In this document: piece after piece, positions 1-64,000 of the stretch
Layout: every line of letters begins with the position of its first letter
Numbering within the stretch: the stretch's first letter is position 1
IMG/VR virus record: IMGVR_UViG_3300025141_000047
Location: 1-64,000 of that record
DNA: 64,000 nucleotides
From: a virus
Strand: one strand, 5' to 3'
The notes under the pieces: model-generated
The model's input: only the letters and a program-made list of their open reading frames with translations
Databases searched by the model: none
What the model was told of the DNA's origin: nothing
Position numbers and translations under genes: made by a program

Positions 1-1
1 C

Positions 2-1069
2 TTAGAATATGCTGAACGCATTGCTAAGGAAAATGAGATCGTGGAGAACCCACACAATTTCAAGAAGCAACCCACAGCCTGGATTAAGCACCAATTGGCT
101 GCTGACTACTTCAATGCTGAAATCACTATCAACGATGTTGCCGAACTCGCAGGTTGTCATGTGCAAACCATCAAGCGAGCATTGGAACAATTTGAGGCTG
201 AGGCCGATTACACCCATATTGCTGAGGACTTTCCAGATTGTGATGATGCTTCATGGGATGAACTCGGCATCTCCCTCAATGACACCCACCGCCTTCTCAT
301 CACCTGTGAGCGTTCCCCAACGGGTCGTTATGCACGTGGCCGACCAATCCGATTCATTATCAAGCCGAAAGAGGATTTGCCTTTCGATGGACCAACGGTT
401 GATGACGATGCGCCAGTTCTCAAAGAGGCTGATGACACCGATCCATCCCTCCATGCTTGCCCTGATTGCGGAACTTCAATATCAAAGGAACAAGCCGTTG
501 ATGATGCCCCCGATTGGATTTGTGAAGAATGTCATGCTCACCGCATGATGGAGGATGAGGAATGGGCGGAACAAACAAATGAACGCTCGGCTCAACGTGC
601 AATCTATGAGGCAAAGCCCATTGAGAATGTTCCAACCATCACAGACAATCCAATACCTCTTGAGGCATTGATTGATGATGAACCAGAATATGCTCCTGAG
701 CAAACCGATGCTGAAATTGAAGCCGACTATGCTATGATTGAGGCCATTGAATCAGGAACCACCTATGAACGGGATTTCACGCCTGTTCCAGACAGTGTTC
801 CAGACAGTGTTCTTGAAGGGGTTGTCAAAGCAGTATCTAAGGGCGGTTGCGACAACAATTGCGATGCCCCCGTTTCATTCAAATCAATGACTTCTATTGG
901 TGAAAGAGGATTCTGCACCGAAAAGTGTTGGGCTGAGTATGTTGGCGAACCAGTCAAGCCAGAAGGCCACTATGGACTTCAAGCAGCGTATGATGAAGAG
1001 GTTGAACTACAAAGCACTGAATCAAGCCCTCTTGACGGATTTAACTTTTCAAACGCAATGGGGTTTTGA
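2..1069 (+). CDS. HTH + Zn-finger acidic protein (5'-partial; frame open from window edge)
   Basis: ITINDVAELAGCHVQTIKRAL HTH-like; CPDCG...CEEC and CDNNC...FCTEKC Cys clusters; frame open upstream of the GTG at 41. Confidence 0.6.
   Translation, partial: LEYAERIAKENEIVENPHNFKKQPTAWIKHQLAADYFNAEITINDVAELAGCHVQTIKRALEQFEAEADYTHIAEDFPDCDDASWDELGISLNDTHRLLITCERSPTGRYARGRPIRFIIKPKEDLPFDGPTVDDDAPVLKEADDTDPSLHACPDCGTSISKEQAVDDAPDWICEECHAHRMMEDEEWAEQTNERSAQRAIYEAKPIENVPTITDNPIPLEALIDDEPEYAPEQTDAEIEADYAMIEAIESGTTYERDFTPVPDSVPDSVLEGVVKAVSKGGCDNNCDAPVSFKSMTSIGERGFCTEKCWAEYVGEPVKPEGHYGLQAAYDEEVELQSTESSPLDGFNFSNAMGF
785..812 (+). repeat. 12-bp in-frame tandem repeat (GTTCCAGACAGT x2+)
   Basis: Encodes VPDS VPDS V. 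Confidence 0.85.
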
Positions 1070-1070
1070 A

Positions 1071-1241
1071 GTGAGCGACGAGATGGTAAGTGCATTAACA
1101 AACATCATCGGCTTATTGGCCGAATGTGATGAAACCTTAGATGGTGTGCCTGTCGTGAACCGTGATGGTGTCATTGAAACCCTTCGTGGTGTGATACAGG
1201 ATGAATGGATGCGAATAGGTGTTTTGGAGGCGGTTGAATGA
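1071..1241 (+). CDS. hypothetical protein (56 aa, GTG start)
   Basis: Fills the gap between flanking ORFs; ATGA overlap with the next gene. Confidence 0.55.
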   Translation: MSDEMVSALTNIIGLLAECDETLDGVPVVNRDGVIETLRGVIQDEWMRIGVLEAVE

Positions 1242-1531
1242 GCCGACCAAAGCAAAACAGTGGTCCGAAAATGACTACTTATGAGCGAAAGCCAAAATCA
1301 CGTTCCGCCGCCAACAAAGTATGGGTGATGGTTCATTCAGTCTATGGGCAACCGCCTTCATGGATGAGGATGATACCCGCCAGAAGGTGGTTTGAGAACC
1401 AACAGGGCGAGAAGGAGTTCACCAATACATCTCGATGGGAGATTTCATTTGATGATGAAGGGGAAGACTTATTGATTCTCACAGGTCCAGCGAAAACAGT
1501 GGTTGAGATGCTACCTGGTTTGAGGAATTAA
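1238..1531 (+). CDS. hypothetical protein
   Basis: GGAGG RBS, translational coupling. Confidence 0.7.
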   Translation: MSRPKQNSGPKMTTYERKPKSRSAANKVWVMVHSVYGQPPSWMRMIPARRWFENQQGEKEFTNTSRWEISFDDEGEDLLILTGPAKTVVEMLPGLRN

Positions 1532-1532
1532 A

Positions 1533-2156
1533 ATGGCATCACTAATTGAGTTCCCTCATGCACCTCTTTCACCGATCATGGTGTCTTTCATGAAGTGCAG
1601 GGAGAGCCGACAATTTCAGGGTTCTTATGAAGCAAGACCCAATGTTGGCGATGTTGTAGCATTCATTCCGTATCTGGATTTGCCGCATTATGCTCTTGAT
1701 GAAGAATTAGCCATAGCATTCATTGACAAGAATGGATTTAGAGGTTGGATTTCAAAAGACGATGTTTCAGCAAACTTTGACATGATTACTCCAAAACATA
1801 TTGATTGTTCGATTTATTTTACTTTGTTTGAGAAGCAAGGATGGGAGGCGACACCGATTCTATGGGCTGCAATTGACTGGAAAAAACACTTTCACTTGAG
1901 GACAGATGATGAGACATACGATTTGACCCCTGCATCGTTTTTCAGCCAATGTGATCTTATCACTGATTGTAAAATGTGCGGCCATCCCATGATGAATAAT
2001 GAAAAAGGCGTTCCGAAAGAGGATAAGTGCGAGGCTTGCGATTGGTCAAAGGCAGATGAAGAAAGAGATGCAGAAAAGAGATCGGCCATAGCAATTGTTG
2101 AATTTGATGAAAATAGTTCCTTCTTAGGTGAGGACTTGGGCGAGGAATGGGCGTGA
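1533..2156 (+). CDS. hypothetical protein with C-terminal Zn ribbon
   Basis: CKMCG...CEAC; acidic tail; GAGG RBS. Confidence 0.7.
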   Translation: MASLIEFPHAPLSPIMVSFMKCRESRQFQGSYEARPNVGDVVAFIPYLDLPHYALDEELAIAFIDKNGFRGWISKDDVSANFDMITPKHIDCSIYFTLFEKQGWEATPILWAAIDWKKHFHLRTDDETYDLTPASFFSQCDLITDCKMCGHPMMNNEKGVPKEDKCEACDWSKADEERDAEKRSAIAIVEFDENSSFLGEDLGEEWA

Positions 2157-2160
2157 GGTT

Positions 2161-2436
2161 ATGGAACAATCTCAAGCACCAGCACCAATACCTGTTCTTG
2201 AGATACCAGAAGAAAGACCTCGCAAACCATCAGCCAAAATATCCTCTCTTTGGAAATGCGGCCATCCTGTTGATCTAAATTGGGTTCTTGAAGGATTTCG
2301 ATATTGCCCTTATTGTGGAGGCAAATATCCAAAGAACCGCCTCAATTTGATTGCTCGTTGGGTTGCATACCAGCGTTGGCATATCTCTTATCATCGGTAT
2401 GCAATAACTACTGATGATATGATGAAAAAAAAGTGA
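2161..2436 (+). CDS. Zn-ribbon protein
   Basis: CGH...YCPYCG; ATG at 2161 after GAGG. Confidence 0.65.
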   Translation: MEQSQAPAPIPVLEIPEERPRKPSAKISSLWKCGHPVDLNWVLEGFRYCPYCGGKYPKNRLNLIARWVAYQRWHISYHRYAITTDDMMKKK

Positions 2437-2446
2437 GGCTTTAATT
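2435..2446 (+). promoter_or_regulatory. putative archaeal TATA-box promoter (GAGGCTTTAATT)
   Basis: First T of TTTAA lies 31 nt upstream of ATG 2471, which lacks an RBS (leaderless geometry); same motif recurs at 6407 and 41993-42004. Confidence 0.55.
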
Positions 2447-2470
2447 GCCGAACTCCTTTGGCTTAATTTA

Positions 2471-2728
2471 ATGTGGCCGTTTAAAACGCATGACTTGGAT
2501 GAAGCAGCAAGGCTTCTGGCTGAACACAAAACCTTCATCTCAGCGTATGATGAATTGCTGGCTGAACTTTTTGCGGATCGTGGGATGCTTTTAGGAAGCG
2601 CACGTTTCAAAGAACTTTCTGGCGTTGAACAATTTGACGCATTGAATGAAATTGATTCACGCATAATTCGAGTAAAGGATTTGAAAGAAAAGGAGGGATT
2701 GAGATTCAAGCGCAATTTGAAGTCATAG
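2471..2728 (+). CDS. hypothetical protein
   Basis: ORF directly downstream of a putative promoter. Confidence 0.65.
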   Translation: MWPFKTHDLDEAARLLAEHKTFISAYDELLAELFADRGMLLGSARFKELSGVEQFDALNEIDSRIIRVKDLKEKEGLRFKRNLKS

Positions 2729-2763
2729 ATGAATCCGTTGAGGATGGAAGCCTTTTCATTCTA

Positions 2764-3012
2764 ATGAATAATCAGCCGAACATCGTCATATCCCCTCCAA
2801 ACAATGCAGGTTGGAGAGAGGTATTGATCGGAGTCCATGTATCGTTTGAGAAAAAGACGCTTCTTAAGGAGGTTGAAACATACATGATTGAAGAATTGGC
2901 GTTCCGACAAAACAATGACAAGAGAGGTTGGCGTTGGAAAAAAGTTCACACTGATTCACACGGAATGTCGTTTTACTCAACCAATGTTCGCAACACTTCG
3001 GAGGAAGAATAG
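2764..3012 (+). CDS. hypothetical protein
   Basis: ORF in a co-oriented run. Confidence 0.6.
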   Translation: MNNQPNIVISPPNNAGWREVLIGVHVSFEKKTLLKEVETYMIEELAFRQNNDKRGWRWKKVHTDSHGMSFYSTNVRNTSEEE

Positions 3013-3132
3013 ATGAGGCTTTTTGGTCGAACTTGTTCAAAGAGAGAATGCAATAAACCTGCAAGGGCTGGATTTAGATTCTGTCATCACTGGCTGAAAC
3101 AAAAGAAATGCTCATACCAGGAGGAAGAATAA
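3013..3132 (+). CDS. 39-aa Zn-finger microprotein (not in ORF track)
   Basis: MRLFGRTCSKRECNKPARAGFRFCHHWLKQKKCSYQEEE; GGAGGA RBS; abuts neighbours. Confidence 0.6.
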   Translation: MRLFGRTCSKRECNKPARAGFRFCHHWLKQKKCSYQEEE

Positions 3133-3282
3133 ATGTCAAAAGATCAAACATTTGAAAAAAAATGCCCCGATTGTGGGAATAAAATGAAATTGGCTAACAA
3201 GAGATTCAATCCATTGACAGGAGAGCATCAACAAATTGTTCAATGCAAACAATGTAGGAGGTGGTTGTTCTTTGTCAAGTGA
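3133..3282 (+). CDS. 49-aa CPxCG Zn-ribbon microprotein (not in ORF track)
   Basis: MSKDQTFEKKCPDCGNKMKLANKRFNPLTGEHQQIVQCKQCRRWLFFVK; GGAGGA RBS. Confidence 0.7.
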   Translation: MSKDQTFEKKCPDCGNKMKLANKRFNPLTGEHQQIVQCKQCRRWLFFVK

Positions 3283-3283
3283 A

Positions 3284-3811
3284 ATGCCGCCTCCCGATCA
3301 ACAAGACATTGAATGGGCGTATTATCTGTGGAACTCATTATCTGTTGGAGATGGCCGATGGGTTCTTCCTAATGTTGGGGCTTATGTCCGAACAGGAGTC
3401 AAGGAATTGACTTTGCGTGAAGTTCACTTTTCTAAGCCGACAGCAAATGAGTTCGGCAATTCTGTTTTTGATCAGCACCATTGGATTATGACTCTTGCAG
3501 ATAATATCGGATGGGAAATTAAAGAGGCCGTTTTGATGGCGACAGACAATGATGGTGAAATCAACATACCTGATGAATTAGTCGGCCTTGTTTCAATGTG
3601 CGCTGATAGATGCGGGGCGGTGTTCCGTGTTGAAGGCTTAAGTCCATCACAACAATTTGTGAAAATATCCGACTCATTGGTTTGTCCTTGCTGCGGCAAT
3701 GAACAAGCGGTTGAACCGTTGTTGAAATCTGTTCATATTGTCGTTGATGATAGAGGCTATCGGATCAATCAAGAACGTTTGAATCTTGAAAAGGATGAAG
3801 AGGAAGAATGA
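3284..3811 (+). CDS. hypothetical protein with Zn ribbon
   Basis: CADRCG...CPCCG. Confidence 0.7.
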   Translation: MPPPDQQDIEWAYYLWNSLSVGDGRWVLPNVGAYVRTGVKELTLREVHFSKPTANEFGNSVFDQHHWIMTLADNIGWEIKEAVLMATDNDGEINIPDELVGLVSMCADRCGAVFRVEGLSPSQQFVKISDSLVCPCCGNEQAVEPLLKSVHIVVDDRGYRINQERLNLEKDEEEE

Positions 3812-4101
3812 TGGGTGAAAATGATTTCAAGTCAAGAATTTTTGGGGTTGTTCCTACATCATTCACACCTGGTTTTGAACTACACATAATGACCAGTGAG
3901 GCTTTCAATGCGAGAGTCTTGAACTTGAGATTAAATCGTGTGATACCGTCTATGAGAGGCTACACTGGATATACAAAACAAGGGTTCATGCTGTCAAGAG
4001 ATGAAGCAAGGGTCTTACTCGAAGCGTTGGTTGAAGTCATACATGATGATGATGCGTGGGAGGATGAACCCAGTGAAACAGTGGTGATTGATGATGATTG
4101 A
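3808..4101 (+). CDS. PC4/YdbC-like ssDNA-binding protein / transcription coactivator
   Basis: VLNLRL...GYTKQGFMLSRDEARVLLEAL resembles the PC4 signature (DIR...PTKKGISL...L). Confidence 0.55.
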   Translation: MMGENDFKSRIFGVVPTSFTPGFELHIMTSEAFNARVLNLRLNRVIPSMRGYTGYTKQGFMLSRDEARVLLEALVEVIHDDDAWEDEPSETVVIDDD

Positions 4102-4459
4102 ACGATGGATTGAACATCACCATGAGATTATATCTCACTTTTCAGCACGACTGGAACTACCAGAAGAAATAACTCCGATCATTTGCGAGATTTGGGATAG
4201 AACACGGTTGAAAGCAGCAAGGATTCCGAAGTCATTGATTGTTGATTGTGTGTATCTGGTTGCACACATGACAGGGAATCGGCGGTCAATTGTTGATATG
4301 AAAGACGCTGCATTGTCAATTATTCAAAGACGGACTAAACCATTTAATCAAGATCGGAGAAGGGATAAAGTGAATTGGGTTGAAACAGATTGGGCTAAAG
4401 CAATAATTCTTGACATACTGCCTGATGAACAATCCTTTGATGATTTCATGAATAGGTGA
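4091..4459 (+). CDS. TFIIB/TFB-like single cyclin-fold protein
   Basis: ISHFSARLELPEEI...ARIPKSLIVDCVYLVAHMTGNRRSIVDMKDA aligns with a TFB core repeat. Confidence 0.65.
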   Translation: MMIERWIEHHHEIISHFSARLELPEEITPIICEIWDRTRLKAARIPKSLIVDCVYLVAHMTGNRRSIVDMKDAALSIIQRRTKPFNQDRRRDKVNWVETDWAKAIILDILPDEQSFDDFMNR

Positions 4460-4463
4460 TGGC

Positions 4464-5909
4464 GTGAACTACCGCATTCTTGCTGAATCAATACGGGTGT
4501 GCAGGGCTATACCCCATGATAAATCAAAAATCATCAAGAATATGCTTTTGATGTGTCCTTTGAGTCAATGGAAAATTGCATACCTTTGCCATGCCCCATC
4601 ATCAAAGCATAGACTCTCCGATGAGGATTTACGAGAAATCTATTTTTTATTGACTGATCTTTATCCAGAAGAAGTTGAAGAAAACCCCAATTTGATTTCA
4701 ATGTTGGCTGGATTGTCAAAAGCAAACAAAACGGTTGCTATTGTTGATCGTGTTTTTGAAATCACAAAGTCGGTTTTAGAATCATGTGAAAACAATGTGC
4801 AGCGTTCAAACACAATTCGCCCTCTCTTTTCACGTATCACTTCTCAAGACCTAAAATGCTTCTTTCACCGATTGAGCAATAGACAGGGCATAATCAACCG
4901 CCATGACATCACAAAGGCTCTTGCTCATGCAAATGGAGAACTTATGAGGCACGTGAGGAAAGCATCATTCTTAATTGGTTTAGAGAAGGTATGCGATAGG
5001 CTTTCACGACAGGAAAGCATTCACGATGTCCTCAAACCTGCTATCGGAATGCCGATGATTATTCCCTCACCTACGATCTGCAACATTCGAGATATTCCTT
5101 TTGGGCGAACCTACTTGGAGATTCCAGAAGGAGAACGAATGACCCTGCACGTTCTAAAGGATGATATGCGATTATTCAATGTTGCTGGTGAGCGCATTGA
5201 TGATGAGGACTCCACGCTAAAAACGATTGTTGAAGCATCAGGAGTCAAAGAGGGCATCTATCTGGTTGAGTATGCAAGCGGCAGGGATATTGAAATGATG
5301 TTTGTTGATTTATTGACCCCCAGTATTGAAACCATGCCTTTTGAAAAAAGAAGGATTGAGATCGGTTGCCCCAATTGGTCTTTGAAACCAATGAATGAGA
5401 TTAACGATGCCACCTACTACCTTGAACACGTGGGGGCAAAGCAGCCTGTGGTTCTTTGGAACGCCAATGGTATATTGACCTATGAGAGTTCAGTATATGA
5501 GTCGGCTTTGATGAACATTCATCAAGTGCATAAGTCTGTGTTTATGGTTGTTGGAGGGTTGTATGTGAAAGAAAACCCGCTATCAAAACCAGTTCTTTCA
5601 AAGTGGAGAATTGCTGTCCGAGATGGCGACTCGCATTATGATGTTGGACTTGTTGATATTGATCCTACTGTTTCTTTGATGAGATTTACAAACCCTCACA
5701 AAATAATTGAAGGCGAACAGGTTTCAATGAAGAGTCCCGTTTTTGTAAATGTCAAAGTTATTTCATCTGGGTGGGGGGATTATGGGGCTTACATTCAAGG
5801 CATGATTGAAAGTGTCGCCAATAGTGCGGGTCTTTCCGATTGCGTTAGCATTGATGAAATCGAAGCCTTAACAAAGAGATGGGATGAAGAATATGGAGAT
5901 AATGACTAA
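4464..5909 (+). CDS. ATP-dependent DNA ligase-like protein (catalytic Lys apparently absent)
   Basis: Helical N-domain, KPAIGMPMIIP, motif I as LEIPEGERM, FVDLL, PFEKRR, OB-like C-terminus. Confidence 0.6.
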   Translation: MNYRILAESIRVCRAIPHDKSKIIKNMLLMCPLSQWKIAYLCHAPSSKHRLSDEDLREIYFLLTDLYPEEVEENPNLISMLAGLSKANKTVAIVDRVFEITKSVLESCENNVQRSNTIRPLFSRITSQDLKCFFHRLSNRQGIINRHDITKALAHANGELMRHVRKASFLIGLEKVCDRLSRQESIHDVLKPAIGMPMIIPSPTICNIRDIPFGRTYLEIPEGERMTLHVLKDDMRLFNVAGERIDDEDSTLKTIVEASGVKEGIYLVEYASGRDIEMMFVDLLTPSIETMPFEKRRIEIGCPNWSLKPMNEINDATYYLEHVGAKQPVVLWNANGILTYESSVYESALMNIHQVHKSVFMVVGGLYVKENPLSKPVLSKWRIAVRDGDSHYDVGLVDIDPTVSLMRFTNPHKIIEGEQVSMKSPVFVNVKVISSGWGDYGAYIQGMIESVANSAGLSDCVSIDEIEALTKRWDEEYGDND

Positions 5910-6072
5910 GACATGGCTTTCAATGACGACGTGGGCGATGAAGGAAGAGGGGATTAAAGGATGGCTGAGATTAACGATGGTGATGTTCATAATCTCAACA
6001 ATCAGCCTATTGATATTGATATTGGTTTTGGTTCTCTATCCGATAGCCTGGATTTACAACAAACTGATTTGA
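5902..6072 (+). CDS. small membrane protein
   Basis: Long hydrophobic stretch LTMVMFIISTISLLILILVLVLYPIAWI. Confidence 0.6.
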   Translation: MTKTWLSMTTWAMKEEGIKGWLRLTMVMFIISTISLLILILVLVLYPIAWIYNKLI

Positions 6073-6416
6073 GGAATACATTGATTTCAGCCATGTTGTT
6101 GAGGGGCGATATACGATGCCGATTAACAACAAAATTCAAATGTGGTTATGAGATTAGACCCATCATTTGGTTTTCTAAGCAAACAGATGAAGTGGATGCT
6201 ACATTAGAGAAGATCGGTTTGAATTGGAAAAGAACTTTTGTTCGCACTGAGGACATCACTAAATTATGCTTCGCCTTCTCAAAGTTCTTCAATCTCAGCA
6301 CAAAATCACAGGGCTTGAAAATGGTGGAGAGCCTTAATGGGGTGTTGCCCCAACCCCTTGATTATCAAGAGGTGAAGGAAGCACTTATTCAAATTGAGAA
6401 TATAGTGAGCCTTTAA
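6069..6416 (+). CDS. degenerate LAGLIDADG-fold-like protein
   Basis: LISAMLLRGDIRC...GYEIRPIIWFSKQ resembles the LAGLIDADG beta-saddle; acidic catalytic residue not evident. Confidence 0.35.
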   Translation: MRNTLISAMLLRGDIRCRLTTKFKCGYEIRPIIWFSKQTDEVDATLEKIGLNWKRTFVRTEDITKLCFAFSKFFNLSTKSQGLKMVESLNGVLPQPLDYQEVKEALIQIENIVSL

Positions 6417-6418
6417 GA
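6407..6418 (+). promoter_or_regulatory. putative TATA-box promoter (GAGCCTTTAAGA)
   Basis: Near-identical to the motifs at 2435 and 41993-42004; precedes the replication operon. Confidence 0.5.
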
Positions 6419-6461
6419 CCCCTTCACCCTTCGGTTAAATCCCTGCGGGAGAGAAATACAC

Positions 6462-7781
6462 ATGAATGAAGCATTGAAGCGAGTTATGGAAGCCAAAAAT
6501 TTGAGCGAAGAAGAAACAAAGGCTGCGTTTGCAGAATTTGTAAAGGAGAATTACCCTGAGATTTGGACTCAGGCTGCTGAAAACATCAGCAACCTTGAAG
6601 ACGAGGACATGGACTTCTTTTCATCTGCGTTTGAAGTGAATACAGTAAGAAGAAAAGGCACAGGTGGCAAAGGCGAAACTTGGGTTGGTATGATTGTGGC
6701 CTATGATGGGACACGTGATATGATGCAACGCCAAAGAGATACAGCCATTGAAGCGGCTGAGATCAATTTGGGTCAAGCACTTCGATACGGCATCAAGCAA
6801 AACGACAGAAGCATTGGAATTGGCCGTGTGGTCAAGTCCAACGAACCTGACTCAAACTGGTGCGTCAAAGGTGCTGATGATTCTTTGCTTTACAAGGAAT
6901 CCGCTACTGATGATAAAGTCCCGCTTTGGGTCATCGCCATCAACAACGGCGCATCCCACATCTGTTTGCTCAAGGCCGACAACCGTTCTCCAAAGAGGGC
7001 GTTCATGGTCAAGCGCAAGTGGCTTTTCATCGGCAACACGGAAGAGAAGTTCCTGAGCGAAGGTGCTTTGCCTCCAATGACGCTTGAATGTTCCTTTGGT
7101 GCTGCTGAGGTTGAACTTCAAATGCTTCGACCAATCAAGTTCAAGGCTGAAATGGAAACGGCATGGAAACCTCAAGGATCGGATGAGCCAGACCAACAAC
7201 AATTGGTTGCTCTTGACATTGATGCAGACTATGGCCTTGACTGGGTGGAAGAATCAATCCGCCCAAAGGTCGTGAGCCTGTTTGCACCAGACCAATTCCT
7301 CGCCAATTTCATGCCTTCTGTTGATTTGGCCGACGTTTTTGATTACCACATGGCCGAGCGCAAAATGCTTTCATCTGGGAAGGACTTTGGACCCCTATTT
7401 GCTATCAGTGGAACTGTTGATTACATAGACCACGCAGGTAAAGAGAACCTTTACACCGAAGGCGGATTCAAGCATTCAATCACTTTGACTTCAAACAGTC
7501 TGCGACGTGAGGATGCAAACGCAAACCTTTGGGTTGATGTTTCCCGACACCTTGTTGAGAAGCAACACGCATTCCAGGTCAAGAAGGCCGACTCATGGCG
7601 TGATTATGCAAGTGGAAGCCGTCTGTGGATTGTTGTTCGCTCTCGAACATGGCAAGGCACTGATGGAAGCGTCAATCTCAACATGGATGCAAAGAGCGTA
7701 TATGCTATGCCTCTCCGATCCATCGTGGCTAAAGAAGCCCCTGCCGATGCAAACGACATATCCCACACAAAGGACTTTTGA
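6462..7781 (+). CDS. putative OB-fold ssDNA-binding (RPA-like) protein
   Basis: C-terminal OB-like pattern (ISGTVDYI...GSRLWIVVRSRTW...NMDAKSVY); first gene of the replication operon. Confidence 0.45.
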   Translation: MNEALKRVMEAKNLSEEETKAAFAEFVKENYPEIWTQAAENISNLEDEDMDFFSSAFEVNTVRRKGTGGKGETWVGMIVAYDGTRDMMQRQRDTAIEAAEINLGQALRYGIKQNDRSIGIGRVVKSNEPDSNWCVKGADDSLLYKESATDDKVPLWVIAINNGASHICLLKADNRSPKRAFMVKRKWLFIGNTEEKFLSEGALPPMTLECSFGAAEVELQMLRPIKFKAEMETAWKPQGSDEPDQQQLVALDIDADYGLDWVEESIRPKVVSLFAPDQFLANFMPSVDLADVFDYHMAERKMLSSGKDFGPLFAISGTVDYIDHAGKENLYTEGGFKHSITLTSNSLRREDANANLWVDVSRHLVEKQHAFQVKKADSWRDYASGSRLWIVVRSRTWQGTDGSVNLNMDAKSVYAMPLRSIVAKEAPADANDISHTKDF

Positions 7782-7790
7782 GGTGATTAA

Positions 7791-9047
7791 ATGACTGGAA
7801 CAGGATTTTTAGACAATTGGAAGCCCGTTGATACAACCAAAGAACCTTCTCAGCAAGAGAAGAAGGCTGAGGCTACAAACCTCCCTTCAACGGCTGAGGT
7901 GGCTCAAGCCCCTGTGGTGAACCAATCCCTGCCCTCCGTTGAAGAGAGGCAATCAGGAATGGTTTCTGGATTTGGAGATTTCCCGCTTGAGGCTTTGGTT
8001 GATGAAGAACCAGCAAAGGGTTTGCTTGAAAGCGAAGGAGTCATTGACTTTGATGCTGAAACAAGTGGCGCATGGTCGCTACCTCAATCAGCCAACCCTG
8101 CATGGAAGCGTATTGCTGCCGCACGATCAACACACGTGCGACAGGAACGCAAAGTTCTTTGTGGCGTTGTCGGACCTCGAAAGGCTGGTAAATCAGGAAT
8201 GCTTGTTGATTCATTGACTGATGAAGAAGTCGCCAATGGCGCAATGATTTTCATTGAGGATTTTGATGCGGGGGGAGATTCCACCGTATCTGCACACCAC
8301 AGGGACAAGCAAGAAAACATCGTTGTCCTAAACCCCTGGATCACCAACAAACAATCCAAAAGCCGTGTTCCTTTCAATTACCCTGAAACATTCAACAAGA
8401 CAATGGATGACTTGTTGTATGCTCTTGAAGTCGCTGAATCACAGGATGAATACTTCAAGGTTCACGGTAAAATGCCGAACCCATACCTCAAGACTTTTGT
8501 TTTTGATGGGATGGACCATTGGCTGCACATTTGTGGAACTGCAATGAAAATTGAAGACCTTGAACTGGGCGATGATGCGGTGGAAGTATCAGGTCGAAAG
8601 ACCGCCACTAAGGTTGGTCGTTTCAATTGGGAGTTCCGAAAGAACCGATACCAAGCGGCAATGAACACATTTCAAGAACTCAGCCGACTCAATGTTCACG
8701 TCTATGTGGTCACTGGTCAAAAGCCATCATACGATTCCAACGGAAACGAAATCATGGGTGCGGATATTGCCGCATGGATGAAAGACACCGAGCGTGATCT
8801 TGAACAACTTGTTGAGGTTTCATTGGAAGCCGAGAGGAATGAGATCGGTGAACTTACAGGTAAAACGATTTCAACCGCACAATTGAAGTTCAACCGAACC
8901 TCCCTGCGCCTCCCTGAGCCTGTTATCCTCTTCCAACAAGAAGTCGGAACAGACGGTCAATGGTTTGGCTACAAGGGGCTAAAAGACGGTTCTTTTGAGC
9001 ATCCTGATGATACCAATGAACTTACTACTACTGAGGACTCGGAATGA
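7791..9047 (+). CDS. P-loop ATPase (AAA_24/Sak4/RadA-like recombination protein)
   Basis: Walker A GPRKAGKS, Walker B FVFDG; context with SSB and exonuclease. Confidence 0.65.
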   Translation: MTGTGFLDNWKPVDTTKEPSQQEKKAEATNLPSTAEVAQAPVVNQSLPSVEERQSGMVSGFGDFPLEALVDEEPAKGLLESEGVIDFDAETSGAWSLPQSANPAWKRIAAARSTHVRQERKVLCGVVGPRKAGKSGMLVDSLTDEEVANGAMIFIEDFDAGGDSTVSAHHRDKQENIVVLNPWITNKQSKSRVPFNYPETFNKTMDDLLYALEVAESQDEYFKVHGKMPNPYLKTFVFDGMDHWLHICGTAMKIEDLELGDDAVEVSGRKTATKVGRFNWEFRKNRYQAAMNTFQELSRLNVHVYVVTGQKPSYDSNGNEIMGADIAAWMKDTERDLEQLVEVSLEAERNEIGELTGKTISTAQLKFNRTSLRLPEPVILFQQEVGTDGQWFGYKGLKDGSFEHPDDTNELTTTEDSE

Positions 9048-9199
9048 CACTTAGCGGGAATCAAACCTGCAAGCATCAATGGCGAGCGTTGCCTGATGTA
9101 GTGGCCGACCCCGACAAAGGACTTGTTGCTTCGGTCTATTGCTATCAATGCGGCCATTCCCGTTATGCACAATTGAAATTGATTGGAGGGAAACAGTGA
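9044..9199 (+). CDS. 51-aa Zn-finger microprotein (not in ORF track)
   Basis: MTLSGNQTCKHQWRALPDVVADPDKGLVASVYCYQCGHSRYAQLKLIGGKQ; ATGA and TGATG overlaps on both sides. Confidence 0.7.
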   Translation: MTLSGNQTCKHQWRALPDVVADPDKGLVASVYCYQCGHSRYAQLKLIGGKQ

Positions 9200-9465
9200 T
9201 GGTTTCAGTCAAAGTCGGCAGCCAAATCACGATTACTTCTGGCGACATGGAAGACATATTCCGTGTTCGAGGTCAATTGATTGACGATTACAAAATCTCT
9301 TTTGATACAGGAAAAGGATCAAAAGGGTATGATTGGTTCCTGGATTGGTCGCTACAACACAGTGATGAGATTTCAAGAGATGAGGCGATAACTCATATCA
9401 AGAAACGTCTTGATGAGGCCAAACTTGAATACGATGTGTTGGTTAAGACATATACGGATGATTGA
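9199..9465 (+). CDS. hypothetical protein
   Basis: GGAGGG RBS; ATG overlaps the upstream stop. Confidence 0.65.
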   Translation: MVSVKVGSQITITSGDMEDIFRVRGQLIDDYKISFDTGKGSKGYDWFLDWSLQHSDEISRDEAITHIKKRLDEAKLEYDVLVKTYTDD

Positions 9466-10438
9466 TACTATGGATGAGAAGATCGGTTTGGTTTGTTTTT
9501 CAGGCGGCAAGGATAGCACCGCTATGTTGCTGCGTATGCTGGAATTAAACGACCCCGATATGCCCGTCAATCGAATTGTCTTTGCTGATACAGGATTTGA
9601 GTTCCCTGAATTGCTTGAATACATGGATATGGTGATGAAATATATTAACATCAAATATCCTGAAAAGAACCTCAAACTTGAGATGGTCGGTTCCCCTAAG
9701 ACATGGGATGAATGGTTCTATGGTGTTATGAAGCGTGGAAACAACAAAGGAAAACAACGTGGCGCACCTCTTAGAGCATATCCTTGCTACTGGGCAAGAG
9801 AAGCAAAGGTTCAGCCTTTGCAGAAAGTGGCTAAGGAAGCGGATATTGCATACATTGGAATTGCTGCTGATGAAGCCCACCGTGTAGGTAAAGAGGATGA
9901 TCCACGCAACGCTAAGAACAGATACCCGTTGGTTGAATGGGGCTGGACTGAGGATGATTGCATCAAGTATTTGGATAGCCTCGAAATGGTCAATGAACTC
10001 TATGTGAACTTTGACCGTTTGGGGTGCTTCCATTGCATCAAACAACCGTTGGAGTCATGGTGGAATCTATGGCGTGGCTATCCTGAGTTCTGGAAGATCG
10101 CCAAACACTGGGATAAGGAAAGCGTGAAAGTGAGTAATCATGGGCTGCGCTCAATGAAACCAGGTAAGGATGGGTATTTGCTTGAAGAACTTGAAGAACG
10201 ATTCAAACAGGGGTATAAACCTCCTTCAAAGAAAGGAAAGTTCGATTGTAATTCCTGTAAAGCCGTTGCATTTACGGCGGTTGGTCAATTGAAGTTAGAG
10301 GACTTTGACAGCGATGATGCGATAGAACGTATTGATGAGAAGTTCATTGATGAAGAACCAACCGCTTGCGAAGTATTGCTTGAGCCAGAAGAGGACATCA
10401 CCTGTGATATTGTAGGGGGGTCTTTTGATGAAAATTGA
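9458..10438 (+). CDS. PAPS reductase/adenine nucleotide alpha-hydrolase (PP-loop) family protein
   Basis: FSGGKDS PP-loop, DTGFEFPE, GIAADE, YPLVEW, RLGCFHC. Confidence 0.85.
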   Translation: MIDTMDEKIGLVCFSGGKDSTAMLLRMLELNDPDMPVNRIVFADTGFEFPELLEYMDMVMKYINIKYPEKNLKLEMVGSPKTWDEWFYGVMKRGNNKGKQRGAPLRAYPCYWAREAKVQPLQKVAKEADIAYIGIAADEAHRVGKEDDPRNAKNRYPLVEWGWTEDDCIKYLDSLEMVNELYVNFDRLGCFHCIKQPLESWWNLWRGYPEFWKIAKHWDKESVKVSNHGLRSMKPGKDGYLLEELEERFKQGYKPPSKKGKFDCNSCKAVAFTAVGQLKLEDFDSDDAIERIDEKFIDEEPTACEVLLEPEEDITCDIVGGSFDEN

Positions 10439-10982
10439 TAGATCATGGGCAATGCCAAATGCACTTACATTTTCAATCCAACCAATAACATTGTTTTTGG
10501 AGGAAGAAATCAAAGGAGAGGAATGGGCTGATCCATTCGCAAGGAATACAGATTTGGCGAAATACACAAACGATCTTAATCCCAACACCAAAGCCCAATC
10601 TAATTTGGAAGCATTGGACTTTTTGAAAACTTTTGAGAATAATTCCCTTGACGGAGTTCTTTTTGATCCCCCCTATTCCCCACGTCAAATTAAGGAGGTG
10701 TATGATGAAATAGGAATCCCTCTCCATGATACAAAAAGTTCGGTTTGGTCGAATTGGAAAAAAGAAATAGCCAGAATCGTTAAACCTGGCGGCAAAGTCA
10801 TATCATTTGGATGGAACACCTGCGGAATCGGCTTAACACTTGATTTCAAAATAGAGCGCATATTGCTTGTATGTCATGGCGGGAACCATAATGATACAAT
10901 CGTGACGCTTGAGGTAAAGGGCGATAAAGCAAATTATCCCTCAGCAAAACAAACAACATTATTTCAGGAGGGGGAGGAATGA
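10425..10982 (+). CDS. small amino-methyltransferase (m6A/m4C type)
   Basis: ADPFA motif I-like, FDPPYS motif IV, RIVKPGG. Confidence 0.75.
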   Translation: MMKIDRSWAMPNALTFSIQPITLFLEEEIKGEEWADPFARNTDLAKYTNDLNPNTKAQSNLEALDFLKTFENNSLDGVLFDPPYSPRQIKEVYDEIGIPLHDTKSSVWSNWKKEIARIVKPGGKVISFGWNTCGIGLTLDFKIERILLVCHGGNHNDTIVTLEVKGDKANYPSAKQTTLFQEGEE

Positions 10983-11998
10983 AAGTTAGACCGCCTAAGC
11001 CCAGACCGATCCCCGTAAGCGGAGATTTGTATTCAACATACGCATGGCATCCAAACATGGCCGATGATAAAATCCTCCGTGTAAGTAAATCCTCACTTGG
11101 GGCTTTCCAAACCTGCGAGCAACAGTATTTCATCAAATATGTGCTTGGAGTCAAAGAGCCTGAAAACGATAACATGATTCGAGGAACAAACGTGCATGAC
11201 GCATACGAGTTCATTATGGATCGTAGCCTTGATGTTGAACACGCAACAAAGGTGAAAGAGCAACATGGCTATGAAGGCGTAAGAGGATATTTTGAATCTC
11301 TTATCCCTCCCGCACAAATCAAGAAGGGATGGGATGATGAATATGCCCTCCCTACTGGGAACGAATACACATTGGGCGAGCCTGAACATCTATCTCGATT
11401 GATGGAAGCCGAATCAAAGCGATTCATGGGTTCAAACCCCAATGCCTTTTTGCCTGTTGGAAACGAATTGGGCGTTGATGCTATCGTTGAACTTGACATT
11501 AACGGGACAAAGGTTCAGGCTCACTTGAACGGTTTCATTGACCGCTTGTTCATGGATGATAACGGCGATTATCACGTTCATGAATTGAAAACAGGGCTGT
11601 GGAAGGATAAGAAAACTAAGTATGAGAGCATGGCAAAAGAAATGGCTTTCTATGTGTATATGCTCAGTAAATCGCAGCAACCCACGCATGGCGGAGTCAA
11701 TATCCGCTATTGGGGATGGGATCACACAAAAGGCATAGAAGGAACTCCAACCCAGATTTACAGATTTATTGAACCTGTCAAGGCAGGTATCATTTCCGAT
11801 ATGCTCACCGATCTCAAAGCCCTTGTATCGGCACACCTTCGATACAAAGGAGATTTTAACGGCAAAATGTTTGCTACAAAACCGACTGGTGCTGAGAGGT
11901 ATTTCTGTCTGCCCTGGTGCGGGGTCAAGGGTTTTTGCCCTAAGTATGAGCGACACATGATGCCGCATGAAATGAGGGATAAAGTGGAGGGGAATTGA
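10979..11998 (+). CDS. PD-(D/E)XK Cas4/AddB-like exonuclease with 4 Cys (Fe-S)
   Basis: CEQQY, RGTNVH, GFIDR, ELKTG, C-terminal CLPWC...FCP. Confidence 0.85.
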   Translation: MKVRPPKPRPIPVSGDLYSTYAWHPNMADDKILRVSKSSLGAFQTCEQQYFIKYVLGVKEPENDNMIRGTNVHDAYEFIMDRSLDVEHATKVKEQHGYEGVRGYFESLIPPAQIKKGWDDEYALPTGNEYTLGEPEHLSRLMEAESKRFMGSNPNAFLPVGNELGVDAIVELDINGTKVQAHLNGFIDRLFMDDNGDYHVHELKTGLWKDKKTKYESMAKEMAFYVYMLSKSQQPTHGGVNIRYWGWDHTKGIEGTPTQIYRFIEPVKAGIISDMLTDLKALVSAHLRYKGDFNGKMFATKPTGAERYFCLPWCGVKGFCPKYERHMMPHEMRDKVEGN

Positions 11999-11999
11999 T

Positions 12000-13241
12000 G
12001 TGCGATATGTTAGCCTATTTAGTGGAATTGAAGCCTGTTCAGTCGGATGGAAAGACCTTGACTGGAAACCTGTTGCCTTTGCAGATTTTGACGAGTTCCC
12101 CTCAGCCGTTCTCAAACATCATTATCCAGAAGTGCCGAATGCGGGAGATGTGTTGAAACATGACTGGACTCAATACAAAGGAAAATGCGAACTCATTGTC
12201 GGAGGAAGCCCCTGTCAGTCTTTCTCCCATGCTGGAAAGCGACTTGGAATGGATGATCCACGTGGCAACCTCGCCCTTCACTATCTCCGAATTGTTAGGG
12301 ACATTCAACCGAAGTGGTTCATCTATGAAAACGTGCCAGGTTTATTGTCATCAAACGGAGGGGAAGATTTTGCCTCCTTTCTCGGAGAAGTGGCGGAACT
12401 CGGGTATGGGTTCGCCTATCGAGTTCTTGACGCTCAATACTTCGGAGTTCCCCAACGACGGCGAAGAGTCTTTGTTGTCGGGTGTGCTGATGGAGATTGG
12501 CGAAGTGCCGCAGCGATTTTATTTGACAAGTCGTGCCTCATCGGGGATTCTGCGAAGGGCGGATCGGAGGGGAAAAACGCTACCCTCTTCTCTCAGGCAA
12601 GCGTTGGAGACGAGAGCAGGGGATTACCTCAGCGAAGAGGAATAGTTCATTGTGAAAAAGTCGGACCAACAATGACGAGTTCTGGTCCACCGTATTCACG
12701 GACTGGAAACGAAAGAGTTGAGCATGAAGCGTTGGTTGTGCAAAAACAAAACGCAATTGGATTTTCCCATACGCAGGGCTTAGATTGCCAACCATCAACA
12801 AATCACTTCCCAACGCTACGTGCGGAGGGCAACGGAATGGCCGTGAGCCTCCCCATACACGACAAAGCGACTCGCTTCAAAGGCGGAGGCGAAGGAAGGA
12901 ATGATGATGGCGCAAGTAATTTTCTGGGAGTAGGCAAAGAAACCGATCCAATGTATGCTTTGACCGCCAATGATAACCACATGGTCTTTCATCACATAGT
13001 TCGAAGGCTTACCCCTATTGAATGCGAGCGATTGCAGGGATTCCCTGATAACTACACGCAAGTTGCTTGGAAAGGAAAACCTGCTGAGGAATGCCCAGAC
13101 GGACACCGCTACAAGGCACTGGGCAATAGCATGGCCGTTCCAGTTATGCGATGGATTGGAGAGAGGATTGATATGTTGGATTCAGCAGACCTCTCAAAGC
13201 GGGAACGGGCAAAAACGACTCAGCAAATGACTTTGTGGTGA
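12000..13241 (+). CDS. C5-cytosine DNA methyltransferase
   Basis: SLFSGI, GGSPCQSFS, ENVPG, PQRRRRVF, RRLTPIECERLQGFP, GNSMAVP. Confidence 0.95.
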   Translation: MRYVSLFSGIEACSVGWKDLDWKPVAFADFDEFPSAVLKHHYPEVPNAGDVLKHDWTQYKGKCELIVGGSPCQSFSHAGKRLGMDDPRGNLALHYLRIVRDIQPKWFIYENVPGLLSSNGGEDFASFLGEVAELGYGFAYRVLDAQYFGVPQRRRRVFVVGCADGDWRSAAAILFDKSCLIGDSAKGGSEGKNATLFSQASVGDESRGLPQRRGIVHCEKVGPTMTSSGPPYSRTGNERVEHEALVVQKQNAIGFSHTQGLDCQPSTNHFPTLRAEGNGMAVSLPIHDKATRFKGGGEGRNDDGASNFLGVGKETDPMYALTANDNHMVFHHIVRRLTPIECERLQGFPDNYTQVAWKGKPAEECPDGHRYKALGNSMAVPVMRWIGERIDMLDSADLSKRERAKTTQQMTLW

Positions 13242-14347
13242 ATAACATGGCTCTCTTCAATCATTTCCCACGTGAAATTGACATGAGGACTCGAAAGGTT
13301 ATCACCACTGAAAAGCAATTGCAGCACTACATCAATACGACAAACGGCAAAGGAAACCTCACCACTACTGTTTATGGATTTAGGGCTTTGAAACCAAAGG
13401 GAAACCGATGCGAATACAATACTGCAATAATCCCTCACTTTGTCATGGACTTTGATGCCGATCAAGGAGTCCGTGTTCATGGGCTGGATGAAGAAGTCGC
13501 AAAGAACAAGTGTTGTGATGAGGTTTTATCCCTTTCCAAACATTTCAAATTCAAGGGCTATCGCCATGCTATTTGGTTCACAGGTGGCGGTTTCCACATT
13601 TGGACTAAACTTGACAGGGAGTATGTTTTGCCCCCTGATAAAATGGCCGACTTGTTATTTTCAGGCCGAATGAAAATCAATGAATGGGTTAAGCGATACA
13701 ACATGAAAACTCTTGACCCTGTGGTGTCCTTTCGACCAGATAGACATATACGCATCCCAAACACATACAACTTCAAACGCCAAATTTGGGGCATTCCGAT
13801 TCAACATGAGGATTTAGCGCAGGGTTGGGATTTCATCGTTGAGAAAGCCAAAGAACCGAAACCTGGAATGCACCTTTATGATGGGCGAGGAATGGGACTT
13901 GAAATTATTGAACGTGATTCTGTGGATATGTTCAAGGGGCGATATAATGCCGATACAAGGACATTTGAAATGGAGGACTTGAACATTGACATTGAAAGAA
14001 TCAACAACATACCCATGCTTCCCTGCTTGGCTCAAGCCGCTTGCGAAAAGGGCGGCAATCCACCGCATAAGCCACGATCTTATCTCATGATGTATCTAAT
14101 GGATTATTTCAGGAACTTCGCCAGACCTGCAAGAGAGGCTAAAGTTCCCAATAGTGAAGTCCTAACACTTACTCACGCATTCATACGTTCTTTAGAATGG
14201 TCGGATTACAGCCCTAAAGAAACATCAAAATACCTTCAACATGGTGTTGATCGGTATTACTTGACTCCAACTTGTCCTACGATATATCATGAAGGATTGT
14301 GTGTCGGCAAGTGTCCGTATTATGATGAGAAGGGGGCAACCCCATGA
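13235..14347 (+). CDS. archaeo-eukaryotic primase, PriS-PriL(C-terminal Fe-S) fusion
   Basis: MDFD, FTGGGFH, RHIRIPNT catalytic motifs; LPCL...PTCPTI...LCVGKC PriL-like Cys cluster. Confidence 0.85.
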   Translation: MVNNMALFNHFPREIDMRTRKVITTEKQLQHYINTTNGKGNLTTTVYGFRALKPKGNRCEYNTAIIPHFVMDFDADQGVRVHGLDEEVAKNKCCDEVLSLSKHFKFKGYRHAIWFTGGGFHIWTKLDREYVLPPDKMADLLFSGRMKINEWVKRYNMKTLDPVVSFRPDRHIRIPNTYNFKRQIWGIPIQHEDLAQGWDFIVEKAKEPKPGMHLYDGRGMGLEIIERDSVDMFKGRYNADTRTFEMEDLNIDIERINNIPMLPCLAQAACEKGGNPPHKPRSYLMMYLMDYFRNFARPAREAKVPNSEVLTLTHAFIRSLEWSDYSPKETSKYLQHGVDRYYLTPTCPTIYHEGLCVGKCPYYDEKGATP

Positions 14348-15627
14348 AATACAAGTTGCTTCATGGTGATTGCCTCAAGAAAATGGCCGAGATGGATGAC
14401 AATTCCGTTCACGCCATCGTCACCGATCCACCATACGGGCTTTCATTCATGTCAAAGAAATGGGACTACGATGTGCCTTCTGTTAAAATTTGGAGGGAAA
14501 CATTTAGAGTTCTCAAACCAGGAGGATTCCTTCTTTCATTTGCTGGCTCTCGCACCTATCATCGCATGGCGGTGAACATTGAGGATGCAGGTTTTGAAAT
14601 CCGTGACCAAATCATGTGGGTCTATGGTTCGGGCTTCCCTAAGTCGCATAACATCAGCAAGGCGATAGACAAGGCCGCAGGTGTGGAAAGGACAGAAGTT
14701 ATAGGCACACGGCATCGGAATGTCAAACCTTTCAATGACGAGGAAGGTTGGAACAAAAATAATACTCAAGGAGATTATGAATACAAAGCACCAGCAACCA
14801 AAGAAGCAAAACAATGGGATGGTTGGGGTTCAGCCCTCAAACCTGCCCATGAGCCTATCGTGGTCGCCCGTAAGCCTCTCATCGGAACTATCGTTGAGAA
14901 TGTGCTTGAGCATGGGACTGGCGGCTTAAACATTGACGTTTGCCGCATTGAACATAACGACCCTATGATAACTCGAAAAGACTTTGATAGCAACACAGGA
15001 GAGATTTTTCAAAGGGCTAAGGGCGATGAAGCAGGTCCAAGTGCAAAGGGTCGCTTCCCTGCTAATTTCATTCACGATGGATCGGATGAAGTCGTGAGCC
15101 AGTTCCCTGATACGAAAGGCGCAACAAGTCGCACAGATACTACTTCAACAGGAATGTTTGCGGGAGGGGATGCTGGAACTGTATATCCTGATTCTGGTTC
15201 CGCCGCACGATTCTTTTACTGCGCTAAAGCAAGCAAAGCCGAGAGAAACATAGGTCTTGAACACCTCCCTAATGTTGAGCGCACTGATTACGGCGGCTTC
15301 CACAGCGAAGAAGGACTCATCAACAACGGGAGAAACCCTGAGAATAGGGAACTGATGAAGAACCCTCATCCAACGGTAAAGCCTGTCAATTTAATGAAGT
15401 ATTTGTGCCGTCTTGTGACTCCTAAAAATGGAATAGTCCTTGATCCGTTTATGGGTTCGGGAACAACAGGAATTGCTGCAACACAAGAAGGTTTCAACTT
15501 TGTTGGTATTGAAATGGATGACGAATATATCAAAATCGCAAATTATCGAATCTCACATTGGGTGGAAGAAAAGCAAGAACTCATTTTAGAACAAAGACGA
15601 CAAAAGACATTATTTCAAGACTGGTGA
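14344..15627 (+). CDS. beta-class N4-C/N6-A DNA methyltransferase
   Basis: VTDPPY N-terminal; HPTVKP and DPFMGSGTT C-terminal. Confidence 0.92.
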   Translation: MKYKLLHGDCLKKMAEMDDNSVHAIVTDPPYGLSFMSKKWDYDVPSVKIWRETFRVLKPGGFLLSFAGSRTYHRMAVNIEDAGFEIRDQIMWVYGSGFPKSHNISKAIDKAAGVERTEVIGTRHRNVKPFNDEEGWNKNNTQGDYEYKAPATKEAKQWDGWGSALKPAHEPIVVARKPLIGTIVENVLEHGTGGLNIDVCRIEHNDPMITRKDFDSNTGEIFQRAKGDEAGPSAKGRFPANFIHDGSDEVVSQFPDTKGATSRTDTTSTGMFAGGDAGTVYPDSGSAARFFYCAKASKAERNIGLEHLPNVERTDYGGFHSEEGLINNGRNPENRELMKNPHPTVKPVNLMKYLCRLVTPKNGIVLDPFMGSGTTGIAATQEGFNFVGIEMDDEYIKIANYRISHWVEEKQELILEQRRQKTLFQDW

Positions 15628-15631
15628 TTAT

Positions 15632-15889
15632 ATGACAGAAGAAAAAGAATTAGAAGAGATACGAAAAAAGAAAGCCGAAGAAATGCTACAAGCCCACCAT
15701 AAGGGCGAAGCACCGCCAGAAGTGTTGGACTGGTCATTCCGTCGAAACAACAAAACAGGTTTCTTTGAAATCTGTCAAAAAGAAAACATGGTTGCGATCA
15801 CGCAAGACCCCAACTGGGCTTCTTTGGTCGTTGATATGCTAAACAGCCTTACATTGGCGCAACAGGTGGTTCAAAATGACGAAAACTGA
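15632..15889 (+). CDS. hypothetical protein
   Basis: GGTGA RBS; N-terminal ELEEIRKKK helix. Confidence 0.65.
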   Translation: MTEEKELEEIRKKKAEEMLQAHHKGEAPPEVLDWSFRRNNKTGFFEICQKENMVAITQDPNWASLVVDMLNSLTLAQQVVQNDEN

Positions 15890-16589
15890 ACGCATCCTTT
15901 TCATTGACAATCGAGAACGTTCTGGCCTTGAAGGTCTTGTAATCAAGTATTGTGATAAAAATAAACTCAAATATGAAGTTCGCCAAACAATAATCACGGA
16001 TTATTCATTTGCTGATGTAGGGATAGAGGCAAAATCAATTGATGATTACATGAGCAGTATGTATTCAGGGCATCTGGAAAGACAACTACAAAACCTTGAA
16101 GACAATTATACAAATCCAATTCTTTTGATTCATGGAACGCTTGATCAGTATGTCACTAAATCCGCAAAGAGGGGGCGAAAAATACGATTCATTACAGCAT
16201 TTGCATCATTTACTGGCTCGCTCGCTCGTTATCATACCGACTTTGATGTTTCAATTTTGATTTTCCCTGATAAATCAACAGCAGCACGTTTCATCTGTAA
16301 GCGTTTTGAGAAGCATGGAACGCTCGGCTCATCATCAACATATAAATTGCTTAGAAAGACCGCTACTGAGGATATGAGAATTGACATTTTACAAGGGGCG
16401 GGATGCAGCGTAGCAATCGCAAAGCGACTCCTTGAACAATATGGCTCTATCGTTGAAATATCATCCTTAACGGCCAAAGAACTGCAAGCGGTTGAAGGAA
16501 TCGGCAAGGTTAGAGCAAAGAGAATCGTTGATGCTTTCAACAGCGAAGAACCGATTGCACAAGAGAAAGTGAAGATGTCAAGGGCTTGA
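15876..16589 (+). CDS. ERCC4/XPF (Hef-like) structure-specific nuclease with (HhH)2
   Basis: IDNRE, DY...IEAKSIDD, VEGIGKVRA. Confidence 0.88.
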   Translation: MTKTERILFIDNRERSGLEGLVIKYCDKNKLKYEVRQTIITDYSFADVGIEAKSIDDYMSSMYSGHLERQLQNLEDNYTNPILLIHGTLDQYVTKSAKRGRKIRFITAFASFTGSLARYHTDFDVSILIFPDKSTAARFICKRFEKHGTLGSSSTYKLLRKTATEDMRIDILQGAGCSVAIAKRLLEQYGSIVEISSLTAKELQAVEGIGKVRAKRIVDAFNSEEPIAQEKVKMSRA

Positions 16590-16595
16590 TTTAGT

Positions 16596-16608
16596 GAGGC
16601 TTCATATA
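16596..16608 (+). promoter_or_regulatory. putative TATA-box promoter (GAGGCTTCATATA)
   Basis: Intergenic; GAGGC prefix as at 2435; TTCATATA also precedes the protease gene. Confidence 0.45.
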
Positions 16609-16657
16609 CCCTACTTGCGGTGGATAGAGATGCCCAAAGAACAACAGGAGGAATAAC

Positions 16658-18109
16658 ATGATATTGAAACCCACATCGGACTCAGGAGATCGCAAATGGT
16701 TTGACTACTCGCTTGTCAAAACACCACATGAAGGAAGTAAATACATCAAAGAATACATTGAACGATTCAATACGGTTTCTTTCTTCAACGAGTTCGCAGG
16801 TTTGCTTTCTTTGTTTTATGTCGTAGGTCAAGTAATTTCACCTTATGTGCGTGTTCCAATTCATGGGACTCACCTCGATACAAGGGTTCACGTCTATTGG
16901 ATTCAACAATCCAGAACGGGTAAATCAGCAGCCTATGAGTTCACCAAGCAATTGCTTGATGCTTGCGATGTTGAAAGTGCTAAATTCACATCTGGTTCGG
17001 ATGCGGGGTTGTTGGGACACGTTGATGCTGAACCCGAATATGATGAAGCAGGGAAGCCAACTGGAAAGACAACCTATGTAGTCACCAAAGGTTTGCTAAA
17101 TGGCTACAAAACACTTCTATTTGATGAAGCAAGTGTTTTGCTTGATGATAAAAAGTCATATTTTTCCGAGAAAATCCTGTATTTACAAGAAGCGATGGCT
17201 CCCATTGGATCGGCCACAAACAATTTGGCTAAGGTTTTGAAAGGGGCTGATATTCAAGTGACATCTGGCGTTTCTATATGGGCGACCACTTTTCCTCCAA
17301 AGGACATTATGCACCATGTATTGGAAAAGGGATTCTTCCAGCGTGTATTCCTATATCAAAATGATGTAGGACAAGAACTACGGCAAACCACCAGTGAACA
17401 CCGACTTCAAGGGACTTATGTTCCTGTTCCAGAAAAGGTATGGGGATATGATGCGTTGGCCGCATTTATTCTTGAAAAGAAAGACGAAGTGCGAACACGC
17501 CTATTGAAAGCCGCACGTATGAGCCTCGAAGAATGGGATGCGTTAGAGGATTTTGAAAGGGACAAAATAGCCAATAACTATTGTTATGACATATTTACTG
17601 TTGATGAATCATACCACGCAGCATTGTTGAATGCGACCACAGATTACTACGAACTTGTTAATCAAATACACGACCCAAACGTTAAGGAAACGGCAACATC
17701 GTTTATTCCTAACATTGAAAATTATACCATCACTTTTGGAAACATCATCGCAACAATCATGGGTTCAACGGTGATTACCGCCGATCACATTATGATGGCG
17801 ACTGAGATTATCTATGACAACTTGCACAACCTGGTGATATGGCTTGAACAGAAACAGGATTTCAAAGCAAAGAAAAAGCGAGATGCGTCGTTGCACGAAT
17901 GGAAAGTCGCATACAACAAATGCAAGAAAATGGCGCATTCACGTTCAAAGCGAGAATGTGTTCCAAAGAAGGAATTGGAAAGTGTTTATGCGGTCAATCA
18001 AGGAGTTAGCAAGAAAACGGCTGAAAGAAGGTTGAAGAAACTCACAGATTCCCCCGATGCCGACAGGCTCATGGATGGCCGCAACGCATTCATTACATTC
18101 AACTGGTGA
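16658..18109 (+). CDS. MCM-like AAA+ replicative helicase (short N-terminus)
   Basis: Walker A SRTGKS, SDAGLLG, Walker B LLFDEA, LQEAM, Arg finger FFQR, winged-helix-like C-terminus. Confidence 0.75.
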   Translation: MILKPTSDSGDRKWFDYSLVKTPHEGSKYIKEYIERFNTVSFFNEFAGLLSLFYVVGQVISPYVRVPIHGTHLDTRVHVYWIQQSRTGKSAAYEFTKQLLDACDVESAKFTSGSDAGLLGHVDAEPEYDEAGKPTGKTTYVVTKGLLNGYKTLLFDEASVLLDDKKSYFSEKILYLQEAMAPIGSATNNLAKVLKGADIQVTSGVSIWATTFPPKDIMHHVLEKGFFQRVFLYQNDVGQELRQTTSEHRLQGTYVPVPEKVWGYDALAAFILEKKDEVRTRLLKAARMSLEEWDALEDFERDKIANNYCYDIFTVDESYHAALLNATTDYYELVNQIHDPNVKETATSFIPNIENYTITFGNIIATIMGSTVITADHIMMATEIIYDNLHNLVIWLEQKQDFKAKKKRDASLHEWKVAYNKCKKMAHSRSKRECVPKKELESVYAVNQGVSKKTAERRLKKLTDSPDADRLMDGRNAFITFNW

Positions 18110-18113
18110 TAGC

Positions 18114-18758
18114 ATGAAGCGAAAAGTGAAAATGTTCCTGAAAGAAAATGACATTTTACCAATAGCGGTATTTTCATCAACGGATGCTTCATCCTTAGAA
18201 ACAGGATATTCCGATCCCAGTAAATTCTCACTTGACATGGTTATGATTTACAAAGACAATTATTTTCATGCGTTCTCGTTGGGTGAAGATCAGCAATATG
18301 TGGTTCAAGAGCAGCGAATCAAAGGGCATCACCTTCTTGCTTTGCCCGATTTTATCAAGGGCATGACTTTATGTGGCTATGACCTTGATTTCATCATTAA
18401 ACTACTTGATTTGAATTGCCGCCCTGATGAGGGATTTGAGGCATGGGGGAACCCGAACCCAATAGACATTTCAAAGACATTAAGAGATTTGACAGGAAAA
18501 CGCTACAATCTATTTAATTTGGCTTTCTGGAATGCTTGCGATGATATGTCCCGACTTTCCGAAGTATTCCAGTTGCACCGATTGAAAATTATAACTGATT
18601 GGTTTAATGGTTCAAGACGAAACATTATTCGTAAATTGAGAACTGATGTGAAGTGGATTTCGCAACTGGTCTATCGAATGCAAAAGCATAAATCAATTAT
18701 TGTTAAGGATGAAAACGGCGATTGGGAAAAATTGAGTCTGGTGGCGGAAGAGGAATGA
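18114..18758 (+). CDS. RNase H-like/DnaQ(YprB)-like protein, probably degenerate
   Basis: LCGYDLDF, DISKTL...YNLFNLA, RTDVKW; ExoI DxE not evident. Confidence 0.4.
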   Translation: MKRKVKMFLKENDILPIAVFSSTDASSLETGYSDPSKFSLDMVMIYKDNYFHAFSLGEDQQYVVQEQRIKGHHLLALPDFIKGMTLCGYDLDFIIKLLDLNCRPDEGFEAWGNPNPIDISKTLRDLTGKRYNLFNLAFWNACDDMSRLSEVFQLHRLKIITDWFNGSRRNIIRKLRTDVKWISQLVYRMQKHKSIIVKDENGDWEKLSLVAEEE

Positions 18759-18934
18759 AAGAGTATCGTGATCAAGTAATGCAAACCTGTTCAGGTTGCG
18801 ATACCGATGTGTTGGCGATTCGCATAAACGGGTTTTATGCGGGGAGTCGTGATAGAATCTTTTTATGGGAATGCCCTATGTGTAAATTCATCTGGCGCAA
18901 GCCAAAACCAATAGTGGTGAATGAAAATGACTAA
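18755..18934 (+). CDS. Zn-ribbon protein
   Basis: CSGC...WECPMC. Confidence 0.7.
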   Translation: MKEYRDQVMQTCSGCDTDVLAIRINGFYAGSRDRIFLWECPMCKFIWRKPKPIVVNEND

Positions 18935-19328
18935 AGAACATTGTCAAATATGCAATCAAGACGGCCACTTATCGCATGATTGCTCGCATGATGATGAATG
19001 TAAATGTTGTCCTTGCGGGGAAGAATGCCAGATGTTTTGCACTTGCCCTAAATCTGCACCGCATATAGATAATGAAGATCACCGCAAATCAGCCGACAAA
19101 CCCTTTGAAAAAGCATGGACTTTGATGAAGTCCGATTGGTGGGAAACCATTGATTCGGAAATGGAGAAACCTGTTGCTCGTTTTGAAGGTGGACCGATTG
19201 ATTGCCCCGAATGCAAAGGCTTACATGGGGGAATGATTCGTGAAGAAGAAGGACACCTCAATTTTGTTTGCCCTGATTGCGGCTACATGGAAAACGCAAA
19301 GTATTTTCAACCCCTAACAAGTGAGTGA
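18921..19328 (+). CDS. Cys-rich protein: CCHC zinc knuckle + FEKAW tag + Zn ribbon
   Basis: CQICNQDGHLSHDC (CX2CX4HX4C); PFEKAWTLMKS; CPECKG...CPDCG. Confidence 0.7.
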   Translation: MKMTKEHCQICNQDGHLSHDCSHDDECKCCPCGEECQMFCTCPKSAPHIDNEDHRKSADKPFEKAWTLMKSDWWETIDSEMEKPVARFEGGPIDCPECKGLHGGMIREEEGHLNFVCPDCGYMENAKYFQPLTSE

Positions 19329-19332
19329 TTGA

Positions 19333-20478
19333 ATGTCAAATACAAATCTCGCTGAGGGTCATGAGAAAACGGCTACGGGCGCATCAACCTATCAAAACGA
19401 TGGCCTCCGTGATTCCGATGTCCTCACCAGTCCATCATTGACAAACAATGTTGAACGTGGACTTGGCAACGGCGTGATTCCGATCACCCTCAACCGATAT
19501 GATGAAGCCAACAGAAACAACCCTGTTAGCGGCAATTGTTGTGTTCGACCCAATGGAACATTGGGAACCACTTCGGAGATTTATGTTGATGCTGGCGTAG
19601 TTCAACTTGATGGAATGTTTTACAATGTCGGTTCGGCATCTGTATTGGATATATCGGCAGCGACGAATTATCATTCTGGCTATCATGGGTCGGCAATCCC
19701 AAACGGGACAAATCCAGGAGATGAAGCAATACTACTTGTCTATGTTGATCCTCGAAAGCCAAATAACATTGGATTTACATACGGCTCTTATGTTGATACC
19801 GCTACTGGACTATACCCCCAATCCTCTTCAAACCACCTTGTCTTGCAGAATACGGTATTAGCAGCCGTAAGGGTTGGAAAGGGGGCTTCTGCACCCGTAG
19901 TTCTCGCCATAGAGGACAAGAGGGTATTCATTAGGCCTGGTCCAGTTGCTTTGTCGGCAATTGAACATAGCGATGGTTCGGAAAACAACCTTCGGAATGA
20001 TTTCATAGGTGGGTTTAACGCCGCCGATTTACCGATTACCGATCTCGGAGTCTTGTTTGCTCGAAACCCAAGTGGGTTCGGCGCAACACCTCAAGGCGTA
20101 GGACAAACACATTTGTTCTTTCAATCAGATCTTGGTTTAGGACAAACACCTGATGGCGGAGGGACTTATCAAATCACGCCAGTTCATAAAACATCAATCA
20201 CCCCCTCTATTCCTTATGTTGGACCAACGGTTTTGCCTATTGGAACAGCAGCCCCTTCTGGTTTGCTTTACAAACCATTGTTAAGTGAGGAAGATGGCAC
20301 AACTCCTTTAGTGACTGTTGATGTATATGATGCGGCAAATGTGTATTTAGGCAGATCGCTTCCCCTTTTGGGATTCGTATTGAATCCAGGTGATTTGACG
20401 CTTATGGACCCTGCACCAGCAGGTTTTCCCACCGCAGCAAGCGCAGTAATCACCTATATTCATGCACAGCACACTTGA
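19333..20478 (+). CDS. putative virion (tail/baseplate-like) protein
   Basis: Gly/Ser/Thr/Asn-rich beta composition; IYVDAGVVQLDG and IEDKRVF patterns typical of phage tail proteins. Confidence 0.45.
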   Translation: MSNTNLAEGHEKTATGASTYQNDGLRDSDVLTSPSLTNNVERGLGNGVIPITLNRYDEANRNNPVSGNCCVRPNGTLGTTSEIYVDAGVVQLDGMFYNVGSASVLDISAATNYHSGYHGSAIPNGTNPGDEAILLVYVDPRKPNNIGFTYGSYVDTATGLYPQSSSNHLVLQNTVLAAVRVGKGASAPVVLAIEDKRVFIRPGPVALSAIEHSDGSENNLRNDFIGGFNAADLPITDLGVLFARNPSGFGATPQGVGQTHLFFQSDLGLGQTPDGGGTYQITPVHKTSITPSIPYVGPTVLPIGTAAPSGLLYKPLLSEEDGTTPLVTVDVYDAANVYLGRSLPLLGFVLNPGDLTLMDPAPAGFPTAASAVITYIHAQHT

Positions 20479-20483
20479 TATAC
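20474..20483 (+). promoter_or_regulatory. putative TATA-box promoter (CTTGATATAC)
   Basis: First T lies 31 nt upstream of leaderless ATG 20506. Confidence 0.4.
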
Positions 20484-20505
20484 AAGCAAATATGCGCTTG
20501 CTCTA

Positions 20506-20745
20506 ATGCTTCAACTTCAAAATGAGATTTTTTCTTATGAACGTTCTTGGGAACAAATAGAGGATATGCTGGTTCGTGCTGAAAAAAAGCAAAATGAATG
20601 GGTTATGAGATTTCATGAAGCCAAAGAATCAATGGATAAAGAAACCATGAGAGAATGCGCCCGAAACAAGAAGGCATTAGAAGGGGTAGTCAAAACACTT
20701 CGATGGACTTTGGGTGATCGTGGAATTGATAATCCTTTGAGTTAA
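20506..20745 (+). CDS. hypothetical helical protein
   Basis: Last + strand ORF; its stop abuts the stop of the convergent gene. Confidence 0.7.
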   Translation: MLQLQNEIFSYERSWEQIEDMLVRAEKKQNEWVMRFHEAKESMDKETMRECARNKKALEGVVKTLRWTLGDRGIDNPLS

Positions 20746-21972
20746 TCAGTAATCAAAAAGACTCTTCTTTTTCATCCCTCTTTGCACGTGTTCAGGAAAG
20801 TTCCTCAATCCGAGAACCTCAACTACGGGTGTTGCATTCCTTTTTGGTTTTCTCATCCATGTGTGGGTATCAAAATTGGCATCCAATAAATCATCAATCA
20901 TTTCTTGATTTGGCAAACCTGTTTGTGGATTGACCATGTAATTTGAATAAACAACTGGTCCATCATGTTCAGCCCCTATTTTGATTGTATCTCTTTGAAG
21001 TTGATCGTATAATCCCCCTTGTAATTGTTCATCGGAACCCCCATACTGTATTTTCCGACCAACATATTGAGGATCTAGGTATAGGAACTCATCGCCTTGC
21101 ATCAACTTTGCCGTATCTCTTAAATCTCCTGAATGTATTTCAACGTCTTTCAAACGGTTTGCATAACCGCTTAGATCAATTGAGCCAACATCACTTGGCA
21201 TCCACCGTATCTGTTTTCCATCCTTCATTGGGGGGTTTCTCCAACCAGATTTGTATGCTGGACCTTCAGTATATCGAGAGCCACCATACCATTCAGGGAA
21301 TTTTGCCTTTTGCTTAGGGCTTGTTGGATATTTCAAACCAAAGAATGATTGTTGATTTGCCCCAACTAAATTATGAGCCAATTCCATGTTTTCATCGTCA
21401 GTCAGATCCCGCCCCATGACATCTCTTTGGAATCTCAAATCATTAAACCGATCAATCATTTCAAACATTCTTTCTTTATTTTTAGGCAATTCAACATTAC
21501 CCATGCCTGTTTTCAGTTGTTGGAATAAATTAGTGTTATCAGGGTTAATGTCTGCAAAAAATCCTGTTCCCCTATTTAATCCGAGAATTGTTGAACCGCT
21601 TCCACCATAAAGTTCAGCAGGTCGAGCATCAGGGAAAAAATCAGCAAGACCTCTCATGTAAGGTTGAATACCTGTTTTTCCACCAACCCAATTTACAACT
21701 GTGGGAAGCATTTGTTCGCTTGATTTGAAACCTGGTTGTAAATCTTTGAATGAAGCACCACCCTTCATTTTAGACCACGATTTGTCTTGTAATTTACCAC
21801 TTTGATATGGAAAAGGGAATGGTGATAATTTCTTATTTTCCCCTCCCCATCCGTGAATTTGTTCATTGAGAAGGGGCATCAAATCATCCATGCTTTCATA
21901 GGATTTGCCTTCATGGTAAATATCGGCCTTCATCAGATCCCATGCTACATCAAACACCATATCAAGCCTCAC
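20746..21972 (-). CDS. Dam/D12-family N6-adenine DNA methyltransferase with N-terminal FDVAW tag (start possibly ATG 21960)
   Basis: NWVGGK, ELYGGSGS, ADINPD, YLDPQY (DPPY variant), VYSN. Confidence 0.8.
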   Translation of the reverse strand: MRLDMVFDVAWDLMKADIYHEGKSYESMDDLMPLLNEQIHGWGGENKKLSPFPFPYQSGKLQDKSWSKMKGGASFKDLQPGFKSSEQMLPTVVNWVGGKTGIQPYMRGLADFFPDARPAELYGGSGSTILGLNRGTGFFADINPDNTNLFQQLKTGMGNVELPKNKERMFEMIDRFNDLRFQRDVMGRDLTDDENMELAHNLVGANQQSFFGLKYPTSPKQKAKFPEWYGGSRYTEGPAYKSGWRNPPMKDGKQIRWMPSDVGSIDLSGYANRLKDVEIHSGDLRDTAKLMQGDEFLYLDPQYVGRKIQYGGSDEQLQGGLYDQLQRDTIKIGAEHDGPVVYSNYMVNPQTGLPNQEMIDDLLDANFDTHTWMRKPKRNATPVVEVLGLRNFPEHVQRGMKKKSLFDY

Positions 21973-22226
21973 CTCTTTGTGGAGGCTCTTTTGCCCCCTG
22001 CGCCTAATTGACGGCGCATGGCGGGTCGGACTGTTCCCCTGCTCTTGTTGCGCTTGTATCGGCGTTTGGTTCGCTCTCGCTTGACCTTGCGTGAAATGTC
22101 CCAGATGCGGTGTTCAGCCTGTCTGTATGGTCTGTCGCTGATGTTTGATTGCGTGTAGCCTCGAAAGCGGCCTTTACTGATTGAATCCCATGCGGCTTCA
22201 AACGGATCGGCGGAGGCTTTGAACAT
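21969..22226 (-). CDS. tagged, highly basic (protamine-like) protein
   Basis: DPFEAAWDSISKG followed by an Arg/Lys-rich region. Confidence 0.7.
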   Translation of the reverse strand: MFKASADPFEAAWDSISKGRFRGYTQSNISDRPYRQAEHRIWDISRKVKRERTKRRYKRNKSRGTVRPAMRRQLGAGGKRASTKR

Positions 22227-22234
22227 CTCTTCAC

Positions 22235-22717
22235 CTAAGCCATATTTTCCGTTGCATCATCGTAATAATCCATGAATCCTTCGGCAACTTCTTCCCAATC
22301 AACATCGCTCATTGCATCAACTTCACCATATCCACTTAATTCTTCATGAAAACCTTCAATATCCATCATTGCGGCAGGTAAGACCTTTGTTGCGAGCAAC
22401 GTTTTGACCTCATCTCGACTTTCACCCATATTAACTGCGGATTGAATGGCGTTTATGGTTGTAAAGTAAATGCTTTCAGTGTTTTGCGCCCATAATTCAG
22501 CACTACGGGTTGCCGTAGCCATGTCTTTTAGCATCAAAGACCAAGCAGTATCAAAGGACTTCTTTTGCATCATTCCAGATACAGCACCGCCAATCAAATT
22601 ACCTGCTGCTTGTTGAACTTTAGGATTCTTTGCTGCTGCCGCCCCAACTCTTGCTGCACCTGCAACCAGTGGTGCAACTTTTTCTTCATTCTTTTCATCG
22701 TTCTTTTCTTCGGACAT
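22235..22717 (-). CDS. tagged hypothetical protein
   Basis: Ala/Gly-rich N-part, SFDTAWSLMLKD, acidic helical C-part. Confidence 0.7.
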   Translation of the reverse strand: MSEEKNDEKNEEKVAPLVAGAARVGAAAAKNPKVQQAAGNLIGGAVSGMMQKKSFDTAWSLMLKDMATATRSAELWAQNTESIYFTTINAIQSAVNMGESRDEVKTLLATKVLPAAMMDIEGFHEELSGYGEVDAMSDVDWEEVAEGFMDYYDDATENMA

Positions 22718-23058
22718 TATCTCACTTCCATTAGAATATCAACACGGACTTCATTTGTTCCGTTCTTTGTGATAGGCATGAATGTTGCCCTAAAAGAAGG
22801 CGAATCAAGAGGGTTTGTCCCATGAAGGACAATCTCAGTGATGGCCTGTTCGCTGCTCAACTGGGTATCAAACAATGCACTTACAGATATAGTCCGATCA
22901 TCAATGCGTTGAATCAATGTGTCTTGGCTCATTTTGGTGTTCCCTGCGCCTCCATCACGGCTTGAGGCATCGGAAGTCCCAGAACCAAGCGAACACTTCT
23001 TGATGAGCGTTTGGAGGTGGTCGGTCAAAGCGGCTTTTAGGGGGTCAAGAACAGGCAT
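22717..23058 (-). CDS. putative tail-collar/baseplate-associated protein
   Basis: SLGSG...ITEIVL...RATFMPITK pattern; position at the end of the tail module. Confidence 0.45.
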   Translation of the reverse strand: MPVLDPLKAALTDHLQTLIKKCSLGSGTSDASSRDGGAGNTKMSQDTLIQRIDDRTISVSALFDTQLSSEQAITEIVLHGTNPLDSPSFRATFMPITKNGTNEVRVDILMEVR

Positions 23059-23285
23059 TATTTCACCTCCCTCATTGAACTTTTCACATCATGCCTTCTT
23101 GATTCGCAATAAGGTGTTTGGGGGTCCATGCACATATACGCAGGTTCGACAAAACGGCCACTTGAGCCAATAAATCCATCTTGATATTCCATTGGACCTT
23201 TGCATTCAGGGCAATCCATAGGAAGCATCAACTTGTGCCGACTTTTTCTTTTTAGCAACCCCCATGCTTTTTCAAATGCGCCCAT
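23058..23285 (-). CDS. tagged Zn-ribbon microprotein
   Basis: MGAFEKAWGLLKR; CPECKG...CMDPQTPYC. Confidence 0.7.
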   Translation of the reverse strand: MGAFEKAWGLLKRKSRHKLMLPMDCPECKGPMEYQDGFIGSSGRFVEPAYMCMDPQTPYCESRRHDVKSSMREVK

Positions 23286-23286
23286 A

Positions 23287-26200
23287 TCATTTCACCACGT
23301 AGTTGCGACTCTTACTCATGCCGATAGGGAATCCCCTCTTAGAATCATCCCTAACACCTATCTTTCCAAGCCCGTTTTTGTGTTTTGCACCGATGATGAA
23401 ACCTGTTTCATTGATGTTGCGAACACGGACTCTATGAACTGAAATGATATTGACGGATGAAGACATAGTGATGTTTTCTTTGGTGTTTTTATCGCCCGAT
23501 GAAAAATTCAATCCGCTAACATCAATTGTGCTTGTTTTTAAATCGGTCAAAATACCTTCAATTCCTTTTTCGTATTGAGCGATTGTAAGATCGGTCTTGA
23601 GAGAATGGAAACTATGTTTTGCTTCAAAAACAACGAACTTTCCAATAACGCCTTGAGTCGGTAAATTGATGGCGACCACATCACCTGCTGAAATTGAAGT
23701 TGCATTGATTAAACCGTATAATGTAATCATTGGCGCACCATTTTCAGCCCTCGCCAACAGGGTTTTAGCCAATTTACGTGCGGCTGATACGCTCTTAATT
23801 CCAGGTATTTGTTGTCGGAGGGTTTTGACTACTTCTTCCTCACTACCTGCCGATGCTTCACGTATTTTCTCGCTATCTCGGACTCGAATGAATACAATTT
23901 CATTCCCTGCGATAACATCTCCAACGATGACAATTTCATTTGGAGAATCAAATAATTTACTAACGGAAACCTTCTCAACTCCATTCTCAACGCCGATCCG
24001 AATGCCCTTTTCATTGAAAACTTTCTTTGAATAAATCAAAGCCCCGTTTCTTTCATTGATTATTTGTCGGCCATCAATCTGTGAAATGTTCCTTAGAACC
24101 TCCATTGTGTTCAAACCTTTTACTTCACGTGAAACATATTCAAGGCTATGGTCGTTAATCTGTTTCAACATTGGGTGTGCGCCCAAGTATTCTTCCATAT
24201 CTCTTGAATTTTGATGGAAGGCATTTGAAGGCGTGACTGAGATTCCTGATTGATTGCCCCCTGCATCATTCAATAGATGCAAAGCCGCATCGGTTGTCCT
24301 AATGCCGATATATCCATTTTGTGCTGCGATTACATCACCGACAACCATTCCTGAGTCGGAAAGCGTTTTACCTGATAAATCATTGAAAACCATGAACGTT
24401 TCGCCTTCTTCGGTGATGATTTCAGCAACACGCCATTTCATGTTGTGTGAATCAATCACATACGGTGGTGAAAAAGTGCTTGAAAGAGAACGGCCATCAA
24501 CCTTTACACTTTGAAGCCCGTTTTTGTTCTTTATTGCCCCCTTTTCACCATTACTTATGATGAATGGTTGTTGCGATGCCATGATGAAATCCGATGGCTC
24601 GTAAGCAATCAAACCTCGATAATTTAATGGAGTCTTTACGACTTCATTCTTTTCATTATCAAAATGATACCACGCTTGAGATTGAATTTTCATAGCAACA
24701 ACGGCGTTATCAATGAATGTTGGCGAGATCGCTTGAACAACCAATGGGCTTCTGGCATCGTCAATAACTCCTGTGGATGAAGAAACATCGGTATAATACA
24801 ACTCCAATCCTGTGAAATCCGATATTGTTAAGCCGCCTAAATCAACAATTGTTCCAGTGGTGGTTATGTCGTTTTTGGTTATTGAAGTGTAAGTGATTGA
24901 ACCTGTGTGTGAGAGAGCAAATAACTTTCCAGTTGGAGGCAAAATTGAAGCATCATCAACTAAGAAAACGCCACCCCCTTTGCTGGCCTTAACTGTGATA
25001 CGTGGATAATACCTCATTGCCTCTTTTGATTGAGAAACCTTTCCAGTGAAAGTATGTCGTGCATGATCACCCATAACGCCAGACACCAAATCATATTTGG
25101 TTTCGGATTGATAAATCGGTTCATTACCTCCTGTTGAGAATGATTGTGAATAGCGTGGCTCAACGGATGGGAGGATTTGCCCATCAACAATTCGGTGTGC
25201 ATCGGATTTGGAAAATTGAAGCATATTTGCTGTTGGAATCAAATGCCAAGTAATGTCATATTCATTTGCATTTGGATATTCGATTGAGAATGCCGACCCT
25301 GCCGAAGTGATCGGTTCAACTTTGTTTTCACCCCTTGCATAATTCATCTCAAACATACCATACCTCTTATCACGGTCAAATGGCATTGAGGCAAAAGCCG
25401 ATGTTGAGATAGAGCATCGTGGACCCAAAACCCATCCGTCTTGAAGAAGATCGGAGGCAAAACCAAACAATTTTAATGGCCTTACTGGTCTTACGATGTA
25501 ATCAACATACTTTCTTTGAGGGTGCGAACTTGTAGGATAATTTGAATTTGAGTCCAGTTCGGTGCTTAATGAATCATCGTTTTCTTCTGTTCGATTGAGA
25601 TATGTTTTTCGGAGAATATACACCCCTCCCCATGCAGGGAGTCCACTAACGCCTCGAACAGTCCATGAATCTAAAGCATGAGTCTTGTAATCTGTTCTTA
25701 CCGTATCTGTTGAGAGAAGGCCGCTAATTGCGCCTTTAGCGTTATTTGAATCAGGACTCCATGTAGGTTTGATTCTAAAGTCTGGGGCGGCTGAGGTTGA
25801 ACCTGTCCCATCCACCGAAAAACCATTATTCGCTAAGAATGTTTTAATCGTATGTGATGGCAAAACAGGGAATTGTCGCCCAAGCATGAGATCGGTGTGT
25901 AATGACAAAGCACGTGTTCCTGTGACCGCATAAGAAACATCTTCATTTTTGTTCCTCTCACTTTCAACTTCCATAATCAATCCTAAGCGTGGTTCTGTTC
26001 TTGCTTGAACTTGCCTTGTGTCGGAGATTTCATTTAGAACATCTGGCCTTGTTTCAACAATGTTAGCCCCGCCTGAGTATTGTGTATGGGAAAACCCATT
26101 TGGAGGGTATGATGTTTTACTATCTGTTTCATGATAGGCATGAAAGTTCGTGTGCAGCGCATTGCCTTTTAATTTGTAAAAATTTGATGGCGCACCAAAC

Positions 26201-29200
26201 CGAGTTGTTGCATCGGTTGTCAAAATCCCCCCTGCTGAATCCTGTTGAGGATATGTTGGGCTTCCACTTCTTTGCACAAGATCCATAAATGGGTCGCTTC
26301 CTTTGTTGATTGGTTTTGTATCTGTTGGCCTCATGTGTCCTGTATGCAAATAAGACACGGATATTGGGTTTATCGCAATGTCATATTTTCGAGCCAAATA
26401 AGCCTCCACTTCATACTGTTCAGCCGTTGTCAATTTACGATCATACTGAATTACCTCAGCAATTTTCCCATTCAAATGATAGGATGAAGGGACACTACCA
26501 ACTTGATAAGTCCCACCCGTTGCACGATAAAATCCACCTGTGACTGTCCCTGCTGATGGTTCCATGTAGCCGTTTTGGTAAAGTTCAAGGGTTGCAGTTG
26601 AACCGCCTCCATCACCTCCAAAAATTTTACCTGTCAATAACGCCGCTTCGCCTCCAACCGCAGTATCATTTGGCGTGACCGCTTGAATCCATCCACTATT
26701 CGCCCCGCCCCATAATTGATATTCGTTTCCAGAATCCATTCTTGCATACAGATTAAACCCACTTCGAGCAACAGGCGTTCCTGAACGTGATTCAACAAGT
26801 CCGTGAACGTTTCCATCATCGGAATCAACAAAACCAACAACAAACACAGTCGTTTCAATGGAGTTCAATTTTTCTTGGAAAGGTAAAGACAAGAAATCGT
26901 TGCCGTCGCAATCAATAACAGGCATATTGTTCACAGATGAATTGCGTTTGATGAATGTTGGTTGAGCCGAAGCCGTTCCTTGTGTGAACTCCCATTTGTT
27001 CGGTGAAGAATCAATCCATGAACTTACTGATGCGCCGTCTTTCAAATCTAAAGAATCGGCCTTTAACCATAGAACAGGATTGCTAATTGGAAGAGTTGTA
27101 GGTCGGTTATCATCTAATTCATAATCCCAAGCACCTGCGGCCATTGAATCTGGCGAAAGCATCCCGTTTTGAGTAATCCCTAATGTTGCACCAATCCCGA
27201 TGTTGTCAATTTTTTGATTGGTTGCATTCAAGTTCTTTTCAAACGGGTGCGCCTCCGCCGTGAAATCATTTGCTACAAAACCAACTGGAACGGTTCTTTC
27301 AAGGCCATAACTGAGTCTAAAGTTCGTATCAAAGGAGAAAGCATCGTCTTTAGCAGTAAGTCCATTCCCAGGTAGATCTTCCATTGAGTCGTGTTTTCCT
27401 CCGTCAAAACGACCACTTTCAGCCATCGCATACGTGTTTTGTGTTTCGGTTGGATCGCCAGCAAGCATATTTTGTCCGTTTGAAGCGGTTCTTATGCCCC
27501 ATGCTCTTACGGGCAATCGTCTGCTCATGTCAATTCCAACACAAGGATTCAAAACAAAGAATTGACGGTTCAAATCCTCATTATCGGAGTCTAAATCAAT
27601 GCCCTTGACCACCGCTAAAGTTGAGTTGGGATTCAAAGCATCGCCAATACCTTCTCCACGTGAATATCGTTTTGTTCCGTTTTGGTTGTAAAGTTGAATT
27701 GTCCCATGTGCTTCTCTTCGAGTTGTATGACCCATCAAAACAGCACCTACGCCTCTCAACCCCTCAACATTTCCATGCCCCCCTGCATTCAACCCATTGT
27801 AAGCATAATTTTGCATCCATTGATTCACATAAATTCTTTCAAAGGGAGATGCAATTTGAGGTGAACCTGCATTTGCGCCAACATGATAACCATTTGGTGA
27901 AAAGTTGCGTAGTAAAAGACCTCTTGTTGCAGGGTAATTTAATGAACGTGGCATCCCTGCTTCACGGTATCTAAAAGCCATGAAATGTTCACGCATTGTT
28001 CCAAAGAATACAGGGTGGCTGTATTCAGCCAACCATGTGCAAAGGAACGCATCAGGGGTTCCTCCATTTGCTGTGTTTTGTGATTTTGTCAAAGCAAAAT
28101 CCGCCCAATCGGATTCATCAGCAGTTGAATAAGAGGTGGCTGGAACTGTTGCGTGTTGGGGTTGGGGCGTAGCAGCCACATTCAACAATTCGGGATCGTG
28201 AGCCATCAAAGGTGGAACTGTTGCTAATTCAGTCGCAACACGTGGCCTTATGACTCCTTCATGAAAACCTCGAACAAACCAATTCCCTAATCCATCAATA
28301 GCAACTCTTTTTATCGGCTCAGGCCGACCTCCGATAGCCAAATAATTGTTCAAAAAGAAACCGTTAATCATCATTTCACTTGCAGTATTGAATCGCCTCC
28401 CTGTTAAAGAACTGCCTTGTAGGGTTAATTTTGTTGCGCCTCCCGTTGAAATAGAACCGCTTATCTCAGTATTGGCGAAGGACACTTTTTCTGGTGTTCC
28501 ATTTACATTGGTGTGCTTTTGTCCTGGTGCAAAGAGATAGTCGGGAATGCTTCTATGTGTTGCAGACGTATATGCCCCATCAGCGTCATATAGCCTCATT
28601 CCTTTTAATTCATCGAGGGGCAATCCATCCGATACAAAAGAGCCTGTGCTATACACGGCTGAACCGTTTTTGACATCTATGGTGTCAAGTTCAAATGTTG
28701 TTGCACTGTTTGTCGTGTTGGTGTTTCCAAAACCAAAATGTTTGTATTCTGTTTCAGCCTCAAACATCAAAGAATACGCTGAACCATGAGATCGGTGCAG
28801 TTGCCGCCTCATTGAAGTTGGCGTTCCTCTATGGCAAAGAGGCATAATGAATGAATGGCCTTGCCTTCCAAATCGAACACGATGATGAGCGATTGGGTTT
28901 CCTGTTTCAACCCCATTATTGGTTTGAGTCAATAAACTGCCTCTTTCTGTATGATCAGCCATCCTGTGTGAAGAAAATAAGCGTGTAGTCCCGCTTGGAA
29001 TTGTGCCAATGGCAACACTTGATTCTAAACCGAATGAGTCTTGTATTTTGCTATGTAAAATACGCTCACAATGGAAAATCAAAGTTCGGTCATGCGTGTC
29101 ATACTGAGAACATTCATCGCTATTTAGTTCAGCATCCCCCGCTTTTCTTGGATTAGGGGCGGATAACCCGCCCATTCCCCATGTTTGATTTGACCATGCC

Positions 29201-30864
29201 TGAACACGATCATGACCACTACGGACAAATATGCCGCCTGGAATATCCTCTTGTTTGGGCAATTGTATTTTCAAATTAGGCGGAACTGAGTCATTTGGCG
29301 CAGAAGGCCGAGTTATTGTTTCACCAGTGTTTGGATCCTCACGGCCAGTCAAAACTTCAAAATCCCTAATTACCGTTCCAAAAGGTGAACCGCCTTTGAG
29401 CATCAATTTATTCCCTAAATCATCAACAACGGATATATCATCAAAAACACGATGCTCATTGCTGATTTGAAATAATACACGTTCTGTGTTTGTTTCGGTT
29501 TTGGTTCTAAAGGTTCGAGCGTATGATTTTTGCGAACTATCATTTAATGTGTGTGCTGTTTGAACAGCCGCCGTATCAATATCGGTGAGATGGACTCCAT
29601 TTGCGCCCGTAGCGACATAGTGATTGCTTCGGGGGTTGGTGTTTGGAAAAATGGACCTTGAATTTTCAAACCTGACAGAAAAGTCTGGGGCTGCTACGTG
29701 ATTTGTTTTCAATTCCACCCCATAGTCTAACTTCTCAATTCTTAAACGGCCATGTGTGGTCAAATCACCCTCAGTATCGGGGTGCAAAGAAACAATTCCG
29801 TGATATGCGGGTGCTTTTTGCACCCTATCAGGCGGAGGGATTGACGGCATTTGACATGAATTAAGACCTTCAATTGAAAAGCGATTATAGCCATGATTTG
29901 ATGAATGTTGAGATGCAAGAATGCCGCTTCTTGAATCATAATTTAGTGCTGGTAAGCCCATGTTTCCGCCATCCATTGGTTTTGCGACCAATCGGTGAAC
30001 TCCAATACTCCCCATGCCTTGAATGAATGGACCGCCGTTTGCAGCACCCCAATACCCCCCATTTGTGCTTGGCGTATTCCGATCCCATGTGATTGCGAGA
30101 GTATGTTTTGGTGGCTCTCCAATGAGAGTAAAGACATTAGTTAATGTTGCACCTGCGGAGGGGGAACCTGTGAGAGTCATAATTGAAGGTATTGTTGCCT
30201 CAATTGTTGCGTATGATGAATGAACTGTGGCTGCCTTTTTGTATCGGAGAGTTGTATTTTCATAATCCCCATCAGCCATTCTTGGACTTCCTGTTGATGA
30301 AGCGACTCTCAATGAAAATTCATTTGTCAATTCACTTGGAAAACCATTTTTGTTAAGGGTTGCGATTTCTAAATCAACAACTGTTTTGCCCGAACCTTGC
30401 GATTGAAAAACCACCGAATCTATTGTGTATTTTTCAGGAAGAGATTGTCGAATATATCTCGCACGTAGGTATTTTGTTAAATCCCTCTCCCCTTTCATTT
30501 TGATTCTTCGAGAATTGATTTTGGCGGCAATAAAACGTGTTGCTTCTTCTGTTCCTAAATCATAGGTGTATAGAGCATTATTGTGATCGGCTTTTTGTTG
30601 TTTCAAATCAATTGCTATCACATTTTGTGCCTCAGCAATTGTGGCTGATGCCGCCGCCAAAGGAGTTCGGATTAGAAGCGTGACTCCCTGCCTCCAATCT
30701 GTTGAATTGACACCAGATTCCCAGTCTTCGATTGTATCTTCATAGGCGGTATCAGGGTATGTGAGGTGCATAGCGAAAATACCCGAAGGATATTCACCAG
30801 TTGATGTTCTGCCCCATGAACCCGTTTCAGCAGGGAATACATACCGAGAATATGATTCAGCCAT
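23287..30864 (-). CDS. giant tail-tip/central fiber protein with LamG-like domain and C-terminal hub-like domain
   Basis: ~2525 aa; PVLWLKADSL...AEVIQYDRKL LamG module; C-terminal GDVVAINLP...FVVFEAKH; position downstream of the TMP. Confidence 0.7.
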   Translation of the reverse strand: MAESYSRYVFPAETGSWGRTSTGEYPSGIFAMHLTYPDTAYEDTIEDWESGVNSTDWRQGVTLLIRTPLAAASATIAEAQNVIAIDLKQQKADHNNALYTYDLGTEEATRFIAAKINSRRIKMKGERDLTKYLRARYIRQSLPEKYTIDSVVFQSQGSGKTVVDLEIATLNKNGFPSELTNEFSLRVASSTGSPRMADGDYENTTLRYKKAATVHSSYATIEATIPSIMTLTGSPSAGATLTNVFTLIGEPPKHTLAITWDRNTPSTNGGYWGAANGGPFIQGMGSIGVHRLVAKPMDGGNMGLPALNYDSRSGILASQHSSNHGYNRFSIEGLNSCQMPSIPPPDRVQKAPAYHGIVSLHPDTEGDLTTHGRLRIEKLDYGVELKTNHVAAPDFSVRFENSRSIFPNTNPRSNHYVATGANGVHLTDIDTAAVQTAHTLNDSSQKSYARTFRTKTETNTERVLFQISNEHRVFDDISVVDDLGNKLMLKGGSPFGTVIRDFEVLTGREDPNTGETITRPSAPNDSVPPNLKIQLPKQEDIPGGIFVRSGHDRVQAWSNQTWGMGGLSAPNPRKAGDAELNSDECSQYDTHDRTLIFHCERILHSKIQDSFGLESSVAIGTIPSGTTRLFSSHRMADHTERGSLLTQTNNGVETGNPIAHHRVRFGRQGHSFIMPLCHRGTPTSMRRQLHRSHGSAYSLMFEAETEYKHFGFGNTNTTNSATTFELDTIDVKNGSAVYSTGSFVSDGLPLDELKGMRLYDADGAYTSATHRSIPDYLFAPGQKHTNVNGTPEKVSFANTEISGSISTGGATKLTLQGSSLTGRRFNTASEMMINGFFLNNYLAIGGRPEPIKRVAIDGLGNWFVRGFHEGVIRPRVATELATVPPLMAHDPELLNVAATPQPQHATVPATSYSTADESDWADFALTKSQNTANGGTPDAFLCTWLAEYSHPVFFGTMREHFMAFRYREAGMPRSLNYPATRGLLLRNFSPNGYHVGANAGSPQIASPFERIYVNQWMQNYAYNGLNAGGHGNVEGLRGVGAVLMGHTTRREAHGTIQLYNQNGTKRYSRGEGIGDALNPNSTLAVVKGIDLDSDNEDLNRQFFVLNPCVGIDMSRRLPVRAWGIRTASNGQNMLAGDPTETQNTYAMAESGRFDGGKHDSMEDLPGNGLTAKDDAFSFDTNFRLSYGLERTVPVGFVANDFTAEAHPFEKNLNATNQKIDNIGIGATLGITQNGMLSPDSMAAGAWDYELDDNRPTTLPISNPVLWLKADSLDLKDGASVSSWIDSSPNKWEFTQGTASAQPTFIKRNSSVNNMPVIDCDGNDFLSLPFQEKLNSIETTVFVVGFVDSDDGNVHGLVESRSGTPVARSGFNLYARMDSGNEYQLWGGANSGWIQAVTPNDTAVGGEAALLTGKIFGGDGGGSTATLELYQNGYMEPSAGTVTGGFYRATGGTYQVGSVPSSYHLNGKIAEVIQYDRKLTTAEQYEVEAYLARKYDIAINPISVSYLHTGHMRPTDTKPINKGSDPFMDLVQRSGSPTYPQQDSAGGILTTDATTRFGAPSNFYKLKGNALHTNFHAYHETDSKTSYPPNGFSHTQYSGGANIVETRPDVLNEISDTRQVQARTEPRLGLIMEVESERNKNEDVSYAVTGTRALSLHTDLMLGRQFPVLPSHTIKTFLANNGFSVDGTGSTSAAPDFRIKPTWSPDSNNAKGAISGLLSTDTVRTDYKTHALDSWTVRGVSGLPAWGGVYILRKTYLNRTEENDDSLSTELDSNSNYPTSSHPQRKYVDYIVRPVRPLKLFGFASDLLQDGWVLGPRCSISTSAFASMPFDRDKRYGMFEMNYARGENKVEPITSAGSAFSIEYPNANEYDITWHLIPTANMLQFSKSDAHRIVDGQILPSVEPRYSQSFSTGGNEPIYQSETKYDLVSGVMGDHARHTFTGKVSQSKEAMRYYPRITVKASKGGGVFLVDDASILPPTGKLFALSHTGSITYTSITKNDITTTGTIVDLGGLTISDFTGLELYYTDVSSSTGVIDDARSPLVVQAISPTFIDNAVVAMKIQSQAWYHFDNEKNEVVKTPLNYRGLIAYEPSDFIMASQQPFIISNGEKGAIKNKNGLQSVKVDGRSLSSTFSPPYVIDSHNMKWRVAEIITEEGETFMVFNDLSGKTLSDSGMVVGDVIAAQNGYIGIRTTDAALHLLNDAGGNQSGISVTPSNAFHQNSRDMEEYLGAHPMLKQINDHSLEYVSREVKGLNTMEVLRNISQIDGRQIINERNGALIYSKKVFNEKGIRIGVENGVEKVSVSKLFDSPNEIVIVGDVIAGNEIVFIRVRDSEKIREASAGSEEEVVKTLRQQIPGIKSVSAARKLAKTLLARAENGAPMITLYGLINATSISAGDVVAINLPTQGVIGKFVVFEAKHSFHSLKTDLTIAQYEKGIEGILTDLKTSTIDVSGLNFSSGDKNTKENITMSSSVNIISVHRVRVRNINETGFIIGAKHKNGLGKIGVRDDSKRGFPIGMSKSRNYVVK

Positions 30865-30869
30865 TGTAT

Positions 30870-33800
30870 TCACCACTTGATTCTTGACGCATACCATGAG
30901 GTCGCATCAGCATAACTCATGCCACGCTTCCATAAAGCAACATCGGATAGGAACCCCGCAAAATGGATAGGTCCAGCCGAGTTCTTGCCATCGCCAAAAG
31001 AACCGCCAGTTCCCGTCACGCCGTATGTCGCCGCACCTGTTTGAAGTGCGGTGAAGTAATCTTGATGCGGTGCAGTTATTGTCTGCCCCCCTTGTGTAGT
31101 CCAACCAGCAAGCAATTTCACGTATGGCGCACCAATCAAAGCACAACCAATTGTAGTCATGTCTTTATCCCGAATTGTTTGAAGTGCCGTTGGAACATCT
31201 GGGTGATCAGCATCGCCGCCCGAATATCCACTTGCTTGTGTTTCAAAGGTGTTTTTCTTGTTTGGGGAGACTCCCAATGTCCCGTAATTTTGGTCGGAAA
31301 CGCTCACAAGGTATGGCGAATAATCAAAAATACCTGCTTCAATCGCCCCTGTTAAGGGGTTGGTAATTCCAACAGTATTGCCCATGTAAAGAAAAGCGGG
31401 AGTTGCCCCACCAGGATCTCTCCCCGCCATAATGAAAGTATGGGCTGATGAAACAACTTCAACTGTTCCGCCAGATACAGTGCTTGGAACAAGAACTGAC
31501 GTTGCTAAAGGACTATTATTTGGATGCGGGTAAAGTTGTTCTGGGAATGAGATCGCAACTGAGATGGCGTTTTTAGTTGTCCCTCCGTGTGCGACAGACG
31601 GTGAACCTCCAATATGCAATCCGTAAGGTTTCCCATTAGGGGTTCCATCATCGTAAATTGAATGAAAAATAGGTCCTGTTGCGTAATCTGGATTTGAAGT
31701 GGGAGGTCTAAAAATGGCTGAAACAGCCCAACTCGCCCCCAATGGGTTAAAGTCTTTGATTTCACCATGCTCGGCTTCAATTGTTCCTGAATTGTTGTTA
31801 AACAATGCTACAACATCTCCGTGATGGAACAATTTTACTTGGGCATTGTTGGTAGGGTGTTGCATCACTTCATGAGGATGAGTTGGACCATCAATATAAG
31901 CCCCAAAGCCATTTGCCGATGTAATCCGCAACTTTCGATTATACAGGTCTTCTCTCCAAAGGGTATTGGCTTGAGTCAAAGCACCAGTTCCTACGTCTTC
32001 TGTTGAATCATACAGGCTATTTGTTAATCGTGCATAAAAAGCACATTTTCCTTCTGGCTCATTGTTTTGATTCAATACTGTTTGATGATGGAATCCTTTG
32101 AGAGTATCGTTGTTGATCGTGTCTTCATTTTTAACATCTGTAAAGTCTAAAATCGCCACAGGTGCGGTCATTTCTCCGATATTTTGAAAACCTGAAAAAC
32201 CAGTCGGACCTTTTGAAAGAGCGTGTTTGTAAAAATCGGAATAATCGTTATCTGTGCCGTCGCTTATATCAAAAGTCAATCCAGTGTGGCCTCCGCCAAA
32301 GAAAAGAATGCCTTCGGAATCCATCAATGGATAAAGGAACTCAATTTCTTGCCCTACTTCTTCATCAGCAGGGGTGTTAAAAGCCCCCTCATAGAAGAAT
32401 TTGACAAACTTATCTGGGTCTTCAAGAGGGGTGACATACTCCAAATAACATTCGCCCAAAGCACTTTCCGAACCTTGATTGATTGCGATATTTGAAAAAG
32501 TCGCCAATTTATTGTTGATACGAACCAGCCCTAACGCCGACCCTGTTCCAATTGTTTGTCTTGATTGTAAAGTTCGTAAAAAGTAATCCATGACCTTTCC
32601 CTCCACAGTCATGTAAATGAATCGTTTAGCCCCATTATCCCAATTATACGAACCATTACTTGAAGAAAGCCCCGTTGCTGTGGATTTGGTTTTTGCTTTG
32701 AAAATAGACCCAACTCCGTTGTATTCTCTCAAATTTGCATCGGAATCGTTGTAATGGCTAATTGCCCCATGAGGTGCGCCAGTAAAGGTTGTAATTGGGA
32801 CAAAGGCTTCTCCATCAGCACCAAGAGGCATTGGTGCGGGAAAAGAGTTCAATTGATACGATTTACTGTTTGTTGCCAACAGCCCTCCATGACCTATGGC
32901 TTGAATTGGTTGATAGGGATAAACCGATCTGTTTGAAATCCAAACCGCAAACTCTCGCCCTGTTGCACCTGGAACGGTGCTATGAATCACAATTGAGAGT
33001 CCTGATTCTCCGTTTCGAGATACCACTTCCGAACCAATGAAAGAACGGACATAACCCATGTGGCCTCCCGTATTCCTTGAGGAACCCTCCAAAGGAGTAT
33101 CATAAGCACTTGACCCTGAATCATTCTTTGCTTGGGGGTGGCCTCCCATGTTTATTTGCCGAATCAATTCATTAACACATTCGGAAAAACCGTTTGATTT
33201 CAAAGCAATGTTGCGTAGCGAATAGATGTTTGGAATGACGTATTTCAAATCATCTCCATCTGCGTTGATTCCTTTTAATCCTGTGAAATTTTGATGGCAA
33301 ATAACTGGTTCACGTAATTCTCGGTTATTATTTGAGCCATACTCATTGAAAATATCCCATTCCAGCCCTCCAAAACCAATATGATCGGGGATTATCAAAA
33401 AATCCTTTAAGCCACTTAAATTAAACGTGTGAGAACTATTAACTCCTAAAAGGGCATCAATTTGCGCCTTGAACAAATCAGCCATACCTGCCGAACTTGA
33501 TGAATAATCCAATTTTATTGATTGGGTATGACCTGTAATATCATTTACGATCACGCCACCCAAAGTCACGGTTGCCCCCAAAAAAACTTTACTTGTAGCC
33601 GTTGGTGCTACTGCTGTTAAATTAAGGGCTTCATCACGTTGAGGATAACGTAGGAATGATTCATCAACATAGATTCGATTTGTTGCGTTGTCTATTTTGT
33701 GAACCCTCATCATGTGATAAGTGCAATATCCGAGATCTTCTTTTCCAGTCGGCGCAACAAACCCCTCTCCAACAGTGATGTAAAATTTCTTCCCCAAAAC

Positions 33801-35867
33801 GCCAGTTGATGGGTTAATTTCTGGACCATTGCTGTTTTGAAGCGTGTCATTAAAAAATGGTTCTGTATCATCAACTTGAATGTAAGAATTAGCAGTTCCG
33901 AGAGTTAGGGCATGACCTGTAATCACCGCTTGTATTGAAGGCATTTGTGCTTTTAATCCAAAAGAAAGGTTGTTTGCGGTGGCTTCAAAAGCAATTGAGT
34001 TGTCAAATTCAATTGCCGCTTTGGAGTCTTGCATCCCCCAATCAATAGAATGTCTTGCTTCATAATCTCTCATTTGAACACGATTTTTAGCCGTCATTGT
34101 GCAATCAAGAGTAAGTAAAACCTCGTTCCCAATAGGGTGTATTGAATCGTCTATTCCGTTTGTTTCTTTATAGATGCCATCAACGTCATAGAACATTGAA
34201 GGGAATAAAGGCAATTCAACCAAAGCACGTGTTGAGGCGTAGTCTGTTGATGTTTGCCTATCATTTCTAACCGATACATTCCCTGAACTAACCAACCGAT
34301 CTTTCCATCCTTCTAAAAATCGGTGTTCAACCCATTCTGGTTTTTGATCAGCCCCCCCTTGACCAACGCCGCCTAAAGTCAAAGAAACAGTTGGTGTCCC
34401 AACATCGCCAATCTCCTTGATTGGAATGCTTTCACCAAGATTGAGGTTTCGAGATGTTTCTTTATCGGTTATATCCATCAATTTTGAACGGCCACGTATT
34501 TCAAGACTTGCATTGCCGTTTTTTATTGTCGTGTTGAACTCTTCGGCACGACCTCGAAGTAAAGCAATTTCAATTGAAACTAAAGACGGATTTCTTGATT
34601 CGCTTTCTGTCAAAAAATCATCAAAAACAGCATATCTGTTTTTATTTGCAGGTGAAACCAATAGCAAATGTTGATTTTGTTTCACCATGTTGTCAATAAC
34701 ATTGAAAACTTGAAGCGTGGATCGTGTCAATTGCGAAGGAGTATTTGTGACCCCATCATAACTTGATAAATCGCTTCCAACATTTGATTTGACGGTCATG
34801 ACATGGTGACTGGGGTTTGCTGTTTCATCGGGGGTGTTTGGGTTCAATACTGCTTTTGGATAGCCATACCCCAACAGACTATCCTTTCTTGTCAATAGGC
34901 AATCGGAGATGTCAATAAAAGGAGAGGGAAAAGAACCTCCAAAGCCGTGTGTTTTGAGAAGGTGGGATTTAATCGGTCTTTTGAACTCTTTTGAAGGCAA
35001 TGAAATAATGCCTCCTGGCGCAGTTATTGAAAGTTGAACATCGGAACTGGTTCCAGGTGGTGATGAATAAGGTTTGAGAAGAATGTCGGACAAACTACGA
35101 AAAACACCTGTTGATACTTCATATAGGGTCGTTGATGCGGGAATCATTTTTTCAACGATTAAATAGCCCTTATGCTCTCCTTCAACGTGATAAGGTCGTT
35201 GATTAACATTGACTTGAGTTGGTGTTAAAGAAACGCCAGCAACAACCTGCCCCGTTAAATCAATGGCGTTGTAATGAACCAAAATCCGACTTGGACCACC
35301 TGCACTTGTCAAAATTGAAGGAGATTCAATCGAAGCAATAAATGACTCTTTAGTGGGGGTCAAATGCTTGATATATCCATCATTTGTGGGCTTATCATCC
35401 ACCAAAACTGCCTCATGATCGGTGTCTAAACCTTTGATCATGAAGGGCTTTACATCATCAACCGCAATTGCTATGATTTCATCATACACTGATGAAGAAA
35501 GAGTTGCAGCAACATTTGAATTGTAAGAGCCAATCCCTGCTTGAATCACCATTCTATTGAATGGGTTTCCGCCTGAATCTGTTGAATACGATGTTTTGCT
35601 TTTGTTTGAAATTGATGTTGCTTCTCCCAAAAAGACCTTTTCAGTGATATTTACAGAATCGTTTTGCTTCAAAATGGATTGTAGCGACACTTGATCTGTT
35701 TTGTAAATAAACTCATCAACAACTCCTTGAATTGTTTGCTTTACAACTTGCTCATCTGGTGTCGGCATTTGATGTAGGAAAAACTCACCCTCCACTTTAT
35801 TGTAAGAAGTCATGCCTGACATTCCCGCCAAACCTTCATCGTTTGATTCGTTTAAATCAGCCATCAA
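30870..35867 (-). CDS. large tail protein with C-terminal LamG-like domain
   Basis: 1665 aa; FAGFLSDVALWKRGMS; LEIRGRSKL hub-like motif. Confidence 0.65.
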   Translation of the reverse strand: MMADLNESNDEGLAGMSGMTSYNKVEGEFFLHQMPTPDEQVVKQTIQGVVDEFIYKTDQVSLQSILKQNDSVNITEKVFLGEATSISNKSKTSYSTDSGGNPFNRMVIQAGIGSYNSNVAATLSSSVYDEIIAIAVDDVKPFMIKGLDTDHEAVLVDDKPTNDGYIKHLTPTKESFIASIESPSILTSAGGPSRILVHYNAIDLTGQVVAGVSLTPTQVNVNQRPYHVEGEHKGYLIVEKMIPASTTLYEVSTGVFRSLSDILLKPYSSPPGTSSDVQLSITAPGGIISLPSKEFKRPIKSHLLKTHGFGGSFPSPFIDISDCLLTRKDSLLGYGYPKAVLNPNTPDETANPSHHVMTVKSNVGSDLSSYDGVTNTPSQLTRSTLQVFNVIDNMVKQNQHLLLVSPANKNRYAVFDDFLTESESRNPSLVSIEIALLRGRAEEFNTTIKNGNASLEIRGRSKLMDITDKETSRNLNLGESIPIKEIGDVGTPTVSLTLGGVGQGGADQKPEWVEHRFLEGWKDRLVSSGNVSVRNDRQTSTDYASTRALVELPLFPSMFYDVDGIYKETNGIDDSIHPIGNEVLLTLDCTMTAKNRVQMRDYEARHSIDWGMQDSKAAIEFDNSIAFEATANNLSFGLKAQMPSIQAVITGHALTLGTANSYIQVDDTEPFFNDTLQNSNGPEINPSTGVLGKKFYITVGEGFVAPTGKEDLGYCTYHMMRVHKIDNATNRIYVDESFLRYPQRDEALNLTAVAPTATSKVFLGATVTLGGVIVNDITGHTQSIKLDYSSSSAGMADLFKAQIDALLGVNSSHTFNLSGLKDFLIIPDHIGFGGLEWDIFNEYGSNNNRELREPVICHQNFTGLKGINADGDDLKYVIPNIYSLRNIALKSNGFSECVNELIRQINMGGHPQAKNDSGSSAYDTPLEGSSRNTGGHMGYVRSFIGSEVVSRNGESGLSIVIHSTVPGATGREFAVWISNRSVYPYQPIQAIGHGGLLATNSKSYQLNSFPAPMPLGADGEAFVPITTFTGAPHGAISHYNDSDANLREYNGVGSIFKAKTKSTATGLSSSNGSYNWDNGAKRFIYMTVEGKVMDYFLRTLQSRQTIGTGSALGLVRINNKLATFSNIAINQGSESALGECYLEYVTPLEDPDKFVKFFYEGAFNTPADEEVGQEIEFLYPLMDSEGILFFGGGHTGLTFDISDGTDNDYSDFYKHALSKGPTGFSGFQNIGEMTAPVAILDFTDVKNEDTINNDTLKGFHHQTVLNQNNEPEGKCAFYARLTNSLYDSTEDVGTGALTQANTLWREDLYNRKLRITSANGFGAYIDGPTHPHEVMQHPTNNAQVKLFHHGDVVALFNNNSGTIEAEHGEIKDFNPLGASWAVSAIFRPPTSNPDYATGPIFHSIYDDGTPNGKPYGLHIGGSPSVAHGGTTKNAISVAISFPEQLYPHPNNSPLATSVLVPSTVSGGTVEVVSSAHTFIMAGRDPGGATPAFLYMGNTVGITNPLTGAIEAGIFDYSPYLVSVSDQNYGTLGVSPNKKNTFETQASGYSGGDADHPDVPTALQTIRDKDMTTIGCALIGAPYVKLLAGWTTQGGQTITAPHQDYFTALQTGAATYGVTGTGGSFGDGKNSAGPIHFAGFLSDVALWKRGMSYADATSWYASRIKW

Positions 35868-38233
35868 ATCACCGTATATTTGTCAATAAAATAACCTTGA
35901 ACTTGTTGTCTTTCAGCATCCGACAACGCCTTATCATACAGAATTATTTCTGCAAATTCGGTGTTTTGGGGTGCTTTATTGTTTGCCGTTCCTGTTTTAG
36001 CGGCAGGGTCGGTGGTTAAAGCCCTGCCGAATAGACCGAAAAGGCGGTCATCGAAACGGAATGGGGTCACTACTTTTCCTACAAAGGTTGATGCAGCAAA
36101 ACCATGTTCATGAATAATTGCATTTGTAGTTGCGTGATTGAAAGTTAAGGAGAACAAACCAGCAAGGAAAAAGCCATTTGAAGTTGCCCCACTTGGGGTC
36201 ACGGTTGTTTGATTTGTTGTTGCGCCGTTGTTTGTTAAATTGTAATTAGAAGCAGTTGTTCCTTGACCAAAGAATGTTTTTGACGTTGATGCGTTTTCCC
36301 CTATGAAATCATAGGCCGTAAGAGGGGAATATGTAGGCTGATAAGCCATGAAAAACACTGTAAATCCGCCAGTCCCTAAATTATGCGTTATCTCTTTCGA
36401 TTCCCCGTCATTTGTTCCAATGTTCACCAATGCGCCATCACTTGAAGTAATTTTCAAAGAAGGATAAGAATTGAAGTTGGGGCTTTGGGCTTGATATGCC
36501 CATGTTCCCACAGCATAAACGCCAAAGTCGTTGCCGCTTTTGTCTGGAAGGTGAGTCACGGTTGCGCCATCGGATAATCCCGTCAAACCATTGACTGGCA
36601 ACCAAAGAAGCATATTGCTCTTTAGAGGGGGGTCTGGCTCATCAACTTCGCTCGTTGATGGCGCAGTTCCAATTGTTGAAGGGATTCGGCTTTGTGTTGA
36701 AACAAAGTATGCGGTGTTGTTGTTTCCACTACGATCTGTAAATCGTTGCGATTGAGTAAAAGCCGCCCTTGTAAAAGCGTCTTTTTGGCGGGTCACTTGA
36801 TTCGCAACGGCAGCAGATGTATTTTTGTTCCCTCCATCCAAGACCAAATCTGCATTTCCTAAAACCAACCAAATTGGCGTTCCATCGGCATGATCAAACA
36901 AGAATCCTTGACCCTTTGGGTGATTCTCAATGGTTGCTGCGGTTGTTGCATCATTGGCGAGATGAACAGATTGACAAATGACTCTATTATTGGCGAAGTC
37001 AAGTGAAATAATACGGATTCTTTCTATTGGGTTGTTCATGGGGTCTAAATCATCGGTTGTTGAAAGGAATATATCTGTCCCACTTGTGATGTTTCGAGTT
37101 CGGCCACTTGCTGTTTTCGCCACACCTGTTATTGGGTGTGTTCCTGATTGATTGATAACAGCATTCAAAGAAGAATGCTTGATACGATCCGATTCGAGAT
37201 AATCCAAAGAACCTATATTTGTCCCATAAGTGTAAGCATTGAGATTCAATGTTGATGAAAACCACGTTTGAGAACTTATGTCCTTCAAAGGCAAACCAGT
37301 AGCCAACGATGCTAATTTTTCTAAAGCCGAATAGGTGTCATTGTTTCCGTCTTGCATATCATAAATACGAAAATACCCTAAGTCATTGATATTTTGAAAA
37401 TCATAGCCCAAGCACACCAAAGGCGTATCGAACACATTTGATTTTCTCAAAACACCATCTCGACCCTGCGTGGGAGATGATTCGTTTTTGTTGTTGAAAA
37501 AGTGAAGCGAAGGAAAATCTATTTCGTCTTCAAAGTCCCAAAGACCAATTGTTTGATCGTTCACTGTCAAAGGTTGCAGCAAAGGAGGGTTCATTCCTTT
37601 TTCAATACTGATACTTTCAATAATTCCCCTATATTCCCCCCCTCTCCCTCCAATGAAAAGGTCCGATGAAACATTGTCTAAAATCCGTTGTTCAATGAGA
37701 TTCAAGGAAGCAACCAAATTTGTGTTCACATAAAGGCGCAATTCATCACCTGTAAATTGAGCAGTAATGAGCATCAATGGTTGCGCCCCTTCGGATATGT
37801 CGTCTGGGAGGTGTTCTCCGCCCCCGTATGACCCAGAATGGGCTTCATTCAAGGTATTCACGTTAAAGGGGGAAGTGATCGTAAAAACACGGCCAATGCA
37901 ATGTATTGAGAATTGGATTGGTGCTGCTTTGAAAGGATGCCCTACTTTCAATTCAAAACAACCTGGTTTGATTACGACTGTTCCGCCATAATTTGGGACA
38001 ACATAGGCATTGATAGTGAATGCACTAAGGATTGAATTAAGTGGGTTTGATTCAATAGGCCGATGTATTCTCCCAATCTTTGTAGCATGGCTCTTTACGG
38101 TTGTAGCACTTCCAGAATATGTTGGGTGCAAGAGATTTAGTCCTGATTCCTTGAATTGACCCGTAGGAACCACTATTCCATCGGTAAAGCCATTGAAACG
38201 AATGGCGTTGCTTTTGATTCTGTGTAGCCCCAT
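35864..38233 (-). CDS. tail protein with two concanavalin/LamG-like domains
   Basis: AIRFNG...DLFIGG...YRGIIESI; LLWL...AEIILYDKALS. Confidence 0.7.
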   Translation of the reverse strand: MGLHRIKSNAIRFNGFTDGIVVPTGQFKESGLNLLHPTYSGSATTVKSHATKIGRIHRPIESNPLNSILSAFTINAYVVPNYGGTVVIKPGCFELKVGHPFKAAPIQFSIHCIGRVFTITSPFNVNTLNEAHSGSYGGGEHLPDDISEGAQPLMLITAQFTGDELRLYVNTNLVASLNLIEQRILDNVSSDLFIGGRGGEYRGIIESISIEKGMNPPLLQPLTVNDQTIGLWDFEDEIDFPSLHFFNNKNESSPTQGRDGVLRKSNVFDTPLVCLGYDFQNINDLGYFRIYDMQDGNNDTYSALEKLASLATGLPLKDISSQTWFSSTLNLNAYTYGTNIGSLDYLESDRIKHSSLNAVINQSGTHPITGVAKTASGRTRNITSGTDIFLSTTDDLDPMNNPIERIRIISLDFANNRVICQSVHLANDATTAATIENHPKGQGFLFDHADGTPIWLVLGNADLVLDGGNKNTSAAVANQVTRQKDAFTRAAFTQSQRFTDRSGNNNTAYFVSTQSRIPSTIGTAPSTSEVDEPDPPLKSNMLLWLPVNGLTGLSDGATVTHLPDKSGNDFGVYAVGTWAYQAQSPNFNSYPSLKITSSDGALVNIGTNDGESKEITHNLGTGGFTVFFMAYQPTYSPLTAYDFIGENASTSKTFFGQGTTASNYNLTNNGATTNQTTVTPSGATSNGFFLAGLFSLTFNHATTNAIIHEHGFAASTFVGKVVTPFRFDDRLFGLFGRALTTDPAAKTGTANNKAPQNTEFAEIILYDKALSDAERQQVQGYFIDKYTVI

Positions 38234-38234
38234 T

Positions 38235-39482
38235 TCACAACCCCACCAACTGTTCGACTGGCGCAAGTTGTAGTTGATATTCCCATACCGAAGCCCCCGC
38301 TTCATAACCTGGATCAAAAGACTGAACTACAACAGGAATCGCAACTCCTTGCCGCAAAAATGGATTAGGTCGAACTGGTTTGTTGTTGATAATATCCACT
38401 GGGTCATACTGTTCAGTATTTGATTCAGCCGAATGATCGGTTCCAGGTCCAGCAGGTATCAAAAATTGCCTCAACTCTTTATTCCCTGATGTTGAAGCAA
38501 TAAGCGTTTCATAGGGGATTCTCACACCAATGATGTATTTTTTTACAGACTTTGCTTGGTCTATTCTCAAAAATTGGGATGAATCAAAAGAAGCGATAGA
38601 ATCTGGTAAATCAATTAACGAACCTGTCAAAACCTGTGGGCTAATCAAAGCACCACCAGCACTTGGGTTTGTAATTGAGTTGATGAGATCTTGTAATTTA
38701 TCCCCTTTTGTCATTTTAACTCCCGTCACGCCACCAGACATATTGCTTACAAAGAATTGCGAATCCCATGATGTTTTGTTGCCGTCTTTCGTCATTTGCA
38801 CTACTGTTGATGTGTTGCCACCAGAACCAGTTGCTACATTGGAAACTGTGATGTGTTCATTTGAATAAGTTCCCGTTGAACCCGTTTGATTTTGATATGA
38901 TACAGCCGCAGCCTGTCCCGCTTTTGTTGAAACAGCCACTTCTGTTGTTAAAGCCACCGTTGCAGTATCAACTTTGATGTTTGCAGCGTTTAACGCATTT
39001 ACAATTGCTGTTGAAAGTGTTGAGGTATTGGTGGTTGATGAATAATCAACATAAACAATGCTTTGGGTTGCTACAACACTTGACAAAGCACCATTATTCA
39101 AAATGATTTCAACAGATTCACCGAGATCGGCATCAATTTGCCCCTTTGTTTGAAACTTAATTGTAGCACCATGCAATTTTGGTTTTATTGTAGTCCAATT
39201 AACCCCGTATGAATTAAACCATGAAGTCGCCCCTGCGCTTCCAAAAGAAAGAGATAAGTCCATTGACATTTCAGCAGAAGAACTTCCTGTGGCTTGTTCA
39301 TCATCTGTAATGATCCCATCTATAACAATCGCAACTGAGGGTTGGTTCAAATCCAATGCGGCACGTGTAGCCAAAAGAGGGATTTGATGAACCAAAACGT
39401 TTCTTTGAATTGAAATCCCAATGTTTGTTGCTTCGAGTTCAATAATTGTGCTATCTCTTTTGATAAGTTGAATCATTGGCAT
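38235..39482 (-). CDS. distal tail (Dit-like) protein with insertion
   Basis: Immediately downstream of the TMP; C-terminal VVQSFDPGYEAG...WEYQLQL. Confidence 0.5.
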   Translation of the reverse strand: MPMIQLIKRDSTIIELEATNIGISIQRNVLVHQIPLLATRAALDLNQPSVAIVIDGIITDDEQATGSSSAEMSMDLSLSFGSAGATSWFNSYGVNWTTIKPKLHGATIKFQTKGQIDADLGESVEIILNNGALSSVVATQSIVYVDYSSTTNTSTLSTAIVNALNAANIKVDTATVALTTEVAVSTKAGQAAAVSYQNQTGSTGTYSNEHITVSNVATGSGGNTSTVVQMTKDGNKTSWDSQFFVSNMSGGVTGVKMTKGDKLQDLINSITNPSAGGALISPQVLTGSLIDLPDSIASFDSSQFLRIDQAKSVKKYIIGVRIPYETLIASTSGNKELRQFLIPAGPGTDHSAESNTEQYDPVDIINNKPVRPNPFLRQGVAIPVVVQSFDPGYEAGASVWEYQLQLAPVEQLVGL

Positions 39483-39483
39483 C

Positions 39484-40911
39484 TCAAATCACCCCTCTTG
39501 TAAAGTTCCCGCCTCTTGAACGGTTTCTCATAATTTTACTCACTTCATCGCTAACGGCCTTTGCGATCTCCTTAGCGTTTCCTCCGCCACTTACATTGAT
39601 GGTGATATTATTTGTGCTTGATGAACCGCCGCCTACATCTCCCTTGATTGATACAGGGATTGTTCGACCATCTGGAAGTGGAACAACTGCCTCCGTTCCG
39701 TGTAGCGTGACTGGATAACCGCTTTTCGGACCACTTGCTACTCCCCCATCATTGAATCCCAAGAAATCGGCAGCACCGCCGATCATATCTCCGCCCCATT
39801 CAAGAGCCTCCGAGATTCCATCTAAAATCCATTCAATTGCCTCGATAATTGGGTCTAAAATTGTCATGATGGCATCCATAGCAACACTGAAATAAGGCGA
39901 TAGCCAATCAATAAGAGCCATAATAGACTTCATTACCACTGAGAGAATGCCTGTGATGATGCGAACAATAGGCTCAAGGAATGAAAATACGGCAGAAACA
40001 AAACGAATCAAAGGTGGGGCTAATTTTGCCCATACCTGAATAAAAATTGATATTACGCTCGCAAATAAAACTGCGATTACCCCTCCAATCACAGCAATGT
40101 ATTCAATAGCAAGGACAGCAAAATCAATGATGCCGCTATCAAAAAGAAAATCAACCATTGCATCAATTGTGTTTTCAATACCTTTGATTAAATCATCCAT
40201 TGTAAGCCCAGTGCTTTTGAAGGCGTTCATTATGATCCCTAAAGCCATGCCAACAAGACCAAAAAAAGTCCCGAAAGCATCAACAATTCTTTGAAGCATA
40301 CCCGCTTCATCCATGCGGGTGACAATATCTCCGATCCCCGTCAATACTGCCGCAATGAATGTGAAGTATAGAACTATGATGTTTGAAAGGAAAACAAAAA
40401 TGCCTTCTAAAAACGGTATAAATGCCCCTGCCGACGCTTCAAAGTCAATACCCCCTACTGCATCAATAACTGCCCCTATTGCATCCATAAAAGCATCAAT
40501 AACGCCCTTTCCCGCTTCAATTACAGAACCGAATGCAGCGAAGGCCGACTCACCCCCTCCAAACGATTTTGTGAGGATAAAAATTGCCGCCCCAACCAAT
40601 GCAAAAGCACCCAGAACAAAAATCATAATTGTGTTTATTGAAGTGAAAGCCTTCAAAACACCTGAGACTGGTTTTAGCAATAGGTCGGTTGCTTTACCCA
40701 ATTTTTCAGTGACCTCTCCAACTTCCTCGAACACGTCTGTTATCGTTTCAGCCGTGTTTTTCAAATCCACATATTTTCGATAAAACGGACCCAGTGTTTT
40801 GTTAATCAATTTATATTTGACGTTGAGAATGTTTAGTGATTTACCTTGCTCTTTAGCAAGTGTATTCATTTTGGATTGTGCCGATAAGAATTTATTCATC
40901 TCGTCGCTCAT
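39484..40911 (-). CDS. tail tape measure protein
   Basis: Long amphipathic/hydrophobic helices; C-terminal GGVASGP...HGTEAVVPL; follows the chaperone. Confidence 0.8.
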   Translation of the reverse strand: MSDEMNKFLSAQSKMNTLAKEQGKSLNILNVKYKLINKTLGPFYRKYVDLKNTAETITDVFEEVGEVTEKLGKATDLLLKPVSGVLKAFTSINTIMIFVLGAFALVGAAIFILTKSFGGGESAFAAFGSVIEAGKGVIDAFMDAIGAVIDAVGGIDFEASAGAFIPFLEGIFVFLSNIIVLYFTFIAAVLTGIGDIVTRMDEAGMLQRIVDAFGTFFGLVGMALGIIMNAFKSTGLTMDDLIKGIENTIDAMVDFLFDSGIIDFAVLAIEYIAVIGGVIAVLFASVISIFIQVWAKLAPPLIRFVSAVFSFLEPIVRIITGILSVVMKSIMALIDWLSPYFSVAMDAIMTILDPIIEAIEWILDGISEALEWGGDMIGGAADFLGFNDGGVASGPKSGYPVTLHGTEAVVPLPDGRTIPVSIKGDVGGGSSSTNNITINVSGGGNAKEIAKAVSDEVSKIMRNRSRGGNFTRGVI

Positions 40912-40912
40912 T

Positions 40913-41287
40913 TTATCCCTCCATCACTTTTTGGTTATGCCTCTCGAAGAAATCATCCATTCCTTCACCATCGCTCGTTGTGCGTATGGGTTGCCCCTTA
41001 TTGCCTCTTCCATGCTTCATTTGCCTTTCAGCCTGTTTCTTCATGCGTTCAATCATCTCCGCCTTCTTGTCGTTAGCGGCTCTAACGATCATATAATCAA
41101 GCATTACACGGTCTGGGGGTTGTTCATCCCAAAAATGAGGGGGGCATCCAAAATGTGTTCCAAGACTGAATGTGATGGCTTGATAAGAAAGAATTGTTGC
41201 CTGTTGAGCATTTAGTGTGGGGCGTTCCTCTTCGGATAAATCCTCATCAAGAAACCCTACTAAATCCTCATAGGTTAATCCAAAGGG
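40913..41287 (-). CDS. tail assembly chaperone -1 frameshift extension (gpT-like)
   Basis: -1 frame is open from the slippery site CCCTTTG (41287-41281): FGLTYEDLVGFL...MLDYMIVR...VMEG. Confidence 0.75.
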   Translation of the reverse strand, partial: PFGLTYEDLVGFLDEDLSEEERPTLNAQQATILSYQAITFSLGTHFGCPPHFWDEQPPDRVMLDYMIVRAANDKKAEMIERMKKQAERQMKHGRGNKGQPIRTTSDGEGMDDFFERHNQKVMEG

Positions 41288-41631
41288 CTTACACCACCCG
41301 CAAACTGCCCGATGATGTCATTTAAATCGGGGAGAACGGTCTTGACAATTGCGCCAACTTCTGGTGTGAGATTTAAAAGATCGGCTTTTGAAAGTGCAGG
41401 TTCGGTTTTTTGGATGCAAGTTGAAAATACATACTTCCAATAGCCGCCCAAATCAATAGTTGGTGCAACTTCACCATCAGCATTCGTGGCGAATGAAACA
41501 AATTGCGACATTGCTTCTTGTTGCGCCACCCATGAAAGGGGTTTGACAAAAACAACCAAAGTTCCGACAGGGGTTTCAAGTTCGTGTCGAATCGGCGTGT
41601 TGCTCAAAACAAAAGGATTATTCTTCTGCAT
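41275..41631 (-). CDS. tail assembly chaperone (gpG-like)
   Basis: Between tail tube and TMP; ends AGC CCT TTG GAT TAA; start ATG 41631 with GAGGA RBS. Confidence 0.75.
   Translation of the reverse strand: MQKNNPFVLSNTPIRHELETPVGTLVVFVKPLSWVAQQEAMSQFVSFATNADGEVAPTIDLGGYWKYVFSTCIQKTEPALSKADLLNLTPEVGAIVKTVLPDLNDIIGQFAGGVSPLD
41281..41287 (-). promoter_or_regulatory. programmed -1 ribosomal frameshift heptamer C CCT TTG
   Basis: X XXY YYZ in the correct frame, with a single codon between it and the stop. Confidence 0.75.
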
Positions 41632-41968
41632 AATCCTCAACCACTTCTTCTTCTTCTTCAACTTCTTCTGGAGAATCATGTTCAAGCAAACGTGCAATCA
41701 ATTCATCCTTCTTTCCAGATACGGTCAAATCTCGATTTGTTAATTCAACTCGGAGTTCAGTGACGGTCATTGCATCCCATCGGTTTGTTTCAACTTCTTT
41801 GAGGGGGGCAGGTTCGCCCCGAACTGATACTGCAAGGTCGGGAATTGATGTGTGAACTTTCACATCATCAGCCGATAAACCAGGTCCCGCTTTTACAGAA
41901 ACCCCGTCAATTCGCCAGTCCAAACTTACTCTTTTTCCATCAACATTTACTGTCCCTGTCAATCGCAT
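41618..41968 (-). CDS. SAP-domain protein
   Basis: WDAMTVTELRVELTNRDLTVSGKKDELIARL. Confidence 0.75.
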   Translation of the reverse strand: MRLTGTVNVDGKRVSLDWRIDGVSVKAGPGLSADDVKVHTSIPDLAVSVRGEPAPLKEVETNRWDAMTVTELRVELTNRDLTVSGKKDELIARLLEHDSPEEVEEEEEVVEDYAEE

Positions 41969-41992
41969 TATATTCACCGTTGCATTCTTTTG

Positions 41993-42004
41993 TCTTAAAG
42001 CCTC
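41993..42004 (-). promoter_or_regulatory. putative TATA-box promoter (GAGGCTTTAAGA)
   Basis: First T lies 31 nt upstream of ATG 41968. Confidence 0.55.
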
Positions 42005-42008
42005 ATCA

Positions 42009-44192
42009 TCAAAGCGTGAAATAAGGCGAGTTCTCCGAAACTTTGAGGTGTCGAACTGCCAGTTCCACTTGAACAATTACCGCCCCTTTGTCTTCTGGGA
42101 CTTGATGATCGGCTTTAACAATCGTATAATCCTCAATGGTAATTGTAGCATTTTCACGTGTGCTATTGCTTCCACGCTTTTTCATGCTCAATGTAATGTC
42201 ATTTGTGTTTTGATGATGCTTCCGTGTGCGAATCTGTTCCCACAGTTGGTCATCCTCAATCATTGCGCTAAAAGAAAAGGTGTATTCTCGTTGCGCTTCT
42301 GTAATGTCAAGAGGCATTTGAACAGCACCAAGTTGGACTTGATCTGTATCAACAGTATTGCCCTCATAGCCTCGAATAAAATGTCGTGCTTGATTCCCAT
42401 TAGCGATGCTAAACTCAACCTGTGTTGCTCTCAATACAGGTCGCCCAAATACTTCAAAACTCAAGTCTTGGAACAGATATGGCTTTTCACCATTGACAGC
42501 AATACCTGATGCTTTCCTGTTAATTGCTGAATTTGCAGTATTCTCAAACATTCGGTGAGGGGTGAAAACATTTGCCGTGTCGGTATAATGTCGGCCACCC
42601 TCATAATCAACCTGCAATTTGACTTCGCCCTCAGTATTTGCACTAAATCCGATTTGTTGCACTTTGCATCCATTGTAAAGACGTAGCAGTTGGTTAGAAC
42701 CAGGTGTTGCGTTATCCCTGCGGAACGATTGCTCAATCATGAAAGTTGGAAGCGAGGTATCTCCAAAGAGGGTGTGTTCAACGCCAAATTGGAGTTCTTT
42801 TGTTGTTCCATCAATGTTTGGACTCCCTCTTGAATCTGTTGCGGTGTATTGGAGTCTTTCAACGCCAGCCGATCCAACGGCGTGAGCGAAAAAGAAAGGT
42901 TCTTCAATATACACAAATGCACCACTTACTGCAATTACACGGCGAATCTCATTCTTGAATACAGTCGGCAACGTGTCGTCTTGGCCTGGAATTGTATGCG
43001 TGTCTTTGTCAATAATTTGGATATAATCACCTGCGGCAAACTTTCCAGCGATTGTTGCGCCGAGATTTACTCGCACATCTCTTCGAGCGATTGCAGCAGC
43101 GAGAGGTGCAAGGAGATAAACGGTATTCCCTGCTACTACTGCTCTTGCTAATGCGCCAGTATCAATATCTGCCGCCCCTGTTAAATTTAGTAAGGTAATC
43201 CCCGTATATGACCCAAACAAAACATCGCCTGTGCTGCTTAGGGTTTTGAATATCCCTCCATTTGCAGCATCAACCGATACGTGGGTATCGGATGGAATGT
43301 CGGTGAGAAGTGTAATCACACTTGCTGCATCTGTTGAAGTGTTGGTCTTTGCCCCAACAAGAACATGATCTCCCGAAACCAAATTGCTTGTTCCTGTCAA
43401 AGTGCTTGCAGAAACAGCACTAAGGGAATCCGTATCGCCTGTCCCGTATTGCTGTGCTTGATACACTTTAGTTGCGGCAGCGATGTTAAGCGGTTGTTCT
43501 CCGCCTGTAATGCCGCCTGAGCCATCGGAAAGCGTGACAAATTCGCCCTTGCTCTTTGCTACGTGTCCTCCAAGAGCGTATTTCATCCACCTAAAGGTGT
43601 GAGCGTTAAGGGCAAATGAACCGCCAGCAAGGGTTTCTTTACCACTTGTAAGGACATTTACATCTCGACCCATGCCGATGATGTGTTGTTTGCGAACATC
43701 AATCTCAGGCTCAGGGAGGGAGAAGTTGTCAAGAAGTCCAAAGAATTGATCGGTCTTGACCTGTTGCGCTGCATCAGTCATAGCCGATTCAAAAGTTGGA
43801 GATCGTAGTGAATCAAGAATAAGCAAATCGGATGCGGCGGCATTAGTCGCTGTGGCCGTCACTAATGCGGGTTGAACGGTGATTGTTCCAGCCGTAGTAT
43901 TGTTGGCAATCACATAATAAGTGCGCTTTGTTGAAGCATGGTCATCCGATGTAAAGGCACTTCCACCTGTAATCCTCAAAATACAACCAACAAGGGCGTT
44001 ATCTGGGATTTCAACATCAGTTCCACTTCCTGTATGCCAATAATTTGCCGTTCCAATGGTGATAAGGCTTGTATTGCCCGATTTAGAAGTGTGAGTCCAG
44101 CCCGTTGCTGCCCCATCACCAGTCGCCATCAATCCTGTTTCTTTACCCCACGATACTTCGGCAATGTCGCCCTTGTAAATTGTTCCAACCAT
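42009..44192 (-). CDS. major tail tube protein with inserted domains
   Basis: PTFMIEQ, YNGCKVQQIGFS, PYLF, FSIAN, REYTFSF tube-like motifs; position. Confidence 0.7.
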   Translation of the reverse strand: MVGTIYKGDIAEVSWGKETGLMATGDGAATGWTHTSKSGNTSLITIGTANYWHTGSGTDVEIPDNALVGCILRITGGSAFTSDDHASTKRTYYVIANNTTAGTITVQPALVTATATNAAASDLLILDSLRSPTFESAMTDAAQQVKTDQFFGLLDNFSLPEPEIDVRKQHIIGMGRDVNVLTSGKETLAGGSFALNAHTFRWMKYALGGHVAKSKGEFVTLSDGSGGITGGEQPLNIAAATKVYQAQQYGTGDTDSLSAVSASTLTGTSNLVSGDHVLVGAKTNTSTDAASVITLLTDIPSDTHVSVDAANGGIFKTLSSTGDVLFGSYTGITLLNLTGAADIDTGALARAVVAGNTVYLLAPLAAAIARRDVRVNLGATIAGKFAAGDYIQIIDKDTHTIPGQDDTLPTVFKNEIRRVIAVSGAFVYIEEPFFFAHAVGSAGVERLQYTATDSRGSPNIDGTTKELQFGVEHTLFGDTSLPTFMIEQSFRRDNATPGSNQLLRLYNGCKVQQIGFSANTEGEVKLQVDYEGGRHYTDTANVFTPHRMFENTANSAINRKASGIAVNGEKPYLFQDLSFEVFGRPVLRATQVEFSIANGNQARHFIRGYEGNTVDTDQVQLGAVQMPLDITEAQREYTFSFSAMIEDDQLWEQIRTRKHHQNTNDITLSMKKRGSNSTRENATITIEDYTIVKADHQVPEDKGAVIVQVELAVRHLKVSENSPYFTL

Positions 44193-44202
44193 TTTTAATT
44201 CC

Positions 44203-44643
44203 TCATATTATTGTTTCTAAAGCATCGGCAAATGTAATCACTTCGGCTTGCATTGTGTATCTAAAGAACCTCTTGCTACGGTCCGACAAATCGGTTCTCG
44301 TCTTGAAGATAACCCTATCAAAGTCGTTATTGTTGCCCTTTCTGTGTTTATGAATGATGCGCCGAACCTCGTCACGGAGGGCGGCAAGTCGCTCTCGACT
44401 CTTGACAGTGCGTATGTCAATGGTGAGATTGACGTTGATATTCACAAAATCAAATAGCAGTTCTGGTTGCGCTTCATTATGAGCCGTTTCAAAAATACGG
44501 ATTACATCATGGTCTTGAAGTCGCCCTCTTTTACCCTCTCCACGATCCAATACCGTAATGTCCTCAATAGAAGGTTTTGGCGATACATTCCAGTTGGAAT
44601 CCAACAAATCACGTATGGCGAGTAAAGCATCCTTAGCCATCAC
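44203..44643 (-). CDS. putative tail terminator/completion protein
   Basis: Size and position; LTIDIRT...RDEVRRII. Confidence 0.55.
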   Translation of the reverse strand: MMAKDALLAIRDLLDSNWNVSPKPSIEDITVLDRGEGKRGRLQDHDVIRIFETAHNEAQPELLFDFVNINVNLTIDIRTVKSRERLAALRDEVRRIIHKHRKGNNNDFDRVIFKTRTDLSDRSKRFFRYTMQAEVITFADALETII

Positions 44644-44900
44644 ATCAACCCCAATGTTCTTTTCAAGTCTTCATCCACTTTCCTCTTGTAAGGGCTTGAT
44701 TTTGACAATATATCCACATTTTGGTCAATATCCTCATCATCCATTTCGATGCCATCAGCCTCAGCCATTTTGACCTCACGATCTTTAACCTGTTCTCGAT
44801 ATTTGGGTTCACCTTTGATAGCAGCCTCAGTTGAACGGGCTATATTTTTGAAAGAATTGGAAAGTTCTTTCATATACATTTGCATGAATATAAACAGCAT
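44640..44900 (-). CDS. hypothetical protein (neck region)
   Basis: Coupled ORF in the structural operon. Confidence 0.55.
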   Translation of the reverse strand: MLFIFMQMYMKELSNSFKNIARSTEAAIKGEPKYREQVKDREVKMAEADGIEMDDEDIDQNVDILSKSSPYKRKVDEDLKRTLGLM

Positions 44901-46481
44901 TTAACCACCCATACCTGCAACAATAATTGTTTCTTGATAAGGAATTAACATTCGTTTGACCTCTTCATCCAACTTTTGCACTTTTGCATTGAGATCAATG
45001 TTGCTTGTTCCTTCTGGGAAAAGAACGGTATAATCATCGGTGAGGTATATATCCATGCAAACCATTTTGATGCACACTTCTTTGATTACCTTATCCAAAT
45101 ATCGCTCGCCAAAAATATAAGACACTTTGATTGAATGGTTTTCATAGAATGGATATTGATTGTTGAACATGATTGCCCCGTTATCCTCCATAGCCCACCA
45201 ATCCTTTTGACGGGCTTCATCTATGATGTCGGTTTTGAATCGAAGTTGTTTGATTACAATATCAGTTGCTAAATTTGTAGTGAAATCAGTCACCAGTTGT
45301 TCTTGAACCGTGAATACATTCCCTACACGGCTACATCTGGCAACGTATGTTGTCCCACCAGTGGTATAAAACACCAGTCCTTCCCGTTCACCAAAGGTGC
45401 TTGCATCGGCTACGGTGAAATTTGAACCTGCAACATTGGTTATAGCACTTTGAGGGTCATGGACCAATGAGAACTCGAAAGCATCAGGGTCATTTGTAGC
45501 GATGGTTGAATCCTCACCTTCTTCTGTTGAACGCATGGATGAGATCGTGACGAACCCATCTCCTTCATCGCTGTTGGCGGTTGCTAAATACTCATTATCA
45601 ACATTGAGTTGTTTGCTATTTTCTTGTAGCGTTCCTATCGCAATATCGCCACGCCCTGTGGCTGTGTCTTTGTTAATGAGGTTAGCAATGTTTTGTGCGG
45701 TTGTTTTATGCCCAAAATCCCCATCCCACGTGGTTGAAGTCTTTCCACGTTGCAGCGTAGCCGTGTGAGCCACACCAGGACATAGAAACAACTTATTTGA
45801 AGCGGCTATTGAATTTGGTTTGACTTCAAACTTAGCAATTGACGACCCCAATTCACGGTATTTATCGCCTTGCCAAACGCTCAAACGAAGGATGCGTTGA
45901 ATCGCCCTGTGGCGAAGATAAACTGCGCCCACATAATCAGTGTAGTATCTCCTTCGATATGGCTTGAATGTTGTAAAGTTGTAATACTGATCAGCCGCTA
46001 TGTGTGGCCTCCAATTTTGACGACAAACAGTATCTATGTAATCCTGTTTTTCACGGATAAGCGTTTCAACTTGAGATTTGGTTAAACCTCGCTCTTTGCT
46101 ATTGGTGATTGCCGAATTGATTTGTATTTGTGCGCTATTGGCGGTGGTGAATGCTTCGCTGGCTATTTGCTCAACAACAACATTGACATTGCCACTACTG
46201 CCGCTTTCAACGCTCAATACAGTGTAAGTGTCGCCAAGCGCATTTGCATCATCATAAACAGTAATTGAGGTGTCCTTCTCAATTTTCCAACGCCTGTAAT
46301 TTGCACCAGTTATCGGCAATTTCAAATTGTCGCCATCAACGATGCTATCGGCGGATAATGCAATTGGATCGGGAAGTGGTAATTGAAGAAAATTTGCTAT
46401 GTCATCAACGCTGCAATAAACCAACTCTTCAGGAAACAATGGCGAACTTGGCCTATGTCCTGGATTGTAAATTTCTGGCAA
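44901..46481 (-). CDS. head-tail adaptor (gp6/gp15-like) with large insertion
   Basis: YCSVDDIANFL N-terminus; IKVSYIFG...IKEVCIKMV C-terminus. Confidence 0.6.
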   Translation of the reverse strand: MPEIYNPGHRPSSPLFPEELVYCSVDDIANFLQLPLPDPIALSADSIVDGDNLKLPITGANYRRWKIEKDTSITVYDDANALGDTYTVLSVESGSSGNVNVVVEQIASEAFTTANSAQIQINSAITNSKERGLTKSQVETLIREKQDYIDTVCRQNWRPHIAADQYYNFTTFKPYRRRYYTDYVGAVYLRHRAIQRILRLSVWQGDKYRELGSSIAKFEVKPNSIAASNKLFLCPGVAHTATLQRGKTSTTWDGDFGHKTTAQNIANLINKDTATGRGDIAIGTLQENSKQLNVDNEYLATANSDEGDGFVTISSMRSTEEGEDSTIATNDPDAFEFSLVHDPQSAITNVAGSNFTVADASTFGEREGLVFYTTGGTTYVARCSRVGNVFTVQEQLVTDFTTNLATDIVIKQLRFKTDIIDEARQKDWWAMEDNGAIMFNNQYPFYENHSIKVSYIFGERYLDKVIKEVCIKMVCMDIYLTDDYTVLFPEGTSNIDLNAKVQKLDEEVKRMLIPYQETIIVAGMGG

Positions 46482-46494
46482 CGATTATCCCCCC

Positions 46495-46881
46495 TTAATC
46501 ATGGAGGGTAATTGGGGGCTTGCCGCCCTTTCCTCGCTTCATGTGTTTGATTGCGTTTCTTCGAGTTGGGCATGACGACAAAGGAACATCTGGGCTTGGG
46601 CAAGCCATAGGGTCCCCATGACATACTGGGCAATCGCCAAACTTCATCAATTCCCATGATGCCTCAAAAATAGATTTTCTCATAGATGCTTCATCAGGGT
46701 CGTATTCAGGCGATTTTCCGCCGTCATAAGGTGGCCTTTTTTGAGGTTTAGGATTGTCATAAGGAGATGGAGGTTTTTCTTTTGGCTTATACTCAGGGTG
46801 AGGGTTAGATCCATCACGGTATGGTTCGCTTTTTTTATCATCTGGTCGTTTTTTGGGGTCGGGGGTGTAAGGATTGCTCAT
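46495..46881 (-). CDS. Pro/Lys-rich tagged protein with Cys cluster
   Basis: PY repeats; SIFEASWELMKFG; CPVC...C...C. Confidence 0.65.
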   Translation of the reverse strand: MSNPYTPDPKKRPDDKKSEPYRDGSNPHPEYKPKEKPPSPYDNPKPQKRPPYDGGKSPEYDPDEASMRKSIFEASWELMKFGDCPVCHGDPMACPSPDVPLSSCPTRRNAIKHMKRGKGGKPPITLHD

Positions 46882-47192
46882 TGATGGTGTCCTCCTAAGT
46901 TGTAATACATCGCTTCTCCACATACGGCACATTCAGGAGTCCAACAGAAGTGAAGCATCCCACACGCAATACAGCGTGTTCCTGAGCCAATGTTTTGAAT
47001 ATCCTGTGCTTGTTGTTTTGTGACCTTAACAAACGTAGTCCCTGCACGATCCATGTTCTCTTTGCTGAATGGTGAATCATCCTCAGCAATTGATCCTTGA
47101 GTTGTGGCTATCTCAAACATTCGAGAGTTCCTTCGCTTCTTAATCTCAAGCGAAGTATCGAGGTCCATTTCGCCTACTTCAAGTCTTGGCAT
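46878..47192 (-). CDS. Zn-ribbon protein
   Basis: CIACG...CAVCG. Confidence 0.7.
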   Translation of the reverse strand: MPRLEVGEMDLDTSLEIKKRRNSRMFEIATTQGSIAEDDSPFSKENMDRAGTTFVKVTKQQAQDIQNIGSGTRCIACGMLHFCWTPECAVCGEAMYYNLGGHHQ

Positions 47193-47206
47193 GGGGTATT
47201 TCCCCC

Positions 47207-47557
47207 TCATGCACGTGCGCCAGTAATCGTGACACGAAGGATAATGCCTGTTCCAGCCGTAATATCTCCTGAAAGGTTGAGTCCTGTTGCTTCAACAAGT
47301 GCGACATTTGCACCGCCACCATCAGCAGGATCGGTTTGGGCATAAGCCTTGATTTTGCTATTTGCACGATCATACTCAAACACATATCCTCCTGTGTTTT
47401 CAATTTGAATCAATTCTGCGTTTCCGACCCAATCTGTTGCTGCGAATGCAATTCCGCCAGCATCCCATGTAGTGTCATCTGTTGCGACTTTAAGCGAAAC
47501 CGTCAAGCGGTTTCCTGTCACATTTGTTCTGCCTATTTGTTCTGTTTCAACGGCCAT
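47207..47557 (-). CDS. putative minor virion protein
   Basis: Beta-rich; head-gene cluster; GAGGA RBS. Confidence 0.55.
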   Translation of the reverse strand: MAVETEQIGRTNVTGNRLTVSLKVATDDTTWDAGGIAFAATDWVGNAELIQIENTGGYVFEYDRANSKIKAYAQTDPADGGGANVALVEATGLNLSGDITAGTGIILRVTITGARA

Positions 47558-47579
47558 GTTTATTCCTCAGTGTGTCTTT

Positions 47580-47590
47580 GTTTATATCCC
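47580..47590 (-). promoter_or_regulatory. putative TATA-box promoter (GGGATATAAAC)
   Basis: Intergenic ATATAAA about 30 nt upstream of ATG 47557. Confidence 0.4.
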
Positions 47591-47606
47591 TTTTCATAAA
47601 AAATGC

Positions 47607-48128
47607 CTATTCAGTAAGGATAATGATTCTAACAACGGATGGAGGGGCTAATACACCTGGATGGGCGCAAGCCAAATTTATTCTAACTTGACCACAAACA
47701 AGACCATTCCAAGCAGCAGGTTCAGTGATTGCACCAGCCCCCGATTCGGAGGCAGATGTGGTCGAAACTGAAAAATGAAGTGAGTTCTGTGCATTGGCCG
47801 TTCCTTGATTTGATCCTTGCGTGACTTCGTGCATAGAAACCATATTTGCCCCAGAACCAGTAAAGTTCAATTTACTGATTTTATCAAAATAGGGGAGTTC
47901 AGCACCGCTACCGTCTTCAATATCCATGAACCATTCCATCTCACCAAGATTAGAAGACGATCCAAGAGTAGTCGCATCCGTAGCATCAACAATAACTTTT
48001 GACACCTTTCCATTTATTTTAACCTGAACAGAAGGAGTTCCGCCGTCAATTACAACAACATGACGATTTACACGGCAACGGCTGAGGTAGTTCTCGCCAT
48101 CGGTGAAGGTTTGTCTGTTATTTGTCAT
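47607..48128 (-). CDS. putative minor virion protein
   Basis: Head-gene cluster. Confidence 0.55.
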   Translation of the reverse strand: MTNNRQTFTDGENYLSRCRVNRHVVVIDGGTPSVQVKINGKVSKVIVDATDATTLGSSSNLGEMEWFMDIEDGSGAELPYFDKISKLNFTGSGANMVSMHEVTQGSNQGTANAQNSLHFSVSTTSASESGAGAITEPAAWNGLVCGQVRINLACAHPGVLAPPSVVRIIILTE

Positions 48129-48141
48129 GACACACACCTAT

Positions 48142-48525
48142 TTATACTGATAAAAGTTCAATCAATTCAGCCTTCTTAGAGGTGTTTTTAACAGCGATTC
48201 CACGTTCTTTGCATAGAGCCATCAATTTTGCTCTTGTCATAGATGAATAATCAATAGTTTCCTCAGTTGCCTCTTCGACCTGTTCTTCAACGATCTCTTC
48301 AACCGTAGGCTCAATTGTAGCCTTCATTGCTTCTGTCTTTTCATCTGGAGCATCGTCAATGATTTTCCACATTGTTGCACCATTAGCGATGCCTGGTTTG
48401 ATCATCTCATCAACAAACTGTGTTGGGAGTTCTCGAATCATTCCACGTGAAAATCCAGTTCTAACGCCATTCAATGCAAATTCGGTATATGCACGTGCGC
48501 CCACATATTGGACTTTAATTCCCAT
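48142..48525 (-). CDS. protein with C-terminal HeH/Rho-N/SAP-like domain
   Basis: YSSMTRAKLMALCKERGI...KKAELIELL. Confidence 0.7.
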   Translation of the reverse strand: MGIKVQYVGARAYTEFALNGVRTGFSRGMIRELPTQFVDEMIKPGIANGATMWKIIDDAPDEKTEAMKATIEPTVEEIVEEQVEEATEETIDYSSMTRAKLMALCKERGIAVKNTSKKAELIELLSV

Positions 48526-48535
48526 GAGGAACACC

Positions 48536-48943
48536 TCAACGGTAAAGGAAAGTCACTCGGTATTTATCTGCGGCAAGACTGTTTGCATCAGCAGCGAACT
48601 TGATGAGGGTTGATGTGTGATCGCCCTCAGCCATTCGACCTGCGGCAGTTGTAAAGTTGTAGTGTCCCAGAACGCCAATCAATTCAGTTCCAGCAACACA
48701 GTTGGTTGCGAGAGCCAAGTCGTAAGTCGTAGCGGTGTTTGCGCTTGTTGCAGTAAGTTCAACAATCGCCAGATGAACAGTTCCATTTGCCGCATTTGAA
48801 CCAATTGGGCTTTGTAGCCAATCAGTATCGCCAGCGTCAATCAGTGTTCCAGCGTTGTTCACTTTGGTTAATCCTCCGACTCCACTCCAAAGAGGGGTGT
48901 TCAAGATTACAGTTCCATTTCCAGTTATGTTTGCGTTTGCCAT
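48536..48943 (-). CDS. putative capsid decoration/cement protein
   Basis: Directly downstream of MCP; own RBS GGAGATGA; Ala/Thr/Gly-rich. Confidence 0.5.
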   Translation of the reverse strand: MANANITGNGTVILNTPLWSGVGGLTKVNNAGTLIDAGDTDWLQSPIGSNAANGTVHLAIVELTATSANTATTYDLALATNCVAGTELIGVLGHYNFTTAAGRMAEGDHTSTLIKFAADANSLAADKYRVTFLYR

Positions 48944-48974
48944 GTTATCATCTCCATTGTTTGTTTTTTGAATA

Positions 48975-50123
48975 TCAGGCGGATAGGTCACGGATCTTGC
49001 CGTGTGCGCCATAAAAGAGTTGCCAAAGTTCACCCATTGTGTGGAAGAGTCCGACTTGACCAAGACGGTTGATACCGAATGGATCGCCAGTCTCGATTCC
49101 GCTTTCGTGGTAAAGAGTTGGTTTTGCTGTGCAGAAATACATATAGTCTGTATCAAGCATATAGATGCGAGATAGGCCACCAGTTGGTGCATGAACGTCT
49201 TTTGCAGGGATGATAGGAACGCCGTTGTAGGTTGCGACTACAAAGCCACCTTCCATACCAGGGATTCCTTGAACACCGTTCACGGAGGGGGTGACTCTCT
49301 TCATCTCAGTAAATCGTTGCTGAGGCTGCAAGAGTTGTTGAATTTTCTCGATGGTATCATACCCTGTGAGCATGACCTTTGGCTGACCTCCACGTTCCCA
49401 GACACTTCGGAACATTCCATCAAGAATGTTCAAGGTCAAAGGTCGTTCAGCACCAGCAGTTCCCATATCCACGTTTGCATCGAACCAGTCGTTTGCGCCA
49501 GTGGAGTTGCGAGTAATTGAATACATATTGTGGTCTGTCAAAGCCGAAATATCGCCAAAGGAAGCAGGTTCACTGAAAGACGATGATGTAGCACGATCAA
49601 TGGATTCAAAGTTGTTTCCAGCGACAGTATCAACATCTCGAAGAAGCATCTTGTTGATTGATTCAGCGTGGGATTTTGACATCTCCATCTTGATAACTGC
49701 TCTTGCATCGCCCAGTCCATCATCCTTGTCTGCAAGGAACATGGCGGTTTCGCTGAGGTCAAACTTGGAAGCCACAGTCTTTGGCTTGGTGCTGACTTCT
49801 GCAAATGTTGGCTTGGTGGAATCAGGTAGCGCACCGTTCTCAGGAAGACCTACTGCATCAGTTGGCTTTCCAGTCACGACACGCCATCCAGACTTCTCCC
49901 AGGGTTTCTTAGGAAGAATTGAGAATGCGTTGAACTCTTGGTTCAATTGCGACCAGACTTTGCGGCCAAATATCGCTTGGTAAGTTCCAGCAGTTGAGGA
50001 CATCAACGGTGAATCAGCCTTGAGTAAGTCTGTTCCGCTATATGCCCATGCGTTTGTTCCAGCACCCGCACCGTAGTAAAGGCGTTCCATGTCTTCGATT
50101 GTTCGGATATATCCTTGCGTCAT
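48975..50123 (-). CDS. major capsid protein (HK97 fold)
   Basis: Follows protease/scaffold; VATYNGVPII, RIYMLDT; size; N-terminal LLKADSP possible maturation site. Confidence 0.85.
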   Translation of the reverse strand: MTQGYIRTIEDMERLYYGAGAGTNAWAYSGTDLLKADSPLMSSTAGTYQAIFGRKVWSQLNQEFNAFSILPKKPWEKSGWRVVTGKPTDAVGLPENGALPDSTKPTFAEVSTKPKTVASKFDLSETAMFLADKDDGLGDARAVIKMEMSKSHAESINKMLLRDVDTVAGNNFESIDRATSSSFSEPASFGDISALTDHNMYSITRNSTGANDWFDANVDMGTAGAERPLTLNILDGMFRSVWERGGQPKVMLTGYDTIEKIQQLLQPQQRFTEMKRVTPSVNGVQGIPGMEGGFVVATYNGVPIIPAKDVHAPTGGLSRIYMLDTDYMYFCTAKPTLYHESGIETGDPFGINRLGQVGLFHTMGELWQLFYGAHGKIRDLSA

Positions 50124-50152
50124 CTTTTTCATCTCCATTTATTTTTTGATTT

Positions 50153-51481
50153 TCACTCGCCTCGCAAAGCACGTTGAGCGAGCATTTCTGCTGCTCGCCA
50201 GCCATCAAGGTCTGTTCCCATTGCATTGAACTCATCATGAGTCGGCACACGGATGGAAGTTGTAGGTTGGGTTGGTGAAACATCGCTCTTTTGTAGCGAT
50301 GCGTTCTCGGACTTGAGCATTGCGATCTCTTCACGGAGGGAGTTGAGTTGAACTCCAACATCGTTTGCCTTTCGCATCTCAATAGCCTGAGTTGTTTCAG
50401 CGTTGTATCGCTCTTGCCATTCTTTCTCAACAAGACCCTTTACTGCTTCTTCATCACGGAGAGCAGCGTAGGTTCGATAGCCCTTTTCCAATGTTTCAGG
50501 AGTCAAGGACTTGATAACGTTTCCATTGCCTTTTGGTGCGTTCATTTTCATTGATGGCGCACGTGGGGCTTTGATGACATTTTGATTGCCGCTTGGGGAT
50601 GGGAGAGAAGGATAGGATGGCTCGGATGCACCTTCGCCAGAACCTACTTCATCGCCTTGTCCTCGATGGGAATATCCGCCACGACCTTGTTCAAGAAGGT
50701 ATGCCTTCTCTAAGCCGAAGTGACCACGAACTGCATTCAAATCAACGCCAGATTCATGAGCGAACTTTTCAAGTGTGGTGATATAGTCAAGAGCCGCTTC
50801 ATCCGCATGGGATTTCTGGGTGTCTTGGTATTCATCGCTCTTTTCTTCCTTTTCTTCGGATTTTTCGCTCAGTTCTTTGAGGACTGAGTTCAGTCCAGCC
50901 TTTATTTCATTCAGGGTTTCAGTATTGCTCATATTATCATCTTCCATTTTTAGTATTGTGTAGGTTGATTCTGGGTTTATTCCTTTCTTGCATAGCGTGA
51001 TTTCATGCAATTCAAGATCGGTAATCTCTCTATGGTTTCCAAGTTCTGGTGTGGTTTTACTCACACGGAATAGGGCTTGACCGCCAATCGAGAATGCTCG
51101 CAAGTCACCGTTGCGAATTTGCTTTTGCACTTCACGTGCTTTTTGAATGTCGCTGCGGATTTTGCAGACGACGAAGAGGCCGTGATCATCAACTTCGGAT
51201 TTCCAAACACGGCCTTCTGCATCGGTGTGGTCGCCAACGACTTCACCAACTTGGATTCCTGAATGTGCTAACTGAACATTGCGGAATGCTTTGTTATCCA
51301 TGAATTGACCGAATGCTTTCTTTAGAGCAGCAGTTGGGATTCTATCTCCCTGCTTATCGACCATATCAACAGATGCGTAGCCAGCAACAAAGAGTTCGCC
51401 TTGACTACCTGATGACTTCAACAAAAAATCCGATCCTTCCGCATTCCATGATGCGGTGTGGAGTTCGAGACTGGTCGCCAT
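50153..51481 (-). CDS. prohead protease fused to scaffold
   Basis: GYASVDMVDKQGD, LAHS, FSIGG, HEITL; coiled-coil C-terminus with many KS/KA sites. Confidence 0.88.
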   Translation of the reverse strand: MATSLELHTASWNAEGSDFLLKSSGSQGELFVAGYASVDMVDKQGDRIPTAALKKAFGQFMDNKAFRNVQLAHSGIQVGEVVGDHTDAEGRVWKSEVDDHGLFVVCKIRSDIQKAREVQKQIRNGDLRAFSIGGQALFRVSKTTPELGNHREITDLELHEITLCKKGINPESTYTILKMEDDNMSNTETLNEIKAGLNSVLKELSEKSEEKEEKSDEYQDTQKSHADEAALDYITTLEKFAHESGVDLNAVRGHFGLEKAYLLEQGRGGYSHRGQGDEVGSGEGASEPSYPSLPSPSGNQNVIKAPRAPSMKMNAPKGNGNVIKSLTPETLEKGYRTYAALRDEEAVKGLVEKEWQERYNAETTQAIEMRKANDVGVQLNSLREEIAMLKSENASLQKSDVSPTQPTTSIRVPTHDEFNAMGTDLDGWRAAEMLAQRALRGE

Positions 51482-51505
51482 TGATTCTAACGACTTTGTG
51501 TAATC

Positions 51506-51516
51506 CTATATGAAGG
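51506..51516 (-). promoter_or_regulatory. putative TATA-box promoter (CCTTCATATAG)
   Basis: About 33 nt upstream of leaderless ATG 51481; same TTCATATA as at 16601. Confidence 0.45.
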
Positions 51517-51523
51517 GATATGT

Positions 51524-54500
51524 TCAAATCTCTTCTGCTTCCGACCTATCATCAGGTTCGGCTTCTTGCTCATCAGCCATTTCCTGTTGCGTTTTTAGGG
51601 GCATTCTTAGAGTTGCAGTTCCATTTTGAACATCTATTACTGCTTGTTCCCCTGTTGCGGAGTCTTTAACCTGCAAATGTTTCATTGGAATCTCTTCAAC
51701 TTCTTCGGATTCTTTGGGATCGTAAAATGTAGTCCCGCTATCCTCTATGAGTTCTGTTGGACCTCTTGGGGCGGTAATATCGGCTTGCATCCCCGCCCAT
51801 GCGCCACCATCTGGTGAAATACGATTCATTCTCGGAAACATATTTTCGATAATATCATCATCTATTGCTTCATTAACAGTCCATTTTTTCCCATCATCTG
51901 TCCTTTCAAGGCCATATTCTCCTGAAAACATCTCAAGCATTTTCTCATTGAGTCCTTTGACATTATCCAACAAGTATTCTGTTGTTTTTGCCGTATCATC
52001 CTCAGTTATTGTCTTACGTGCCTGTTGCATAGTGTGTGCTACATTATCGCCTTCTTCATTTTCACCAATGATTGATGGCGCACGTAGCAAGGTCTTTTTT
52101 ACAATACTCAATTTTCGAGGTCGCTTTCTTTTCAGGGTTGAATGAAGTGGCTGATGAGTTCCACCATCACTTGAAGTGACTGTCCCACCTGCCGCAGCAC
52201 CGCCTCCCCCTGCCGCAGCACCTTCTTTCAATAAATCAACTGCGACTGGACCCCATAATGGAATGTCATTTTGTGCTTTTGTGAACATGGCTTCGTTTCC
52301 TTCAAATGTTGAGATGGTGAAGCCCTTTCCATCAAATTCACCCTTTACAATTACAGGATCATAAATTGAAGGATATACCAATTTTATTTGATTGGGATAG
52401 ACAATGAGTTCAGGCATTGGAGGATAGAATGCTTTAGCGATGGAATCCTTTGCGTATCTAATCCACTTTGGGTGGACTTCTTTTTCTTTCATGAATGTTG
52501 AACGTGAATCTCGAATTAACAATTCATCATCGTCAAAATTATGTATCGCTTTTCCTAAACCTTCTTGATCGGTTGATACGCAATTAGTGGGCATTGGAAA
52601 ATGCACATTTTCTGTTGAATCATAAAGTGTCCTTAACGCATTGATACGATCTTCAAGGGGTTCAAGGTGCATATCTGTTCCTTTGTGAACCAACAAATCA
52701 ACTACTTTGAGGGTCTTTCCATCCAAATATCCATCAAAAGTAAAATCCCCTTTTATTTCACGCAATTGCTTCTTTATTGAACTGGGCAATTTATCTGTTT
52801 TCAAATGATTACCTTTTCTTTCAATGAACATTCGCTCTCCTTGCGGCATTTTTTGAACTATCCAATCTCCTGAGAATCCACGCAACTTATCCATGTCATC
52901 TAATTTGTGAATCGTGTATGCTGGAATGATTTTGGTTGTAAAAACGCCAGTTGGTTCATAGTCCTCCGCTTTGAGAATGCTTCCTGTTGCGATAGGCGAA
53001 AGTCCTCTATGGTCTAAAGCCGATAAAGCATGAATATCTCTTTGCTTCGGCATAACATTTGACTCCAATAGTGAAGGCAATACTGCCTTTATTTTGTTTT
53101 CATGAACAGTTCTTTGCATAATGTTGAACGGTTCTTCGGCCATTCCAAAACTGATGCCCCCGCTTTGAGGATCATGTTTCCATGTAAGCGTTGCTGGCAT
53201 TTCATGACCCCAAAGGTGGGTGTTTCCAGTATTGTAAGTGGGAGGGGTTGTAGCAAATGATGTAGGATGAACGGGTCCAAGTTGTTTCAATTGCATTGCT
53301 ATTTTGTTTCCATTCATTGTTGGGGCTAAGGCTCGGTATTCTTCCCCCATATTCATTTTCTTCATAGCAAAATCAGCCGCACCTGCAAGTTGTTGTAGGT
53401 TTCCACGTGCGAGAGTTGCTTGTTCCATGTTTGTTGGATCGGAGGGATTAAGGATTTGAGGTCCAAGTTGTTTCATCACCCTTTGAGCCATATTGTTCAT
53501 CACTTTACCCATGTGCATATCATTTGCGGCGAATAAAGCGTTGTGATTATCCCAGTATGTAGGGTTTGATGAGGGGTGTTCTTCACGGAACATACCGATT
53601 CTTGGTGAACCCATATCTGCTTGACCAGATAAAGAACGCCCTAAACGACTCATCATCATTTGGTCGGATGGGACAATCATTCGGCCTCCTTGACCTTGAA
53701 CTTCACTGGGATGCAAAAAATGAAGGTTTGAAGCATGACTCCAATTCGCCCTCCGCTTCTCGAAAAAGTCGGCATCGTTGAAATTTGATGTTAAAGAGGC
53801 GTGTGATGGATTATTCTTTGCATCAGGATGGTTGGAGATGTGAGGAAAGTGGCTTCCCCCATCGGATTCATAGGTGTCAAGCATACTGTTTGAAACGCCC
53901 ATTAAAGCCTCATCAAGCCAACCGCCGCCGAAAACTTTTGGGTATGTTTGACTCATTATGTCATGCAATGAATTTGAATCACGCCCCACGCCTCCCCAGG
54001 GCTGAAATATGTCCCACCAATGATGGGTATGCGATGGTTCAACGCCATTCGCCATCTCAACAAAAGGACTGACAAAGTGCAAATCAGCACTTGCTTCATC
54101 ACTTTTCATAAACTCGGCGTTTGGCATCATTTGAGGAATTGGTTCTTTTGCAGGGCAAACTGGACCATGACGATCACTTGCCCTGCGCCACCATTGAAGG
54201 AGAGGAATATATCTCGCTCGAAATGAGCGTAATGCCCGACCCCATGAAATCCCCGCCTTTTCGCTCATTTTGTTTTTCAACACTTTAGCATCAGGTGAGT
54301 TCATGTCTTTTTTTGTAGCCATCTGTTGCATCAGCCCCAAAAACTGTTCTCGTTGATCCTCAGTGTTATATTCCAAACCAAACAGATAAGGCAACAAACC
54401 CAATCGCTTTTGCCATTCATTGATTTTCCCATCACGGTATTCGTCATCGGAATATGTGCTGTATCTATTCCGATCACGTGTCATCAAATCATGCAACGTT

Positions 54501-54979
54501 TCTTTTGGCTGACCATATCGGGCAATATCAAAATTAAGACGGCTTTCATGTTCAGCAATTGCTTTGAGATGAGGCATGGCGTGAGCCAAATGTTCAGCGT
54601 ATGCAGGGTCGCCCCATGCTGCGCCATGAAGCAACGGGCAACTGTTTGATTTCATGCCGAATGGTTGATGTTCGCCAAACTGATTTTCTGGCGATGCAAT
54701 AGGCCAGTCTGTTAATGGATTGTTTGAAACCTTTGTATGCCCCGCTACAAAATCAGCATGAGTAGGTATTTTCATTTGAGATACCGCCATTGGTGCGGAT
54801 AAATCGGTCATTCTAAACTCAGGCAATTCAGGTGTCATGCCTCCAAGCATGGTTGCCGTGTCTTGAGGCGTTTCTTGACCGTCTGGGATTTGACCTGCAT
54901 AATGCTTAAAATCAAATGCTGATGCTTTGTGAATTGAAAGGATTGCATCTGTTCGCAGCCTATCTAATTCAAGCGTCAT
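51524..54979 (-). CDS. large head-associated protein containing an ATP-dependent ligase-like nucleotidyltransferase domain
   Basis: QKMPQGER, FTFDGY, VVDLL, PLEDR, ELLIRD, KWIRY; between portal and protease. Confidence 0.65.
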   Translation of the reverse strand: MTLELDRLRTDAILSIHKASAFDFKHYAGQIPDGQETPQDTATMLGGMTPELPEFRMTDLSAPMAVSQMKIPTHADFVAGHTKVSNNPLTDWPIASPENQFGEHQPFGMKSNSCPLLHGAAWGDPAYAEHLAHAMPHLKAIAEHESRLNFDIARYGQPKETLHDLMTRDRNRYSTYSDDEYRDGKINEWQKRLGLLPYLFGLEYNTEDQREQFLGLMQQMATKKDMNSPDAKVLKNKMSEKAGISWGRALRSFRARYIPLLQWWRRASDRHGPVCPAKEPIPQMMPNAEFMKSDEASADLHFVSPFVEMANGVEPSHTHHWWDIFQPWGGVGRDSNSLHDIMSQTYPKVFGGGWLDEALMGVSNSMLDTYESDGGSHFPHISNHPDAKNNPSHASLTSNFNDADFFEKRRANWSHASNLHFLHPSEVQGQGGRMIVPSDQMMMSRLGRSLSGQADMGSPRIGMFREEHPSSNPTYWDNHNALFAANDMHMGKVMNNMAQRVMKQLGPQILNPSDPTNMEQATLARGNLQQLAGAADFAMKKMNMGEEYRALAPTMNGNKIAMQLKQLGPVHPTSFATTPPTYNTGNTHLWGHEMPATLTWKHDPQSGGISFGMAEEPFNIMQRTVHENKIKAVLPSLLESNVMPKQRDIHALSALDHRGLSPIATGSILKAEDYEPTGVFTTKIIPAYTIHKLDDMDKLRGFSGDWIVQKMPQGERMFIERKGNHLKTDKLPSSIKKQLREIKGDFTFDGYLDGKTLKVVDLLVHKGTDMHLEPLEDRINALRTLYDSTENVHFPMPTNCVSTDQEGLGKAIHNFDDDELLIRDSRSTFMKEKEVHPKWIRYAKDSIAKAFYPPMPELIVYPNQIKLVYPSIYDPVIVKGEFDGKGFTISTFEGNEAMFTKAQNDIPLWGPVAVDLLKEGAAAGGGGAAAGGTVTSSDGGTHQPLHSTLKRKRPRKLSIVKKTLLRAPSIIGENEEGDNVAHTMQQARKTITEDDTAKTTEYLLDNVKGLNEKMLEMFSGEYGLERTDDGKKWTVNEAIDDDIIENMFPRMNRISPDGGAWAGMQADITAPRGPTELIEDSGTTFYDPKESEEVEEIPMKHLQVKDSATGEQAVIDVQNGTATLRMPLKTQQEMADEQEAEPDDRSEAEEI

Positions 54980-55881
54980 TCGAAATCATCACCAGGCCAG
55001 CATCGGTCACAACGATTGACTGTTCCACCCCTGGCTGAATGAGTTGATGGCCTACCGCAATCGCCACATGATTTTGGTTTTTCTTCTTTAGCGAGGTGGT
55101 CTTTGACCTGTTTCAACAATCCCTCAATCTCACCGATCATTCCGAGATTGTTTCGCCCTGCGTGTTTTGTTAAAGAGGCGAGGCGTTGCTCGATAGTGTC
55201 AATGTTTGGCGGATTCTTACGTGTGCCGCCAGCATCGTTGTAGTGCATATGTAGGCTACTGCTTTTTGCAGTATATCCTTTTTGAGCATACGCAGGGATT
55301 TTAGCGGTTTCACTGATAGTGGATTTTTTAGGTCCATCGTTTGTTGCAGGGTATGTGCCGTTAGTTGTAAATCCGTGTGCATTAACAGGCATCCCGCCAT
55401 CAACGTTTTGGAATTGAGGGAATAGGTTCTCAACACTTGATTCTTGACTGTATTTTTTGAGTTCTTTGGATTTAGGATAGCACGTTTCGCAAGACCCGCC
55501 TTCATCATCTTCCATGCACATTGAATTACAAGTGGTGTTTTTGACTACAATGCCCATCTCTTGAAGAATCTCGGTGGTCTTATCCATTTTAAGAGGCGCA
55601 CATTCGGGGTCGTCAGCACAAGCCGAACAGCCGCCATCTTCGTCAAGAGCAATTTCGTGAAGGCCACAAACATATTTTTCACCATCAAATTGACGCTTTG
55701 ATATTTTATTCTTGTTGCCTTTTGGTGTAGGCAATTCAGGTGCTTTTCTTTGACCACGATCTGATTTGTATTGCTTAGAAGTTGTTTTCTTTTCAACAAT
55801 ACTTTTCAATAAGTCTTGAACATCGGCCAAAAGAAGTCCTTCTGGGGTATCAGTCATTGGATTAAACCATTGTGCGCTCAT
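54976..55881 (-). CDS. head-region protein with Cys clusters
   Basis: DLLKS; several CxxC pairs. Confidence 0.65.
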   Translation of the reverse strand: MSAQWFNPMTDTPEGLLLADVQDLLKSIVEKKTTSKQYKSDRGQRKAPELPTPKGNKNKISKRQFDGEKYVCGLHEIALDEDGGCSACADDPECAPLKMDKTTEILQEMGIVVKNTTCNSMCMEDDEGGSCETCYPKSKELKKYSQESSVENLFPQFQNVDGGMPVNAHGFTTNGTYPATNDGPKKSTISETAKIPAYAQKGYTAKSSSLHMHYNDAGGTRKNPPNIDTIEQRLASLTKHAGRNNLGMIGEIEGLLKQVKDHLAKEEKPKSCGDCGRPSTHSARGGTVNRCDRCWPGDDFE

Positions 55882-56195
55882 GCTGTTCTCACCTGCTTTT
55901 CTGCTGCTTCCCAATCCTTGAGGACTTCATCTCTTGATTTTAAGAACAAATCACCGCTTCCTGAAAAGGGCGTATTATCCACTGGAACTTGTCGATTAAG
56001 AGGATCAAATGTTTCATCGGCGTGAGGGGTGGTGTATTTTTTCCATCCATGCTTTCTCATTAACAACTCAGGGTCACCCATTGCTTTTGCTAATGTGGTG
56101 TTTTCAGCCTCAAGTGCCTGGACTCTTTGATTAAGAACACGGACTTCGCCAATCAGTTCTTTGAGAATGTCAATTTGCTCTTGTTCATCGCTCAC
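55878..56195 (-). CDS. coiled-coil head-region protein
   Basis: Heptad N-terminus; LFLKS. Confidence 0.7.
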   Translation of the reverse strand: MSDEQEQIDILKELIGEVRVLNQRVQALEAENTTLAKAMGDPELLMRKHGWKKYTTPHADETFDPLNRQVPVDNTPFSGSGDLFLKSRDEVLKDWEAAEKQVRTA

Positions 56196-56632
56196 ATTCC
56201 CACCCCCATGCCGCCTTGAGGTGGCATTCCTTGTTGCGGAGGCATATTCATTGGAGGTTGTTGTTGCATTGCTGCGGCCATTGGATCGTTAGCCCCGCCG
56301 ACTGGTGCAAGTGGTTGCATTCCCGCAATTGAAGCGTGGGCTTCTCGAATCATTGAAATGTCTTGAGAGAGAGATAGGATTTTTTGGCGTAGTGCCTCCA
56401 TGTTTTTTTGTAGGGCAAGCGTAGGCTCGGATTCAACATTGGTTGCACGTGCTTGCGACATAATTTGGTTCATCTCATTACATTGAGAGGCAAGTGTTTG
56501 AATGCCGTCATCAATAGCGTTAATCAAAAGTGCCGCAGGTGCGGTTGAAACAGAAGTCACAGGGTCGTTTTTGTAAAGGTCATAGATGTGCGCTGATTGG
56601 CGACGATCCACCCATCCTTCCATTTTCCACAT
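56192..56632 (-). CDS. coiled-coil protein with Pro/Gln/Met tail
   Basis: Coupled ORF in the head operon. Confidence 0.7.
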   Translation of the reverse strand: MWKMEGWVDRRQSAHIYDLYKNDPVTSVSTAPAALLINAIDDGIQTLASQCNEMNQIMSQARATNVESEPTLALQKNMEALRQKILSLSQDISMIREAHASIAGMQPLAPVGGANDPMAAAMQQQPPMNMPPQQGMPPQGGMGVGM

Positions 56633-56635
56633 TGT

Positions 56636-56974
56636 TCAAACCACCCGATGAGGCGTGTAAAATCCTGTTGCTCGGCCATGACGACTTACGCCCTGAGCAA
56701 CCGCATTTTCAGTGCCGTTATAATCGGATGCCGTGTTATCAAATTGAGGGATGACTCCCATGAATACATCAGCAGGTTGATTTTTAGAAACTGATTTTTG
56801 AACTTGGTCGTGAAGTGCTAAATCGGACTTTAACATTGATAGTGCATTTTCAGCCGCCATAATCCCTGCGGAGATTGCGCTTGCATCATTTGAGGCAATT
56901 GCCTTTTGGATTCCTTCAACTGCGGCCAACGCCCTTCGAGCCATTGGGTCCATCTTCTCGATAATATCAAACAT
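56636..56974 (-). CDS. head-region protein
   Basis: GGTGA RBS; QKA, LKS, QKS sites. Confidence 0.7.
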   Translation of the reverse strand: MFDIIEKMDPMARRALAAVEGIQKAIASNDASAISAGIMAAENALSMLKSDLALHDQVQKSVSKNQPADVFMGVIPQFDNTASDYNGTENAVAQGVSRHGRATGFYTPHRVV

Positions 56975-57004
56975 CTTCGCTCACCCTTTCGCAGTATCTC
57001 CCAC

Positions 57005-58807
57005 TTATTGACTGTTGCCCCTTGAACCGCCCAAACCATGCCGTTTTTCTGTTTCTTTGATTTGGTGGTCAATGGCTTTTTCCTGTGGAGATTTATGTTC
57101 TCTTTTGTCCGTCTTTACAGATGCAGCCGAAGGCGCACCATCAACACGTCGAATCATACCTGGACTTTCACCGCCGCTTTGACGTGTGTTTTCGCTTTGA
57201 GTCCTCAAAGGCGGTAAATCAGTTCCAGCAGTTGTAGCGAGGGAATCAGCAAAAGGAATAGACCCCCTGCTTGAATCAAAATTGGTTCGCTTAAACATCA
57301 TGTTTGGATCGGAGAGCATTTCATCTCCTTTTTGCACAGGTTGTCCTCCGCCCTGTTGTTGCTGCTGTTGTTGAGCCTGTGCCGCAGCGACTTCTTGAGG
57401 GTTTGGTTGCTTGAAATCAAAGTGAAGTATTTTGTCATCTATTCCATCACGGAGGTTTGCCTCATAACCTGCTTGCTTCATTTGCATCATGTTGCGAATA
57501 GCCATCTCATCTCTTCGCAATTGCATAATTTCATCCTCTTCCTCATGTGGATTTAGAAGAAGTTCCCATTCTTTGATTTCAAAAGCCTCAGTAATTTGAG
57601 GGAATAATACCCGATTGTAAATTGATTGTGCAAATGCTACGGCTCGGTTGCTCACCACGATCTGCATTCCTTCGTTATTAAGTCCACCACCAGACACATC
57701 ATTCATGAAAACATTTGATACTCCAAAGAATGCTGCGATTCTTTGTCTTATGTCATCCTTAATTGGGATATATTGCAGTTCTTCGAGGGTGTCCATCATA
57801 CGCACATACTCAAGACCTCCACGCCCAGATTCGGTTTCAACACCAATTGTTGGAATGTAAGACGGATCACGCTCAAGGTGTTCCTGAATGTTTCTGGCGG
57901 TTCGCTCAACCGTTTCCATGTTGGATGATTTGATGACCATAACGCCTCTCGGCATACGCTTCTTTTGATACGCTGAATAGACATAATTATCCATAGCGAT
58001 GAGGGTATTGACCTGCCTCCACATTGTTGCGATAGGGCTTCGGCCATACAATTTACTGGGCGACCACTTACTGAGATGAATGACCTCGCCCTCAGTATAT
58101 ACTTGTCCTTTTCCAACACCTGCAAGGTTCATGTAATGGATCGGAACAACAGGCATCCCCGTTGCAGGGCATTTGTCCTTTGGGTCGCTGGTTCGATAAG
58201 TCCTATCAACCAATGAAGTGTATTGGCTTCCACCACGAACCCCTCTTTTATCAGCAAGCATACGCATGAAAATAGGGTCGGCACGTGTAATCTCCTTCAC
58301 CCTAAAAAACATGACCTTCTTTGTATCGGGATCAACAAAGTATTCCTTTGTAAGTATCAGGTAAGCATCATCAACAACGTTCAAGTCCATTTCGACTTCT
58401 TTCATAATTTCAATGAAACTTTGCATCATTCCATTTTTGCTTTCAAGTAATGCCTCAGCGTATTCCAATTCGGATTTATCCGCTTTACGGACTTCTCCGC
58501 CGCATTTTCCACAGGATTCAACCTCTTGATGGAACTTTTCATCACATTCCCTGCATTTTACTACAAACTTTGGTTTCCACCCGTAGCCTTTTCTAAATGC
58601 TTCAACAGAAAGGTGATTGAGAATTGAGCGCAAAACTACGCATTCAAAGGTGGCTGCATAAAGAGCAGGTATCGTAATCCCTTGTAAAAGAGGGGGTTCT
58701 TGAATCCCAGATTGAAATAATGGCATTGTGGGCATGGGCGTTGTGTGCCTTTCCATGTCAATGCCTATCGCTGAAAATAAGCGTTCCATCCTCTCTTTAT
58801 CAGCCAT
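57005..58807 (-). CDS. portal protein (with Zn-ribbon insertion)
   Basis: EVIHLSKWSPSKLYGRSP, IAAFFGV; CREC...CGKCG; downstream of terminase. Confidence 0.88.
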   Translation of the reverse strand: MADKERMERLFSAIGIDMERHTTPMPTMPLFQSGIQEPPLLQGITIPALYAATFECVVLRSILNHLSVEAFRKGYGWKPKFVVKCRECDEKFHQEVESCGKCGGEVRKADKSELEYAEALLESKNGMMQSFIEIMKEVEMDLNVVDDAYLILTKEYFVDPDTKKVMFFRVKEITRADPIFMRMLADKRGVRGGSQYTSLVDRTYRTSDPKDKCPATGMPVVPIHYMNLAGVGKGQVYTEGEVIHLSKWSPSKLYGRSPIATMWRQVNTLIAMDNYVYSAYQKKRMPRGVMVIKSSNMETVERTARNIQEHLERDPSYIPTIGVETESGRGGLEYVRMMDTLEELQYIPIKDDIRQRIAAFFGVSNVFMNDVSGGGLNNEGMQIVVSNRAVAFAQSIYNRVLFPQITEAFEIKEWELLLNPHEEEDEIMQLRRDEMAIRNMMQMKQAGYEANLRDGIDDKILHFDFKQPNPQEVAAAQAQQQQQQQGGGQPVQKGDEMLSDPNMMFKRTNFDSSRGSIPFADSLATTAGTDLPPLRTQSENTRQSGGESPGMIRRVDGAPSAASVKTDKREHKSPQEKAIDHQIKETEKRHGLGGSRGNSQ

Positions 58808-60041
58808 TTATTACAGCCTCCTTAATCTCTTCAAACCCTTCAATAGAAAGATTCCATGATTTCAAAAGTCTTACTTGCTTTTGAGGTTTAGAATGTGAAT
58901 ATGTGAGGCATTTTTTGGCATCCTCGTCATCCTCAAGAGCCTTTTTCAATATCATGATTTCACTTCTCTTTTGAGTCAAATGTGGCAAAGACACATCAAG
59001 TGCCTTAGCGACTGAGAACTCCCCCTCAATCACTAAACCCTTGCCTTCGGCTATAATTCCTCGCACACCGAGTTCCGTGTTAAGTGCATAGGCATATTCC
59101 TTGCATACCCTTGAATTAAAAGGAAGAATGACTCTTGGAACTCCACGTGGGCTAATTTCAATTGTGCCGCCAACTTCATAGAGATCGCCAATCAAAGCCC
59201 CTGCGTCTTTCACTATGATGTCGTTTTTCTTTAATCCATAAAATAAACCTTTATCATTGTTTTTTGAGCCTGAACCCAATGCTTCAATGTCATATAGGAA
59301 TCCATGTGATTTGATGAGCATAGCAATTTTGGTGGTGCTGCCCTTTACACCATAAGATTGTAGCGATTGGGTATTCATGCTTCCATATTCGTCAAGAACC
59401 TCATGCGCTTTCTGTAAAGAATTTCTTTCTGGTCGGCTTAAGCGTTCCTCTTTTGTAATTCGATTTGACCAACTTTCGTAAGCCGAGTCGTTTCCATCCG
59501 ACCAACTCTTCACAAATCGCCTAAATGGAATCTCCAAAGAATCTGTATTCTTGTGCAACATATTCCAATCAAAGTCTGTAAAGGGGAGAGAATCAACAAT
59601 ATCGGGTGATACTGAGGGGAATGATTTCAACAGCGACTTTCTTTCTTCAATAATCAAAGGCTCAATGATTTGAACCATCTCATCTCTTCCAGATTTTATG
59701 AATAGGTCAATTATCTCCGAACCCTGCATACCGAAATTATCAACAAACCATGTTTTTGAAACTGGAACAGGCGATGTAGCGGTTTCAACTTCGGTTCCTG
59801 GTTGATTGTTGCCGCCACCCATGTTAGCAGAATCAAAACCTTCGATTGCTGCGTCTTCACGTGGACTCCCTGCTGACTCATCCTTTTGTTGAGATGCCGC
59901 TTTTTTCTTTTGGTCAAGCAACTTCTTTTCTTGGAGATTGTTCTTCAATTCCATTTCAACTAACTTAGAATCAAGAACCTTGATAATCGCATCTGTTGGC
60001 GATTGAACGTCAAAAACGCCTTCTATTCTTTTATCAAACAT
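58800..60041 (-). CDS. protein with C-terminal degenerate LAGLIDADG-like domain
   Basis: ALIGDLYEVGGTIEISPRGVPRV...LPHLTQK; multiple KS sites. Confidence 0.5.
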   Translation of the reverse strand: MFDKRIEGVFDVQSPTDAIIKVLDSKLVEMELKNNLQEKKLLDQKKKAASQQKDESAGSPREDAAIEGFDSANMGGGNNQPGTEVETATSPVPVSKTWFVDNFGMQGSEIIDLFIKSGRDEMVQIIEPLIIEERKSLLKSFPSVSPDIVDSLPFTDFDWNMLHKNTDSLEIPFRRFVKSWSDGNDSAYESWSNRITKEERLSRPERNSLQKAHEVLDEYGSMNTQSLQSYGVKGSTTKIAMLIKSHGFLYDIEALGSGSKNNDKGLFYGLKKNDIIVKDAGALIGDLYEVGGTIEISPRGVPRVILPFNSRVCKEYAYALNTELGVRGIIAEGKGLVIEGEFSVAKALDVSLPHLTQKRSEIMILKKALEDDEDAKKCLTYSHSKPQKQVRLLKSWNLSIEGFEEIKEAVING

Positions 60042-61470
60042 TTGCCCACCCTAACCTACTTTGCCATACTTCTGCATCTAAAATCACGATGCTTTCTCGA
60101 TATTCTTTTGTTGCTTGAACGCCCAATGCAAGAGCAATAACCATGTCGTCATGACCGCCCAAACTCTCCATACGCCCGTTATCCAACATGGTGAACGTGG
60201 AGAGTTCAGTCAATAAAGTGTTCATCAATCTCCGTGTCCCTCCTTCGTCTTTGTAGGGTATATTCAACTTGCCCTGTTCAAATTGCAGTTGGAGGGTATG
60301 AATTAAAGCCTCTTTCTTCATACGGCTCATATTGAATGGTTTTATTGGGAGATCGCTTATCTCGTTTAGCACTTGATTGAATGCAATTGCGAAGTTATTT
60401 GTTTCAAGTTCAATGATAACAGGGTTGAATCTGGCATTCAATTCTATGATTTTATCAATTTGAGATGAAAAGTCCATTCCTTTCTCATGGTGGGTGTGGA
60501 TAATGTGTTTGTTTTTATTCTCATCAACTGCAATAACCATCATACAGGTATAGTCGGCTCTCCGATCTGCTGAGATTGCAGGATCCCAACCAATGTAGTA
60601 ATTGTAGGCTTCACCATCATGTGGATAATAAGACAACGCCAATTCCTCGTCTTTGACCTTGTTTAGCACTTCTTCAGGGAATAGACTCGCCTCGCTCGCA
60701 ATTGGTTTGCACAGGTATTCTCTTGTGAATGCAATAGAGGTCATGTCATTGCGTCTTGAATTTAGAGCATCCAAAGACCAACGCTCAGGAAACAAACATT
60801 CTCCTGTTTGCTCATTGATAGCAGGGTATTCTCGAACAGCGTATGATTTCAACTTCTTCAATTCGGCGTAAAGATCGGTATATGAAAACGGAGTCCCAAC
60901 AATGCACAGTTGAGCCGTGTGGTGAAGAACTGGAAGCAAAGCCGTGTAAAACCATGAGGATATATGCTTGAGTTGGGTTTGTGCTTCACTTGACAAAATA
61001 TCGTCAAGCACCACGATTTGAGGGTGCGCCCCACGAACCGCTTTTCCAACAGACATAGCCGAGATAGATGATTTGTTGGTGAACTTGAACTTCTGTTTTG
61101 CCCAACCTCTCTTTGGTTTTAGGTGTTGGAGAGCAGGTATTGATTCAATCAATTCATTCATTTTTCCCATGTGTTCAATAGATTGGTGCTGGCTGTGGGA
61201 AAAGAACAATACTTCTGTGCCTGGATTGTAAGCCATTTTCCAAAGGAGATAAACTCGATAGAAAACAGACTTTCCATGATCACGGCTGGCTATAATGCAG
61301 GTTTTACTGTTGTTTTCCGACAAATCATACCATTCTTGATGGAACTTTGTTAATATCCAGGGGTTCTTTTCATCATATTTTCCACAGATTTCTTCAAAAA
61401 AATACTTGAAGTCACGGCGACCCATTTCAAAATCAACATTAGCAGTTAATTGTTTAAGACCCTCCGACAT
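60034..61470 (-). CDS. terL: terminase large subunit
   Basis: Walker A SRDHGKS, VRG...VVLDD Walker B, VGTP, GWDPA, HDDMVIA. Confidence 0.95.
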   Translation of the reverse strand: MSEGLKQLTANVDFEMGRRDFKYFFEEICGKYDEKNPWILTKFHQEWYDLSENNSKTCIIASRDHGKSVFYRVYLLWKMAYNPGTEVLFFSHSQHQSIEHMGKMNELIESIPALQHLKPKRGWAKQKFKFTNKSSISAMSVGKAVRGAHPQIVVLDDILSSEAQTQLKHISSWFYTALLPVLHHTAQLCIVGTPFSYTDLYAELKKLKSYAVREYPAINEQTGECLFPERWSLDALNSRRNDMTSIAFTREYLCKPIASEASLFPEEVLNKVKDEELALSYYPHDGEAYNYYIGWDPAISADRRADYTCMMVIAVDENKNKHIIHTHHEKGMDFSSQIDKIIELNARFNPVIIELETNNFAIAFNQVLNEISDLPIKPFNMSRMKKEALIHTLQLQFEQGKLNIPYKDEGGTRRLMNTLLTELSTFTMLDNGRMESLGGHDDMVIALALGVQATKEYRESIVILDAEVWQSRLGWANV

Positions 61471-61479
61471 ATTAGATCA

Positions 61480-63735
61480 CTACTCGAATAAATCATTCAT
61501 GCTGGTCCATGAAGGTTCTTTTGTTTCACCATCTGCTGATAACTCATTAAGAATACGTGGGGCGAGGAAAGCAGAAAATCGGTTATCATAATCACCAGTA
61601 TTCATGTGAGCCAAACCCCCCATGTGTAGCGGTAAATCCTCTCCACCTGCAAATGAAATCTCTTGATCGGAACTCAAACTGTTTGTTTGAAACATATTTG
61701 CCAATTGTTTTAATTTTTCATTTGAATAAGCGGAATCCCCAATGCGGCTATACCCATGACCTTCTATCGGTTTTATTCGCTGTTTGAAATCTTTTGGAGT
61801 TAGCGAAGTAATATCCCGCATCGAATTAAATAATTCCCTGTCTTCAAACGGGGGTAAGGCTTGAACTTGTGTTCCGTCAAGTGGTCGCATTGAACGTTCT
61901 CCTAACAAATAGCCAGGAAGTTCATGTGATTTTGCACCGAGATTTACACCCCTTTCAAGTGGAAAATCAAACATTCCAGTGGAAGTATTGTATCGTGGAG
62001 AAAGCATATTTGGACCTTTTATTGAAGGAGAACTTCTTCCCTTTGCATTGATTATTTTTTGTCCTTCGGGGGAAGAGGACATGATTCTTGAGCCATCCTC
62101 TCTAAACCATCCGTAGGGATTGCGTTTTGTTCCTTTTGGAAGACCTTCATGCCTCTTGGGAGTAATCATGCGAGAGCGAACCAACTGCCGATCAGAACGC
62201 TTCAGTGGCTCAGGGCGTTCACCAATAATGCGAGGCATTGGGGGGTAAGGTGGAGATTTACTCCACCTTGTTCCTTTTCCGTTCCATTTTCCAGGAATAT
62301 GCAAGAACCGATCCATTTCATCTATTCGGTCTTTTTTTGAACGTTTAGAGGAACCACCGCCTCCCGAAGCCATACTCATAATGCCATCCATGTCAAGAGC
62401 CAAAGCATTTGCTACTTCTGGAACCTTAAAGAAACCTCTTTCATCAAACTGTTTTTCATGACCAACGCCAAAACCTAAAATATGATCATTTGTAGTGGCT
62501 GATGCCGTATCAATATATCCTTCAGGATTTAACCAAACCGCAGGGTCGGTTTTTAATTTACCAAACATTCTCAAATCATTCATCGTGAGCCTTTTCAAAA
62601 GATCGCTTGCCGAATCAAGTTCTAAAGAATCGGCTGAACGCCGATACTCAGTTGGCGTTTTTGAATCAATTGCCGTTAAGTCTTGACGTTTTGGTTTTTC
62701 TTTAGTTTTTTTTTTAGAACCCTTTGCGGCTTTTTTTGCCCCTTCGGTGGCTTTGTCATCGGGCTTTTTGCCCTTCATACCTGCCGCTACCATATCGGCA
62801 GCACGTTGCGTTGCTGTCTTTTTTCCTTTTTCGGTTGCCGCAGGTGGTGTTTCGACCTTCTTAGCCTTCTTTGGTGTCTTTGGCTTAATTGTCTTTTTTG
62901 CTGCGTTTGAAACCGTTTTATCGGGTTTTGGAGTTTCTTTTGCTTTCGCCTTCGCTTTTCTTTTCTTTTTCCGTTCTTGGACTTTATCAAAATCAGCCAT
63001 TGCCTTTAGACCTTTTTCATCAAGTTTTGAATCATCAGTTTCATACTCAGGTTCTTCACCCAGTCTTTCCGATTTTCGATTTTGAACACGGTTAAACAAT
63101 TCTTCCGCCATTTCTTCTTTGGTCGGTGTGGCTTTTGGAATTGTCTTTGCGGCCTCAGCAACCGTTGGATCGGGTTGAGGCTCAGGCGTTGGCTTAGGTG
63201 TTGGCTCAGGTGTTGGCTCAGGCGTTGGCTGCGCTTCTGGCTGAGTCATCACGTCAAATGCAGGGTCAAAAGCGGCGGCGTGTTCAGGTGAACTTTCAAG
63301 TGGAGTTTCAAACCCCTCGTTTTCTGTTTGATATGCGGAATCATCTTGATGATCGGTGGGGTTGGTGATGTCGTTAGTGAAATCGGATTCATCAGGTGTT
63401 GGCTCAGGCGTTGGCTCAGGTGTTCGCTCTATTGATTCGGGCAACAATCGGCTTTCATCCGTAATTGGGAGAGATGATGCGACTTCGCCCCTTTGTGCTG
63501 GCAACAATCGTCTTTCATCCGTAATCACCTTATTCGCAGGGGGGGATGATACAACTTGTTCTTGAGGCATAACTTGTTCTTGAGGCATAACTTTGGTTCG
63601 TTGTGGACCCATTGTTGGGGCAAGCATTGAACGCAAACGCTCATTGCCTCTTTGTTGCCTAAAATCCCTTCTTTGTTGTCGGCCATCACGCCAACCTTTG
63701 TAAATGAAATCTAAAGCCTCTTCACGATCTTGCAT
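61480..63735 (-). CDS. low-complexity protein (PTPE repeats, Lys/Ala-rich segment)
   Basis: 751-aa ORF, GGTGA RBS; acidic Pro-rich region then H1-like basic region. Confidence 0.7.
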   Translation of the reverse strand: MQDREEALDFIYKGWRDGRQQRRDFRQQRGNERLRSMLAPTMGPQRTKVMPQEQVMPQEQVVSSPPANKVITDERRLLPAQRGEVASSLPITDESRLLPESIERTPEPTPEPTPDESDFTNDITNPTDHQDDSAYQTENEGFETPLESSPEHAAAFDPAFDVMTQPEAQPTPEPTPEPTPKPTPEPQPDPTVAEAAKTIPKATPTKEEMAEELFNRVQNRKSERLGEEPEYETDDSKLDEKGLKAMADFDKVQERKKKRKAKAKAKETPKPDKTVSNAAKKTIKPKTPKKAKKVETPPAATEKGKKTATQRAADMVAAGMKGKKPDDKATEGAKKAAKGSKKKTKEKPKRQDLTAIDSKTPTEYRRSADSLELDSASDLLKRLTMNDLRMFGKLKTDPAVWLNPEGYIDTASATTNDHILGFGVGHEKQFDERGFFKVPEVANALALDMDGIMSMASGGGGSSKRSKKDRIDEMDRFLHIPGKWNGKGTRWSKSPPYPPMPRIIGERPEPLKRSDRQLVRSRMITPKRHEGLPKGTKRNPYGWFREDGSRIMSSSPEGQKIINAKGRSSPSIKGPNMLSPRYNTSTGMFDFPLERGVNLGAKSHELPGYLLGERSMRPLDGTQVQALPPFEDRELFNSMRDITSLTPKDFKQRIKPIEGHGYSRIGDSAYSNEKLKQLANMFQTNSLSSDQEISFAGGEDLPLHMGGLAHMNTGDYDNRFSAFLAPRILNELSADGETKEPSWTSMNDLFE
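63179..63593 (-). repeat. in-frame tandem repeats (12-bp PTPE units; ITDExRLLP duplication; 18-bp MPQEQV x2)
   Basis: TTGGCTCAGG(C/T)G units at 63179-63230 and 63392-63424; AACTTGTTCTTGAGGCAT x2 at 63553-63588. Confidence 0.85.
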
Positions 63736-63739
63736 GAAA

Positions 63740-64000
63740 TCACCGCCTTAGATTTGTTGTCGTGTTTCGCTCTTGAATTGATTTGCGAAGTGAAAGAATA
63801 TCGGAATAGGCCGTCAATTGAGAATCGAATGATGTGGCGATAGGCATTGGCGCACTCATGCCCATTGCCCGTTGATTCATGCGCTGATTTGCTGCTTGAT
63901 AATTTTTAGTCTGTTGTTGAGATTGCTGATTGGCCTTTCCACGTGCAGCACCGCCAGTGCTTCCGAATCGAGAAGTTGCACCAAAAGAAGCAATATCCAT
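63740..64000 (-). CDS. Gln/Gly-rich protein, C-terminal part (5'-partial)
   Basis: Open to the window edge; ends ILSLRKSIQER. Confidence 0.6.
   Translation of the reverse strand: MDIASFGATSRFGSTGGAARGKANQQSQQQTKNYQAANQRMNQRAMGMSAPMPIATSFDSQLTAYSDILSLRKSIQERNTTTNLRR

Follow-up and report, generated by a model that had tools for sequence, protein, structure and literature searches.

We analyzed positions 1 to 64,000 (the window) of the 92,798-base IMG/VR record IMGVR_UViG_3300025141_000047, which comes from an uncultured marine archaeal virus that is magrovirus-like. The window contains genes for four DNA methyltransferases and a PAPS-reductase-like (PP-loop) enzyme; two further methyltransferase genes lie beyond it in the same record. 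A sequence-only reading had proposed that the window's DNA-modification enzymes, which belong to unrelated classes, carry appended clamp-binding (PIP-like) peptides that couple them to the replication fork through a host or viral PCNA. When the DNA was translated, exactly the peptides it had quoted were returned, and the four methylase tails proved to be true C-termini. The features are as follows:

9410–10438, + strand: PAPS-reductase-like (PP-loop) enzyme, 342 aa (PF01507, E = 5e-13)
10283–10306, + strand: its internal PIP-like motif GQLKLEDF, before a variable acidic tail (by translation)
10425–10982, + strand: small DNA methyltransferase, 185 aa (phrog_11619, E = 1.7e-45)
10947–10979, + strand: its tail KQTTLFQEGEE, core KQTTLF
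12000–13241, + strand: C5 cytosine DNA methyltransferase, 413 aa (PF00145, E = 8e-60, 203.4 bits)
13212–13238, + strand: its tail KTTQQMTLW, core QMTLW
14344–15627, + strand: beta-class N6/N4 DNA methyltransferase, 427 aa (PF01555, E = 7.5e-36, 124.6 bits)
15598–15624, + strand: its tail RQKTLFQDW
20746–21972, − strand: D12-class (Dam-like) N6-adenine methyltransferase, 408 aa, with an N-terminal FDVAWDLMK leader (PF02086, E = 2.8e-7, 30.9 bits)
20749–20772, − strand: its tail KKKSLFDY (PIP register with Leu at position 4, Tyr at position 7, and Lys replacing Gln)
73563–75857 and 77328–78731 of the record, beyond the window: two methyltransferases ending AQRTLF and QQKTLLDDFR (36.4 and 46.1 bits)

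The PF00145, PF01555, and PF02086 profile matches of five methylases were all above the curated cut-off; PHROG 11619 was the only family match of the small methyltransferase. The six enzymes belong to four families without meaningful pairwise similarity, in agreement with the claim that the carriers are unrelated, and the DNA encoding their tails also differs.

The open reading frames (ORFs) of the entire record were scanned for the pattern [QK]x[ST]L[FWL], which was required to lie within the last 12 residues. Matches were found in 6 of 91 ORFs, precisely the six methyltransferases. The predicted enrichment of PIP-like C-termini on methylases over other proteins was thus observed (6/6 versus 0/85 other ORFs, Fisher's test, 1.5e-9), with a pattern formulated after the tails had been seen. 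None of 246 shadow ORFs matched, and shuffled tails gave 0.07 expected matches per proteome. The looser, likewise post hoc, pattern [QK]xx[LIM][FWYL] recovered the same six ORFs against 1.86 expected, and all six motifs fall within the last 11 residues. In the syntenic sister genome G002, three of three methylases and one other protein matched among 68 ORFs. In the closest relative, sister genome G005, the loose pattern was present in two of three methylases and in no other ORF; the third methylase ends KTKRLFDY. The tail motif is therefore restricted to DNA-modification enzymes in the genome under study. One observation counts against clamp docking: archaeal XPF can use PCNA, but the ERCC4 nuclease of this genome has no such tail.

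A structural model and comparison with homologues place the tails relative to the catalytic folds. The AlphaFold model of the small methyltransferase (mean pLDDT 87) shows a fold up to residue 165, beyond which residues 166 to 185 form a coil with pLDDT of 52 to 55. The tail of this enzyme is retained in close orthologues (91 to 96% identity), while homologues of ≤56% identity either have nothing beyond the last strand or show different short tails (TTLFDI, HNLFTI, QTQLF, HNLxEW). Its terminal QEGEE overlaps the GGAGG/ATGA start region of the next gene. Most C5 homologues below ~50% identity end directly after WIGERIDM, the terminus of the catalytic domain; Q[MTK]xLW is retained in 12 distinct orthologous tails at 52 to 74% identity, with the Leu encoded by TTG, TTA, or CTG, and the 40%-identity homologue L223 ends just NLW. 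No relatives of the off-window C5 methylase, of 467 aa, were found in viral contigs. For the terminase, the GenBank phage collection yielded no close relative.

In the beta-class alignment, the conserved R402 marks the end of the catalytic domain; a variable linker comes next and then the tail, which some homologues lack. The C-termini of beta-class relatives read QKSLFDGW, QRSLFEW, QKSLFDW, QRSIFDEW, and KQTFLW; no match to this enzyme was found in G005. The tail can be ruled out as a general trait of the beta-methylase family, as the named homologues from E. coli, Salmonella, and Mycobacterium phages are without it. Sixteen relatives of the D12-class enzyme were found. Its orthologues end KSIFDY(R/K), NKTLMDF, KRLFDY, NKNLFDF, QKSLFQYQS, KKTLYDF, or KTILDF, and a group at 42 to 44% identity ends QRKLF, QQKLF, QRRLF, or QQTLF. 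In the PAPS-reductase-like enzyme, GQ[LM]xL[EA]DF is retained in all orthologues at 68 to 93% identity, followed by a variable tail, and lineages at 52 to 57% identity end instead with EPKEWW, KPKELW, or QQHTIEWL.

These comparisons show that the methylase tails are flexible extensions appended past the catalytic fold: as had been supposed, they follow the end of the conserved domain and do not occur in more distant homologues. They are retained in orthologues and are conserved under protein-level selection, since Q, L, and W/F persist at 52 to 74% identity despite synonymous changes of the Leu codon. An origin by chance, from low-complexity composition, or from constraint at the nucleotide level where downstream start regions overlap could be suspected from the overlap of QEGEE with the neighboring start region and from the setting of the patterns after the fact. 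However, the pattern recurs in other genomes, and the amino acids are kept in differing downstream contexts as well as through synonymous changes. Because of this conservation and of the shadow-ORF and Fisher statistics, such an origin is effectively refuted and is given hardly any weight here.

The tails were also compared with known clamp-binding peptides. The archaeal C-terminal PIP consensus is QxxLxxFx, and its clients are Fen1, RNase HII, PolB, the RFC large subunit, PolD DP2, NreA, and Hef (PMC7776575). Written out more fully, the consensus is Q-x-x-[LIM]-x-x-[FWY]-[FWY/L], and PIP-box clients bind a hydrophobic pocket of PCNA beneath its interdomain connecting loop. Archaeal Fen1 proteins that we retrieved end QKTLENWF, QSSLDGWF, KTTLEKWFG, or QTRIDQWF, and RNase HII proteins end QSNLSAFF or QSHLSEFF. 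As in these clients, the viral peptides lie at the extreme C-terminus of a flexible tail and combine a Gln/Lys-x-Thr/Ser-Leu core with a nearby aromatic residue; one Fen1 tail, from Methanoregulaceae, has exactly the viral QKTL core. In contrast to them, the viral peptides sit on DNA methyltransferases and a PP-loop enzyme, neither of which appears on the searchable published client lists, and the aromatic residue is mostly at position 5 and/or 8 rather than 7 to 8, with some tails stopping at position 5. The strict pattern Qxx[LIVM]xx[FWY] was found in the last 14 residues of none of the six methylases. KKSLFDY keeps the canonical spacing but has Lys where Gln is expected; QKTLFQDW and QKTLLDDF place the aromatic at position 8; and QRTLF, QMTLW, and QTTLF (followed by QEGEE) are shortened forms ending at position 5 or 6, for which this analysis has no documented example among archaeal PCNA clients. 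The orthologue tails QKSLFDW, QRSLFEW, and QKSLFQY match the strict consensus exactly.

A possible clamp was sought in this record and in G005 with the Pfam PCNA_N, PCNA_C, and DNA_pol_B profiles, with the PCNA of a relative (phmmer), with three PolBs (BLAST and phmmer), and with a profile of a divergent clamp; none of these searches returned a match in either genome. A 108-aa ORF at 9139–9465, the clamp's position, was considered as a clamp and rejected as not homologous. The suggestion of a viral PCNA as the partner has thus to be dropped for this genome, and since the virus encodes neither PCNA nor PolB, host PCNA is the likely partner. Clamps were found in other relatives: the PCNA of G001 matches PDB PCNAs (E = 7e-5), and G002 encodes a very divergent PCNA of 265 aa whose model (pLDDT 89) matches archaeal PCNAs in Foldseek (2e-13). 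The clamps of the clade are of the PCNA type, with a two-domain PCNA fold and not that of a three-domain beta clamp.

Because this genome is without PolB, the argument from co-variation with the polymerase is drawn from relatives only. Methylase tails track the PolB C-terminus across sister lineages, in six of eight as judged by eye. PolB ends KSxVAWL and the methylase KTLHDWL in one lineage; another pairs PolB ending RPVSLW with methylases ending QKSLFDW, QRTLFDW, and QQKTLF, and a third pairs AKPLW with QTFLW and VQKSLW. Where PolB ends KPQEWW and the methylase QRSLFEW, the PAPS enzyme ends EPKEWW; the motif predicted for this enzyme is thus not only conserved but is joined in a sister lineage by a C-terminal tail near-identical to that of its PolB. 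Co-variation is broken in G004, where PolB ends KIDWI and the methylase ERVDLF; an ESM Atlas search with a tailed 221-aa protein of that genome yielded no lead.

The sharing of tails with PolB and the PAPS-reductase-like enzyme in sister lineages bears on whether the peptides could instead serve as hydrophobic degrons or regulatory tags that restrict the period of methylase activity, much as CcrM is controlled by Lon in Caulobacter. Short, exposed, hydrophobic C-termini on enzymes potentially harmful if unrestrained would suit this role, and the flexible-tail model is compatible with it. Yet degrons would account neither for that sharing, nor for the conservation of a Gln/Lys three residues N-terminal to the Leu, nor for the resemblance to PIP tails of Fen1, and we consider them quite improbable.

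QTTLF, QKTLF, QRTLF, and KSLF also fit Qxx[LM]F, the form of the bacterial beta-clamp pentapeptide, for which QL[SD]LF has been given as the binding motif (PMC9690074), and beta-class homologues in uncultured viral contigs end QLSLF, QPTLF, QDTLF, or QQKLF. Taken at face value, this would mean that the virus infects a bacterium and that DnaN is the cognate clamp. However, relatives encode PCNA-fold clamps and family-B polymerases, and the named bacteriophage homologues are tail-less. The archaeal character of the virus was checked here through the clamp folds, polymerases, and thermosome of relatives and through the genome organization, which matches that of magroviruses. The best 80 cellular matches of the G005 thermosome are archaeal-labeled in all but one case, a metagenome-assembled genome titled "Candidatus Acidiferrales bacterium." The published magroviruses (Philosof et al. 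2017, PMC5434244) likewise have genomes of ~100 kb in which the replicative and structural modules are separate, and they share a thermosome gene (here in the sister genome) and highly divergent archaeal-type replication proteins. They differ in gene content: each of the 26 published genomes has DNAP and sliding-clamp genes, whereas neither is present in this record or its closest relative; methyltransferases go unmentioned in the text of that paper. A bacterial beta clamp as the target is therefore very unlikely.

A harder alternative to set aside is a common docking partner that is not PCNA, bound by the tails of the modification enzymes and, in relatives, of PolB. It could be a hub of the viral replisome (the AAA_24/RadA-like ATPase, the helicase-like 483-aa protein, or an SSB, for example) or else a virion component. 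The exclusivity, conservation, and PolB co-variation point to a common partner and not to its identity, and most tails are not canonical PIP boxes. Moreover, three of the six methylases have a possible capsid-targeting N-terminal leader. On the other hand, roughly a dozen further proteins of the genome bear the leader but no tail, which indicates that the tail is not a packaging signal. The likeness of the tails to genuine PIP tails of archaeal Fen1 and RNase HII also extends to the QKTL core, and archaeal PolB C-terminal tails are known PCNA binders (PDB 3a2f is among the matches). We regard a shared non-PCNA partner as unlikely.

Overall, we favor, with a probability of about 65%, the view that the tails are PIP-box-like motifs tethering each viral methyltransferase to host PCNA for replication-coupled modification, with the internal QLKLEDF probably doing so for the PAPS-reductase-like enzyme. 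All sequence-level predictions that the earlier coupling proposal offered as tests hold, and the proposal itself is supported in part: most tails lack the strict canonical PIP spacing, and the virus has no PCNA or PolB gene of its own. We infer PCNA as the partner, its host origin, and replication-coupled protection as the purpose. The Q/K-x-T/S-L-F/W tails would dock on the sliding clamp, which would be the host's because the virus encodes no clamp or polymerase, once it is loaded onto replicating viral DNA. New DNA would thereby acquire its modification just behind the fork, ahead of any encounter between unmodified sites and host nucleases.

Binding of the tails to PCNA, if real, would account for the way in which a rapidly replicating virus shields each new genome copy from host restriction, and methyltransferases and a PP-loop enzyme would join the archaeal PCNA client list. 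Enzymes of unknown function in viral dark matter could then also be recognized as DNA-acting by a simple sequence marker, and a docking peptide would be seen co-evolving with viral versus host clamps. In the searchable literature, we found no publication on clamp-docking tails of archaeal or viral methylases and no description of PCNA-coupled, replication-linked methylation in archaea or their viruses. More tentatively, and with somewhat less than even odds, viruses of both prokaryotic domains may have evolved the clamp-tethering of modification enzymes repeatedly, as a general strategy. The magrovirus-like virus studied here would then have lost its own polymerase and clamp and hung its entire suite, six methylases of four families and a PP-loop enzyme, on host PCNA, with three methylases perhaps delivered in the virion and the tail co-evolving with whichever clamp, host or viral, is used.

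Replication-coupled DNA methylation via PCNA is textbook knowledge for eukaryotic DNMT1, whose PCNA motif lies in a long N-terminal regulatory region, upstream of the C5 catalytic domain, and serves the maintenance of CpG methylation. DNMT1 is brought to newly replicated DNA via a PCNA-binding motif (PMC9690074, citing Iida et al. 2002). The viral enzymes share with it the combination of a DNA methyltransferase and a PCNA-binding motif, putative in the virus. They differ in that their motifs are C-terminal and sit on four unrelated families of small prokaryote-type methylases and are of independent origin; each viral methylase matches a single methylase family, and the relation to DNMT1 is one of analogy rather than membership.

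The DNA methyltransferases of this virus, four in the window and two in the remainder of the 92,798-base record (estimated to be 88% complete; the window covers its initial 64 kb), end in short peptides resembling PIP boxes, the docking motifs for PCNA. On translation, the peptides read from the sequence alone were recovered exactly, positions included, and those quoted for methylases were genuine ORF C-termini. Neighbors of the carriers encode a PD-(D/E)XK nuclease, an ERCC4-HhH nuclease, and unannotated products of the replication module.

Carriers of PIP-like motifs in the record
9410–10438, PAPS_reduct protein, PAPS-reductase-like; GQLKLEDF, internal
10425–10982, small methyltransferase (PHROG 11619); ends KQTTLFQEGEE
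12000–13241, C5 methylase (PF00145); ends KTTQQMTLW
14344–15627, beta-class N6/N4 methylase (PF01555); ends RQKTLFQDW
20746–21972, minus strand, D12/Dam-like methylase (PF02086); ends KKKSLFDY
Outside the window, D12 methylase, 764 aa; ends AQRTLF
Outside the window, C5 methylase, 467 aa; ends QQKTLLDDFR

We searched the last 12 residues of 91 non-overlapping ORFs (a crude call over the whole record) for [QK]x[ST]L[FWL]. Six ORFs matched, precisely the six methylases, as against 0 of 246 shadow ORFs used for comparison and 0.07 matches per proteome expected from shuffled tails. The separation of methylases (6/6) from other ORFs (0/85) gives a Fisher value of 1.5e-9 for a pattern defined post hoc, after the tails had been seen, as was a looser one returning the same six ORFs; within this genome such C-termini are confined to methylases. 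Across all 29,799 residues the motif occurs 10 times, six of them at methylase termini. The result was repeated in two related genomes. Of the 68 ORFs of the syntenic sister G002, those that match are all three methylases (EQRTLFDW, AQKSLFDW, and PQQKTLF) and one unknown protein. In G005, which is the closest relative, matches come from the small and C5 methylases, and the Dam-like enzyme ends in KTKRLFDY.

The six methylases have no meaningful pairwise similarity and the DNA encoding their tails differs, so the tails are convergent rather than copies, as the sequence-only reading had proposed. They lie beyond the domain end and are missing from some homologs, and we conclude that they are add-ons under selection. 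In the beta-class family, a conserved Arg closes the catalytic domain and is followed by a variable charged linker and the tail; some homologs stop at the domain boundary. G005 lacks the gene for this enzyme, although both flanking genes there are 92 to 95% identical, which suggests a recent gain, one that already has its tail. In the C5 family, Q[MTK]xLW is present in 12 distinct orthologous tails (52 to 74% identity), with the Leu constant but encoded by TTG, TTA, or CTG; a homolog at 40% identity (L223) ends only in NLW, and most of those below ~50% terminate after WIGERIDM. Dam-like relatives end in KSIFDY, NKTLMDF, KRLFDY, NKNLFDF, QKSLFQYQS, KKTLYDF, or KTILDF, and a remoter group in QRKLF, QQKLF, QRRLF, or QQTLF. 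The KQTTLF of the small methylase is kept solely in close orthologs (91 to 96% identity), remoter ones having no tail or other short tails; in its AlphaFold model (mean pLDDT, 87) the fold stops at residue 165, and residues 166 to 185 are coil (pLDDT, 52 to 55). The final codons of this gene (10962–10982; QEGEE, CAGGAGGGGGAGGAATGA) include a GGAGG and, where the next gene starts, an overlapping ATGA; the need to initiate translation of that gene, which encodes the nuclease, may have shaped the QEGEE residues, rather than protein function. The PAPS-reductase-like protein keeps an internal GQ[LM]xL[EA]DF in all orthologs of 68 to 93% identity, ahead of a variable acidic tail.

The published archaeal PIP consensus is QxxLxxFx (PMC7776575). 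None of the six viral tails is in this strict register, and three end early as QxxL[F/W]. Their core is common to the C-termini of the bona fide PCNA clients Fen1 (QKTLENWF, QSSLDGWF, KTTLEKWFG, and QTRIDQWF) and RNase HII (QSNLSAFF and QSHLSEFF) drawn from five archaeal genomes. Homologs of the beta-class methylase on uncultured viral contigs (L030, L058, L076, L077, L072, and L042) end in PRQLSLF, EQPTLF, EQDTLF, QQKLF, or EQQLF, forms resembling the bacterial beta-clamp motif. The homolog in Methanomicrobiales virus BK063671 ends in RQERLFL; no tail was found in those of named E. coli, Salmonella, and Mycobacterium phages.

Archaeal PolB is known to bind PCNA through a C-terminal tail, and the PDB matches of the relatives' clamps include the PolB-PCNA complex 3a2f. 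In relatives encoding PolB, its C-terminus and the methylase tails on that contig vary together, as compared by eye in ~8 lineages, with one lineage (G004) going against the trend.

PolB and methylase C-termini on the same contig
PolB KSxVAWL; methylase YKTLHDWL or HKTKHEWV
PolB KPQEWW; methylase QRSLFEW
PolB RPVSLW; methylase QKSLFDW
PolB AKPLW; methylases KQTFLW and VQKSLW

Where PolB ends in KPQEWW, a PAPS-reductase-like gene lies directly 3′ of it, with a product ending in EQPEPKEWW. An unknown protein of 221 to 230 aa in G001 (L090:11278–11970) and G004 (L094:12210–12875), 35% identical between these two related viruses and without matches in Pfam or PHROG, has a tail (KxxEW[FL] or QKKIEDWL) similar to those of PolB and the methylases in its own genome and could be an additional clamp client.

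By no method used did we find PCNA or PolB in this record or in G005, which bridges the gap of ~11 kb separating this record's ends. Syntenic relatives carry a divergent clamp and PolB pair between an AAA_24-like ATPase gene and a primase-like gene. The G001 PCNA matches PDB PCNAs (E 7e-5). In G002, the gene immediately preceding PolB (265 aa; L099:1395–2192, G002 20395–21192) is missed by Pfam; its product matches PHROG 947, "processivity factor," and its model (AlphaFold pLDDT, 89; Foldseek E 2e-13, TM 0.63 to 0.73 versus archaeal PCNAs) identifies it as a PCNA-fold sliding clamp. It has only ~10 relatives in a collection of 5.8 billion proteins; further copies lie at L014:5002–5802 and L004:2755–3558. 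In this virus and G005 the pair is missing at that site (9139–13241 versus G002 20395–23516, L099), replaced here by a 108-aa ORF, the PAPS-reductase-like gene, the small methylase, the PD-(D/E)XK nuclease, and the C5 methylase. Since the virus lacks its own clamp and PolB and has a modification cassette in their place, host PCNA is the likely partner.

Published magroviruses resemble this virus in genome organization but are all said to encode a DNAP and a clamp (PMC5434244), unlike this virus and G005. In G005, the ~11 kb missing from this record include a gene for a full-length group II chaperonin (L084:7119–8738; Cpn60_TCP1, E 7.5e-132), which shares ~40% identity with thermosomes from a range of archaea; all but one of its best 80 cellular matches are labeled archaeal. 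Our assignment to archaeal viruses rests on the PCNA-type clamps, PolB, the G005 thermosome, and the magrovirus-like organization (PMC5434244).

PCNA docking by the tails would couple DNA modification to replication. This is the preferred explanation, to which we give roughly two chances in three. The observation of the sequence-only reading stands; its interpretation is supported in part. PIP-type docking is known; here it would be placed on viral DNA-modification enzymes. In the open literature, we found nothing on clamp motifs of archaeal, phage, or archaeal-virus methylases; the searches turned up PCNA-coupled methylation only for eukaryotic DNMT1 (PMC9690074), and methylases are not in the published list of archaeal PCNA clients (PMC7776575). 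This genome contributes six tailed methylases from four families, the PP-loop (PAPS-reductase-like) enzyme as a putative second kind of client, tail-PolB co-variation across sister lineages, and a case of tails in a virus without its own clamp.

The Dam-like methylase begins with MVFDVAWDLMK (21925–21960, minus strand), and the 764-aa D12 methylase has a leader of the same type, MSDIFEKAWWDSL (record 75800–75857); both combine a putative N-terminal packaging tag with a clamp-type tail. A helicase-like 483-aa protein (16658–18109) with a Walker A motif and no Pfam match ends in AFITFNW. Its orthologs end in AFIALNW, YVAFKWGA, or FVVLSWGAK, so that a near-terminal Trp is conserved; it may belong to the fold or serve as a further docking motif.

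Follow-up and report, generated by a model that had tools for sequence, protein, structure and literature searches.

A portable peptide tag on diverse proteins of a magrovirus-like archaeal tailed virus: a candidate address label for the prohead

The window (the whole 64,000-nucleotide stretch of DNA that was analysed) comes from a marine, magrovirus-like archaeal tailed virus with a genome of 92.8 kb, and it encodes six proteins that carry the same short peptide, together with a head module marked by the portal protein (Table 1). A six-frame scan of the window with the pattern F[DE]x[AS]Wx(2-5)K returned exactly six matches, compared to a mean of 0.08 and a maximum of 2 in 200 mononucleotide shuffles. 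All six lie in the ORFs named in an earlier note on this DNA, whose report of six motifs in sensible ORFs is thereby confirmed. The consensus of the tag is (M-T-A)-F-[D/E]-x-A-W-x-[L/I/V]-[L/M/V]-K, an amphipathic helix of about ten residues. Its Phe is near the N-terminus in three of the window carriers (residue 3 from the ATG, 9 and 4) and internal in the other three (residues 62, 55 and 89). The start of carrier 2 is likely the ATG at 21958-21960, with Phe then being residue 3.

Table 1. Tag carriers, neighbouring genes and head-module features, with positions in the window.
Feature	Position	Strand	Remarks
Carrier 1, ORF, 135 aa	18921-19328	+	tag FEKAWTLMK 19104..19130, residue 62
Conserved 381-aa late-cluster gene adjoining carrier 1	19333..20478	+	from comparison with relatives
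Carrier 2, D12-class (Dam-like) DNA adenine methyltransferase	20746..21972	-	tag FDVAWDLMK 21928-21954; PF02086, E 2.8e-7
Carrier 3, protamine-like basic protein, 85 aa	21969..22226	-	tag FEAAWDSISK 22173-22202; pI 11.8, 26 K+R
Carrier 4, acidic protein, 160 aa	22235..22717	-	tag FDTAWSLMLK 22526-22555, residue 55; pI 4.3
Carrier 5, zinc-ribbon peptide, 75 aa	23058..23285	-	pattern match 23244-23276, tag 23250-23276; 19.7 bits
Carrier 6, head-module protein, 145 aa	46495..46932	-	tag FEASWELMK 46642-46668, residue 89
HK97-fold major capsid protein	48975..50138	-	PF17236; 33% identity to haloarchaeal siphovirus capsid proteins
Capsid protein N-arm segment NAWAYSGTDLLK40	50019-50054	-	followed by A/S
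S78 prohead protease fused to scaffold-like C-terminal half	50153..51481	-	PF04586
Protease-scaffold site GNVIK324	50510-50524	-	conserved
Protease-scaffold site QNVIK304	50570-50584	-	conserved
Protease-scaffold site YTILK178	50948-50962	-	conserved
Protease-scaffold site SWNAEGSDFLLK22	51416-51451	-	conserved
Giant protein between portal and protease, 1151 aa	51524..54979	-	4 strict sites vs 1.1 expected
Giant protein site W-x6-aliphatic-aliphatic-K918	52226-52255	-	conserved; followed by Gly/Ala linker
Portal protein	57005..58807	-	PF04860; marks head module
Terminase large subunit	60034..61470	-	contrast

The description of the six carriers as unrelated in the earlier note holds for what are, overall, very diverse proteins, but not throughout, as P[IM]DCPECKG is common to carriers 1 and 5, and carrier 6 likewise has a CPxC knuckle directly after its tag. 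The tag of carrier 1, which scored 18.2 bits with the tag HMM against a control maximum of 6.7, has a stretch rich in Cys and His on its N-terminal side and a CPxC...CPxC zinc ribbon on the other, and the N-terminus of carrier 5 is MGAFEKAWGLLK. Carrier 2, whose C-terminal end is KKKSLFDY, has orthologues at 31–76% identity in which the tag is retained, including those at 31–34%. Carrier 3, with 19 homologous loci, has a tag of the WDSIxK flavour that is one residue longer, and the tag of carrier 4 is preceded by a Gly/Ala-rich N-terminal part; a homologue of carrier 4 was sought in the relative G001 and none was found. Carrier 6 has a conserved N-terminus and a variable middle rich in Pro and Lys, with the tag coming next and FGDCPVC after it. 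Its earlier reading as an insertion between core structural genes has to be given up, since the protein is conserved in 16 related loci; the tag is retained in most of these, with Phe replacing Trp in G001 and one relative being without it. The homologue of the 381-aa gene is on the structural strand in other relatives, inside the late cluster and directly after the homologue of the gene at 22717-23058, and the plus-strand block of carrier 1 and the 381-aa gene therefore looks inverted.

The six copies originally noticed, although all real, represent only a quarter of the system. At least 18 further copies are present outside the window at 73.5–92.3 kb; genome-wide, at least 17 outscore the reversed-sequence control, and there are about 25 when the WDSIxK flavour is included. 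The main array of tagged genes (73.5–92.3 kb) is at the head of the structural strand, with the packaging genes downstream of it, and could be expressed early. Two carriers with wide conservation, both in the window, are inside the structural operon: the basic protein and the head-module zinc-ribbon protein. A 485-aa protein adjoining the packaging genes, also outside the window, has an internal FEDAW tag in four relatives, and the copy of G000 has only a degenerate FTHTWDSVIK.

Relatives were defined as IMG/VR contigs with the same capsid protein (64–97% identity), and the related loci fetched from them contained 294 distinct tags, 243 of which (83%) have a start codon two to four codons upstream of the Phe. 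In genomes picked solely by capsid protein similarity, 44 of 46 copies have the Lys at W+4 or W+5. Met directly follows the Lys in 20–26% of tags and Pro is at the second position after it in 28%, which fits a leader added ahead of an older start codon. The DNA-metabolism arm is free of tags, which are restricted to the structural strand or the late cluster. The 280 cargo sequences fell into 145 BLAST clusters, 103 of them singletons. The variable cargo that the earlier note expected of a motif HMM scan was observed, cargo turnover among relatives being fast. Tag flavour varies by lineage (LLK/LMK versus [IV][VA]K). No paper mentioning the motif was found in the literature searched.

Third codon positions of the tag carry 0.2–0.4 bits, compared to ~2 bits at positions 1 and 2. 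Synonymous positions, which the earlier note had proposed to check, thus vary almost at random although the residues encoded do not change, demonstrating that conservation is at the protein level. In addition, neighbouring modules fuse or split at tags. Across three relatives the basic module of carrier 3 is free, C-terminal or N-terminal: it is its own gene here, forms the C-terminal module of a G001 protein of 479 aa, and is the N-terminal module of one of 513 aa in G002.

D12 and C5 DNA methyltransferases can be recognised among the cargo, as can Tpt1-like ADP-ribosyltransferase folds, HExxH proteins, zinc ribbons and the protamine-like protein. One cargo model had Tpt1/KptA as its best PDB matches, followed by other ADP-ribosyltransferases. 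Several HExxH proteins are encoded in each genome, their genes being variable cargo themselves, and the fold of the one modelled could not be confirmed (pLDDT 52; Atlas leads at 0.89 only). Tagged methyltransferases end in Q-x-T-L-F/W tails that look like sliding-clamp motifs, suggesting that these enzymes act at replication forks inside the cell; the same tails are present on untagged methyltransferases.

The aliphatic-aliphatic-Lys ending of the tag is also found as conserved sites in the protease-scaffold protein, the N-arm of the capsid protein and the portal-adjacent giant protein. In the protease-scaffold protein (five strict sites versus 0.6 expected), four such sites are kept across 48 distinct relatives although their surroundings vary. 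In the capsid N-arm, DLLK-[AS] is invariant in all related loci covering it (41 distinct N-terminal segments), and a segment so conserved may belong to the mature protein instead of a cleaved propeptide. Further conserved sites of the giant protein include SILK670 and SIAK849. Strict matches in head-module ORFs were about five-fold enriched in this genome (19 observed versus 3.9 expected) and numbered 22 versus 4.7 expected in one relative. The terminase large subunit provides a contrast, as it has no aliphatic-aliphatic-Lys site; neither it nor the fibre proteins of this genome were enriched for the strict motif, and one fibre protein of that relative had six versus 1.1. The resemblance of the tag terminus to Lys sites in the scaffold and the N-terminus of the capsid protein, pointed out in the earlier note, is thus upheld. 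The tag HMM did not match the scaffold or the capsid protein, and the tag shows no resemblance to the scaffold tail. Within cargo bodies, the loose motif was weakly depleted (37 versus 55, z -2.4) and the strict motif was not.

The tag is therefore real, portable, selected at the protein level and confined to the structural strand or late cluster. We consider, with moderate confidence, that it is a removable capsid-targeting tag akin to that of phage T4, one that marks a rapidly changing group of enzymes for packaging in the head and for cutting by the head protease. We infer three steps: docking in the prohead, cleavage after the Lys and injection. The F...A-W half, forming one face of the amphipathic helix, would dock the carrier on a virus-encoded partner in the assembling prohead, possibly the protease-scaffold protein, through its scaffold half, or the capsid protein, through its inner face. 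Cutting after Lys is expected of S78 proteases from HK97. The last three residues of the tag would be the site of the S78 prohead protease, whose cut after the Lys would free the cargo inside the head, to exit with the DNA at infection. The cargo would then comprise quickly changing host-takeover and anti-defence proteins, with new genes entering the set by gaining a 12-codon leader in frame and adjacent tagged genes able to fuse or split at the tag without loss. The earlier proposal of a capsid address label of an archaeal virus is partly supported, by the portability of the tag, its retention in orthologues at ~30% identity, its structural or late placement and its shared ending with head sites; against it count the potentially early main array, the clamp-like tails of the tagged methyltransferases, the weak depletion of the motif in cargo bodies, and tag flavour, which showed no covariation with the capsid protein or protease sites.

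That lack of covariation with head proteins is one reason to consider, as a possible but rather unlikely alternative, that the tag is an unremoved docking helix for a partner other than the prohead, such as a viral replication or takeover hub or a host complex, at which viral enzymes are gathered. Invariant F, A, W and K residues on one face of what AlphaFold predicts to be a helix fit a specific protein–protein contact, and the clamp-like tails and the potentially early main array are compatible with such a hub. Left unexplained are the ending shared with, and enriched in, head-module proteins, the two conserved carriers within the structural operon and the presence of the tag on a protamine-like protein. 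Internal copies at module junctions, and the several HExxH proteins of each genome, could instead indicate a recognition or cleavage signal for a dedicated viral protease (for example a tagged HExxH protein) that acts on polyproteins or leaders in the cytoplasm and takes no part in packaging; for polyvalent proteins, processing by zincin-like peptidases has been proposed (PMC5512222). We regard this as improbable because most tags are at the extreme N-terminus of single-module proteins, where removing 12 residues alone achieves nothing, because the HExxH fold was unconfirmed and its genes are variable cargo, and because the tag ending matches sites in head proteins. It is very unlikely that the tag is an amphipathic membrane-binding helix placing proteins on the host membrane: although it is short, with Phe/Trp/Leu on one face and a terminal Lys, its conservation is far stricter than membrane binding requires, and a place at a membrane would make no sense for the DNA methyltransferases and the protamine-like DNA binder among the cargo. 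Least credible of all is a signal at the DNA level, with the peptide as a by-product: either a translation element at the 5' end of gene cassettes or a recombination hotspot, the latter raised by the earlier note on the basis of a 15-mer (TTTGAAAAAGCATGG) that is indeed identical in two window copies. Against this, the remaining copies use different synonymous codons, third positions are nearly random, all tag matches in G001 are in frame with the coding strand (16 forward, none in reverse or in the reversed control), the peptide is kept in internal copies, and the slightly higher codon sharing within than between contigs (0.57 versus 0.48) is better read as copying of the tag during recruitment of new cargo.

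The preferred reading, a removable prohead address, has counterparts in several known systems. Encapsulin cargo-loading peptides are short, conserved, borne by diverse cargo and dock inside an HK97-fold shell, but they are usually C-terminal and uncleaved, the shell is a cell compartment and not a virus, and their consensus is unrelated to the magrovirus tag. In the giant phages SPN3US and phiKZ, the prohead protease cuts a large number of proteins inside the head at a short consensus, and these are later ejected into the host; however, their propeptides are long and unlike between proteins, the cleavage consensus alone being shared, with no common address peptide (PMC5694885, PMC7411985, PMC10052503). 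The polyvalent proteins of phages and conjugative elements (Iyer, Burroughs, Anand, de Souza, Aravind 2017; PMC5512222) share the domain set of the cargo (DNA adenine methyltransferase, ADP-ribosyltransferase and zincin-like HExxH), and those of phages have likewise been proposed to be packaged and to arrive with the incoming DNA. They combine 2–15 domains in one giant, often MuF-anchored polypeptide (PMC5512222), whereas most of the magrovirus domains are encoded by small genes of their own and are tagged individually.

In the Dar anti-restriction system of phage P1, a protein that contains a methyltransferase enters an HK97-type head by means of an N-terminal signal, and DarA is trimmed by the prohead protease (PMC9024508, PMC12810830), the first 30 residues of DarB being able to bring a reporter into the capsid (PMC9024508). 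That signal was mapped on one protein, packaging proceeds through an ordered chain of Dar proteins, and no short motif common to many proteins is known in P1. The capsid targeting sequence of T4 occupies the first 10 residues of a diverse group of internal proteins (IPI-III and Alt; Mullaney and Black 1996; PMC9026906), with positions 4 and 7 being important for targeting and positions 8 and 10 for cutting (PMC9026906). It resembles the magrovirus tag in being a peptide of ~10 residues at the N-terminus of unrelated, variable small basic and enzymatic proteins, including an ADP-ribosyltransferase, in having a hydrophobic residue at position 4, and in the proposed role of the last residue, which for the magrovirus Lys would be that of P1 of the prohead protease. 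There is no sequence similarity between the two, and the protease is gp21 in T4 versus an S78/HK97-type enzyme here, with P1 being Glu versus a putative Lys. Furthermore, T4 has a handful of carriers compared to ~25 per genome in the tagged virus, whose tag is also internal at module junctions and whose host is an archaeon.

The tag, a peptide of about ten residues with the pattern F-[D/E]-x-A-W-x-[L/I/V]-[L/M/V]-K, was found exactly six times in the window by a six-frame regular-expression scan, in each case within the ORFs and at the places named by the earlier note, compared with 0.08 motif matches per window in shuffled sequence. That note had placed the tag at N-termini or at junctions between modules, and of the six copies three lie at the N-terminus or close to it, the other three being internal. 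Its description of the carriers as unrelated largely stood, as pairwise comparison of the six showed nothing in common beyond the tag, with the exception of carriers 1 and 5, which share P[IM]DCPECKG directly after it; a CPxC knuckle also follows the tag in carrier 6. The tag followed by a CxxC knuckle recurs in relatives (e.g., FEKAWAVAKAAPCPQCG and FEEAWEVAKAVGCSVCG), and tag plus zinc ribbon may form a compact module that is conserved as a unit. Every tag lies on the structural strand but that of carrier 1, which adjoins a conserved 381-aa gene. The block holding carrier 1 probably derives from the late cluster by inversion, because in other relatives that neighbor lies on the structural strand, after the homolog of 22717-23058.

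Features of the window and of the whole virus record that bear on the tag (record coordinates; carriers are the six tagged ORFs of the window)
Feature	Coordinates	Strand	Remarks
Terminase large subunit	60034-61470	-	annotation of window
Portal	57005-58807	-	annotation of window
1151-aa protein between portal and protease	51524-54979	-	Pfam and PHROG gave no match
S78 prohead protease fused to scaffold-like half	50153-51481	-	Pfam PF04586
HK97/SU10-type major capsid protein	48975-50138	-	
Tape-measure-like protein		-	in minus-strand operon
Two giant fiber proteins	30870-35867; 23287-30897	-	
Carrier 1, zinc ribbon	18921-19328	+	tagged
Carrier 2, D12 adenine methyltransferase	20746-21972		tagged; PF02086
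Carrier 3, protamine-like protein	21969-22226		tagged; pI 11.8
Carrier 4	22235-22717		tagged
Carrier 5, zinc ribbon	23058-23285		tagged
Carrier 6, head-module zinc-ribbon protein	46495-46932	-	tagged
D12 adenine methyltransferase outside window	73563-75857		tagged; PF02086
C5 methyltransferase			tagged; PF00145
GP88-family protein			tagged
Family starting K-MP-Y-H-G-T			tagged; model pLDDT 70.7
Small HExxH proteins			tagged; sequence motif only
Protein with two tag copies	81377-82570		second copy immediately before MPYHGT domain
Protein with one tag copy near its end	85304-86827		copy ahead of zinc ribbon
Protein with three tag copies	88816-92271		
Methyltransferase tails, window	13212-13238; 15598-15624; ~10947-10979; 20746-20772		
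Methyltransferase genes bearing tails, outside window	73563-75857; 77328-78731		

The window forms part (bases 1-64000) of one 92,798-bp virus record. ORF 2-1069 is open at the window start, and the record is probably incomplete at that end. A tailed-virus morphogenesis operon occupies the minus strand, and a DNA-metabolism arm the plus strand from 1 to 18.7 kb, with PAPS-reductase-like, PD-(D/E)XK nuclease, C5 and N4/N6 methyltransferase and ERCC4 nuclease genes; no DNA polymerase was found in the 64-kb window, and the DNA arm of the related genome G001 has a 913-aa ORF. The only named relatives of the capsid protein are HVTV-1, HCTV-1 and HCTV-5, at 32-33% identity. Magroviruses, the tailed viruses of Poseidoniales (Marine Group II) archaea, were first recognized as ~100-kb tailed genomes through a capsid likeness of ~33% to haloarchaeal siphoviruses only (PMC5434244), and by its sequence the present genome appears to be one of them, combining a ~100-kb tailed virus with capsid likeness to those siphoviruses alone. 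At least 250 IMG/VR contigs encode a capsid protein that is 64-97% identical, and the genomes of relatives are 96-108 kb in size.

The six copies in the window belong to a much larger set. Between 73.5 and 92.3 kb, on the same strand and upstream of the packaging genes, there is a near-continuous array of genes starting M-T-A-F-D-[T/R]-A-W-x-L-L-K, with more copies inside its multi-module proteins. A profile built from the tags gave at least 17 matches in the genome above the best reversed-sequence score (6.7 bits), none of them in the DNA-metabolism arm. In G001 (96.6 kb, capsid protein 95% identical) the core DNA pattern occurred 16 times in the forward orientation and not once in reverse or in the reversed control, and ~24 tagged ORFs are found at the same two places as here. 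A scan of IMG/VR with a degenerate pattern returned at least 118 stretches, many contigs having 5-15 tandem tagged genes, and all five of the large multi-tag contigs tested encode the same capsid protein family (64-80% identity). HVTV-1 has no tag, its best profile score being 4.1 bits. The same pattern in cellular genomes (596 Gb) gave, among the 80 stretches listed of at least 120, single scattered matches in unrelated bacteria, which represent the background rate. A 40-residue tag profile brought 33 of 8000 scored public candidates to E <=10; none of these proteins has a Pfam family and the only named one, which bears on the question of a Poseidoniales (Marine Group II) host, is from a Thalassarchaeaceae MAG. 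Being so short, the tag does not lend itself to a census by E-value. A 485-aa protein beside the packaging genes has an internal FEDAW tag in four relatives and only a degenerate FTHTWDSVIK in the present genome.

Resemblances to the tag in tape-measure-like proteins of unrelated phages (loci L097, L113, L117, L129, L130, L134 and L152) were rejected as chance matches in long helical repeats, and those in L097, L113, L117 and L134 were left out of the interpretation. They include AFEAAWEFIKG and AFEKAWIFVKN, and a census by regular expression only would collect such look-alikes. No relevant paper in the library searched contains the motif strings, and the magrovirus papers make no mention of the motif; what is new in the tag is its sequence, its scale, its use at internal junctions and its host domain.

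Tag statistics were obtained from 294 distinct tags in ORFs of the fetched viral loci. A start codon lies 2-4 codons ahead of the Phe in 243 of them, whereas in 28 the tag is preceded by at least 50 residues and counts as internal. Positions on which the search was not conditioned are biased too (Thr at -2 in 57%, Ala at -1 in 78%), and in genomes chosen solely by capsid protein similarity 38 of 46 copies have the Lys at W+4 and six more have it at W+5. The residues that most commonly follow the Lys are Met (20-26%) and Ala, with Pro at +2 in 28%; because Met is so frequent there, the tag may be a leader placed ahead of an older start codon, as this pattern suggests. In AlphaFold models of two different carriers the tag is a helix (residues 3-11 or 3-12), on which helical periodicity would put F, A, W and L on one face.

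An alternative proposed previously, that the motif is a DNA-level recombination signature of gene cassettes, draws on an identical 15-mer in two of the window copies, but codon choice at D/E, A/S, L and K differs across the six. It is disfavored by the larger sample, in which synonymous positions vary and third codon positions are low in information (the fixed Ala is GCT in 100 tags, GCA in 59 and GCG in 38), which places selection at the level of the peptide. Two tags from one contig resemble each other somewhat more than two from different contigs do (same codon 0.57 versus 0.48; variable residues 0.52 versus 0.41), a likeness that would fit copying of the tag when new cargo is recruited and is far from DNA-level homogenization.

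The proteins carrying the tag are highly diverse. The 280 cargo sequences fell into 145 BLAST clusters, 103 of them singletons, and most carriers consist of a single module (75-500 aa), while in a few two or three modules are joined at tags. Carrier 2 scored 30.9 bits against PF02086 (curated cut-off 22; E 2.8e-7) and matched PHROG 56 'DNA methyltransferase'. For the K-MP-Y-H-G-T family, the model retrieved Tpt1/KptA first, followed by exotoxin A, DarT and pertussis-type ADP-ribosyltransferases (best E 1e-3). The Atlas gave leads at 0.89 from the HExxH family to M85/M91-type effector zincins, its model (pLDDT 52) being too poor for a fold search. Cargo had been expected to vary between genomes, and turnover is indeed fast: 10 of 23 tagged genes lack a homolog in G001, whose capsid protein is 95% identical, and among the carriers in the window it has counterparts only of the basic protein (carrier 3) and the zinc-ribbon protein of the head module (carrier 6). 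Orthologs as little as 31-34% identical still have the tag. The basic module stands as a gene of its own in this genome, but is C-terminal in a 479-aa protein of G001 and N-terminal in a 513-aa protein of the related genome G002; proteins can therefore be fused or split at tags.

Several other observations concern the cargo. A small tagged family, K-[SG]DEKGDNAPTNPSLWSQAKSKARSKFDVYPSAYANAWASKWYKSKGG (L085:1199-1417, L160:10900-11103 and relatives), is present in the late cluster of several relatives, is missing from this genome and has no Pfam match. An HMG-CoA-lyase-like gene outside the window (83954-84871; PF00682, E 2.4e-22) lies within the tagged array without a clear tag, though the sequence at its N-terminus, NATALWDLSEGG, may be the remnant of a tag. 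All of the genome's DNA methyltransferases, tagged or untagged, end in a tail resembling Q-x-T-L-F/W (QQMTLW, RQKTLFQDW, KQTTLFQEGEE, KKKSLFDY, QRTLF and QQKTLLDDFR), which looks like a sliding-clamp interaction motif.

Besides the location of the tagged genes, what would link the tag to the head is its aliphatic-aliphatic-Lys ending, which is like sites that are conserved and enriched in the head module. The protease-scaffold protein has four such islands fixed in 48 distinct relatives amid variable flanks, namely DF[LI][LIM]K22, Y[TS][IL]LK178 at the protease/scaffold boundary and GN-x-x-VIK twice. DLLK40-[A/S] is present in the N-arm of the capsid protein in every related locus covering that segment, and in the portal-adjacent 1151-aa protein SILK670 and SIAK849 are both conserved in relatives. 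In the head-module ORFs (58800 to 48975), 19 instances of the strict motif [LIV][LIVM]K[ASMDEGQ] were counted, versus 3.9 expected from composition; for G001 the corresponding values are 22 and 4.7. The motif is not enriched in the terminase or in this genome's fiber proteins, shows at most weak enrichment in the DNA arm, is not clearly depleted in cargo bodies, and occurs 6 times versus 1.1 expected in one G001 fiber protein. The HK97 protease cuts after a Lys. We read the head-protein sites as positions at which the S78 protease would act during maturation; the HK97 enzyme, of the same family, takes ~100 residues off its capsid protein (PMC9024508). As to location, the two widely conserved window carriers (3 and 6) lie inside the structural operon.

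Other features of the head proteins were noted. The 1151-aa protein has a W-x6-aliphatic-aliphatic-K segment (52226-52255) followed by a Gly/Ala linker, a spacing common to the capsid N-arm (50019-50054), and the protease N-terminus (51416-51451) has W-x7-LLK, conserved in relatives like the other two; the three segments may represent one element that head proteins share for maturation or docking. The 1151-aa protein takes the position of the large 'hypothetical' and 'zeta toxin' proteins of HVTV-1 (genes 113-115), and its homology to the protein at 88816-92271 was rejected, the two having equal length (1151 aa) and no homology. The tag HMM found nothing above noise in the protease-scaffold protein, and a resemblance of its C-terminus, ...GWRAAEMLAQRALRGE, to the tag was rejected as it fails to align.

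Taken together, we slightly favor a two-part tag, like the capsid targeting sequence (CTS) of T4, that serves capsid loading and cleavage. We infer every functional step of this reading: the address half would bring the carrier into the capsid and the cleavage half would be cut. The broader proposal, that a portable code of 12 codons loads dozens of interchangeable enzymes into the magrovirus capsid for delivery with the DNA, is plausible and falls a little short of an even chance. It is unlikely, in our view, that the tag instead docks carriers to some other, non-capsid partner; in its favor, the tagged methyltransferases bear the same tails as untagged ones. Tag flavors (LLK/LMK, [IV][VA]K, FEQAW) differ by lineage while the capsid N-arm and protease sites are unchanged, and this lack of covariation with head proteins supports neither side. 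The remaining readings rank lower still.

Of the viruses that infect ocean archaea, magroviruses are among the most abundant. If capsid loading is correct, a simple sequence rule would mark the host-takeover and anti-defense arsenal of very abundant uncultured ocean viruses, most of whose proteins have no recognizable family. The cargo, with ADP-ribosyltransferases, DNA methyltransferases and small metalloproteases among it, would make up a set of virion-delivered effectors larger and more modular than any other known, which any gene could join by acquiring the leader and whose members throughout the clade the leader would find from sequence alone. Capsid cargo loading would also be directly testable by heterologous prohead assembly, with host cultivation unneeded. 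Even without a capsid destination, a strictly conserved docking peptide on >100 unrelated families would point to one central partner.

Among known systems, encapsulin targeting peptides differ in being C-terminal on cargo encoded beside the encapsulin shell gene, whereas the tag is N-terminal or internal and the shell is a virus capsid with portal and terminase. For phage polyvalent proteins, packaging and delivery alongside the DNA have been proposed (PMC5512222), and their repertoire of methyltransferases, ADP-ribosyltransferases and zincin-like domains is also represented in the tagged cargo (here by PF02086 and PF00145, a Tpt1/KptA-like fold at E 1e-3 and HExxH by sequence only). However, polyvalent proteins have two to fifteen effector domains per polypeptide and the carriers are mostly single-module. 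The T4 CTS, in which residues 4 and 7 serve targeting and residues 8 and 10 processing (PMC9026906), is likewise a short N-terminal peptide on otherwise unrelated proteins of one virus (here 243 of 294 tags, on 145 cargo clusters), but the consensus here is unrelated in sequence and the protease is Pfam S78 (PF04586) and not of the gp21 type. Judged on these sequences, the tag is an analog of the T4 CTS and not a family member. By function it would represent CTS-like cargo loading, and, if so, the CTS idea would apply, at a far larger scale, to archaeal viruses whose head is of the HK97/S78 type.
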